From Coprobacillaceae bacterium (GTDB lineage: Bacteria; Bacillota_I; Bacilli_A; Erysipelotrichales; Coprobacillaceae): a stretch of DNA of 32,000 bases. Below are positions 1 to 32,000 of this stretch, one piece after another (the first letter of the stretch is position 1; every line of letters begins with the position of its first letter). The notes beneath the pieces were generated by a model. The model saw nothing but the letters and a program-made list of their open reading frames with translations, was not told the DNA's origin and did no database searches. The translations under genes were made by a program, and so were the position numbers. The DNA lies in contig OY780959.1 in NCBI GenBank assembly GCA_963675915.1, positions 570,001 through 602,000 on the forward strand, given 5' to 3'.

Positions 1-2
1 AT

Positions 3-458
3 GCTCATTACACTGCAACTGATTATTCAAAAGTTTCTTGGAACTACGATTACAGTGCTATTGATACAGACAAAGCTGGAGATTATCAAATGACAGTAAA
101 AGCATCAGACGAGTATGACAACAGCAGCTCCAAGAGAGTCAAGGTTGTGGTTGAAACGCAAGCAGAAGAAATAAATGAAGCAGTTTCGGTAACAAAAGCG
201 ATAACTGATAACAGTCAATCTAGTACTGACACAAATACATCAAAAGAAAGGGCAACCACTGAACCGGAATCGCCTTCGCCCAATGAGCTCCAAAATGATC
301 AGGAGAGCAGTGATGAGCGTTCCCAAAGAAAAGACAGCGTAGAAACAAATGATTCATCAGAAATTGAATTGAAGAAAACTGACGAGGGCGATCTTGATAT
401 CGGTGGATATTGGGAATCGTTTGACATTGTCGGTGGCTGGCCGGATGAATGGGAGTAA
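3..458 (+). CDS. 3' end of a surface or membrane protein with an Ig-like (DUF5011-type) domain and an acidic S/T/E-rich tail; the 5' end lies outside the window
   Basis: Frame 3 is open from the window edge (AHYTATDYSKVSWNYDYSAIDTDKAGDYQMTVKASDEYDN...). The GDY-x-[VL]-x-[VY]-x-x-x-D motif also occurs in the 27779-28912 product. A strong terminator follows. Confidence 0.55.
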   Translation, partial: AHYTATDYSKVSWNYDYSAIDTDKAGDYQMTVKASDEYDNSSSKRVKVVVETQAEEINEAVSVTKAITDNSQSSTDTNTSKERATTEPESPSPNELQNDQESSDERSQRKDSVETNDSSEIELKKTDEGDLDIGGYWESFDIVGGWPDEWE

Positions 459-471
459 TTGAATATACAGG

Positions 472-498
472 AAAAAAGGACTTCAGAGTCCTTTTTTT
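472..498 (+). terminator. Rho-independent terminator
   Basis: Stem AGGACT (477-482) / AGTCCT (487-492) with loop TCAG, flanked by an A-run and a 6-7 T run. It lies 14 nt after the stop codon. Confidence 0.7.
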
Positions 499-513
499 AT
501 TTGGAGGAAATGA

Positions 514-3500
514 ATGAAATTAAAAGGGATTATAAACAAATTATTATTGATATTCAGCTTGGTTGTAACCATGATTGGTATAAATACGACCAAAGTTGAT
601 GCAGCTGACTATATTACCTATAACGGAAAAGTCACAGCAACATATTCGACGGTGGGTGATTTTACAGTAGGAGGACAGCAAGCTTTTTGCATCGAACACG
701 AAAATACAACTCCGACTACCGGGACAGCAATTTCGCAAACCGGTCCTTATAACAATGAGATGTTTGAAAAGGCTTTGTATTACGGTTGGGCTGGACCGAA
801 ACAGTGGAGTGGATTTACTTCGCGTTCAGCCGGAATTGTGGCAACGTCACTGGTGCTTTCACATATCTACAACGGTACATCGATTAAAACTGATGCCAAA
901 GCGTTTTGGAATTATCTTCAAAGTGTCCCGGATATTCCGGACTCGAAACTGAGTCTGTCAAAAAGTAATTTGACGACCTATATATCCAACGGTGTACAAA
1001 GGACACAAAGTACCAAACTATCGGCAATCGGAGAGACCGGTGCAGCCGGAAGTCTTACCCTGTCATTGCCAACTGGAATCAAATTGGTCAATGAGTCTAC
1101 AGGTAAAACATATACGGGCAGTGCTACTATAAGTAATGGTCAGACATTCTATCTAACGGCATCGATTGGTTACGATGGCAACTTTGACAGCGGTAATGTC
1201 TCGGGTAACAATATTTACAAGTTCCAGCCAATTATCTTTAAAACAGCTTCCACCAGTCTTCAGGATCTGAGCGCGGGAAGATTGATTATCGATCCGAATC
1301 CGACTGTCAGACTGACAGCTGATTTTGAAGCAACTTTGGGCGATATCAGTCTGACAAAGACACTGAACCGCAGTGACAGCGCCAAAGCTACTGTGGCCGG
1401 TGCAACTTATGGTCTTTATGCAAGAACTGATATCTTAAATGGTGTAGGCGCGGTAGCATACAAGACGGGAGCATTGATAGGATACAAGACAACAGACGAC
1501 CAGGGTAAACTCAATTTCTCTAATCTTTTTGTCGGAAACTACTATATCAAGGAGATAGGTGCTCCGGCCTACACGATGCTGGATAGTACCCAGTACAACG
1601 TGTCGCTATCGGCGACCGGGAGCATGTCAGCCAATGTCACTACGCAAAATGATATCCAGACTAGAGATATCTCTTTTGCGAAAAAAGATGACGGTGGCCA
1701 TATGATATCTGGCGCGACAATGGAACTTCGTGATAATTCCGGAAAACTGATTGATCAGTGGATATCCACGAATTCGTTGCATGTTGTAAAGAATCTTCCG
1801 GTTGGAAATGCATATACTTTAAAGGAAACTGCAACGCCTTATGGGTATCTAAGAGCTGGTGATATTTCATTTGTAGTTGGAGACAGCAGTCAGACTATTA
1901 CAATGGTCGACAAGCAGCCAACTGGGATTATCAATTTATCCAAATCTCTGGATAGAAATGATAGTGCGGGTGCCAGCGTAGCCGGTGCTCAGTATTCACT
2001 TTATTCGTCAGCCGGTAAACTGATTGCCACCAAAACAACTGATAAAAATGGTAATTTGATATTCGATAATTTGCCATTGGGTGATTACTACATCCAGGAA
2101 ACTAAAGCACCTAACTTTACACAAATTGACAGCAACAAATACAATGTCTCATTGGGTTATAAAGATCAATATACCTCGGTAATCACGTATGATCTTGATA
2201 CCGTTAACCATGTCTTGGTAAGAGACGTATCATTTTCAAAGGTGGACAGTCAAGGGAAACTGATTTCCGGAGCAGCAATGCAACTGTTAGATGAAAGTGG
2301 AAAACAAATTGATCAGTGGACTTCATCAAGTGCTCCCTATGTAATCAATGATTTACCGGTTGGCAACAGCTACACTTTAATAGAAACGAAAGCGCCTGAT
2401 GGCTATGTTTTGTCCAATGCATCAGTCTCGTTCACAGTCAGTGATGGAGTGAATGAACAGAAAGTAGTGATGACTGATAACCAGATTGGAATCTCAAAGG
2501 AAAACGAAGAAGGTGCTTTGATACCTGGCGCTACATTGCAGATCATTGACAGCGATGGAAAGGTAGTTGATGAATGGAATTCAACCGACCAGATTCATTA
2601 TGTTTCTGGACTGATTGTGGGCAATGATTATTCGTTACATGAAGTCGCTGCCCCTGAGGGGTATTTGGTAGCAGAAGATATTGAAATTAGTGTTGGTTCA
2701 AGTGATCAAATTATTACGATGATTGACAAAGAACCAACCGGCGTTATCAATTTGACTAAATCACTCAATCGAGATGATAGCGAGAATGCCAGTGCAGTTG
2801 GAGCTGAATATTCACTTTATTTAAAAAACGGAGATTTGGTAGAAGTTGAAACTACTGACGAAGATGGCAAATTGTCTTTTGATCATCTTCCATTAGGAGA
2901 TTATTATATCCAAGAAACCAAAGCGCCGGATTTTACAAATTTGGATGAAAAGAAATATGAGGTGGCTCTACTTTACGAAAATCAAAACACTGCGGTTATT
3001 ACATACAATCTCCAAGTTACCAATGAAGTACTAGTACGTGACATCTCATTTTCAAAGGTTGATAGTAACAAAAAGTTGATTGCCGGAGCGACGATGCAAC
3101 TGCTGGATGGCAATGGTGATTTGGTGGATGAATGGATTTCATCAAGCAATCCGTATGTAATTGAAGATTTGCCACTAGGTAATATCTATACCTTAAAAGA
3201 AATAAAGGCGCCTGAGGGGTATGTTCTAGCCGATGCAGCAATCACTTTTACAATCGGTGATGGATCCGACGCTCAAAACATAGCGATGACTGATAACCAA
3301 ATTGGTATTTCAAAAGAGAACGAAGAAGGATCTTTGATACCTGGGGCTACGTTGCAGGTTATCGATACCAACGGGAAGGTAGTTGACGAGTGGGTTTCAA
3401 CCGACCAGATTCACTATGTTTCGGGATTAATTGTAGGCAATGATTACACCTTACATGAAGTATTAGCTCCGGTAGGTTATTTGCAAGCTGAAGATATTGA

Positions 3501-5013
3501 TTTCAGGGTTGATAGCGAGGATCAAATAATCACGATGACTGACAAATCACCAACTGGGATTATCAATCTGACGAAATCACTTAATAGAAAAGATAGCGCT
3601 AAGGCTATCGTTGCCGGTGCCGAGTACTCGCTTTTTTCATTCGATGGTACTTTAACAGCAGTTGGAATTACTGATGAGGAAGGCCGATATTCTTTTGAAA
3701 ATTTACCATTGGGCGATTACTACATTCGAGAGACCAAAGCGCCGGATTATACAATGATAGATAGGAACAAATATGAAATCTCACTAATTTACAAAGATCA
3801 GGATACCGCAATTATTACTTATGATTTGGAGACTGTTAATGACATCAAAGTAAAGGATCTTGTGATTTCAAAAGTCGATGTTGCCGGTATAAAGATTCCG
3901 GGTTCATCAATGGAACTTGTTGATGAAAATGATGTTGTGATTGTTAAGTGGGTGTCAACTGATGAGCCATATGCTGTTAAAAATTTACCGGTTGGAAACA
4001 CCTATACTTTGCATGAGTTGAAAGCACCTGATGGTTGTGTGCTGGCCAATGATGTGACTTTTACATTGGAAGATGATGGGACGGTGGAACAGCATATCGA
4101 TATGATTGATGAGATAGTCAGCGTGTCAAAGACTGATCTTATTGGTGAAGCTGAACTAGTAGGAGCAACCTTGCAGATAATTGACAGTGATGGCAAAATG
4201 ATAGACGAATGGATCAGTGATGGAAATCCGCATGATGTAAGTGGACTTGTTGAAGGACGCAAATATTCGCTTATTGAAATTGTCGCTCCAGAAGGCTATG
4301 TGTTATCCACTGATTCGATAGATTTTAGAGTATCAGAACTTAAAGAAAATAAGTTTATTGTCATGAAGGATAACTATGTGGCTGTTTCCAAGGAAGAGCC
4401 GGACGGTACCAAAGTAATCGGGGCTACGTTGCAGGTTTTAGACGAAGAAGGAAATATCATCGATGAGTGGGTATCTGATAATCAGGAACATTATGTTAGT
4501 GGTTTGACTGTTTTTGGAACCTATACATTACATGAGGCAAAAGTGCCGGAAGGATATCTGGCAGCGGATGATATCGTCTTTAACGTCGATAAAGACAATC
4601 AGGAAGTCATCATGATTGATGATTTTACCAAGATTACAGTAACAAAGTATGATATCACAAACCAGAAGGAATTGGCCGGAGCATCGATGCAAGTTATTGA
4701 TGGCGATGGCAAGGTGATTGATGAATGGATTTCAACATATGAGCCTCATTTGATCAAATATTTGGAGATAGGTAAAACATACACGCTTAAAGAAATCATC
4801 GCGCCAATCGGCTATACTATCGCTCAAGAAGCACAGTTTACGGTTACTGCAACTGGAGTTGAACAACAAATCGAGATGTATGATGAACTGTTGCCAATGG
4901 CAGTAATGAGAACTGGCGATGATTCACCGATAGTTTTGTATGCGGGATTGTCGGTATTATCATTAATAGTTTTGATTACAGTATCGAAGAAACGGAATAC
5001 GAAAGACAAGTAA
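514..5013 (+). CDS. Giant cell-wall-anchored adhesin: signal peptide, unique N-terminal domain of about 270 aa, about 13 Cna-B/SpaA (prealbumin-like) domains, and a C-terminal sorting-signal-like tail
   Basis: GGAGG RBS at 502-506. Signal peptide MKLKGIINKLLLIFSLVVTMIGINTTKVDA|AD. Repeated motifs GATxQxxDxxGKxxDEWxS...G..YTLxExxAPxGY and LPLGDYYIQETKAP. The tail is MRTGDD, then a hydrophobic helix, then KKRNTKDK. Confidence 0.85.
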   Translation: MKLKGIINKLLLIFSLVVTMIGINTTKVDAADYITYNGKVTATYSTVGDFTVGGQQAFCIEHENTTPTTGTAISQTGPYNNEMFEKALYYGWAGPKQWSGFTSRSAGIVATSLVLSHIYNGTSIKTDAKAFWNYLQSVPDIPDSKLSLSKSNLTTYISNGVQRTQSTKLSAIGETGAAGSLTLSLPTGIKLVNESTGKTYTGSATISNGQTFYLTASIGYDGNFDSGNVSGNNIYKFQPIIFKTASTSLQDLSAGRLIIDPNPTVRLTADFEATLGDISLTKTLNRSDSAKATVAGATYGLYARTDILNGVGAVAYKTGALIGYKTTDDQGKLNFSNLFVGNYYIKEIGAPAYTMLDSTQYNVSLSATGSMSANVTTQNDIQTRDISFAKKDDGGHMISGATMELRDNSGKLIDQWISTNSLHVVKNLPVGNAYTLKETATPYGYLRAGDISFVVGDSSQTITMVDKQPTGIINLSKSLDRNDSAGASVAGAQYSLYSSAGKLIATKTTDKNGNLIFDNLPLGDYYIQETKAPNFTQIDSNKYNVSLGYKDQYTSVITYDLDTVNHVLVRDVSFSKVDSQGKLISGAAMQLLDESGKQIDQWTSSSAPYVINDLPVGNSYTLIETKAPDGYVLSNASVSFTVSDGVNEQKVVMTDNQIGISKENEEGALIPGATLQIIDSDGKVVDEWNSTDQIHYVSGLIVGNDYSLHEVAAPEGYLVAEDIEISVGSSDQIITMIDKEPTGVINLTKSLNRDDSENASAVGAEYSLYLKNGDLVEVETTDEDGKLSFDHLPLGDYYIQETKAPDFTNLDEKKYEVALLYENQNTAVITYNLQVTNEVLVRDISFSKVDSNKKLIAGATMQLLDGNGDLVDEWISSSNPYVIEDLPLGNIYTLKEIKAPEGYVLADAAITFTIGDGSDAQNIAMTDNQIGISKENEEGSLIPGATLQVIDTNGKVVDEWVSTDQIHYVSGLIVGNDYTLHEVLAPVGYLQAEDIDFRVDSEDQIITMTDKSPTGIINLTKSLNRKDSAKAIVAGAEYSLFSFDGTLTAVGITDEEGRYSFENLPLGDYYIRETKAPDYTMIDRNKYEISLIYKDQDTAIITYDLETVNDIKVKDLVISKVDVAGIKIPGSSMELVDENDVVIVKWVSTDEPYAVKNLPVGNTYTLHELKAPDGCVLANDVTFTLEDDGTVEQHIDMIDEIVSVSKTDLIGEAELVGATLQIIDSDGKMIDEWISDGNPHDVSGLVEGRKYSLIEIVAPEGYVLSTDSIDFRVSELKENKFIVMKDNYVAVSKEEPDGTKVIGATLQVLDEEGNIIDEWVSDNQEHYVSGLTVFGTYTLHEAKVPEGYLAADDIVFNVDKDNQEVIMIDDFTKITVTKYDITNQKELAGASMQVIDGDGKVIDEWISTYEPHLIKYLEIGKTYTLKEIIAPIGYTIAQEAQFTVTATGVEQQIEMYDELLPMAVMRTGDDSPIVLYAGLSVLSLIVLITVSKKRNTKDK
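1921..4368 (+). repeat. Intragenic tandem super-repeat: three units of about 816 bp (272 aa, three Cna-B-like domains each) starting near 1921, 2737 and 3553
   Basis: Each unit starts with TG(I/V)INL(S/T)KSL(D/N)R.DS. Long stretches between units are visibly similar at the DNA level. A shorter two-domain unit precedes at about 1339-1920, and two extra single domains follow. Confidence 0.8.
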
Positions 5014-5033
5014 GGCAAGGGCCTTATTTTTTT
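5011..5033 (+). terminator. Weak putative terminator overlapping the adhesin stop codon
   Basis: TAAGGC / GCCTTA 6-bp stem with loop AAGG, followed by TTTTTTT. Confidence 0.35.
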
Positions 5034-5046
5034 GTTGAATAGATGA

Positions 5047-5066
5047 GGGTGGCAATTTTGCCACCC
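5047..5066. repeat. Palindrome family copy 1: GGGTGGCAATTTTGCCACCC
   Basis: Identical 20-mer to copy 2. Intergenic: 34 nt after the adhesin stop and 31 nt before the next start. Confidence 0.9.
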
Positions 5067-5096
5067 CAACTAATATGAATAGAAAAGAGGATATAT

Positions 5097-5816
5097 ATGA
5101 CAAGAGAACTAATCGTTGAGGTTGGAGATAAGGTCAATACCAGCCTTGGAAGACATACGTTGGTTATCGGAGCTGAGAAAGATTATGTGGTCTTGCAAGC
5201 CGATAAACAGTATGTCATCGCTCATGGACCGTATTTTGATGATATAAATGAAATCGTCAGCTGGGGCTATGGTGATTATCTAAAAAGCTTCGAGGAATTG
5301 GCAATGAAGATAGTAAGTATCAAATCAAAGGAAAATTATCGGGAGTTGGAGTCGCTTTTAAGTGAGATTGCCAGCAGTAATCATGAATCGTACACAAAAG
5401 CTATTATGGCTATCGAACTTAACGTGTCCAATGACAAATTTCTTGAACAGATGTATCAGCAATATATGGACAGTGATGTGCAGTTGCTTGATGAGCGGAT
5501 TTATGAAGAATTTACAGTCGAGTTGTTAAAGAACATCAAAGACTATTGTGCTGCGCTGGATGAATACGCTGAAAGTTTTGATCACTACGAGTATAAGGAT
5601 CAAGAAATAATGCCTAGGCAAGATGTTATCGATCATATGGCTGAGGCTATTTTCAATGGCAATAGCGAGAAAGTACTTATCGCACTTGATACGACTATCA
5701 AAACATACTGCGATGATGAGGAAATCGTTGCAAATCTCCAAACTTTCAAAGATGACCTGGAAAACAGTGACTTTCATAAATACACATTGATGAAGCAAAA
5801 TGGTATGGCTAGATAG
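5097..5816 (+). CDS. Hypothetical acidic protein (239 aa), function unknown
   Basis: RBS AAGAGGA 7 nt upstream. D/E-rich sequence. No motif that I can name. Confidence 0.6.
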   Translation: MTRELIVEVGDKVNTSLGRHTLVIGAEKDYVVLQADKQYVIAHGPYFDDINEIVSWGYGDYLKSFEELAMKIVSIKSKENYRELESLLSEIASSNHESYTKAIMAIELNVSNDKFLEQMYQQYMDSDVQLLDERIYEEFTVELLKNIKDYCAALDEYAESFDHYEYKDQEIMPRQDVIDHMAEAIFNGNSEKVLIALDTTIKTYCDDEEIVANLQTFKDDLENSDFHKYTLMKQNGMAR

Positions 5817-5840
5817 AAATGGTTGATAGTGATAATGGTG

Positions 5841-6182
5841 ATGAACAAAGTAGCTTTTGCAGGTCTGCTCAATACTGACCCGGTAATTGATAGTCAACTT
5901 AAGATAGAACATAAAAGAGACTTTTTGGTCTATTTCGATCTTACTGTCAACTCGATTAGTGACGATACTGAGTGTACGAAAAAGATTCGGTGTGAGGTCC
6001 GTGACAATGCTGCTGAAAAGTTTTATCGGTATGCTAAAAAAGGGGACCTGGTCGAAATCAAAGGCGTAATTGAAAATAATCCTATTAAAGACGTTCATAA
6101 TCAGGATGAAAATTTTTATGTGAAGGTCGAAGGATTTAGAATTTATGTGGCCGAAGATTATCAAAAGATAACGGCTAATTAG
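5841..6182 (+). CDS. Divergent SSB-like OB-fold protein lacking the acidic C-terminal tip (start uncertain: 5823, 5835 or 5841)
   Basis: MNKVAFAGLLNTDPVI... and ...AAEKFYRYAKKGDLVEIKGVIENN follow the SSB pattern (v.liGrl..dPe ... ae.....l.KG..v.v.Grl). It ends ...AEDYQKITAN with no DDDIPF-type tail. Confidence 0.5.
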   Translation: MNKVAFAGLLNTDPVIDSQLKIEHKRDFLVYFDLTVNSISDDTECTKKIRCEVRDNAAEKFYRYAKKGDLVEIKGVIENNPIKDVHNQDENFYVKVEGFRIYVAEDYQKITAN

Positions 6183-6227
6183 ATAGATTGATATGAATCA
6201 TTTAGATTAACACGGGAGGTTGTTGAT

Positions 6228-6485
6228 ATGAAGAAAATAAGTATTAAAGAACTGGCATCCAAATACAAGCTGGTTCCCAATGAGATGATCACCTATATCA
6301 TCATCAATACCGCAACAAACAAGATCGGCTTTTTTGATGGTGGGTATGAGTATTTGGTATCCCGTACCAATCTTTCAAGACGGACTATTACTACCGCTAT
6401 AAAAAAATTGGTGGATTTAGGGTTGATTGAAAGAGAATATGTACAAAATAGAGAAATTTTATTTATTGCTAAGGAGATGAGCTAA
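6228..6485 (+). CDS. Small winged-helix DNA-binding protein (85 aa)
   Basis: GGGAGG RBS. LVSRTNLSRRTITTAIKKLVDLGLIERE is a typical wHTH recognition segment. Confidence 0.55.
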   Translation: MKKISIKELASKYKLVPNEMITYIIINTATNKIGFFDGGYEYLVSRTNLSRRTITTAIKKLVDLGLIEREYVQNREILFIAKEMS

Positions 6486-6817
6486 TGAGAAAAACACATA
6501 AAATTAAGACTATTATTGCAACTGTATTGGCTATGATATCTGTCAATATTGTAAGTGTCTATGCCGCCGGACCGGACGTGGAGGCGGCCAAGAGTCTGGT
6601 CAAACCATGGATTGATGGTCTGATCACTTTCATGTTGTGGTTGGTTCCGGGGATCTTGATTGTCTATATTGCCAGAATCGCAATCAAATATCTGTCAGCC
6701 AGCGAAGAAGAGCGTCAACGGATCAACACCTGGGACAAGATTAGTAAGGGGCTTATAATTGCGGTTGTAGCCGAGTCGATAGTAGCTATTATCAAGATAT
6801 TCGGATTCGCTTGGTAG
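6485..6817 (+). CDS. Small secreted two-helix membrane protein with VirB2/TrbC-like topology
   Basis: TAATG overlap with the upstream gene. Long signal peptide ending VYA|AG, then two hydrophobic helices separated by the charged loop SASEEERQRINTWDK. Confidence 0.45.
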   Translation: MRKTHKIKTIIATVLAMISVNIVSVYAAGPDVEAAKSLVKPWIDGLITFMLWLVPGILIVYIARIAIKYLSASEEERQRINTWDKISKGLIIAVVAESIVAIIKIFGFAW

Positions 6818-6853
6818 GGGGATTTTTAACTTATGGAATCTGGTAAAATATTA

Positions 6854-6873
6854 GGGTGGCAATTTTGCCACCC
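6854..6873. repeat. Palindrome family copy 2: GGGTGGCAATTTTGCCACCC
   Basis: Intergenic. It abuts the RBS (GGAAGGGAGAG) of the VirB6-like gene. Confidence 0.9.
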
Positions 6874-6893
6874 TGGAAGGGAGAGTGGTTTAA

Positions 6894-8732
6894 ATGTCGA
6901 TACCTGAGTTGATCAGAAGTCTGATTTGGGGAATTACATCATTATTTCTTAATATCATTGACTCATTATGGAATATTGCCAGGATGATTGTCGGTATGGA
7001 TTTTGCCAATCAGGAATGGATTTGGAGTTGGCTGAAGGTTTTGAATGTCTTCCTGATATTTTTTGTCATTGTATTTTCATTTAAGACTTTCATCAAGGCT
7101 TATTTCGATGACGATTACATGAACAATATAAATATCTCGAAATTGTTGATGAAACTGTTTATGGTTTTTTTCTTTATCGCCATAATGCCCCTGGGAATAC
7201 AAACGGTCAGTTCAATGTCGAGTCAGATGGCAAAAAACATTGGAACTTTTACCGGTGTGGGCGAGAGCAAGTTATCGACTATTATTGTCAATTCATCATC
7301 CATGGATCTGTCTAATATCGACGAGGAGTTTGCCGCCATGGGAGATGTGCTAAGTGACCAACTGGATAGTGCCAATGACAACATCCTTTCAGAGTCTAGT
7401 TGGGAGGAAATGAAAAGCCGAATAATTGATGGTTCCGCTTCATATTTGTACTCACAGATGCCTGAAAGTGAACGGGTTTCCGTCGCTGATGAGATCTATA
7501 AAACAACATATGATGAATATGTCGAATGGAAAGAGAGCATCAATTATGACAGTATTCTGGGGGACAGTTATTGGGTTAACGAGGATATCAATGATATCGA
7601 TATCAACAGTGGTGAGACCTCGGGAGAGTGGTATGACTATTTGATTGATAGTATCAGTTTTGGTTTCTCCGGAGATTTGGAGAAAGCATATTACTTTTTC
7701 CCTAGTTGGTCATCCCTGTTTCTGGTTCTGATAACATCGCTGGTTTTCTTGTTGATATTCATTGGTGTGATAATCCAGATGGCTCAAAGGATATTCAGCC
7801 TGGTATTGAAGGTGTTTTTGATGCCCTACGCAGTATCGACAATGGTTGATCCCGAGAGTAAAACATTTTCGGTATGGATCAAGTATATGGTGGCCGATGT
7901 ACTATCTAACTGGTTCCAATTATACTCGGTAATGTTCCTATTCGCTTTTATCGGAAATAACACTTTGGAGAATTTACTTGTAGGTAGTGGCCCGGTAACC
8001 ATAGAAGTGGAAATGACCAAACTGCTCCTTTTGATTGGTGGGTTGATGGCAATCTACACCAGTCCAAGTGGAATAGCCGCCATTCTTGGGGGTTCGGAAG
8101 TGTCAGCATCAAGTTCTCTAATGAATACGACCTCAATGCTGCGCATGGCATATAGTGGCATCGGAGCGGTTGGAACGGTGGGCGCCCTTGGATATGTGGG
8201 TTTAACATCAGGAGGAAATATGGGACTTAGAGGAATCAATAATGCAACCAGGGCAACGAGTGCTGTGGCGAATATGGTTACTGGAGGAAGTTACGGTAAT
8301 TCATTTGGCAGCAGCAATGGCATTGGTGGTCGGATTAAAAGCACTGGGCTTGGTAGTGCAATCTATAGTGGGTTGTACGGTGGATCGAGCGGCGATGCTG
8401 GTAGTGGTTCTGGAATCATGACGGCTAGGGAATTCAATGATTCGCCTACGCAAAGTCAAATGGAAAAAGCGAGCAACTTAGATATCAAAACAGAAGGCAT
8501 GAATAAAGGTCAGCTTGGAATCAAGATAGACCGGACCACCGATAACTTGAGAGGAGCATCAAACCACTTGAGAAACAATGAAAAATGGAACGTAAACAGT
8601 ATGACGACAAATTATCCCAGAGCCAGAAAAACGGCCAATACCATTGCCAAAGTGCATAGCAAGGTAAATACGATTTCCAAAAACAAAGTAACTCGAAGCT
8701 CACTGCCAATAAATTTTACGGATCGGAGATAA
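6894..8732 (+). CDS. Polytopic membrane protein, VirB6/TrbL-like T4SS channel component, with a Gly/Ser-rich C-terminal region
   Basis: At least five or six hydrophobic helices (for example VLNVFLIFFVIVFSF, LFLVLITSLVFLLIFIGVIIQM, LLLLIGGLMAIY). G/S-rich tail. It lies between the VirB2-like and VirB3-like genes. Confidence 0.55.
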   Translation: MSIPELIRSLIWGITSLFLNIIDSLWNIARMIVGMDFANQEWIWSWLKVLNVFLIFFVIVFSFKTFIKAYFDDDYMNNINISKLLMKLFMVFFFIAIMPLGIQTVSSMSSQMAKNIGTFTGVGESKLSTIIVNSSSMDLSNIDEEFAAMGDVLSDQLDSANDNILSESSWEEMKSRIIDGSASYLYSQMPESERVSVADEIYKTTYDEYVEWKESINYDSILGDSYWVNEDINDIDINSGETSGEWYDYLIDSISFGFSGDLEKAYYFFPSWSSLFLVLITSLVFLLIFIGVIIQMAQRIFSLVLKVFLMPYAVSTMVDPESKTFSVWIKYMVADVLSNWFQLYSVMFLFAFIGNNTLENLLVGSGPVTIEVEMTKLLLLIGGLMAIYTSPSGIAAILGGSEVSASSSLMNTTSMLRMAYSGIGAVGTVGALGYVGLTSGGNMGLRGINNATRATSAVANMVTGGSYGNSFGSSNGIGGRIKSTGLGSAIYSGLYGGSSGDAGSGSGIMTAREFNDSPTQSQMEKASNLDIKTEGMNKGQLGIKIDRTTDNLRGASNHLRNNEKWNVNSMTTNYPRARKTANTIAKVHSKVNTISKNKVTRSSLPINFTDRR

Positions 8733-8735
8733 TTA

Positions 8736-9071
8736 ATGAATAAAGAAAACAACCTTGTATGTTATGTGATACCAAAGAATATCAAGAAAGGTAAGTTGTA
8801 TTTTGGAAGATATAAAATCAGCGATTTAATTATCTTAGGAACTTCCTTTCTGGTTATTTTCATCGGCACGGTAGTGAGTGTCACTATTTTTACTGGCGGA
8901 CTAATGCTTGCGTTTATTCTCTTGTTTTTGATTGTAGGAGGATCCGGTGTTGTGCTGACCACACCATTTTTCAATTATCATAACTTGATGGGATATCTAA
9001 AGGAGATAGTGGACTTCTTGAAATCGGACCGGAAGTATGTTTATGGCGGGAGGTATTATGAAAAAGATTAA
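8736..9071 (+). CDS. PrgI/TcpE-type (VirB3-like) small membrane protein
   Basis: YVIPKNIKKGKLYFGRYKISDLIILG followed by two long hydrophobic helices. It lies immediately upstream of the VirB4-related ORF. Confidence 0.6.
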   Translation: MNKENNLVCYVIPKNIKKGKLYFGRYKISDLIILGTSFLVIFIGTVVSVTIFTGGLMLAFILLFLIVGGSGVVLTTPFFNYHNLMGYLKEIVDFLKSDRKYVYGGRYYEKD

Positions 9072-9696
9072 TGAATCCAAAAAGAAAAAGCTGATTGAAA
9101 AACGCAAGAGCAAACTGAGAAAGACCTTCGAGTGGCTGTCAATCGAGAGCCTTGAAGATGATTACGTGGTTCTCAAAGAAAAGAACCAAAACTATTTTGT
9201 TAAAGGAATCAAAGTTGAACCCAAGAACATTTATATGATGAACGACATGGAGCGCAACCAGTTCATTGAATCCCTAACCAGCGCATTTAATAAAATCAAA
9301 TCGAAAATCTATTGGAAGTTCGTCTACAACACCCCAACGTTAGACAGACAGAACGATGAGCTGATCAAACGAATTGAGCAAAGCGACAACCAACGACTCA
9401 ACTACTTAGCCCAACTGTATCTTGATTTCCATGAGTGGTATGTCGATAACTTTTACGAGATTTCATTTTACCTGGTAGTAGTTGAGGAAGAAAAATATCT
9501 CGAGAAGGTATTTGATGATTTGTATAAATATATGAGAAATACCCAGATGGTGGTAAGACCGATGGTAAAGTCGGATTACAAGAATATGATTAAATATGAC
9601 TTTGATAATGATAATATCGATGAGTACTATTTCAGCCGGATGCTCAATTATGAAAGTTATCATTTCAATAATTTATTCAAAGAAAGTGAGGATTGA
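9058..9696 (+). CDS. VirB4 N-terminal-domain-like protein (212 aa) with no ATPase domain
   Basis: GGGAGG RBS at 9048-9053. Lys-rich N-terminus, then TFEWLSIESLEDDYVVLKEKNQNYFVKGIKVEPKNIYMMNDMERNQFIESL, which resembles the N-terminal domain of monoderm VirB4 proteins (TcpF, PrgJ, Tn916 Orf16 type). Confidence 0.6.
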   Translation: MKKINESKKKKLIEKRKSKLRKTFEWLSIESLEDDYVVLKEKNQNYFVKGIKVEPKNIYMMNDMERNQFIESLTSAFNKIKSKIYWKFVYNTPTLDRQNDELIKRIEQSDNQRLNYLAQLYLDFHEWYVDNFYEISFYLVVVEEEKYLEKVFDDLYKYMRNTQMVVRPMVKSDYKNMIKYDFDNDNIDEYYFSRMLNYESYHFNNLFKESED

Positions 9697-9698
9697 TT

Positions 9699-9812
9699 AT
9701 GTATATACCTAATGAGAACTGGGGAGACCTTGAACAAGACGGATACAATGAAGAAGAACTAGATGAAGTATTGTATATTGCGGTCGAAGAATTTGACGAA
9801 GAAGAGGGGTGA
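9699..9812 (+). CDS. Hyper-acidic 37-aa micro-ORF (not in the supplied ORF track)
   Basis: MYIPNENWGDLEQDGYNEEELDEVLYIAVEEFDEEEG has 15 D/E and no K/R/H. GTGAGGA RBS lies 6 nt upstream. Its stop is embedded in the RBS of the next gene. Confidence 0.5.
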   Translation: MYIPNENWGDLEQDGYNEEELDEVLYIAVEEFDEEEG

Positions 9813-9817
9813 GTTAA

Positions 9818-10795
9818 ATGGCTAAGAAACCAAGAAAAACTGATAAGGAGAAATATGAGGATTGGCAAAAGAAGATTGCCGATTTTTTTATCTCCGACCT
9901 GCAAAGAGTTAAGGATGATACTGAGAATGGGATAGAAAATACCCGACTTTCATGGAAAAAGGGTTGGGTTACTTTCATGCAAAAATCGATGGCTAGTGGC
10001 AAGGATTATTCAGGCAGCAATCAGATGCTGCTGACATTGGTGAACTATATCAAGGGTTATACTGATAGCCGCTGGGTCACCTATAATCAGATAATCCAGC
10101 ACAATAAGGAGTGCAACGAAGATGAGAAGTGGAATATCCCCAAAGAAAAGATCAGCGCCAAAGACGGTCATCTGTTTTCAATCCGGTATGTAAGTACCAG
10201 ATACTTGTATGAAAATGATAAAAAATATTATACCAAGAAACAGCGTGACGAAATGCTCAGAAAAAGCAAAGGTCAGATCAAGAAAGACGATTTCAGGGAA
10301 TTTTACAAAATAGGTTATAACAATGTTTACAACGTGAGTATTGTAGATGGAATTGCACCGGAGACAAGCATGGAAGTCGATTTCGATAACCAAGTGGTTG
10401 ACAAGCTAGTTTCCAATTTTTTGAAAGAAACCGGAATAGAATTGATACATGCGCAACAATCCAGCGCTTTTTATGAACCGGCGAGGGATCGGATCTGCCT
10501 TCCACTGCAGTCGAATTTCAATAATGAGCAAGGTTATTATTCGGTATTGCTTCATGAGGTGGGTCATTCGATTGGACATAAGGATAGGTTGAATCGAACC
10601 GGAGTAACCGGGATGGTTGATAAAACTGAATACGCTAGGGAAGAACTGATTGCGGAACTTACCAGCGTTCTATTGAACACCCGGTTCAATATCCATATTG
10701 ATGAAGACTTTGATAACAAGTATAACAACAATCTTGCTTATATTGAAAGCTGGATTCAAATTCTCAATGATGATGTAGCTAGCCATTTTATTTGA
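9818..10795 (+). pseudogene. ardC: ArdC-like antirestriction protein (ssDNA-binding N-domain plus HExxH zincin), 5' part; native sequence ends at 10773 and the last 7 codons plus the stop come from the transposon end
   Basis: WKKGWVTFMQ...YSGSNQMLL...RWVTYNQI (ArdC-N). LLHEVGHSIGHKDRLNR...YAREELIAELTSVLL (metallopeptidase). The frame is broken by the insertion at 10774. Confidence 0.8.
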
Positions 10796-10797
10796 TG
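10774..10797. repeat. Transposon left terminal inverted repeat TGTAGCTAGCCATTTTATTTGATG
   Basis: Matches the reverse complement of 14063-14086 at 22 of 24 positions. Confidence 0.85.
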
Positions 10798-10981
10798 CCA
10801 TCTAACCATAATCTAGTCATAATAAATAAAGGTCAATTCCAAATAATTTGATGAATTTTTCTTCAAATTGCTTGAGATTGACCTTTTGCTTTGTTATTTT
10901 ATTGGTAATAAATCTAGAGAAAGAAAAAATGAGAGACGCCACCACCAAGCAGTTTCTCTCATTTGCCATATAGACAAGAAT

Positions 10982-11536
10982 ATGATAACGTATCACGGAG
11001 TAAAAATCAATAATAAATTGATGAAGATTGATTCGCGGGCCAAACTCCAGGCCTATTATAATGAATTGGTTTCCAATATCAATCGTTTTTCCTTGAGTTG
11101 CGCTGGTGACTGCCAGGGCAATTTCATAATTCATGGTTATTATAACCGAAGGGTGAAACTGCCTTTTGGCTTTTTTAATTTGAGAATAATGCGGCTAAGA
11201 TGTAAGGATTGTGGCAGAACCCACGCAATTCTTCTTTCATGTTTGGTTCCATATTCAAGTATCCCGTTGGCTGTTCAAGTTGAGATTTCCATACATAAAA
11301 ATAATCAGAAACTATTAAAAGCCATTCTTGATCGAAATCCCTATATGTCTGAGTGTGAAATTTATAATGTTGTGAGCAGGTATATCAATGTTTGGCAGCA
11401 ACGTTTGATGTCGTTGAGAATTGAATCAAATGATATTAACCAACTTGTTGAAAGTTGTTTTTCAAATTATTTGATGCAGTTCATGCAATGTAGAAATACC
11501 ATAAATATCCTGTATACCATCAACCACATAGGATGA
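10982..11536 (+). CDS. Transposon-encoded zinc-ribbon protein (DUF6431-like); start uncertain
   Basis: Four Cys arranged C-x3-C ... C-x2-C (SCAGDCQGN...RCKDCGRTHAILLSCLVPY). It lies directly upstream of the transposase. The track start at 10868 is TTG inside the end repeats, so the first in-frame ATG was chosen. Confidence 0.5.
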   Translation: MITYHGVKINNKLMKIDSRAKLQAYYNELVSNINRFSLSCAGDCQGNFIIHGYYNRRVKLPFGFFNLRIMRLRCKDCGRTHAILLSCLVPYSSIPLAVQVEISIHKNNQKLLKAILDRNPYMSECEIYNVVSRYINVWQQRLMSLRIESNDINQLVESCFSNYLMQFMQCRNTINILYTINHIG

Positions 11537-11584
11537 GTTAAATAATCGATTCTATTAGTATATAGTGGGTGACGGAGGTATTAT

Positions 11585-12832
11585 ATGGATAAAAAAGAAC
11601 AAGAATACGTAGCGTTGATGCGCCATCGGATCATTCATGACATCATTACCGGAAATTATGATGCTGCATGGTCTAAGAATCAGGCGATTACGGAAGCTAC
11701 CAAGAAAGTCTATAAGAGTTTCGACAACCGTGATTTCACTGTCTCAAGCAGTACCATCTCCAGATGGATTGCTGCTTACGAAGAAAAAGGCTTCGATGGA
11801 TTGATTCCTCAAAAGCGGAGTGATTGTGGCAAGTCAAGAAGACTGGATGATGACATCGTTGAAACAATCAAATATTATAAGACAACCTATCCTAGATTGC
11901 CGGCAACTGTAATTTACGGCAAGTTGATTGAAAAGGGAATCATCAAGAAAACTGATGTTTCGCTATCAACCGTTAATCGATGTGTCAATCAGATAAAGTC
12001 GGAATTGCGTCTATCAAACAAGAAAGACATGCGCCGCTACGAAGTGCCCCATATCAATATGAACTGGGCTGGTGACAGTTCGGTCGGTCCTTACATAACC
12101 ATTAATGGCAAGAAAAACCGAACTTATATGATTGCCCTGATTGATGATGCTTCAAGGATGATCGTCCATCTTGATTTGTATTTGAATGACAACACAGTCA
12201 ATTTGATGGATACTATGAAAAGTGCGGTCACCAAATACGGAATTCCTGAGATGTTCAGGTTTGACAACGGCTCCAATTATCGAAATCACCAGATCAAGAT
12301 GATTGCAGCAAGGATTAATTCAACCATCAGCTACTGCAAACCGTACTCGCCGGAAGGAAAATCAAAAATTGAGCGGGTGTTTCGGACGATTAAAGATCAG
12401 TTCTTCGCCCAAATAAACATAAAAGATTACACAAACAATCTAGAAGGTTTGAAGCAGGATTTAAGCCAGTTCATCAATGATTACAACAACAAGGTGCATT
12501 CGTCTTTGAATGGATTGACACCTCATCAACGTTTTTTTCAGGAAAGCAATCTGATCAAAAGGCTTGATGATGACTTTATCGACAATACTTTCCTGTTCGA
12601 AGTAGAGCGGTCTGTCAGTACTGATTCGGTAATCAAAATAGATAATCGGGAATACGAGATTGATTATATCTATTCTGGTGAAAGGCATATGTTCCGATAT
12701 ACTCCGGACTTGGAAAACGTCTATATAGTTAACAAGAATACCGGCGAACTGGAACGGATTCACCTACTTGATAAAAACGCTAATTCAAAAGTAAAACGAG
12801 TGCAGCCAAAATTATGCGGAGGAGAAGATTAA
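11585..12832 (+). CDS. DDE (rve-type, Mu/TnsB/TniA-like) transposase
   Basis: GGAGG RBS. N-terminal HTH. Catalytic candidates are WAGDSS, RFDNGSNY and PEGKSKIERVF. The C-terminal segment VIKIDNREYEIDY is Mu-transposase-C-like. Confidence 0.85.
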   Translation: MDKKEQEYVALMRHRIIHDIITGNYDAAWSKNQAITEATKKVYKSFDNRDFTVSSSTISRWIAAYEEKGFDGLIPQKRSDCGKSRRLDDDIVETIKYYKTTYPRLPATVIYGKLIEKGIIKKTDVSLSTVNRCVNQIKSELRLSNKKDMRRYEVPHINMNWAGDSSVGPYITINGKKNRTYMIALIDDASRMIVHLDLYLNDNTVNLMDTMKSAVTKYGIPEMFRFDNGSNYRNHQIKMIAARINSTISYCKPYSPEGKSKIERVFRTIKDQFFAQINIKDYTNNLEGLKQDLSQFINDYNNKVHSSLNGLTPHQRFFQESNLIKRLDDDFIDNTFLFEVERSVSTDSVIKIDNREYEIDYIYSGERHMFRYTPDLENVYIVNKNTGELERIHLLDKNANSKVKRVQPKLCGGED

Positions 12833-13635
12833 TGGAAAAATATTGGACCAGATACGGATTGGAATTCAATCCGTTTATCAAGAACTCAAAGAATTTATTT
12901 ATTGAAACAAGTGAATACCAGGAATTGAAAGTACGCCTTAACAGCCTTTTTGAAATCAAAGGTTTCGGACTAATAGTCGGTGAACCTGGACATGGCAAAA
13001 CAACCATGATCAGGAACTATATCAAAACACTCCCCAAATCAGCTTACAAGATAATTTATTTGTCAATGTCGACCCTTACAGTCAAGGAATTCTATATGCA
13101 ACTGGCTGAGTCGCTGGATTTGACTCCTCGGTATCGAAAGAATGATCTGTTCAGGGAGATCCAATCAGCCATAAACCAGTTGATTTACGAAAAAAGGATT
13201 ACCCCGGTGTTTATCTTTGATGAATGTAATTACATGAATAACGCCATTCTTAATGATTTGAAGATGATCTTCAATTTTGATATGGATTCCAAGGATCATG
13301 CGGTAGTCTTGATGGTCGGATTGCCGACAATAACCAGGAACCTTAAATTGACCGCTCATGAACCACTGCGTCAGCGAATGATTATCAATTACAAACTGGA
13401 GCCGTTAAACAAAACTGAAAGTCTTGCTTATATCAAAGACAAGCTCCAAGGCGGAAAAACAATTCAAGAAGTGTTCAACGACAATGCCATTGAAGCAATC
13501 ATCAATGCATCCAACGGCACCTGTCGGGTTATTGATCGGATATGCGACCGGGCAATGTTTATCGGAGCAATCAGAAAAATCGAAGTAATTGATTCCGATT
13601 TAATCCTAGAAACAATCGAAGAGGTAGTAATTTGA
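12832..13635 (+). CDS. AAA+ transposition ATPase (TniB, TnsC or Tn552 p271-like)
   Basis: TAATG overlap with the transposase. GGAGGAG RBS. Walker A GEPGHGKTT. Walker B VFIFDECN. Confidence 0.8.
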   Translation: MEKYWTRYGLEFNPFIKNSKNLFIETSEYQELKVRLNSLFEIKGFGLIVGEPGHGKTTMIRNYIKTLPKSAYKIIYLSMSTLTVKEFYMQLAESLDLTPRYRKNDLFREIQSAINQLIYEKRITPVFIFDECNYMNNAILNDLKMIFNFDMDSKDHAVVLMVGLPTITRNLKLTAHEPLRQRMIINYKLEPLNKTESLAYIKDKLQGGKTIQEVFNDNAIEAIINASNGTCRVIDRICDRAMFIGAIRKIEVIDSDLILETIEEVVI

Positions 13636-13940
13636 TAATCGAATACTTCTGCAACTATGATGAAAAAACATGGGCCAACGAGATAGTAATAGTCTCGCAA
13701 AACCCAGATAAGTGTGAATTCCAGCTAAGATATGACGGCAATGAAATCGAAGTGATAGTAGGTAAATCAGCCAAAGGAAACTGGATTTGCATCCCGTTGA
13801 TGAAGCTGGGACTGGAACTATCATATTTCAAAGACAAATTTTGGAACAAGTCAGCTCTATTGCGCGAGATAGATCCAATCAGCAGCGAAGCCATATCACA
13901 AGCCATCTACAAATTAAACGAGTCAGGGATAATCGTCTAA
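13632..13940 (+). CDS. Transposon-encoded small protein (102 aa), unknown function; probable TTG start
   Basis: It overlaps the ATPase stop by 4 nt (TTGA). GAGG lies 7 nt upstream. No recognisable motif. Confidence 0.4.
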   Translation: MIIEYFCNYDEKTWANEIVIVSQNPDKCEFQLRYDGNEIEVIVGKSAKGNWICIPLMKLGLELSYFKDKFWNKSALLREIDPISSEAISQAIYKLNESGIIV

Positions 13941-14062
13941 CAGGCGATTATTTTCTTTCTCCTCTAAAACATCATTTCAAATAAACTGAATATCCCATTC
14001 AATTAATTTGAAGAACATCAAAAAAGGACCAAAAGAAGGCCCATATAATTTGAAGAATCATC

Positions 14063-14086
14063 CATCAAATAAATTGACTAGCTACA
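14063..14086. repeat. Transposon right terminal inverted repeat (CATCAAATAAATTGACTAGCTACA)
   Basis: Reverse complement TGTAGCTAGTCAATTTATTTGATG compared with the left end. Confidence 0.85.
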
Positions 14087-14543
14087 TGATGACCCAGGGA
14101 TCTTGATGGAGAGTTTAGACAAAGCCCTTGAAGGCTATAGCTACTTTTTAGAACATAGTGGCTTTGAACTTTATCAGGAATATTTTGATAACAATATTCA
14201 AGATGAACTGGCAGCAGCTAAAAAAGTGGTCCTGGAGTATTTGAATGATGAGTTCGATCAAATCCATACCAATGAAGTATTCAAGGATTTGGAACACGTC
14301 GGTGTTGCATTTACCACCACTGAAGACAGTGATCGGGAGATTCAGATAGAGGTGGACCTTAAAAATTTCAAACTTAATCGATACCTGGATAGCGAATTGA
14401 TTGAATCAGTAAAATTTGAAAGTTTAAGTGAGATGTCTGAAAAGTGTTTAAGTGCTCTCGATTTTTCGGATTTAACGTATATCGATGAAGGCATAACAAA
14501 AAAAAATAACTTCATCCATAATTCGATTCGAGATATTATCTAG
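14087..14543 (+). pseudogene. ardC: 3' part of the interrupted ArdC-like gene
   Basis: Removing 10774-14092 (the element plus one TSD copy) joins ...ESWIQILNDD to PGILMESLDKALEGYSYFLEHSG... in frame, open to 14543. Confidence 0.75.
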
Positions 14544-14712
14544 CATTGCCCTATGCACTAAAGGGGTGGTAAGTAATATATTTCAAAATAACGTAGCACA
14601 TAATAATTAAGAATTTCTTAAGATTGTATGGGTTGCCGGATATCACCTCAATCTATCGTTAGAATCGTAATATCCAAGTGTATCAGCCTCGAGTGATCCA
14701 GGTAATAAAAAA

Positions 14713-14741
14713 TTGACAATATGGCATATATGCCATATAAT
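14713..14741 (+). promoter_or_regulatory. Consensus sigma-A promoter (TTGACA, 17 nt spacer, TATAAT) with a 20-bp perfect palindromic operator (14719-14738)
   Basis: TTGACA at 14713-14718 and TATAAT at 14736-14741. ATATGGCATATATGCCATAT fills the spacer and overlaps the -10 element. It lies directly upstream of the TA pair. Confidence 0.65.
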
Positions 14742-14763
14742 GGAAATGGAGATATAGTATATA

Positions 14764-15129
14764 ATGGCAAGTAAAAAATTTGAAGTTGTTTTCTATGAGA
14801 CTGCAGACAAGCAGTGTCCGGTTGAAGAATTTATGATTGGCTTGGAGCCAAAGATGCGGGCCAAATTGGCAGGTATTCTTAAAATACTGCAAGACACTGG
14901 ACCGCTATTACGGGAACCGTATAGCAAAGCTTTAGGAGATGGTATTTTTGAAGTCAGAGGAAAAGTTGGTAGTAACATCACCAGGGTATTGTATTTCTTC
15001 TATTACGACGGAAAAATAGTTCTTACCAATGGATTTGTCAAGAAAACGAGCAAAACGCCAAAAAGAGAAATAGTTCTTGCCAAGAAATATCGCAAAGATT
15101 ATCAGGAAAGGTATGGTAACAAGAAATGA
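14764..15129 (+). CDS. Type II toxin, RelE/ParE superfamily (HigB or phage Gp49-like)
   Basis: 121 aa. ...EFMIGLEPKMRAKLAGILKILQDTGPLLREPYSKALGDGIFEVR...RVLYFFYYDGKIVLTNGFVKKTSKTPKREI. It overlaps the downstream HTH gene by 4 nt. Confidence 0.75.
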   Translation: MASKKFEVVFYETADKQCPVEEFMIGLEPKMRAKLAGILKILQDTGPLLREPYSKALGDGIFEVRGKVGSNITRVLYFFYYDGKIVLTNGFVKKTSKTPKREIVLAKKYRKDYQERYGNKK

Positions 15130-15407
15130 AAACTTTGGATAAATTTTTCGATGAACAAATGAAAGATGAAGATTTTCGAAATGAATATGAAAACCTGCAA
15201 CCTGAATTTGATATTATAAGAGCAATTGTGGATGCCAGGACTAGTCTGAATTTGACTCAAAAAGAGTTGGCCAAGATTACTGGAATCAATCAGTCTGATA
15301 TCAGCAAAATTGAAAACGGGACCAGGAATCCCAGCTTAAATATGTTGAAAAGATTGGCAGCGGGTATGAATATGAATCTAGAATTAAAATTTGTACCTAA
15401 AAAATAG
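15126..15407 (+). CDS. XRE-family HTH antitoxin (HigA-like)
   Basis: LTQKELAKITGINQSDISKIENGTRNPSLNMLKRLAAGMN is a canonical XRE HTH. Toxin-first gene order as in higBA. Confidence 0.75.
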   Translation: MKTLDKFFDEQMKDEDFRNEYENLQPEFDIIRAIVDARTSLNLTQKELAKITGINQSDISKIENGTRNPSLNMLKRLAAGMNMNLELKFVPKK

Positions 15408-15461
15408 TTCAATAAATTCATCATAAATGCGATGCTTAATATAGGCTCAATAGCAAACGCT

Positions 15462-15491
15462 AAAAAAATGCAGATGAAACTGCATTTTTTT
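15462..15491. terminator. Bidirectional Rho-independent terminator between convergent genes
   Basis: AAAAAAATGCAG, loop ATGAAA, CTGCATTTTTTT. Confidence 0.7.
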
Positions 15492-15614
15492 GCCTTAAAC
15501 TATAAAGAATATCGAGCTTGTTTGAAAAAGGAAAATGTACATGTCAAATATGGTACAAACTCAGATAATGTAAAAGTTGCTTAATTATCCATGTAACTAT
15601 TAGAACTGGCCGAA

Positions 15615-16451
15615 TTAGAAATATTTTCTTAGAGTATGGGCAATTCCATCTTCTTCGTTGGATAGAGTTATTTCATTGGCTATGGATTTCAAATCATCAA
15701 CTGCATTGGCCATTGCAACACCGATACCAGCATATTCAACCATCGATGCATCATTATGGCCATCACCAAAGGCAATCATTTGGTCACGATTATATCCCAT
15801 CGGTATTAGAACAGTGTCTAAAGCTTTTGCCTTGTCAATTCCGTTTGCGGTAAATTCAAAATAAAATGCGCCCGTGAACATACAATTGAGATTATCTTTG
15901 AATGGTTCTGCCATCGCTTGATAATTGTCAAGCAGGTACTCAGGATCACCGGCTGTTAAAATCTTGTTCAATGGATAATCGGCAAATTTTGCCAAATCAT
16001 CGATTTCACAAAGTTTAAATTTACCGCCACGTGATTCGTATTTGATTACATTGAAAGGTTCCCCTTTGACGTTGATGTGACAATCGAACACATTATTAAC
16101 AAACATATATTCGTCCTTGTCAATCATCGGTTTAACATTGAATTTCTTCATATGTTCCAAAACTTCCTGCCCCTGGGCAACTCTCATAGTTTCATTAAAT
16201 AGAATTTCATTGGTTTGACAGTTAATGACTTTTGAACCATTGAAACTTACTAGTAGACCATCATTTTTGTCCATTTCCAATTCCTTGGCAAAATCCACCA
16301 ATCCCGAAGTTGGTCTTCCTGATGCAAGAATAAGTTTAGAACCTTTGTTTTGCGCTTCAATTAGTGCTTTCTTGGTTTCTGGTGTAATGATTTTATCACT
16401 GTTAGTCAGAGTGCCATCTACGTCCAGTATTATCACTTTGATTTCTTTCAT
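15615..16451 (-). CDS. Cof-type HAD-IIB sugar phosphatase
   Basis: GAGGAGG RBS. IILDVDGTLTN...ASGRPTSG...FGDGHNDASM motifs. Confidence 0.85.
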   Translation of the reverse strand: MKEIKVIILDVDGTLTNSDKIITPETKKALIEAQNKGSKLILASGRPTSGLVDFAKELEMDKNDGLLVSFNGSKVINCQTNEILFNETMRVAQGQEVLEHMKKFNVKPMIDKDEYMFVNNVFDCHINVKGEPFNVIKYESRGGKFKLCEIDDLAKFADYPLNKILTAGDPEYLLDNYQAMAEPFKDNLNCMFTGAFYFEFTANGIDKAKALDTVLIPMGYNRDQMIAFGDGHNDASMVEYAGIGVAMANAVDDLKSIANEITLSNEEDGIAHTLRKYF

Positions 16452-16654
16452 TTGTGTTCCTCCTCTTACAACTGAATCATACCAGTTATTTTGGAAAAGT
16501 ATATACGGTGAAATGGAGTTGAAAAGTATTTCTCAAAAATTGATGGAATAATTGAATGAAATTGATAATTACTTTTCGATTGAGCTATCAAAAGAAAAGT
16601 ATGTAATAAAGTATGATAGTATTTTAGATATAAAATCATGTAAGGAGAAATTAA

Positions 16655-17488
16655 ATGGGTAAAATTATTTTTATTGATGTTGATGGAACGCTATTAAACT
16701 ATGAGAATAAGCTTCCAAAATCTGCTGAGGCGGCGATAAAATCAGCTCGAAAAAATGGTCATAGAGTTTACATCTGTACCGGGAGATCTCGAGCTGAGGT
16801 CTATCCGTATCTGTGGGATATTGGATTGGATGGTATGATTGGTGGAAATGGAAGTTATGTTGAAGATGAGGGTAATGTGGTTATGCATCAGCTTATATCG
16901 AAGGAACAGGCTAAACACATTGTTGATTGGCTCCTGGATCGAAAACTTGAATTTTATTTGGAAAGTAATAATGGTCTTTTCGCGAGCGAAAACTTTGAAA
17001 CTCGCGGTGAACCAGTTATGCAAGAATACTCAAGAAGGAAAGGAAAAGAAAATGCCAACAAACTCACTGTCAAAGATATCTATCCTGAGATGATCTACGG
17101 CGGGGAACTTTACCGGGATGATTTGAATAAGGTGAGTTTCATTCTTGAAAGCTATCAGGATCATCTTGATTCAATCGCTGAGTTTCCGGATCTGAAGCCT
17201 GGGACCTGGGGCGGTGTCGGAGAGATTGCATTGTTTGGTGACCTGGGGGTAAAAGACATCACCAAAGCGAATGCCATTAACCATCTCTTAGTTTACTTGG
17301 ATGCTGATCTTGAAGATACGATTGCCTTTGGGGATGCAAAAATTGATATCCCAATGCTGGAATATTGTAAAGTTGGAGTTGCAATGGGAAGTGGTGGTGA
17401 TGAAATAAAATCAATGGCTGATTATGTCACCGATGGTGTTGACGAAGATGGGTTGTACAATGCTTTTGTCCATCTCGGGCTGATTTGA
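16655..17488 (+). CDS. Cof-type HAD-IIB hydrolase
   Basis: AAGGAG RBS. IFIDVDGTLLN...CTGRSRAE...FGDAKIDIPM motifs. Confidence 0.8.
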   Translation: MGKIIFIDVDGTLLNYENKLPKSAEAAIKSARKNGHRVYICTGRSRAEVYPYLWDIGLDGMIGGNGSYVEDEGNVVMHQLISKEQAKHIVDWLLDRKLEFYLESNNGLFASENFETRGEPVMQEYSRRKGKENANKLTVKDIYPEMIYGGELYRDDLNKVSFILESYQDHLDSIAEFPDLKPGTWGGVGEIALFGDLGVKDITKANAINHLLVYLDADLEDTIAFGDAKIDIPMLEYCKVGVAMGSGGDEIKSMADYVTDGVDEDGLYNAFVHLGLI

Positions 17489-17663
17489 AATTGAATCGGT
17501 ATTAATCAAAAATATAATGATTAATATTTGCTCTATTGTCTTGATTTGCAATGGGGCTTTTTATTATTTCATTTTTCAATAATTCAAAATATCTGATTCT
17601 CGTGATGCCGTAGTAGTATAATAAAATATATATTTGAGGAATTTTAGAAAAGGGGTAATATCA

Positions 17664-18512
17664 ATGAATATATTTTTGCTATTGAAATCAGAAAAAATGT
17701 CTCCTAATGAAAAAATAGTGGCGGATTTCATTTTGGAACAGCCAACTGCATTCCTCAATATGAATGCAAAGCAGATTTCCAAAACATGTTTTGTTTCAGT
17801 GGCAACTATTTACCGATTATGTGAGCGACTAAATCTTGGCGGATTGTCGGAATTGAAATTGAAAGTTTCTAGTTCACTTGAGTCATATCTTCAACTGGAT
17901 GAAGGATTCGACTATGATTTCCCCGTTCAGGAAAATAACTCGCCAATTCAAATTGGTAACCAGTTGAGTGTTGACTACCAAAAAACTGTTGAAACAACTC
18001 TTAATCTTTTTGATGAAAAGGAAATCAGGAAAATAGTAAAAGCTATGGATAAGGCTGATGCAATAGATGTCTATACATCGGCTGGGAATATATATTTTGC
18101 TCAAAATTTCATGTTTCAAATGAATGAAATCGGGAAAACAGTAAATGTTCCCATTGAAGAGTACCATCAAAGATTATGTGCAGCTTCGAGTGATAAAAGG
18201 CATATTGCAGTAATTATATCATTTGGAGGGAGAGGTCTTCTGGTTGAAAATATTGCTAAAATATTAGTAGAAAATGGCACCCCTATTATTTTCATTTCGT
18301 CATTTGATTTTAAAATGTCTAATGTGAAAACAGACTTCAACCTCTATATGAGCCCATATGAAAATCACTATAAGAAGATATCCTCGTTTTCGACCAGGTT
18401 ATCTCTGCTTTATCTTTTAGATGTAATTTATACCTGTTATTTTGAACTAGATCATCAGAATAACATTGCCAAGAAATTGGATTATTATAGTAAAATAAGA
18501 AGGATCAAATAA
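17664..18512 (+). CDS. RpiR/MurR-family transcriptional regulator (HTH_6 plus SIS domain)
   Basis: AAAAGGGG RBS 8 nt before the ATG at 17664. IVADFILEQP...AKQISKTCFVSVATIYRLCERLNLGG HTH. SIS-like AIDVYTSAGNIYFAQ. Confidence 0.75.
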   Translation: MNIFLLLKSEKMSPNEKIVADFILEQPTAFLNMNAKQISKTCFVSVATIYRLCERLNLGGLSELKLKVSSSLESYLQLDEGFDYDFPVQENNSPIQIGNQLSVDYQKTVETTLNLFDEKEIRKIVKAMDKADAIDVYTSAGNIYFAQNFMFQMNEIGKTVNVPIEEYHQRLCAASSDKRHIAVIISFGGRGLLVENIAKILVENGTPIIFISSFDFKMSNVKTDFNLYMSPYENHYKKISSFSTRLSLLYLLDVIYTCYFELDHQNNIAKKLDYYSKIRRIK

Positions 18513-18567
18513 CAATATCAAAGAATAATTACGATACAATATATTTAGATAATATCTAGAATAAATT

Positions 18568-18592
18568 AGGCAATCTTGGATTGCCTTTTTCT
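18568..18592 (+). terminator. Rho-independent terminator after the RpiR gene
   Basis: AGGCAATC (18568-18575) / GATTGCCT (18579-18586) followed by TTTTT. Confidence 0.65.
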
Positions 18593-18661
18593 TATGTGAA
18601 AATGAAAGGGAGTTATAGCAAATGAGTTGCATTATCGAATTTGAAGAGTGTGAGGATAAAC

Positions 18662-20485
18662 ATGGAAAACAGTGAAATCAAAAAATTGAAATCAAAAATT
18701 GCCCCATTGAATCTAAGTTTTGGAAGAAATCATATACGAATGGGTGATAAATACCAACGGGTCATTACAGTAATTGAATTTCCTGACCGGTTCTATTCCG
18801 GTATTTTGTCAGGTCTAGTATCCAGCGGGGACCCGGATATCAAGGTTGAAATGGTGACCAGGCAAAGTGATTATTCGATTGCCAATCTGATCAACCGAGA
18901 GGTAAAAACCATGGAAATGGAATATCGAAATTCCAACGTCACGAATAAGGAGGCGTTGGCCCAAAAAATGGAAAGTCTTGAGGATTACATCAAGGAGCTC
19001 ATCAGAAGGAAAGATCGCACCTACAATGTGTTGCTAAATATTACGGTATCGGATCATAATCTAAACAAACTTAATGAGAAGACCAAAGATATCAAGGAGA
19101 ATCTAATAGCGTATGGATATAAGTCTGCGACAATAGATTTCAATCAAGAGAAGTTACTGAAGAAAACATCCGTCTGGTTCTACCACGATAATTACAATGA
19201 CGATATGAATTATAACCTGGGATGTTTGATGTCAGCCCAGAGTCTCGCGGGCCTATATCCTTTTATCTTCGACACCTTGGATGATGAACACGGACTGTTA
19301 TTGGGTCATGAACTCAATAATTTCGGCAAGATAGTATTTGATCAATTCTTCTACAAAAATAGCTATGAGCAGGCCAAAGTTTACAACCGTTTGAATGGGA
19401 ATATGATTGTCATCGGAGCCACCGGACAAGGAAAAACTACAACAGTAAATATGATCATGATGAATCATATGGTCAATCGTCGAAAGATACTGTGGATCGA
19501 TCCTGAAAATAAAATCAAAACATTGATAGAAAAGACCAATGGCTCGTTCTTCAATCTAGGGTCGAATAATGCGAGAATAAATATCTTTGATTTGAAACCA
19601 ATCTCCAGTGACGAAGACGAGGAAGTTGATATGTATAATACCGAGTTGGCCATTTACAATGTAGTTGAAGATATCAAAATCGTCTTAGGGTATCTATATC
19701 CGGATATAAAAGCTGAAACTCTTGCAATAATCGGTGATCTTGTAGTCAGGACTTATGAGTCGATAGGGATCGACTTCAAAACGAATTTCAAGTACTTGAA
19801 GGCTACCGACTATCCGACGTTCACTCATTTTTCTTCTATCGTCGATGAAAGAATTACCCAATACGAAAATATCAGTTCCGGAAATATTGAATACAACGCG
19901 TTGCGGGATATTCAAAACAAACTGGTGCCGATTCTAACGGAGTATGCCCGATATTTTGATGGCAGCACCACGATCAATACCGACGAAAATGCTAATCCGT
20001 TTATCGGCTTTGGAACCAAGATATTTTTCAATCAGACAGAAAAAGTGAGAAATGCGATCATGCATATCATCTTCCAGTTTGCCTGGTCCTTGTGTCTGGA
20101 TGAATCCGAATTCAGTGCATTCTGCATTGATGAAGCCCATCTAATGATCAATGAAGGAACAACTGCCAAGATGGTAGAACAGTTCATGAGACGCTCCAGA
20201 AAATACAATAACGCCACTATAATCTCTACTCAGGAGAGCAACGACTTTACCAATGAAGAGAACCTATCAAAAGGTAAGGCAATATTCAATAATGCCTGTT
20301 ACAAAATCATCATGAAACTCGAGCTTAACGGTATTAGTGATCTGAATAAATTGATGTATCTTACTGATGGTGAAAGTAATTTAATCGGCGATTTAAGCCA
20401 GGGAGAGGCTATTCTAATCGCTGGTAAGAAACGGATTCCAATAGCGGTAAGGTTGACACCTGAAATGCTGTCACTAATGTCATGA
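18662..20485 (+). CDS. virB4: VirB4-family T4SS ATPase (central and ATPase domains only)
   Basis: GAGGA RBS at 18653-18657. IAPLNLSFGRNHIRMGDKYQRVITVIEFPDRF (VirB4 mid-domain pattern). Walker A GATGQGKTT. Walker B AFCIDEAH. Confidence 0.85.
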   Translation: MENSEIKKLKSKIAPLNLSFGRNHIRMGDKYQRVITVIEFPDRFYSGILSGLVSSGDPDIKVEMVTRQSDYSIANLINREVKTMEMEYRNSNVTNKEALAQKMESLEDYIKELIRRKDRTYNVLLNITVSDHNLNKLNEKTKDIKENLIAYGYKSATIDFNQEKLLKKTSVWFYHDNYNDDMNYNLGCLMSAQSLAGLYPFIFDTLDDEHGLLLGHELNNFGKIVFDQFFYKNSYEQAKVYNRLNGNMIVIGATGQGKTTTVNMIMMNHMVNRRKILWIDPENKIKTLIEKTNGSFFNLGSNNARINIFDLKPISSDEDEEVDMYNTELAIYNVVEDIKIVLGYLYPDIKAETLAIIGDLVVRTYESIGIDFKTNFKYLKATDYPTFTHFSSIVDERITQYENISSGNIEYNALRDIQNKLVPILTEYARYFDGSTTINTDENANPFIGFGTKIFFNQTEKVRNAIMHIIFQFAWSLCLDESEFSAFCIDEAHLMINEGTTAKMVEQFMRRSRKYNNATIISTQESNDFTNEENLSKGKAIFNNACYKIIMKLELNGISDLNKLMYLTDGESNLIGDLSQGEAILIAGKKRIPIAVRLTPEMLSLMS

Positions 20486-21123
20486 AGAAATTGATAATTT
20501 CTGCAACTGCGTTTTGTTTTGTATTCATTATGTTTATATTTCTAGTGGCAGTGATTGGTGATGAAAGTGAAAGCAGCATCGAAAAAACGACGAATAATTG
20601 TAATAGTAGTTTAGTAGAAAATTTTATTGAGTACGCAACAAGTGAATACGAAACCTGCGGCAGTGTACTCGGTGGAGACAAATATCGTGAGTGGTATATC
20701 GGCAGCATTGACAATGAGCCATGGTGTGCCACTTTTGTCAGTTATATTGCCGCCAAGACCGGTATCTTGTATACCGTGATTCCAAAATTCCAATCGTGTG
20801 ATGCAGGAATTAGATGGTTCAGTGAAAACGATCAATATTTCAACACTACTGAATATGGTGGTAGTTATGATGAACCTTCACCTGGTGATATCGTATTTTT
20901 CTCACAAGTTCATGATAAAAATGACAGTACCCATGTAGGAATCGTTGTGTCATATGAAAATGGAGAAGTAACTACGATTGAAGGCAACTCGGGAAACCAG
21001 ATTAAAATGAAGTCATATAACATTAATAGTAAATTTATAATCGGATATGCAGTTCCTGATTACACAAGTTCAACCGTAATCAGGTCAAATTTAACGAGAG
21101 GAGGTGAAGATGCAAATGATTAA
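20482..21123 (+). CDS. Membrane-anchored CHAP-domain peptidoglycan hydrolase (VirB1 analogue)
   Basis: 4-nt overlap with virB4. N-terminal TM helix. Catalytic EPWCATFVSY and THVGIVV...TIEGNSGN. Confidence 0.8.
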   Translation: MKKLIISATAFCFVFIMFIFLVAVIGDESESSIEKTTNNCNSSLVENFIEYATSEYETCGSVLGGDKYREWYIGSIDNEPWCATFVSYIAAKTGILYTVIPKFQSCDAGIRWFSENDQYFNTTEYGGSYDEPSPGDIVFFSQVHDKNDSTHVGIVVSYENGEVTTIEGNSGNQIKMKSYNINSKFIIGYAVPDYTSSTVIRSNLTRGGEDAND

Positions 21124-21661
21124 TAAAAATAGATTTTCAGTTTTGGGGATAGTAGGAGTAATCTTGGTCAGTCTTGTGGGATGTTACTTAATTACAGCCA
21201 AAACGGATGATGATAATCAAATCCCCGTATATGCGGCCAACGATTTGAAAGTGGTAAATAAAGAATACTTATCCAATCATGGTTTGGATGAAGTTGGCCA
21301 GAATATGCTTTATGAAAATATACTCTGGCTTCTAAGAGAAGAACGCATACAGATGATGGTGGATTATACGCAGGTTACATTCTATGATATTGATTTGCAT
21401 GAAGACAATCTTACTTATTTTTATTGCATGCTTGATGATGAAAAAGGAACGATTCTGGAATGTCAAATTGAGATGTCTGATGAGTACGGTGTTTTCAACA
21501 ATATCGATGTGGGCATACTTTCTAGTATCGATAATCTCTATAAGGAATCAACTAAAACAGGAATCAAATACATCGAGTTATATGACGGGATAAGTTATCA
21601 AAAAATATTGTTGAATTATGTTGAAAACGAGGCACCTGACGGAATTGATCCCGAAGGTTAG
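21110..21661 (+). CDS. Putative lipoprotein of the T4SS cluster (possible VirB8-like role; function unproven)
   Basis: GAGAGGAGG RBS. Lipobox LVGC in VILVSLVGCYLIT. Confidence 0.5.
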   Translation: MQMINKNRFSVLGIVGVILVSLVGCYLITAKTDDDNQIPVYAANDLKVVNKEYLSNHGLDEVGQNMLYENILWLLREERIQMMVDYTQVTFYDIDLHEDNLTYFYCMLDDEKGTILECQIEMSDEYGVFNNIDVGILSSIDNLYKESTKTGIKYIELYDGISYQKILLNYVENEAPDGIDPEG

Positions 21662-21674
21662 TATTTATGTTTAG

Positions 21675-21694
21675 AGGTGGCAAAATTGCCACCT
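21675..21694. repeat. Palindrome family copy 3: AGGTGGCAAAATTGCCACCT
   Basis: 14 nt after the stop of the lipoprotein gene. It is the only copy followed directly by a T-run (TTTTA). Confidence 0.9.
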
Positions 21695-21769
21695 TTTAGA
21701 TTTTTAGATTATTTTTAATAATTCACCACAGGAAAGTGGCGACGGAGTTTTAAGAAAGGAAATTGGAAT

Positions 21770-22015
21770 ATGGAAAAACAAAAGACTGCTCTGAAAGTTG
21801 GATACTATTTTAGTCTGATTGATTGTGATGATGCCAAGCATATTGATTTGGAGAATACCGGAATTAAGGTGAAGCTTGACAATGGAATCTATGAGCTTCA
21901 TCGTGGAGCGACGTTTGAGGAGTCACAGAAGATTGATCGACTCATGGATAATAGTATTCAACATAGAATTGACGATTATCGAATAGACAAGTCAAGAGGT
22001 GGATTGACTAGATAG
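21770..22015 (+). CDS. Hypothetical protein (81 aa)
   Basis: ORF with a weak AAAGGAA RBS and no recognisable motif. Confidence 0.4.
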   Translation: MEKQKTALKVGYYFSLIDCDDAKHIDLENTGIKVKLDNGIYELHRGATFEESQKIDRLMDNSIQHRIDDYRIDKSRGGLTR

Positions 22016-22208
22016 GGTATCTAAAGAATGGGTGACGGGAAGGTTATGATTATGTCACCCATGGAATTTCTTAGCAGGTTAAGGGGTTTGTATTACAAAA
22101 TTGAAATTTTTGTCATCCAAACCCAGGGAACAACGCACCAACGGTGCGTTTTGACGTATGACAAGATGTAAACGGATGGGTGACATTAAATGATGTCACC
22201 TTTAATAT
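22016..22208. other. Candidate oriT: 193-bp non-coding region with three hairpins upstream of the relaxosome operon
   Basis: Hairpin A: ATGGGTGAC (22028-22036) / GTCACCCAT (22054-22062). Hairpin B: AACGCACC-AAC-GGTGCGTT (22132-22150). Hairpin C: GGTGACAT (22179-22186) / ATGTCACC (22193-22200). The 9-mer ATGGGTGAC recurs at 22028 and 22176. Confidence 0.45.
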
Positions 22209-22241
22209 TTGTATGACAAAGATTTTGGAGAAGGAGTAGTT

Positions 22242-22646
22242 ATGGCGAATATGACGAGTAAAAGGTTATCGGTAAGGATTGATGATTCTACCTCAGCCAA
22301 GTTGGATTTTCTGATGACATGTCTGGGATCCCTGGTTGAAAACAATAGTACGTCTTCATTGATCAAGTACCTGATCGATGCCAAATTCAATGAGATTTCA
22401 ACTGGTATGCCCGGCAAACCAAATGACATATCAATGGATGAAATTCGAATGGGGAAAATAGATTATATCTTCGAGTATCTTGAGTTAATGGTGAAAGTGG
22501 ATCCCAATATCAAAGAGTTTTTTCTAGATGCCAACAACAATGAAAAAGAGGAGCTTATCGATAGATACGTGAATGCATCGTCGAGATTTAGAAAATATAT
22601 CGAAAGGAAAATTGAGTTGAAGGTGCATGATAGTGAGCAAGGATAA
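22242..22646 (+). CDS. Ribbon-helix-helix relaxosome accessory protein (pLS20 Aux1-like position)
   Basis: AAGGAG RBS. N-terminal KRLSVRIDDSTSAKLDFL fits an RHH beta-strand plus helix. Confidence 0.55.
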   Translation: MANMTSKRLSVRIDDSTSAKLDFLMTCLGSLVENNSTSSLIKYLIDAKFNEISTGMPGKPNDISMDEIRMGKIDYIFEYLELMVKVDPNIKEFFLDANNNEKEELIDRYVNASSRFRKYIERKIELKVHDSEQG

Positions 22647-23040
22647 TATAATCTCATTAAGAATTGGTGAAGATATTCAGAAAAAAATGGACACGATTAT
22701 CAACTTGCTCAATGAGAAAAGTATCAATAAGGTGAGTGGATATGAAGTATCCAAATCGGAAGCGATCATATCTGCTATTGAGCTTTATTATTTTTCGCTT
22801 GTCAATGAAGATAGTGCTGGAATTGTCTATGACACCATCGTCAATGCAATCAATACTTATCTGCGCTCACAAGTAAAGGTGGACAATTATTTCAAGAACA
22901 ATCTTCTTACTGAAGTGATTATCAATCAGGAGATGATCAAAGAAATGTTGCAAATTAATAAAATCGATTATGAAGATATTTCAGAGATCATCCAGGACAG
23001 GATCAATGAACGGATTATGACAGGTACTCAAGATGGATAA
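22627..23040 (+). CDS. Second RHH-like relaxosome accessory protein (Aux2-like position)
   Basis: It overlaps both neighbouring genes. N-terminal IISLRIGEDIQKKMDTIINLL is RHH-like. Confidence 0.5.
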   Translation: MIVSKDNIISLRIGEDIQKKMDTIINLLNEKSINKVSGYEVSKSEAIISAIELYYFSLVNEDSAGIVYDTIVNAINTYLRSQVKVDNYFKNNLLTEVIINQEMIKEMLQINKIDYEDISEIIQDRINERIMTGTQDG

Positions 23041-24229
23041 CGAAGTTCTGATATGCGAGATGCGATTTTTCGAGTATGGAAGTCCGGCACCAGAGGGTTC
23101 GAGATACAAAGGGACTGTCGATAGTGAGTCACTGGCTGGTTATATCGAATACACGCAACGAGAAGAAGCAAATGAAAAACATTGTGAAGATACCCTTCAT
23201 GAAGGAGGATATCTAGGGTATACCAGCAAGGAGGAAAGTACCTTCAGTTCCATTGGTTGGCTAAATGATGAAAATGAAAAACAGTTTAGAAATGAACTGT
23301 TGGATGCATTCAGCAATCCTGGTGATTTATGGTGGGAAATTATTTTTTCGATTGATAGTTTCGACACCGCCTATAAATTCGGGTTGAAGAATGTCGATGA
23401 TTATAAGGAGTATGTATCAAGTACCATGAACGGTATTTTCAAACAAATGGGTTTTGATGGCGATAACATGTTGTGGTGGGGCAACTATCACAAGGATACC
23501 ACTCATCCTCATGTCCATATCAATTTCATGGAAAAGGAAAAAACCAGGATCAAAGGAAAACTTAGGAAGAACGAATTAAAAAAAGTCAAAATCGAGTTTG
23601 CCAAGAATCTTGATTTGCGAGCAAGACTAGAAGAGCACACTAAGATGAGCAGCGAGGAATTTTTCGAGAACAAAGATATCCGGTTCAATGACTTGTTGGA
23701 GGTAATTGATCGTGATGTTTTGGCCAAGCCAATCAGGTCGGTTAGTGAGCTATACAAGATATTGCCGGACACAGGGAGGCTGCAGTATAACTCGGTGCAT
23801 ATGAAGCCGTTTAGAAAACAAATCGCCATGGTTGTTGATGAGGTATTGAAAGATCCTAAAATCAAACGCCAACTAACGAGTTACTACAATACTATTGAAG
23901 TCTTAGCTTCAAATATGGATGACTACTATTCCAGCAATAACAACAGAGGCGATGTAAATACCATTGTCAGTGCTGAGCAAAGGAGGTTGCATGAACGAAT
24001 TGCCAATCTGATTCTCAAAAAACACAAGACAAAGGTAATAGCCAAAAGGGTAAAGCCCGGTGGGAAACACAGCCCCAAAGGAAAAAGAAGAGACTTGAAA
24101 AAACCGTTTGGAAATCGTCATGCCAAAAAGATAACGCAACGATATCTGGATTTCTGCAATTTTCAAATTCAACGAGAAATGGATGAGTGGCAAAAAGCCA
24201 ACGATATTTATGACAGTATCCAAAAATGA
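23033..24229 (+). CDS. Conjugative relaxase, MobL (RelLS20)-like
   Basis: GYIEYTQREEA (Tyr motif) and NYHKDTTHPHVHINF (HxDxxxPHxH histidine triad). Basic C-terminal tail. It lies between the RHH genes and the coupling protein. Confidence 0.7.
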   Translation: MDNEVLICEMRFFEYGSPAPEGSRYKGTVDSESLAGYIEYTQREEANEKHCEDTLHEGGYLGYTSKEESTFSSIGWLNDENEKQFRNELLDAFSNPGDLWWEIIFSIDSFDTAYKFGLKNVDDYKEYVSSTMNGIFKQMGFDGDNMLWWGNYHKDTTHPHVHINFMEKEKTRIKGKLRKNELKKVKIEFAKNLDLRARLEEHTKMSSEEFFENKDIRFNDLLEVIDRDVLAKPIRSVSELYKILPDTGRLQYNSVHMKPFRKQIAMVVDEVLKDPKIKRQLTSYYNTIEVLASNMDDYYSSNNNRGDVNTIVSAEQRRLHERIANLILKKHKTKVIAKRVKPGGKHSPKGKRRDLKKPFGNRHAKKITQRYLDFCNFQIQREMDEWQKANDIYDSIQK

Positions 24230-24249
24230 AGGTGGCAATTCTGCCACCT
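24230..24249. repeat. Palindrome family copy 4: AGGTGGCAATTCTGCCACCT
   Basis: It starts 1 nt after the relaxase TGA stop. One mismatch in the arms. Confidence 0.85.
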
Positions 24250-24274
24250 GGTAACATTTATTTTCGATTGTGAA

Positions 24275-24294
24275 GGTGTGGCAATATTGCCACC
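24275..24294. repeat. Palindrome family copy 5: GGTGTGGCAATATTGCCACC
   Basis: The core GTGGCAATATTGCCAC (24278-24293) is a perfect 16-bp palindrome. It lies 20 nt before the coupling-protein start. Confidence 0.85.
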
Positions 24295-24313
24295 GCTATT
24301 TGGAGGTGATTAA

Positions 24314-26344
24314 GTGCAAAAAATATTAAATGTAACAATCGGTTTTGTTGTAGTATTTCTATTCGTTTATCTTATTGGAATCAATATTGTCAATGTGGCG
24401 TACTTCGGGATCCTGGAATGGACATTCGATTTCAATTTGCTTTTCTTCAATAATCAAAACAACTATTTTTATATCCTAAGCCTAATAGCTGTTATTGTAT
24501 GGAGCAATATCGTCTATGTCCAATTTTTCAATCGTAAATCAAAAGCTAAAAACAAATTATCCAAGGCTGATTTAAAACGAGCTAGTCATAGTGCGACAAT
24601 GAAGGAGACTAAGCGATATCTGCTTAGAATCAGGTTTGATAAGGAGAAAATCATATTCACTATTCATGATCGATGGGATGTATTTTGTTCTAACAATATC
24701 TACAGGAGAATGATTGAACTGGAAAAATGGTTGAAGTCTACTATGAAGGTGGATAATTCCAAGAAGATATTTATTTTGTCAAACTTCAATCATAAACATC
24801 CGATATCGAAGAAATATTCAATTAATGGCAAAGAGACCTATAAACGAGCCGGGTTACCGGTGATCACATATAAGAATGAAGCCTGGGTTAATGGTGGTGA
24901 CGAACATTCATTGATAATTGGGACTTCGGGATCAGGTAAATCTTGGTCGTTGGTCCTCCAATATATTGAGTTGTGCCGTTTGGCTGGCGAGAACATTCTT
25001 GTCAATGACCCTAAAGGTGAACTTGCTTTAGCAACCAAAGACAAGCTCAAACAATCTGGATATGAGGTTATCATCCTGAATTTTGTGAATCCTGAATACA
25101 GTTCGGGCTGGAATCCGTTGGAACAAGCTAAAAATGAATGGATAAAAGCAGAAGAATATTTCAATGACAATTTAAAGAAGTTTAATGAAGATATGGAATT
25201 GTTGATAGCGAAATATGATTCCCTGGGATTGGATTTGCCTGATGAGATCATTGCCAAAGAACCAAAGCGTCCGGACTATTCAAAAGCAGTCGAGCTTCTA
25301 TATGACGTGGCAAACACATTGTGTTTGGAGCCAAATTCGAAGGATCCGATATGGTCCAATACGGCCAGAAATATGGTGGTTGGAGCGGCCTGCTTCATTC
25401 TTGAAGATGTTAAACTTCGCAATAATTTGAACTTCTCAAATATCAAGAGACTGATTGAATCGGATTCTAATCATCTAAGAGCGTACATGATCAAGCATCG
25501 AAATCCTGAAGATACTTCAGTCAAGGTATTGGAAGGCTATCTGGTTTCACAGGATAGCACCAAGTCGTCGTTCGACACCACCTTCCAAGATAAGATCGCT
25601 CCGGTAACTCAAAACGAAGGAATCGAAAGAATTCTGGCCAACAATCATGTTGATTTTAATAGTCTTGGAGATAAAAAGACTGCGATATTTTTAGTGATTC
25701 ACGATGAGAAAAAGACGTACCATTCTTTGGCAACAATGTTTGTCAAACAGGCATATGAGGCATTGATCAGATGCGCCAGAAAAAGCGACAATCTGAGATT
25801 GAAGATTCCAATGAATTTCATTCTGGATGAGTTCGGAAACATGCCTGCATTGAAGGATGTAGACACGATGCTCACGGCGGCCAGATCAAGAGGTATCAGG
25901 ATTACCATGATTGTTCAGGATTTGCAGCAGCTCAATGAAAAGTATGGTAAAGATGTGGCAACCACGATAAAGGGCAACGTAATGCTCACGGCTTATCTTT
26001 TGAGTGGTGCCAATGAAACGCTCAAGGAAGTCAGTGAATTGGCTGGAAAGCAATGGAATTATAACAAGGATAAAAAGGCATGGGAGTTGACACCTTGTTT
26101 TACGGTTGATCGCTTGAAGCATTTTCAACAAGGTGAGGCATTGTTTCTATTTCAAAGAAGGCACCCATACTACACCAAGCTATTGGGTTATGATGAATTC
26201 GTTTTTTATGATTCACAAACGAATAGCGATTTTGATGCAGTGCCTAAGCAGGATGTTAGATTCGTTAACTTCAAAGCGATGCTGACCCCCAACAGGATAA
26301 AAGGCTCGACAAAAACACGAGCGAAGGAGATAAGAAATGATTAA
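24314..26344 (+). CDS. virD4: VirD4/TraG-family type IV coupling protein (GTG start)
   Basis: GGAGGTGA RBS. Two N-terminal TM helices. Walker A GTSGSGKS. Walker B FILDEFGN. AARSRGIRITMIVQDLQQL. Confidence 0.85.
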   Translation: MQKILNVTIGFVVVFLFVYLIGINIVNVAYFGILEWTFDFNLLFFNNQNNYFYILSLIAVIVWSNIVYVQFFNRKSKAKNKLSKADLKRASHSATMKETKRYLLRIRFDKEKIIFTIHDRWDVFCSNNIYRRMIELEKWLKSTMKVDNSKKIFILSNFNHKHPISKKYSINGKETYKRAGLPVITYKNEAWVNGGDEHSLIIGTSGSGKSWSLVLQYIELCRLAGENILVNDPKGELALATKDKLKQSGYEVIILNFVNPEYSSGWNPLEQAKNEWIKAEEYFNDNLKKFNEDMELLIAKYDSLGLDLPDEIIAKEPKRPDYSKAVELLYDVANTLCLEPNSKDPIWSNTARNMVVGAACFILEDVKLRNNLNFSNIKRLIESDSNHLRAYMIKHRNPEDTSVKVLEGYLVSQDSTKSSFDTTFQDKIAPVTQNEGIERILANNHVDFNSLGDKKTAIFLVIHDEKKTYHSLATMFVKQAYEALIRCARKSDNLRLKIPMNFILDEFGNMPALKDVDTMLTAARSRGIRITMIVQDLQQLNEKYGKDVATTIKGNVMLTAYLLSGANETLKEVSELAGKQWNYNKDKKAWELTPCFTVDRLKHFQQGEALFLFQRRHPYYTKLLGYDEFVFYDSQTNSDFDAVPKQDVRFVNFKAMLTPNRIKGSTKTRAKEIRND

Positions 26345-27761
26345 TGAAATTTCCAGTCAGGAAGAAAAAAAACTGATTGATGAATTGTACAAGGATTATG
26401 GAATTATTAAAAGAGAAATGATCAAACTTGATATTGAGGTCCTGGAGTCAATTCAAGATAAGAGCATCACCAATCAGAAGTATGTTGATTTGCAGAGTAA
26501 AGTCATAGATTACAGTTTAAGCGGTAAAGAGCGAAGCTTGTTGAAATTAAAGGAGTGTTGCATTGTCGGCGGCGGATTTAGAAAGTTAAACTGTGAAGAT
26601 GCCTTATTTGTCAACTGCGAGTTTAGTGATTCGAACTTCATCGATTCAGATCTTCGAAATGCCAAGTTCTTCATGTGCAGTTTCAAAGATGTAAAATTCA
26701 CCAATATGCAATTGGATAATGCCGTCTTTATTGATTGTACCTTCACGGAGTGTAAAATGACTTCATCTTCGCTGGAGGATGTCAAGTGGCTAAAAACCAA
26801 TTATCGCGATGCGGGAATCGTTGATGATAGCAAAAGTTTCAACAAATGCAATACTAACTCAATGGTGGCAGTAAAAGCCAAGGACCAAGTCGGATTAAGC
26901 GAAGTGGTGGATACGACCAAACCGATAACTTTAATGCAATTGTCACCAACTATCATAAAGGACAAGTTGTTTAAGGATGAGACTATTGAGATCCAGGACA
27001 TGATTCTGATGAATTTCATTGATTGTAGATTCGAAAATGTCGTTTTTAATGATGCCCAGGAATTCGGACATGATTATGCGATTGATCTTCGACTTGACCT
27101 AAACCGTTGTACTTTTTTAGATTGCCATTTCAAATGCAAAGCACTAACCAAATGTTATTTAACTGAATGCAATTTTGAAAATACTGGGTTATCCACTTCA
27201 TTTATCAAGTGTGTCTTTAATAAAGTTAAGTTTGAAAATGTGGAAGTATCAAGGGAATCTATTTTTAATTATTCGGTATTCGCAGATTGTGACCTGGGTG
27301 AATGGAGATACAAAGACCATGATCAAGCCAAAATGAAAGGAACGTGGTTTTCTGGCAATTGTGCTGATGATCAAGAAATAATAGCATTAAAGAATCAGCT
27401 TTTTGAAAAAAGCAAAGAAATTGAATTGGCCAATCAAGAGAATATCAAGTTAATAGAGAAAAATAGGGAACTTAAAAGTCACAAGGACAATGAATACAGC
27501 GGAAAAAAACTGGCAAGTAAGATATTAGGAATTCTTATTGAAAACGATGATAAATTGATTGATCAGTTTATTCCTGAGGTTGAAGAAGCAAAGTTTGACG
27601 ATGGAATGGCAATCGATTATCTTAGTAAGCTGGATGAAGTGACTAGGTCCAAGTTATTTGCAGCCACTTTTATAAGAAAGGAGGAACCAAGTGAATCAAT
27701 GAGCCAAGTCCAATATGAAAAAGGTGTCGATAACCAATATTTAAATGAGGAAGAAATATAG
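26337..27761 (+). CDS. Cys-rich pentapeptide-repeat protein with two repeat blocks, a coiled coil and an acidic C-terminal domain
   Basis: AAGGAGA RBS and an 8-nt overlap with virD4. Residues 81-150 read as 14 consecutive pentads starting F, C, F, F, F, L, F, F, F, L, F, F, M, L. A second, looser block spans about residues 220-330. Confidence 0.8.
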   Translation: MINEISSQEEKKLIDELYKDYGIIKREMIKLDIEVLESIQDKSITNQKYVDLQSKVIDYSLSGKERSLLKLKECCIVGGGFRKLNCEDALFVNCEFSDSNFIDSDLRNAKFFMCSFKDVKFTNMQLDNAVFIDCTFTECKMTSSSLEDVKWLKTNYRDAGIVDDSKSFNKCNTNSMVAVKAKDQVGLSEVVDTTKPITLMQLSPTIIKDKLFKDETIEIQDMILMNFIDCRFENVVFNDAQEFGHDYAIDLRLDLNRCTFLDCHFKCKALTKCYLTECNFENTGLSTSFIKCVFNKVKFENVEVSRESIFNYSVFADCDLGEWRYKDHDQAKMKGTWFSGNCADDQEIIALKNQLFEKSKEIELANQENIKLIEKNRELKSHKDNEYSGKKLASKILGILIENDDKLIDQFIPEVEEAKFDDGMAIDYLSKLDEVTRSKLFAATFIRKEEPSESMSQVQYEKGVDNQYLNEEEI

Positions 27762-27778
27762 AAATTAGGCGGTTAAAT

Positions 27779-28912
27779 ATGAATGAAGGAAATGTTGATT
27801 TAGGAAAGTACAAAGACCATGCCTTCACACCTCAACAAAGGAATATGATTCGAAAAGGACTGGCTTTGGGCCTTGATGTCAGTGATTACGCCAATACCAG
27901 CTATGACTACCTTCAGATGGAGCAGATACTCCTTTGTAAAATCAAGGGTGTCGATCCCTCGTTGATTTTGGATCCGGACATACCATATAAGGCTATGGAG
28001 AAAACCAGGCTGAAGCTATTTGATGAATTGAAGATTTTTGAATTGGAAAAAGAGAAACTCAATTCTAAACGACAAAAAAGAATGATCACTTTGGCCGTCT
28101 TTCTAATAATGATTTCTTCAGCTGCACTAGTTTTTTATGCTAATAAGGAAATTATCTTAAAATATTTGGGAACTCCGTATTTGGAGCTAACGACAAATAC
28201 GGTAAAGATTGGTTTGTCGGAAATCTCAAGCTTTGACAGTATTTCATATGTGAAGGAATATGCCGATGATTTCGAATTGACTCTACCAAAATACAGTTTT
28301 AATACTGTAGGGGAATATGATCTTCAATACGAGATTAGCAATGGGGTTAAAGACGAGATTAAGACACTCAATGTTAATGTCTTAGATGACATCGAACCGG
28401 TAATCCAGTTGTCAAATACAAATGTTATATTGGAATATGGAAGTAATTTTAATGCAGCAGATTATTTGGTTAAGGCAACTGACAATATCGATGGTGATAT
28501 ACAGCAAAAAGTTCAAATCGATGAAGAGGTTAATACTTCCAAATCTGGAGATTATTTAGTTAGTTATGAAGTTGATGATGCTGCAGGTAATGAAACTCTT
28601 GAAGAGTTGATAGTCCATATTAATGAACAACGAAAGGACGAAGTACAAAACACCACCACTCCTGAAATAAGTCTAAATGGTGATAATGAAAATGAAAGCA
28701 AAAATATTGAAGAAGATGAAAGTGGGGGTGGAGGATCTAAATCAAATAACACTGATTATAATCCTAGCCAATACGATAAGTACTTCGAAGGTAACAGTGT
28801 TGATATATATAATGAGGCAATATTATATGCTAAAGTAATATTTAACAAGTCTCTGGTGAATGGTTATAGTGTGATGCCAACCGGGGAAGGATTTCAAGTT
28901 GTTTTTGAATAA
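27779..28912 (+). CDS. Single-pass membrane protein with a duplicated N-terminal cytoplasmic motif and extracellular Ig-like (DUF5011-type) domains
   Basis: TM helix ITLAVFLIMISSAALVFYA. ATDNIDGD...SGDYLVSYEVDDAAGNE Ig-like motif. Acidic and Gly-rich linker. Confidence 0.65.
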   Translation: MNEGNVDLGKYKDHAFTPQQRNMIRKGLALGLDVSDYANTSYDYLQMEQILLCKIKGVDPSLILDPDIPYKAMEKTRLKLFDELKIFELEKEKLNSKRQKRMITLAVFLIMISSAALVFYANKEIILKYLGTPYLELTTNTVKIGLSEISSFDSISYVKEYADDFELTLPKYSFNTVGEYDLQYEISNGVKDEIKTLNVNVLDDIEPVIQLSNTNVILEYGSNFNAADYLVKATDNIDGDIQQKVQIDEEVNTSKSGDYLVSYEVDDAAGNETLEELIVHINEQRKDEVQNTTTPEISLNGDNENESKNIEEDESGGGGSKSNNTDYNPSQYDKYFEGNSVDIYNEAILYAKVIFNKSLVNGYSVMPTGEGFQVVFE

Positions 28913-28991
28913 TATAATTGTTAGTCTATTATAATTCTTAATTAGCTAACCGGGAACCAACTGTAATTGAATTTTATGAAAAGGAGATGTT

Positions 28992-29412
28992 ATGAAACTT
29001 CTCGAAGTTAAGTTTAAAAATGGAGTTAACGGGAAAATAAAGGATTCAATGCAGACATACATATTTATTTGTCCATTACAAAATGTAGAGGTAGGAGAAT
29101 ATGTTCTTTTAGAAACTAAACAAGGTAAAAAATACAACAATAATGAAAATTTTAGGATTGCTAAAATTGAGAAAATAATTGAAGATAATCAAAAACTTGT
29201 AAGAGATAAGAAACAACAATAATGAAAATTTTAGGATTGCTAAAATTGAGAAAATAATTGAAGATAATCAAAAACTTGTAAGAGATAAGAAACCTTATAG
29301 GTATGTTGTCTGCAAACTTGCTGTTGATGATTTTGAGGAAAGATGTAGAACCATTATAAGATTTCGTAGAAAACTACATAAAATATATAGGAAATTCAAC
29401 CTGGATTCATAG
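28992..29412 (+). pseudogene. Small gene (ancestrally 113 aa) frameshifted by a 79-bp tandem duplication; the current ORF stops at 29222
   Basis: AAAGGAGA RBS. Deleting one repeat copy gives ...LVRDKKPYRYVVCKLAVDDFEERCRTIIRFRRKLHKIYRKFNLDS*, which stays open to 29412. Confidence 0.7.
29134..29291. repeat. Perfect tandem duplication, 2 x 79 bp
   Basis: 29134-29212 and 29213-29291 are identical base for base. A 2-nt AC microhomology follows at 29292-29293. Confidence 0.95.
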
Positions 29413-29581
29413 ATATATTGTTTAAGGTAGTTAAAAATCTATTTTAGCAAATAGTAATAATAAAATGCAGCTATTTTATCGGGATATATGTAGAAATATC
29501 AACATTAGTTTGATACAATGTAACAAATACGAGTATTAGTTCATTGGTGTTTGTTTGGAAAGTAAATGGAGATATAATCAT

Positions 29582-30316
29582 ATGAAATGTTTAAAGCGCA
29601 AATTTTATTTTGCTATGAGGAAAATTAAAAACATTGGGAGAAAAGGCAAAATAGTAATTACAGAGTTGGACGAAGTATCCGATAGATATGTTGATTTGGC
29701 CCCTATTGATAGTACTAATGAAGATCCAGAGTACTCTAAGTCTATTCAAGAATATATTAAGGGGCTTAACTGGGCTCTCAATAATCCTAAAATATTGAAC
29801 ATAGCAATTACGGGTCCTTATGGTTCAGGTAAAAGTAGTTTGATAAATTCCTACATAGATATACACCCAGAATTAAAATTCATCAAAATTTCACTAGCGA
29901 ATTTTGATGAATCAGAATTCGTTAATGGGGGAAACAATAAAGGTAGTGAGGACGCCAGCTTACTGCAAGTCGCAGGAAATTTGACAAATGAAGCTCCAAC
30001 TACGAAACAACTTAAATACGAGAGCACCACTGACAACTTAGATGATGAATTGATTAATGGAATTTTAAGGCAATTGTTTTACAAAGTTGATAAAAATGAA
30101 ATTCCTCAAAGCAGATATAGAAAGCTACAAGTAATAAATAAAGAATTATTATTTTTGAAAATTTTATTGTTTATGATTGTCTGTTTTCTTTTAAGTTTCT
30201 ATGCATTTGAAAATGCTAAAATGACTTTTTTAGGTTTTTTAAAAAATGCGCAAAATAATTTTGGTATAGATGGCTTAAATATATTCATACTTGCATTATT
30301 ACTTCTTGTAATGTAA
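29582..30316 (+). pseudogene. YobI/KAP-like membrane P-loop NTPase, N-terminal fragment truncated by IS insertion
   Basis: GGAGA RBS. Walker A ITGPYGSGKSS followed by HPELKFIKISLANFDE. The ORF ends inside hydrophobic helices, and its TAA stop lies within the IS terminus GTAAGCG. Confidence 0.6.
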
Positions 30317-30341
30317 GCGTCAAATAGAAGGCACCTACAAA

Positions 30342-30370
30342 TGAAAAGAGCCCCAGTGTATAATGGGCTC
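30342..30370 (-). terminator. Terminator of the IS66 transposase gene
   Basis: On the minus strand: GAGCCC, 11-nt loop, GGGCTC, followed by TTTTC. Confidence 0.55.
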
Positions 30371-30409
30371 AGTTGGATATTTACGTTGATGCACTAAAAG
30401 ATCATATTT

Positions 30410-31981
30410 CTATGATTTTTTAGTGATATACAGTTCTTTTGGCAGTTTTGCCCACGGCATTACTGTTTCCAATGATTTTTCATCAGTTATATCCAGATCC
30501 GGCAAACGGTCTAGGATATACTGGAAATAATCATATGGTTTGAGATTGTTCATTTTGGCTGACTCAACCAAGCTGTAAATGTAGGAACTGCTATTGGCAC
30601 CTTTAACTGTATTCATAAACAGCCAATTCTTGCGGCCGACAGTGAACGGTCTGATGATGTTTTCAGCTGCATTGTTGCTGATATCTATTCTCCCATCACT
30701 AATATATGTTCTCAACTTTGATTCTTGATTGTAAGCATAGTTGATTGCTTCGCCTAAATGAGATTTAGGTAGAGCAACCTTTTTAAGTTCATGGATTTTT
30801 TTGAAGAATTCATTCACTTTCTTCAATGACTTTTCCTGCCGAATTTTGGTCAGTTTGTCATAATCGCAATCTTTGTGCTTTCTCTCTATGGCGAACAGCT
30901 CGTTGATCATTGCGAAACATTTATATGTCTCGGTAGACTCAAGATTGACATTTTTAGGAACCAGATCCAAAGCTTCTTTGAATTTCCTTCTAGCATGAGC
31001 CCAACAACCTGCCTGAGTTACACCTTCGACTTTGTCATATGCCTGGTAACCGTCTGATATCAAAACTCCTTTGAAATCTTCAAGGTAATTAACGGCGTGC
31101 TTATGGGCGCGGCTTGGCTCGTAGTTAAACAGTACGTATTGATTGGCTTCGCTTCTGCCAGTCATATAGACCCACATGTATGATTTCGATGATGCCGCTT
31201 TACCTGGTTCATGTAGCACTTGGACGCTGGTCTCATCGGCATTGATATACTGGGCCTTCATCAGCTGTTTATACATGTAGTCAATCAATGGTTTGAAGTA
31301 GTTATTTGATACCCTGATCAGCCAGTTTGACATGTTCTGACGATTCAGATTGATCCTCATTCTTTGATAGGAAACTTCCTGACGGTATAACGGCAACGAT
31401 TTGACATACTTGTCATTGATGATATTTGCCACCAGTGAAGCTGAAGCAATGCTACCGCTGATCAATGGCGTTGGTCCATTAGCTTTGATAATGGTTGCTT
31501 CGATGTCGTTCTTCTCGCAATTGCGGCAGCTGTAGATGTGTTCGACATGATTAATCACTTCCACTTTGGCAGGAACGAAAATAAGTTCTTTGCGAACTTT
31601 TTTCGACATCTCATGCAATTCATGATTGCATTTAGGACAAACCTTTTCATCAGCACTCAAAACATAATCAATCGTAGTGTTCTTCAAGGAATCCAAATCC
31701 ATAATTCTTGATTTCTTTTTGCGCTTATGAGATTTTACTTCGGTGATATTTGATTCATCATTGATCGGTGTTGATTCAAATTCAATCTCATCAAACAAAG
31801 ACAACTGATCAACATGAACTTTTTCAGACGATTGACCAAACAATTTCTTCTGCTGCAGTCTGACCTGTTCCTTGTACCAGCTGTTCTCTTGAGATAATTG
31901 TTCTACTTTTGTATGTAAAGCCATGTAGGATTTTTCTAATTCCTCACGTGACATTTTCTTGATATTAACGGTATTTTTCAT
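30410..31981 (-). CDS. IS66-family transposase (TnpC-type)
   Basis: N-terminal leucine zipper (EELEKSYMALHTKVEQLSQENSWYKEQV). Zinc finger CPKCNHE...CRNCEKN. DDE region NADETSVQV, LISDGYQAY, CWAHARRKF. Confidence 0.9.
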   Translation of the reverse strand: MKNTVNIKKMSREELEKSYMALHTKVEQLSQENSWYKEQVRLQQKKLFGQSSEKVHVDQLSLFDEIEFESTPINDESNITEVKSHKRKKKSRIMDLDSLKNTTIDYVLSADEKVCPKCNHELHEMSKKVRKELIFVPAKVEVINHVEHIYSCRNCEKNDIEATIIKANGPTPLISGSIASASLVANIINDKYVKSLPLYRQEVSYQRMRINLNRQNMSNWLIRVSNNYFKPLIDYMYKQLMKAQYINADETSVQVLHEPGKAASSKSYMWVYMTGRSEANQYVLFNYEPSRAHKHAVNYLEDFKGVLISDGYQAYDKVEGVTQAGCWAHARRKFKEALDLVPKNVNLESTETYKCFAMINELFAIERKHKDCDYDKLTKIRQEKSLKKVNEFFKKIHELKKVALPKSHLGEAINYAYNQESKLRTYISDGRIDISNNAAENIIRPFTVGRKNWLFMNTVKGANSSSYIYSLVESAKMNNLKPYDYFQYILDRLPDLDITDEKSLETVMPWAKLPKELYITKKS

Positions 31982-32000
31982 ATCTAGATTATACCAAAAA

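Follow-up and report, generated by a model that had tools for sequence, protein, structure and literature searches.

KorB, a ParB-family CTP-dependent clamp, silences the IncP plasmids from its OB sites (PMC11790492). In the IncP-1 plasmid RK2, OB is a short perfect palindrome repeated about a dozen times over the conjugative element, and some of the sites are distant from promoters or within genes. The global silencing of transfer and maintenance genes is accomplished by this one element-encoded protein (PMC11790492). A similar layout can be observed in the Gram-positive MobL/T4SS conjugative element of a gut Firmicute described here, which carries a short perfect palindrome in repeated copies. 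However, KorB acts in a Gram-negative host and contains a ParB domain, while no ParB- or KorB-like protein was detected in the present element, and the OB palindrome spans 13 bp and has no A/T spacer. The switching of arms by lineage and, in one lineage, a density of about one copy per kb are found in the present family and not in RK2.

The stoperators of Cluster A mycobacteriophages, which serve L5 gp71-type repressors, bring about silencing by a block to elongation (PMC6550527, PMC9283540). As in the present family, identical sites are dispersed over a mobile element, in the phages by the tens and mostly off promoters (PMC6550527, PMC9283540), and the motif variants of related phages co-vary with the repressor (PMC6550527). 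Stoperators belong to a phage rather than to a conjugative element, however, and they are asymmetric, bind a monomer and point in the direction of transcription, whereas the sites here are perfect palindromes without orientation. Another Firmicute mobile element with intergenic repeats is SPbeta. Its SPBRE, a 15-bp motif in several intergenic regions, is the site of the master repressor MrpR and was found in silico decades ahead of its binder (PMC10516654). SPBRE lies in promoter regions, whereas the sites here have no evident promoter, and the motifs are unrelated.

The pLS20 family has in common with the present element a MobL relaxase, long one-directional conjugation operons and intergenic GC-rich hairpins, and its internal intrinsic terminators are paired with conAn-type processive antitermination (PMC8191782, PMC8955417). 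These terminators carry U-tracts, which four of the five copies here lack, and the present family further differs in having stems that are identical within an element and, in relatives, some copies inside ORFs. We know of no description of a sequence that the pLS20 terminators have in common with one another. EGeRS1 and EGeRS2 of the same family are, like the palindromes, repeated GC-rich sequences with many inverted repeats, and lie immediately 5' of the RBS of several operons of MobL-type plasmids (PMC8708921). EGeRS1, however, measures 420-750 bp, is structurally complex and occurs in establishment operons only, whereas a single 18-20 bp palindrome is found here inside the transfer operon itself.

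The window, the whole stretch of 32,000 nucleotides analysed here, had been reported in a first-pass annotation to hold a five-copy palindrome family, and this family is real. GGTGGCA-N4-TGCCACC (18-20 bp) occurs five times, with the sequences originally quoted, where about 0.01-0.04 copies are expected by chance. The shorter TGGCA-N4-TGCCA occurs six times against 0.01 expected from shuffles. The extended consensus RGGTGGCAAWWYTGCCACCY is matched at 5047, 6854, 21675 and 24230 (0.04 expected from shuffles) and, with two mismatches, at 24276-24295. All five copies are intergenic according to the ORF list and lie between conjugation genes of the backbone; no strand is assigned to any of them. 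Their placement at "module boundaries" was overstated, as the copies fill the intercistronic gaps where adjacent genes do not overlap.

Copies 1 to 4 lie where they had been annotated. Copies 1 (5047-5066) and 2 (6854-6873) are identical 20-mers (GGGTGGCAATTTTGCCACCC). Copy 1 begins 33 nt after the upstream stop codon and ends 30 nt before the next start codon. It is flanked by a canonical terminator (5008-5029), which is 3' of the adhesin gene and separate from the copy, and by the RBS of the gene for a 239-aa acidic protein (ATG at 5097). Its predicted RNA fold reaches -18.7 kcal/mol (z -5.6), and its orthologue in the sibling element L196 has a TA centre and a 12-bp stem. Copy 2, at 36 nt from the stop and 20 nt from the start codon, fills the gap between a pilin-like gene (6485-6817) and a VirB6-like gene (6894-8732). 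The same gap contains the palindrome of the respective lineage in the related loci L196 and L203 (with GGTGGCAA arms), L197 (GATGGAAC) and L200 (GCTGGTAA); between the window and L203 the core is identical throughout (100%), against 42% identity in the flanks. Copy 3 (21675-21694, AGGTGGCAAAATTGCCACCT) follows the stop codon of a 185-aa gene by 13 nt and precedes an 81-aa ORF by 75 nt. It is the only one of the five with a T-rich tail on the coding strand and is terminator-like, in agreement with the initial view that most copies are not canonical terminators. In its L196 counterpart, a G of the left arm is replaced by A. Copy 4 (24230-24249, AGGTGGCAATTCTGCCACCT) directly follows the stop codon of the MobL relaxase (0 nt) and opens a tandem pair with copy 5. 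Its right arm contains one mismatch and its L196 counterpart a different one (AGGTGGAAATTTTGCCACCT), so that this copy is decaying independently in both elements. For copy 5 (GTGTGGCAATATTGCCACCG) the best register is 24276-24295 and not 24275-24294 as first given, with a perfect 16-bp core (GTGGCAATATTGCCAC) at 24278-24293. It begins 46 nt after a stop codon, and 18 nt separate its end from the GTG that starts the coupling-protein (T4CP) gene. A palindrome just 5' of the T4CP gene also occurs in L001, L010 and L196 (GGTGGCAA) and in L002, L006 and L011 (GATGGAAC).

In related Erysipelotrichales elements, palindromes built to the same plan (8-bp arms, a WW centre and an invariant TGG..CCA) occupy the same gaps, but their arms are lineage-specific. 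GGTGGCAA-WW-TTGCCACC is found in L001, L010, L196 and L203 as well as in the window, GATGGAAC arms in L002, L006, L011 and L197, CTGGTAA in L200-202, (C)ATGGCAA in L014 and GTGGGCAA in L013. Within any one element all copies are alike; the copies of a lineage evolve in concert. Compared with the window, the backbone proteins of L001, L010 and L203 are 55-80% identical and those of L196 94-98%, L196 as a whole being about 95-98% identical. At orthologous gaps the 18-mer is 0.89-1.00 identical and the flanks only 0.29-0.50, which demonstrates selection at the nucleotide level, since a hairpin conserved for its fold only would drift through compensatory changes. Between the window and L196 the palindromes are conserved no better than their flanks. 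Across 34 aligned sites, T6, G7, G8, A10 and their partners are invariant, 7 of 11 pairs change on both sides, and the pair covariation score is 0.453 (0.163 in shuffles). These lineage-specific palindromes at the same gaps point to a recognition site for a factor rather than to ordinary terminators.

The bare 18-mer GGTGGCAA-NN-TTGCCACC has 53 single matches in IMG/VR, and control palindromes with similar or identical arm composition have 17 and 30. It is no rarity in nature, and the non-random part is the clustering of identical copies per element. Distant T4SS loci, of 27% and 46% GC, likewise have GGTGGCAA arms, and motif type does not simply track the backbone phylogeny. In L135/L123 the same arms enclose free 4-nt loops and are accompanied by T-tracts, which makes these copies genuine terminators. 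The window's IS and cargo DNA (about 10 kb), 7 kb past the L010 backbone and 3.8 kb of L198 chromosome are free of copies (about 21 kb together, combined P about 0.01 as estimated from the coordinates). In this DNA the copies are restricted to the backbone, but not to intergenic positions, as related elements carry extra copies at other gaps and even within ORFs.

The copies inside ORFs are best seen in the GATGGAAC lineage, with about one copy per kb, where 17 of 45 copies (38%) are ORF-internal. Fourteen of these 17 are in the frame GAT GGA ACW WGT TCC ATC, nominally DGTSSI with single-residue variants now and then. In TopA, L002 and L006 have two conserved sites in common, and L011 retains one of these; the adjoining residues vary. 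In the low-density lineages the count falls to 3-6 copies per 20 kb. The distribution in the dense lineage resembles that of the USS/DUS of Haemophilus and Neisseria, which occur about once per kb, are enriched between genes, often as terminator-like inverted repeats, and prefer certain frames and variable protein regions when inside ORFs. However, USS/DUS are not palindromes, are distributed over the whole genome and are recognized by the competence machinery, whereas the unit here is the whole palindrome and is confined to conjugative elements.

The geometry of the sites is strict. Arm spacing is identical in 27 of 27 GGTGGCAA-type and 53 of 53 GATGGAAC-type copies; the small CTGGTAA and GTGGGCAA families show one-nucleotide spacing variants. 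A hairpin with a 4-nt loop would leave positions 8 and 11 unpaired. In the GGTGGCAA family, L135/L123 aside, they are complementary in nearly every copy, window copy 4 being the only exception seen. The perfect copies of the GATGGAAC family all have C/G at the two positions, and the few exceptions are imperfect copies, with the proviso that the search patterns for some listings fix these positions themselves. The first-pass annotation had taken the conserved unit for a strand-symmetric DNA palindrome and not an oriented RNA motif, and this is supported: AA and TT centres are about equally frequent in a tally of the listed copies, the A-richness upstream equals the T-richness downstream, and the imperfect copies contain 8 G.T and 7 A.C mismatches. 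Isolated half-sites are not in excess, which makes the whole palindrome the unit.

Overall, the palindromes are tentatively read, with rather less than even confidence, as sites scattered over the element and bound, in double-stranded form, by a dimeric protein that the element itself encodes, much like the operators of KorB, the stoperators or SPBRE. Among the three options first put forward, dispersed operators of the KorA/KorB type are the best supported, though short of proof, while the RNA-hairpin and T-strand-hairpin options have been weakened. Scans and inspection of the flanks revealed no promoter-like element at a fixed offset from the copies, which makes classical promoter occlusion unlikely. 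Against the duplex sites count the lack of a match for a binder, the spacing variants, the L135/L123 terminators, the mismatch between motif and phylogeny, and the equal conservation of palindromes and flanks in the sibling element.

It is doubtful that the palindromes act instead as intercistronic RNA hairpins of a polycistronic transfer mRNA. Here the stem-loops, with 8-10 bp GC-rich stems, would be weak terminators or attenuators, or exonuclease shields for the ends of processed segments. Their common sequence would be due to one element-encoded RNA-binding factor or antisense RNA that recognizes the stem, the reader being, for example, an antiterminator or a processing nuclease. The predicted RNA stems are stable (-10.7 to -18.7 kcal/mol, z -1.8 to -6.1), and all window copies are intercistronic, four of them ending 18-75 nt 5' of a start codon and copy 4 sitting directly 5' of copy 5. 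Beyond the conserved core the outer stem positions covary (mean extension 3.48 against 2.42 with shuffled flanks, P=0.0002, for GGTGGCAA; P=0.03 for GATGGAAC). This covariation and the longer, 12-bp stem of copy 1 in L196 are predicted by a hairpin and not by a dimer on duplex DNA. An A-U to G.U to G-C path is seen at arm position 2, with GGTGGAAC..GTTCCATC in L006/L011 and GGTGGAAC..GTTCCACC in L197. Loop-length variants of one nucleotide also fit, as do the T-tracts of copy 3, of about 8 of 28 intergenic GATGGAAC copies, of L200 copies and of all L135/L123 copies. Gram-positive conjugation operons are moreover rich in internal terminators, and processive antitermination lets transcription pass through them (PMC8191782, PMC8955417). 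However, the orthologous sites conserve sequence and not pairing alone, the loop-closing positions and the spacing are fixed, and T-tracts, centre orientation and G.U versus A.C mismatches are without strand asymmetry. Within ORFs, where 38% of the dense-lineage copies lie, a terminator or processing site would be harmful. Copy 1 is already preceded by a genuine terminator, as is its L202 counterpart, and the window has no match among Rfam families.

Hairpins on the transferred single strand, snapping back in the recipient after entry, are unlikely. They would be read by an element-encoded protein, such as a DUF3991/Toprim primase or an SSB-like protein, for multi-point priming of the complementary strand or for protecting or marking the incoming strand. 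An example of such a structure-and-sequence-specific reader is the RepB' primase of RSF1010, which recognizes the ssiA/ssiB hairpins, and stem covariation together with sequence conservation would suit one. The phenomenon is seen only in T4SS-bearing loci, and every multi-copy metagenome locus checked (L094, L125, L135) has conjugation genes. The elements encode SSB-like, ArdC, TopA and Toprim-primase proteins, but a primase gene was found neither in the window and L196 nor in the examined parts of L203 and L001. The predicted DNA hairpins are stable (-5.7 to -10.4 kcal/mol), and a function at the DNA level accounts for the ORF-internal copies; yet a hairpin has no need of perfect palindromy through the centre, and the G.T wobbles are not biased to one strand. 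A spacing of about one copy per kb in one lineage is close to that of Okazaki fragments; the low-density lineages, at 3-6 copies per 20 kb, count against this reading. Very improbable is a host-specified or selfish repeat without a dedicated role (REP-like, a favoured host terminator stem, or spread by recombination): although GGTGGCAA arms are common to L196 and L203, two different elements of one chromosome (ctg9560c), motif type seems nearer to host group (Coprobacillaceae, Thomasclavelia cocleata, T. ramosa) than to backbone phylogeny, and lone copies of the 18-mer act as ordinary terminators in many low-GC contigs, the cargo, IS and chromosomal DNA beside the backbones is free of copies, orthologous positions are kept over deep divergence, including ORFs with palindrome-preserving codons, no RAYT/IS200-like gene is present, and the motifs are missing from PLSDB.

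For the dispersed duplex sites, several binders had been proposed. The palindrome at 14719-14738 had been likened to the family, but it has only the TGGCA-N4-TGCCA core (at 14722) in common and is a separate operator. It lies in the 17-bp spacer of the TTGACA/TATAAT promoter that fronts the Gp49(HigB-like)/XRE toxin-antitoxin pair, the module's own promoter. This module is missing from L196, which retains the palindromes, making the XRE antitoxin a poor candidate binder. The 85-aa wHTH protein is likewise poor, as only the window and L196 encode it; L203 has an HU-like gene in that slot and still uses the GGTGGCAA motif. Searches of Pfam, NCBIfam, PHROGs and PDB returned no ParB/KorB-type or repressor match for the small backbone proteins. 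The relaxosome RHH protein Aux2 (22627-23040) remains a lead. It is the only backbone DNA-binding protein with a predicted DNA-contacting strand that differs between the motif families.

Three parts of this reading are inferred: the protein nature of the reader, its binding to duplex DNA, and silencing as the result. The palindromes would be cis-acting sites of the conjugation backbone, read as double-stranded DNA by an element-encoded, sequence-specific DNA-binding protein that is dimeric or a dimer of dimers. Each arm (nnTGGnAn) would form one half-site, while the A/T centre would serve as a bendable spacer without protein contact. With sites in nearly every intercistronic gap, one protein could act on the whole one-directional transfer operon. 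Its likeliest action would be silencing until transfer is induced, with the protein either standing in the way of RNA polymerase or seeding a repressive complex. The specificity may have been switched several times, with the protein and its sites changing together, leaving each lineage with its own "signature" arm.

A Gram-positive conjugative element occupies the window, with genes that encode a thioester/SpaA adhesin (514-5013), an SSB-like protein (5823-6182), an 85-aa wHTH protein (6228-6485), a pilin-like protein (6485-6817), a VirB6-like protein (6894-8732), ArdC (9818-10795 and 14103-14543, split by an IS21-type insertion), VirB4 (18641-20485), a CHAP hydrolase (20482-21123), the auxiliary proteins Aux1 and Aux2 (22242-22646 and 22627-23040), the MobL relaxase (23033-24229), the VirD4-type coupling protein T4CP (24314-26344), a pentapeptide-repeat protein (26337-27761) and an Ig-like surface protein (27779-28912). 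The element is interrupted by cargo (a toxin-antitoxin pair, HAD hydrolases and RpiR) and by an IS66 transposase. Because the coupling protein and VirB4 lie on a 2.6-Mb contig, the element is an integrated one, and its best genome match is a Coprobacillaceae MAG. A near-identity search of PLSDB with the window returned no match, and the relaxase protein retrieved only MobP2/P3 relaxases from this database, with 23-27% identity.

Several regions have been remodelled. Between the N-terminal and C-terminal parts of the split ArdC (9818-14543) lie DUF6431, the IS21-type IstA (11585-12832), IstB (12814-13635) and DUF6618 ORFs; in L196, a 98%-identical sibling element, ArdC is intact (469 aa). The Gp49(HigB-like) toxin/XRE antitoxin pair with its operator region (14713-14744 and 14764-15407) is cargo and is absent from this sibling. 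Canonical terminators at 15462-15491 and 18568-18586 flank the cargo block 15615-18512 (two HAD hydrolases and an RpiR regulator), which fits an inserted, independently transcribed unit. A gene of about 150 aa at 28992-29300 is a pseudogene in the window, frameshifted by a roughly 50-bp tandem duplication through which NNENFRIAKIEKIIEDNQKLVRDKK is encoded two times; intact homologues adjoin a recombinase/integrase in the related loci L010, L094 and L197, and the product may be an excision or regulatory factor. Further on, a YobI-like P-loop ATPase ORF (29555-30316) adjoins a minus-strand transposase of the IS66 family (30410-31981), and the element looks disrupted at its right end.

The backbone carries five short palindromes, at 5047-5066, 6854-6873, 21675-21694, 24230-24249 and 24276-24295 (copies 1-5). 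The sequences quoted for them in the first-pass annotation were confirmed on re-reading the window, and its intergenic placement of all five was borne out, each copy lying between plus-strand ORFs. Over the 32 kb of the window the pattern TGGCA-N4-TGCCA has six matches, where dinucleotide-preserving shuffles give an expectation of 0.01. The consensus RGGTGGCAAWWYTGCCACCY matches at 5047, 6854, 21675 and 24230, and at 24276 with two mismatches, where 0.04 matches are expected. Each copy starts 0-46 nt after a stop codon, and the next start codon follows copies 1, 2, 3 and 5 after 30, 20, 75 and 18 nt, respectively. Copy 4 has a different point mutation in each sibling element.

The sixth match, at 14719-14738, had been likened to this family and proved to be something else, occupying the 17-bp spacer of a TTGACA/TATAAT promoter. 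Its module is missing from L196, which keeps the palindromes. This operator, ATATGGCATATATGCCATAT, sits within a consensus TTGACA-17-TATAAT promoter (TTGACA-[ATATGGCATATATGCCA]-TATAAT) directly upstream of the Gp49/XRE pair, and it overlaps the promoter of its own module in the manner of a toxin-antitoxin autoregulatory operator. The family was also considered as a relaxase oriT inverted repeat and rejected: no conserved sequence follows the copies on their 3' side, and a separate oriT-type hairpin is present at 22132-22150. This probable oriT hairpin, AACGCACC-AAC-GGTGCGTT (context 22016-22208), lies upstream of the auxiliary and relaxase genes. In relatives the AAC loop is kept and the stem shows compensatory changes (AACTGAGCAACGCTCAGTT in L002/L200, AACTCAACAACGTTGAGTT in L009 and AGACAATCGCAACGATTGTCT in L197). 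Inverted repeats GGGTGAC/GTCACCC flank it at about 22029-22060 and 22178-22201 and are possible binding sites of the auxiliary proteins.

The window-type palindrome recurs in related elements. All five copies are found in L196, three in L203 and two in L010, while L001 contains four copies of AGGTGGCAATTTTGCCACCT though its relaxase is only 58% identical to that of the window. The window, L196, L001 and L010 all have a copy immediately upstream of the coupling-protein gene, and the window, L196 and L203 all have one separating the pilin-like gene from the VirB6-like gene; the remaining positions vary between elements. When orthologous sites are compared, identity is 0.89-1.00 for the 18-mer and 0.29-0.50 for the flanks (30+30 nt), with one exception pair whose flank identity is 0.73. 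A hairpin that needs only to fold is therefore ruled out, and selection acts on the bases themselves.

Remoter members of the backbone family lack the window motif and carry another palindrome of the same design, with 8-bp arms and a WW centre. In L002, L006 and L009/L011/L012 the arm is GATGGAAC, with 12-17 copies per locus of about 20 kb at no more than one mismatch (up to about 24 in L011 when looser copies are included), and L197-L199 carry six copies of this arm, all intergenic. The arm is of the CTGGTAA-AT-TTACCAG type in L200-L202 from Thomasclavelia ramosa (at most three per locus), (C)ATGGCAA-W-TTGCCAT(G) in L014 (two copies) and of the AGTGGGCAA type in L013 (two copies). The pilin/VirB6 gap, the site upstream of the coupling-protein gene and the site after the Ig-like gene are each filled by the palindrome of the element's own lineage. 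Alignment of 34 sites shows that T6, G7, G8, A10 and their partners do not vary, and that in 7 of the 11 pairs both sides change. Pairing is retained in 91% of the cells, and the covariation score is 0.453 (0.163 for shuffles and 0.05-0.14 for slid controls). As the switches are few between-lineage events, this demonstrates concerted change and not many independent compensations. We interpret the data as requiring a trans-acting reader whose sequence specificity changes together with its sites.

In the dense GATGGAAC lineage, 17 of 45 copies are located within ORFs. Fourteen of these 17 are in the frame GAT GGA ACW WGT TCC ATC, nominally DGTSSI with occasional single-residue variants, and the two serines come from different codon families, exactly as the palindrome demands. 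Two sites within TopA are kept in L002 and L006, one of them also in L011, and one site in the first auxiliary gene is kept across L002, L006 and L011; the neighboring amino acids vary in each case.

Further features were seen in the GATGGAAC elements. Several genes (L002 17212, L197 1076, L006 12971 and 15343) take their start codon and initial residues (MEQVPS, MEHVPS or MELVPC) from the palindrome, among them the gene for the 120-194 aa protein directly after ParA. A second repeated motif, GAATGTCTACGAACATTC, is a 6-6-6 inverted repeat (L011 at about 2040-2060, 2950-2970 and 15985-16000; L009 at about 1031). It precedes several operons, parA among them, by 130-350 nt, frequently lies just 3' of the palindrome, and may be a conventional promoter operator. 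In L002 a repeat of about 50 nt, the palindrome followed by CACAAAATTAAATAACTAAAGACGGTCGTAA, occurs three times (9652-9700, 9880-9930 and 22017-22065), with two of the three copies in the 740-nt gap that precedes the gene for the coupling protein.

The geometry of the sites is fixed. Arm spacing is constant in 27/27 GGTGGCAA-type copies (the window arm) and in 53/53 GATGGAAC-type copies. Positions 8 and 11, which a realistic hairpin would place in its loop, are complementary in nearly all GGTGGCAA-family copies outside L135/L123, copy 4 of the window being the sole exception seen. In the GATGGAAC family they are C/G in all perfect copies, with a few exceptions among imperfect ones, although some of the search patterns fixed these two positions. 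AA and TT centres are about equally frequent in a tally from the listings, imperfect copies show eight G.T-type and seven A.C-type mismatches, and no excess of isolated half-sites was found.

Several known types of site were rejected. As RNA the copies fold at -10.7 to -18.7 kcal/mol, giving the stable GC-rich stem-loop of an intrinsic terminator (-5.7 to -10.4 kcal/mol as DNA), and the tandem copies 4 and 5 (24220-24305) can pair with each other in a long-range structure of -33.4 kcal/mol, compared to local hairpins of -14.0 and -10.7 kcal/mol. However, only copy 3 passes a plus-strand terminator scan and copies 1, 2, 4 and 5 fail, as the first-pass annotation had judged for most of them. The U-tract is confined to copy 3, and across families T-richness downstream equals A-richness upstream. 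Nor does the stem vary freely, the arms being identical within elements and 89-100% conserved against 29-50% for the flanks. Copy 1 is preceded by a separate canonical terminator, and the T. ramosa element is arranged likewise. A sigma-54 promoter is excluded by inspection of the sequence, with a GG-to-GC distance of 9 bp and not 12 bp. The Firmicute LexA (Cheo) box has a spacing of 4 bp, whereas GAAC-N2-GTTC has 2 bp. The right arm TTGCCA does not serve as a -35 box, as no -10 box fits ahead of the ribosome-binding site, and no consistent promoter lies at a fixed distance upstream, the extended -10-like TGGTAAAAT occurring at copy 2 only. Half-sites that function alone, like uptake sequences or Chi, were also dismissed: isolated ones are mostly surviving arms of degenerate palindromes and not clearly in excess.

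Our preferred reading, held at somewhat less than even confidence, is that the palindromes act in silencing as duplex DNA sites of a symmetric-oligomer reader. A symmetric oligomer would read the sites as duplex DNA, which is favored by the fixed geometry, the strand symmetry and the ORF-internal copies. The outcome would be silencing through a roadblock or nucleation and not through promoter occlusion, as the sites have no associated promoters. The closest precedents are KorB on RK2 (PMC11790492), the mycobacteriophage stoperators (PMC6550527, PMC9283540) and SPBRE/MrpR in SPbeta (PMC10516654). Like ParB/KorB-type sites (parS/OB), the palindromes are short and perfect, dispersed in several copies and tolerated in genes. 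The geometry differs, being 8+2+8 bp with an A/T centre, and no cognate protein with a ParBc/KorB domain occurs among the window ORFs or in the precomputed Pfam calls for the covered parts of the related elements. As with stoperators, the sites here are numerous, identical, for the most part independent of promoters and usually placed between the genes of long operons, but they are perfect palindromes with centres in both orientations. As to the motif-repressor co-divergence of stoperators, motif divergence is demonstrated here.

The main alternative is a hairpin that is read by a specific protein. Its RNA form, which we regard as rather unlikely, is in line with the internal terminators and antitermination of pLS20-type operons (PMC8191782, PMC8955417); its other form, a hairpin on the transferred single strand, is improbable. 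For either form, pairs outside the core covary: the mean extension in the GGTGGCAA family is 3.48 against 2.42 for shuffled flanks (P=0.0002, a value inflated by locus structure), and the GATGGAAC family shows the same trend (P=0.03). Copy 1 of L196 is lengthened to a 12-bp stem, the stems of L014 are perfect over 11-12 bp with differing outer pairs, and each of the small families CTGGTAA and GTGGGCAA has one variant with 1-nt altered spacing. The same arms are also present in the distant T4SS loci L135/L123, where they have the form AAAGGTGGCA-N4-TGCCACCTTTT(TT), leave the loop free and are real terminators. The constant spacing, strand symmetry and ORF-internal copies instead favor the duplex.

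In database scans, the motif is mostly solitary. A BLAST search of PLSDB with both motifs gave chance matches only. In IMG/VR the GGTGGCAA palindrome was found in 53 stretches, as a single site in 52, which is comparable to the 17 and 30 matches of two control palindromes with similar or identical arm composition. Metagenome matches were likewise mostly single, many resembling ordinary bidirectional terminators, and the multi-copy metagenome loci whose genes were inspected encode T4SS components, primase, adhesin or Ig-like surface proteins. The sequence itself is therefore unremarkable, and it is its repetition within one element that is special. Backbone-only placement has a combined P of about 0.01 under uniform placement, calculated from the coordinates. 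A host-specified or selfishly spreading repeat is very improbable. The non-backbone DNA covered, about 21 kb in all (roughly 10 kb of IS and cargo in the window, 7 kb beyond the L010 backbone and 3.8 kb of L198 chromosome), has no copies, which is partial evidence against a REP/BIME-like repeat. The window ORFs include IS21- and IS66-type transposases and no RAYT (IS200/IS605-type).

Returning to the duplex-reading oligomer, several candidate proteins can be set aside. The XRE antitoxin, proposed earlier as a binder, is ruled out as a general one by its absence from L196. The 85-aa wHTH protein, proposed likewise, is found only in the window and L196, while L203 has the same motif with an HU-like gene in that slot, and L197 and L200 have neither gene. 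This slot just upstream of the pilin-like gene (6228-6485 in the window, 2374-2661 in L203) holds a small DNA-binding protein whose fold varies: wHTH in the window and L196, HU/IHF-like in L203. The 122-aa protein of the window is acidic, of low complexity and not a homologue of the ParA partner of the GATGGAAC elements, which itself has no recognizable domain. The recombinase-adjacent protein of about 150 aa (a pseudogene in the window, from 28992) is not universal, and PDB, NCBIfam and PHROGs searches with other small proteins were uninformative. Both Aux1 and Aux2 display an N-terminal ribbon-helix-helix pattern and are present in all motif families whose relaxase region was retrieved. A homologous Aux1 binds the inverted repeat TGGTACCA in the oriT of pLS20 (PMC5675868). 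Here, the predicted DNA-facing beta-strand of Aux1 does not co-vary consistently with motif type, and Aux1 was rejected. That of Aux2 differs between motif families, a difference confounded with phylogeny, and Aux2 is a lead as candidate reader.

Dispersed regulatory sites on mobile elements are already known in kind. What is new is the perfect 8+2+8 palindrome, its lineage-specific switching in one family of Firmicute conjugative elements, and a dense lineage with ORF-embedded copies. No description of these palindromes was found in the literature, where searches with the motif strings gave only unrelated primer matches, and an Rfam search gave no match. To our knowledge, hardly any work has addressed how conjugation is controlled in gut Firmicutes (Erysipelotrichales/Coprobacillaceae, Thomasclavelia), although such elements are common, the VirB4 of one relative being present on 845 contigs. 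A short, lineage-switching site that marks the whole transfer operon offers a handle on its master regulator, a sequence tag to recognize and classify such elements in metagenomes, and a natural system for the joint specificity change of a protein and dozens of sites. The DGTSSI copies kept within ORFs show how strong the constraint can be. Should the sites act as RNA or single-stranded DNA hairpins, this would also be new for conjugation biology.

A bolder and decidedly doubtful proposal is that each lineage writes its own 'signature palindrome', a tag by which an element-encoded reader tells self from other DNA. The tag would fill every free intercistronic gap and, in one lineage, recur about once per kb even in ORFs, with codons chosen to keep the palindrome. 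The reader could recognize it in duplex form or in hairpins into which the transferred strand snaps back, and the tag might serve to silence the whole element, to prime at multiple sites or to protect the incoming strand. If true, the signature palindrome would be the conjugative-element counterpart of parS or of uptake-sequence self-tags, and its specificity switches could underlie incompatibility or immunity between elements.

Follow-up and report, generated by a model that had tools for sequence, protein, structure and literature searches.

Is a VirB4 whose two parts lie 8,965 nt apart a gene that was broken by incoming DNA, or did the DNA enter between two genes that were separate before it came? 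The locus that raises this question lies in a window of 32,000 nucleotides, the whole stretch of DNA analysed here (Coprobacillaceae bacterium, assembly GCA_963675915.1, contig OY780959.1, positions 570,001 to 602,000). The window carries the transfer region of an Erysipelotrichales-type gut bacterium's integrative conjugative element (ICE), which has a T4SS of the pLS20/pCP13 kind. A first-pass annotation had proposed that a naturally bipartite or once-fused VirB4 was separated by cargo acquisition, and that the distal T4SS genes were now insulated from the upstream operon. The observation as a whole is confirmed; the interpretation given to it is partly supported.

Methods

Relatives were surveyed at 45 genome loci, which carry L numbers below, by scanning for ORFs and with HMMs. 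NF045975 is the NCBIfam Mycoplasma ICE VirB4 model (Mbov_0397 family) and has 894 positions.

Results

The two VirB4 ORFs

VirB4-N (212 aa, 9058-9696, + strand; alternative ATG at 9037) is the VirB4 N-terminal domain as a gene of its own, and VirB4-C (607 aa, 18662-20485, + strand) holds the middle and ATPase domains. VirB4-C begins MENSEIKKLKSKIAPLNLSFGRNHIRMGDKYQRV, with a GAGGA ribosome-binding site just 5' of it; its Walker A (GATGQGKT) and Walker B (AFCIDE) motifs are at residues 252-259 and 486-491, and residues 242-602 match PDB 4AG5, a VirB4 C-terminal domain (E 4e-29). Three ORFs of the window are colinear on NF045975 in the order VirB3-like, VirB4-N, VirB4-C: ORF 8736-9071 covers positions 2-94 (E 1.8e-3), ORF 9037-9696 positions 93-301 (E 1.6e-6) and ORF 18641-20485 positions 287-884 (E 1.3e-68). 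With 231 bits against a cut-off of 590, the pieces fall well outside that equivalog family. By phmmer, VirB4-N aligns to residues ~15-215 of fused VirB4 relatives of 826-892 aa (E to 4e-28 and 3.4e-36). Its precomputed family assignment is PF26593 (TraC-like), and the top Foldseek matches of its AF2 model (pLDDT 77) are TrwK/VirB4 at probability 0.99 with low TM scores (0.3-0.4). Each ORF has its own start codon and ribosome-binding site, and their combined length is 819 aa, for which about 820 had been given. They are two parts of one VirB4, as the first-pass annotation had read them from the N-domain resemblance of one and the mid-domain start and Walker motifs of the other.

The neighbouring genes on the + strand fit the gene order described earlier. 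A small two-TM pilin-like protein of 110 aa (6485-6817) has a weak Pfam T4SS_pilin match and keeps its position in relatives, and a VirB6-like polytopic membrane protein of 612 aa (6894-8732) matches the NCBIfam families MMCAP2_0566 (E 3e-16) and Mbov_0396 ICE TM (E 5e-9) and, weakly, TrbL_4. The two VirB4 ORFs are bounded upstream by a VirB3-like two-TM protein of 111 aa (8736-9071), which also has a weak TcpE match, and downstream by a CHAP/NlpC-P60 cell-wall hydrolase in the VirB1 role (20482-21123; Pfam CHAP E 2.5e-11), whose gene start overlaps the virB4-C stop. A membrane-anchored protein of 185 aa follows (21104-21661), with phmmer matches of ~1e-23 to L001 and L004 in the same place after CHAP. 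All T4SS ORFs of the window are intact. At its right end the window carries an IS66 transposase and a truncated YobI-like NTPase.

Split and fused VirB4 among relatives

Of the 45 loci scanned, at least 18 from related Erysipelotrichales encode VirB4 by adjacent split genes and about 17 by a single fused gene (839-891 aa); the halves are separated only in the window's own subclade. The very prevalent element of Thomasclavelia ramosa is adjacent-split. The split point is identical in all split loci and falls in a variable linker between FENxxINDYYFSRG and KSKxAPxxL. Adjacent-split genes overlap by ATGA or by 8 nt, with an internal Shine-Dalgarno sequence, and are translationally coupled, the ATGA overlap being present in most relatives. 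Among 62 cluster representatives, about 40 are stand-alone proteins (~180-295 aa) and 12 are fused. The VirB4-N gene is invariably retained directly 3' of the VirB3-like gene; in L034, VirB4-C is present and an N-domain was not detected within 10 kb.

The separated subclade has a bootstrap value of 100%, and its sister group is the adjacent-split pair L005 and L006 (99.5%). Fused forms cluster at just 21%, and the change may have run either way, by fission or by fusion. The split is far older than the wedge of DNA between the halves. Of the two origins first proposed, the bipartite one stands, given the adjacent-split loci, pLS20 and pCP13, and the once-fused protein that was later separated does not, because the split long predates the wedge.

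The VirB4-N gene is under strong purifying selection, as its dN/dS of 0.035 against L049 indicates; in the same comparison VirB4-C has 0.026, and VirB3, VirB6 and the pilin-like protein have 0.08-0.11. Its identity to L001 is 74%, versus about 60% for VirB3 and VirB6, and among the T4SS proteins compared it is second only to VirB4-C in conservation.

Composition of the wedge

Directly after VirB4-N is an acidic micro-ORF of 37 aa (9699-9812, + strand), kept directly upstream of ArdC; its homologues, 39-47 aa, precede ArdC in L049, L001, L004 and L061. Micro-ORF and ArdC lie between the VirB4 halves in every member of the subclade that has this stretch on its contig. The 5' part of the window's ArdC (9818-10795, + strand; ArdcN and zincin MPTase-PolyVal, Pfam E 4e-30 and 4e-11) is 59% identical to residues 1-323 of the intact L001 ArdC and is interrupted after about residue 319. 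Homology to L049 in this region ends at 10774, where a 3.3-kb transposon begins (10775-14085, + strand), with genes for DUF6431, an rve-type DDE transposase, an AAA_22/TniB-like ATPase and DUF6618. It has terminal inverted repeats of 23 bp (GTAGCTAG...) and a 5-bp target duplication, ATGAT, at 10770-10774 and 14086-14090, and the ArdC of L049 shows the empty site. The 3' part of ArdC follows (14086-14543, + strand), 39% identical to residues 327-458 of L001 ArdC and, over 14086-14464, 89% identical in nucleotides to L049.

The remaining cargo begins with a promoter and toxin-antitoxin pair (14713-15407, + strand). The promoter, at 14713-14741, is a perfect TTGACA-17-TATAAT (12/12 matches) and is followed by a Gp49/HigB-like toxin (14764-15129; Pfam Gp49 E 2e-22) and an XRE antitoxin (15126-15407; Pfam HTH_3 E 6e-15). 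Next are two Cof-type HAD phosphatases, one on the - strand (15615-16451; Pfam Hydrolase_3 E 5.5e-60) and one on the + strand (16655-17488; E 2.4e-56), and an RpiR/SIS regulator (17634-18512, + strand; Pfam HTH_6 E 6e-13, SIS E 1.6e-7). The contents of the wedge are thus all located where they had first been annotated.

The cargo around micro-ORF and ArdC is different in each relative: L050 and L051 have almost nothing, L001 and L002 a Fic gene, L049 an SF1 helicase and L061 other genes, 5' of ArdC. We regard the site as a cargo hot spot of an ordinary sort. No member of the subclade has a larger wedge than the window, whose 8.9-kb separation is an enlarged version of the state of its closest relatives, not a broken gene. 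Because micro-ORF and ArdC are constant, the cargo differs per relative and the transposon lies inside ArdC, the wedge is layered, which bears out the earlier statement that it was not one simple insertion. The micro-ORF and ArdC anti-restriction module would have reached the seam between VirB4-N and VirB4-C in the ancestor of the subclade; the spaces flanking ArdC on either side would then have served as cargo slots, and the transposon would have entered the window's ArdC later.

Terminators and expression of virB4-C

A bidirectional terminator-like hairpin lies between the convergent genes at 15462-15491 (dG -14.7 kcal/mol, z -4.6), and a second, on the + strand, lies 70 nt before virB4-C at 18568-18592 (hairpin 18568-18586 plus T-run, dG about -10). 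Both were in the first-pass annotation and are real; a third, after the second HAD gene (17530-17557; dG -13.9, z -5.8), was absent from it. The lack of a convincing promoter in 18593-18661 also holds, in that no promoter-like site of at least 9/12 matches on the + strand is among the matches listed. The upstream operon and virB4-C are divided by these three hairpins and an antisense gene, with no recognisable promoter.

A non-homologous terminator-like hairpin is found 60-95 nt before virB4-C in 4/4 relatives examined (L049, L051, L001, L004), and to have such a hairpin is normal for the clade, even in the minimal L051. Since every relative examined has one, the insulation of the distal T4SS genes is not established. 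A conserved palindrome that precedes virB4-C in L001 and L004 is absent before virB4-C of the window. Transcripts of virB4-C and the genes after it would either come through the cargo terminators or start at a weak promoter that escaped recognition, and read-through might be helped by antitermination like that of conAn in pLS20. Operons of the pLS20 type bypass internal terminators through conAn antitermination (PMC8557374, PMC8191782). The conAn system stands at the start of the pLS20 operon; a ConAn1-like counterpart was not found within the window, and the operon start may lie outside it.

Discussion

The same split of VirB4 occurs in pLS20, pCP13 and further Firmicutes plasmids. The Pcp locus of pCP13 (Clostridium perfringens), ordered pcpB6 - pcpI - pcpJ - topA - pcpB4 - pcpK - pcpB1, has like the window a VirB6, a small two-TM protein, a ~210-aa protein, an inserted non-T4SS gene, a ~630-aa VirB4 and a peptidoglycan hydrolase. 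Its pcpI, pcpJ and pcpB4 match NF045975 at 3-83, 95-279 and 304-893, the same three consecutive segments as the ORFs of the window, and the PcpJ family is homologous to the window's N-domain profile by hhalign (probability 96.4%, E 1e-9). In the published account pcpJ is labelled "hypothetical". pCP13 is described in PMC8941779, which cites Watts 2019, as experimentally conjugative at ~10^-1. It differs from the window in being a plasmid and not an ICE, in the low sequence identity of its proteins, and in its insert, which is topA alone (2.1 kb), whereas the window has a toxin-antitoxin pair, metabolic genes and a transposon. In pLS20 (Bacillus subtilis), genes 49-54 encode an extended VirB6 (49), DUF5592 (50), a 192-aa protein (51), a VirB4 of 631-633 aa (52), a VirB8-like protein and a VirB1. 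Genes 50, 51 and 52 match NF045975 at 13-95, 91-276 and 304-893; PMC8557374 lists the first two of them as "unknown". The VirB3-like protein of the window is equivalent in position to DUF5592 of pLS20 and pCP13. A MobL-type relaxase and a thioester-domain adhesin are common to pLS20 and the window, but genes 51 and 52 are adjacent, with 7 nt between them.

Other systems are less close. The TraC(B3)-TraD-TraE(B4) genes of pIP501/pRE25 have the window's order and sizes (127-aa TM protein, 209-aa TraD, 653-aa TraE), and TraE matches NF045975 at 294-892 only and so is a short-form VirB4. Sequence-profile similarity of TraD (TrsD/TraD family, NF041427) to the N-domain and PcpJ profiles was not detectable, and its homology to VirB4-N is unproven. 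The window ORFs are colinear with the fused VirB4 of Erysipelotrichales and Mycoplasma ICEs (839-894 aa), of which the Mycoplasma model also takes in the VirB3-like segment. Single-chain VirB4 proteins, such as TrwK of R388 and the Thermoanaerobacter pseudethanolicus VirB4 (CTD, PDB 4AG5), are one polypeptide where the window has two, and the split, after ~210-250 residues, cuts the classical N-terminal half and does not coincide with the NTD/CTD boundary of canonical VirB4. We found no mention of the wide occurrence of a two-gene VirB4 in the literature searched.

The window probably holds a two-gene VirB4 of the pLS20/pCP13 kind whose halves were parted by layered cargo at the gene seam, and not by gene damage. 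It is scarcely credible that the wedge physically broke a recently fused virB4 and that both halves stayed open by chance: the two ORFs do make up a full-length VirB4 with foreign DNA between them, but the break falls exactly at the gene boundary of at least 18 insertion-free loci, the nearest outgroups (L005 and L006, bootstrap 99.5%) are adjacent-split, each half has its own start codon and ribosome-binding site, and the junction sequence is not duplicated (local alignment p about 0.2). ORF 9058-9696 might instead encode an independent accessory protein that has ceased to act together with the ATPase, with the 607-aa protein alone a functional, naturally short VirB4. In pLS20 (gene 52), pCP13 (pcpB4) and pIP501-type TraE, the annotation takes a short VirB4-like ATPase of ~600-650 aa for the entire VirB4, translational coupling of the two genes has been lost in the window's clade, and in L034 an N-domain was not detected within 10 kb of VirB4-C. 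We consider this clearly improbable, as the N-domain is covalently joined, in end-to-end alignment, in about 17 related loci, its gene is always kept directly after the VirB3-like gene, and it is the best conserved T4SS protein compared after VirB4-C.

That the element is a decaying, transfer-defective ICE, in which the wedge has cut virB4-C, CHAP and the downstream genes off the transfer promoter, is unlikely, though several features agree with it: the hairpins at 15462-15491, 17530-17557 and 18568-18586 with no promoter-like site listed in 18593-18661, an ArdC already inactivated by the transposon, the IS66 transposase and truncated NTPase at the right end, and the longest wedge of the subclade. 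However, every T4SS ORF is intact, and dN/dS against a 98% relative is very low, a value that reflects past selection and not the present state. A hairpin before virB4-C occurs in each relative examined, minimal L051 included, pCP13 transfers efficiently despite a 2.1-kb gene between its halves, and pLS20-type operons bypass internal terminators (PMC8557374). The first-pass annotation had named close relatives that routinely have the same gene order and transfer normally as evidence against its own reading; as far as the architecture is concerned, such relatives were found.

In a T4SS of the pLS20/pCP13 kind, the single VirB4 chain of other systems corresponds to separate genes for a VirB3-like membrane protein, VirB4-N (~200 aa) and VirB4-C (~610-660 aa), the last with the RecA-like ATPase as well as the middle domain. 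Homology to the fused proteins suggests that a functional VirB4 would form by non-covalent association of VirB4-N with VirB4-C. VirB4 of R388 dimerises through its N-terminal domains, which also touch VirB3 and VirB8 (PMC12857230), and VirB4-N would likewise provide the membrane, VirB3 and dimer contacts.

VirB4 is encoded by two genes in the transfer module

VirB4 is the only ATPase that every T4SS has, and it is usually regarded as one protein. In the window no single VirB4 polypeptide of ~800 aa is encoded; ORFs of 212 aa (VirB4-N, 9058-9696) and 607 aa (VirB4-C, 18662-20485) lie 8,965 nt apart, with a wedge of other genes (9697-18661) between them. Both belong to a conjugative transfer module whose genes are all on the + strand. 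A thioester/SpaA-type adhesin of 1,499 aa (514-5013), small proteins including an SSB-like and an HTH protein (5097-6485), a pilin-like two-TM protein (6485-6817), a VirB6-like protein (6894-8732) and a VirB3-like two-TM protein (8736-9071) precede VirB4-N. VirB4-C is followed by a CHAP hydrolase (20482-21123), a 185-aa protein (21104-21661), a MobL/MobP relaxase located 3' of two small proteins (23033-24229; MobP3, E 4e-39, or MobP2) and VirD4 (24314-26344; T4SS-DNA_transf/TrwB match). The coordinates, motifs and gene list of the first-pass annotation were all correct on re-check, and its proposal that the two ORFs are pieces of one VirB4 is borne out by colinear matches to a protein model and by fused homologues.

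The model, NF045975 (NCBIfam, 894 positions), describes the Mycoplasma ICE VirB4 of the Mbov_0397 family. The VirB3-like ORF matched positions 2-94, ORF 9037-9696 positions 93-301 and ORF 18641-20485 positions 287-884; the scores of the three, from the highest down, were 231.6, 26.2 and 16.1 bits, short of the curated equivalog cut-off of 590, and the model served solely as a yardstick of colinearity and not for family membership. VirB4-C carries Walker A (GATGQGKT, residue 252) and Walker B (AFCIDE, residue 486), matches Pfam AAA_10 and P-loop_TraG as well as NCBIfam VirB4 families, and aligns over residues 242-602 with the crystal structure of the VirB4 C-terminal domain (PDB 4AG5, E 4e-29), so that the C-terminal RecA-like ATPase domain is present. 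In a word-indexed search with the 607-aa query, its homologues fell into two length classes, 605-625 aa and 855-892 aa.

The VirB4 N-terminal domain is also present, encoded by its own ORF at 9058-9696. VirB4-N aligns to residues ~15-215 of the long-class homologues (phmmer, E 1e-14 to 4e-28), and an exhaustive search of 1.84 billion representatives returned 62 clusters, ~40 of them stand-alone (roughly 180-295 aa) and 12 fused (818-892 aa), the best fused match having an E value of 3.4e-36. No family was reported for VirB4-N by a local Pfam scan; the protein database assigns PF26593 (TraC-like) to it and to stand-alone proteins of its kind. In an AlphaFold2 model (pLDDT 77) a Lys-rich helix at the N-terminus leads into an alpha/beta domain, and the best fold matches of the model in the PDB were to TrwK/VirB4 of R388 (probability 0.99, TM-scores ~0.3-0.4). 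With TM-scores this low, we take the match as no more than supportive of the N-domain identity.

Split and fused VirB4 among Erysipelotrichales

We compared 45 Erysipelotrichales genome loci that encode relatives of the ATPase part, using our own ORF caller and profiles; loci fetched for comparison are referred to by L-numbers. Three architectures were found. In ~17 loci a fused VirB4 of 839-891 aa lies directly 3' of the VirB3-like gene. In at least 18 loci VirB4 is split and the two genes are adjacent, mostly overlapping as ATGA with the Shine-Dalgarno sequence within the end of the first gene; these include loci of Thomasclavelia cocleata, T. saccharogumia, Traorella, Erysipelothrix and Breznakia, and the very prevalent T. 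ramosa element has the same arrangement. Separation by more than 3 kb is confined to the window and its nearest relatives. The split point is identical in all split forms, in a variable linker between FENxxINDYYFSRG and KSKxAPxxL, and compared with the fused forms the linker alone is missing. The suggestion that VirB4 is naturally bipartite in this element thus holds, the same split being found in at least 18 related loci.

Between the window and L049, a 98% relative, dN/dS is 0.035 for VirB4-N (dS 0.44) and 0.026 for VirB4-C, and it is 0.08-0.11 for the VirB3-like, VirB6-like and pilin-like proteins; identity to L001, a member of the same subclade, is 74% for VirB4-N and ~60% for VirB3 and VirB6. 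The low dN/dS and high identity show VirB4-N to be a conserved gene under selection and not a relic. The two-gene arrangement of VirB4 is genuine and old, and it is widely distributed.

The fused VirB4s of Erysipelotrichales (L012-L018, L020-L023, L026, L030, L035, L038 and L041) cluster in the point-estimate NJ trees and, when pLS20/pCP13-type VirB4s serve as outgroup, nest within the split forms. This nesting would imply secondary re-fusion, the bootstrap value of the fused group being 21%; in the bootstrap run very distant pairs gave undefined distances, and no direction of fission or fusion is claimed. A 651-aa VirB4-C in L034 (9884-11839) groups with the fused forms, and no N-domain was detectable in the 10 kb upstream of it.

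The same arrangement on conjugative plasmids

The gene order VirB6 - DUF5592/VirB3-like protein - protein of ~200 aa - VirB4 of ~630 aa - cell-wall hydrolase, found in the window, is shared by pLS20 (L058), pCP13 (L052) and plasmids of Bacillus mycoides, Listeria, Enterococcus faecium and Paraclostridium sordellii. The combination of a MobL/MobP-type relaxase with a VirD4 coupling protein, a trait of pLS20/pCP13-type modules, is also present in the window operon. In pCP13 (L052, 6112-11219) the order is pcpB6 - pcpI (93 aa) - pcpJ (214 aa) - topA - pcpB4 (632 aa) - pcpK - pcpB1, and the products of pcpI, pcpJ and pcpB4 match positions 3-83, 95-279 and 304-893 of NF045975. Genes 50, 51 and 52 of pLS20 (L058, 10206-13006) behave in the same way against this model. 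Genes 50 and 51 carry the entry 'unknown' in the table of the pLS20-family paper, where gene 52 is a 'putative VirB4' (PMC8557374); in the pCP13 gene table pcpJ is 'hypothetical' and pcpI is likewise unknown or hypothetical. We find that gene 50 and pcpI correspond to the VirB3-like segment, and gene 51 and pcpJ to the VirB4 N-terminal domain.

The link to the plasmids was reached through the pCP13 gene table and profile methods only. A tblastn search of a plasmid collection with the window N-domain gave no match, and the single-sequence comparison of VirB4-N with pLS20 gene 51 was weak. A profile of 16 Erysipelotrichales N-domain ORFs matched the PcpJ-family profile with a probability of 96.4% (E 1e-9, 150 columns), and the ~200-aa protein of the window, which shares the NF045975 segment with PcpJ and gene 51, is homologous to both. 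PcpJ-like proteins are encoded by 269 plasmids, from genera that include Bacillus, Clostridium, Priestia, Listeria and Enterococcus; in all four plasmids inspected the gene lies directly between DUF5592 and a VirB4 of ~635-660 aa. The TraD/TraE pair of pIP501 has a layout like that of the window in the position and size of TraD, with TraE a short-form VirB4, but TraD compared with both N-domain profiles (hhalign) had a probability below 1%, and no homology was detected. The transfer frequency of pCP13 is quoted in PMC8941779, citing Watts et al. 2019, as ~10^-1 per donor. On that figure, and with a gene lying between the VirB4 halves of pCP13, separated VirB4 genes are compatible with efficient conjugation.

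Construction of the wedge

By neighbour joining on the ATPase part, the window forms a subclade with L049, L050/L051, L001/L002 and L004 (bootstrap 100%), and the sister group of this subclade is L005 and L006, in which the split genes are adjacent (bootstrap 99.5%). On this topology the separation of the VirB4 genes arose once, on an already split background. Wherever the contig covers the stretch between the halves, members of the subclade have a micro-ORF and ArdC there; on the short contigs of L050 and L051, ArdC alone of these is visible. The remaining content differs from locus to locus. ArdC is followed by a 46-aa ORF in L051, whose contig begins within the stretch, and the micro-ORF and ArdC are followed by a 903-aa SF1 helicase in L049. 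L001/L002 have a 146-aa ORF, the micro-ORF, ArdC and Fic; L004 has ~2.5 kb of ORFs, the micro-ORF, ArdC and ORFs of 87 and 284 aa; and L061, a second element of the L049 genome, has three ORFs, the micro-ORF and ArdC, with virB4-C 51 nt further on. In the window the order is micro-ORF, ArdC interrupted by a transposon, a TA pair, an HAD gene on the minus strand, a second HAD gene and RpiR.

The slot from VirB4-N to ArdC thus ranges from 0 to 2.5 kb across relatives, and the slot from ArdC to virB4-C holds unrelated genes in close relatives and none in L061, which makes the region a cargo hot spot. As ICE cargo slots go, the wedge is ordinary. The first-pass annotation was right that it is not one simple insertion, since the contents vary by relative and a transposon lies within ArdC. 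At the nucleotide level the homology of the window to L049 (94%) extends to 14464, within the 3' end of ArdC, and restarts 4 nt 5' of the virB4-C start codon. ArdC sits elsewhere in more distant family members, either 5' of the pilin gene, between the VirB6 and VirB3 genes, or downstream.

ArdC is intact in L049, L001, L004, L051 and L061. The window copy is not: its ArdcN ssDNA-binding and zincin metalloprotease domains both lie in 9818-10795, the transposon follows approximately residue 319, and the remaining 146 C-terminal residues come from 14103-14543. The 3.3-kb transposon (10775-14085) is recognised by 23-bp inverted repeats and by an ATGAT duplication of 5 bp, and its site is empty in L049. 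It encodes DUF6431, a 415-aa DDE transposase of the rve type, a 273-aa ATPase that is AAA_22/TniB-like, and DUF6618; no near match was found in the plasmid collection.

L049 and L061 are on one 2.57-Mb contig (ERZ21878204 ctg9560c), ~400 kb apart, and are two related ICE copies. In VirB4-C they share 98% and 80% identity, respectively, with the window, and they carry different cargo in different slots of the wedge. A junction duplication was also considered, as the 15 nt 5' of virB4-C (GAAGAGTGTGAGGAT) resemble the 3' end of VirB4-N (AAAGAAAGTGAGGAT); this was rejected as a chance similarity of Shine-Dalgarno-like sequences (local alignment against shuffles, p ~0.2).

Expression of the distal genes

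The hairpins at 15462-15491 and 18568-18586, at the sites of the two terminators proposed earlier, are good candidates, and a third candidate, absent from the first list, lies at 17530-17557. No convincing promoter had been seen in 18593-18661, and among the promoter-like sites listed we likewise found none there with at least 9 of 12 matches. These features would suit a defective element in which this copy no longer expresses virB4-C, a reading that we consider unlikely. A terminator-like hairpin lies 60-95 nt 5' of virB4-C in all four relatives compared (L049, L051, L001 and L004), the hairpins being unrelated to one another in sequence, and a hairpin at this position is therefore the normal condition of the subclade and not peculiar to the window. 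The virB4-C gene has its own GAGGA site, and the micro-ORF starts 2 nt after the VirB4-N stop.

Conjugation operons of the pLS20 type contain multiple internal terminators, which are read through by means of the conAn system (PMC8557374, PMC8191782). No ConAn1 homologue was found in the window, and the start of the operon may lie upstream of it; ORF 90-458 has no similarity to pLS20 CDS 2564-3082, the expected position of gene 28/ConAn1, and an Rfam scan of the window gave no family at the gathering threshold.

An 18-bp palindrome

A perfect 18-bp palindrome, GGTGGCAA(WW)TTGCCACC, occurs five times in the window (5048-5065, 6855-6872, 21676-21693, 24231-24248 and 24277-24294), against 0.03 copies expected by chance. 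Further copies are found in L001 (1464, 4315, 6393 and 7466) and L004 (1852, 8790 and 9961). The window copies are all intergenic and mostly lie 10-35 nt 5' of the start of a major cistron (o239, VirB6, VirD4); a T-run follows only a minority of them. In L001 and L004 the palindrome flanks each module of the wedge, occurring after VirB4-N, after ArdC and just 5' of virB4-C; it is absent from the wedge of the window and of L049. The palindrome may serve as an operator, as an RNA stabiliser or attenuator, or as a recombination hot spot.

A proposed multi-chain VirB4 motor

In R388 the N-terminal domain of VirB4 links protomers and contacts VirB3 and VirB8 (PMC12857230). By analogy, VirB4-N may dock on the VirB3-like membrane protein and on VirB4-C, rebuilding the N-terminal domain, and the middle domain and ATPase would be contributed by VirB4-C. 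Translational coupling would set a 1:1 output of VirB4-N and VirB4-C in most relatives; in the subclade of the window this coupling has been given up.

A broader reading, whose four parts taken jointly we hold tentatively and rate slightly below an even chance, is that many Gram-positive T4SSs, namely those of Erysipelotrichales ICEs, pLS20, pCP13, Listeria/Enterococcus plasmids and possibly pIP501, have an obligate multi-chain VirB4 motor; that the first N-terminal subdomain (gene 51, PcpJ, ORF 9058-9696) would be a free subunit with a dosage independent of the ATPase; that the gene seam would be a privileged slot for anti-restriction genes and cargo inside the transfer operon, leaving transfer unharmed; and that this slot may be marked, in part of the clade, by the conserved 18-bp palindrome.

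The two-gene VirB4 is visible in database models, with PF26593 assigned to stand-alone proteins, and is apparently undescribed: no account of a split VirB4 was found in the literature searched, which does not prove novelty. If it is true that a detached, conserved and strongly selected N-terminal subdomain exists, it offers a direct test of the role of the domain, whether in docking to the membrane and VirB3 or in dimerisation. A probable function is assigned to two 'unknown' genes, pLS20 gene 51 and pCP13 pcpJ, on plasmids that are both experimentally tractable. For annotation, a Firmicutes VirB4 of ~610-650 aa can be called neither complete nor truncated before the upstream ORF has been checked. 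Between the halves of an essential motor, the transfer operon in this clade appears able to carry cargo, promoters, terminators and even an antisense gene, which raises the testable question of read-through or antitermination.

Other features of the module

The adhesin at 514-5013, which heads the transfer genes, has many internally repeated domains. L049 starts with a 1,499-aa counterpart carrying thioester (TED) and SpaA Pfam domains, the T. ramosa element begins with a similar adhesin, and the pLS20 operon includes a thioester-domain protein. Directly 3' of the VirD4 gene, and overlapping it, is a gene for a 474-aa pentapeptide-repeat protein (26337-27761), whose position is kept in L049. 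At the right of the window a YobI-like P-loop NTPase ORF matches only positions 1-156 of a 363-position profile and looks truncated; an IS66-family transposase follows it directly on the opposite strand (29555-30316 and 30410-31981, - strand), and GC content falls to ~0.29-0.31 just ahead of the YobI-like ORF.
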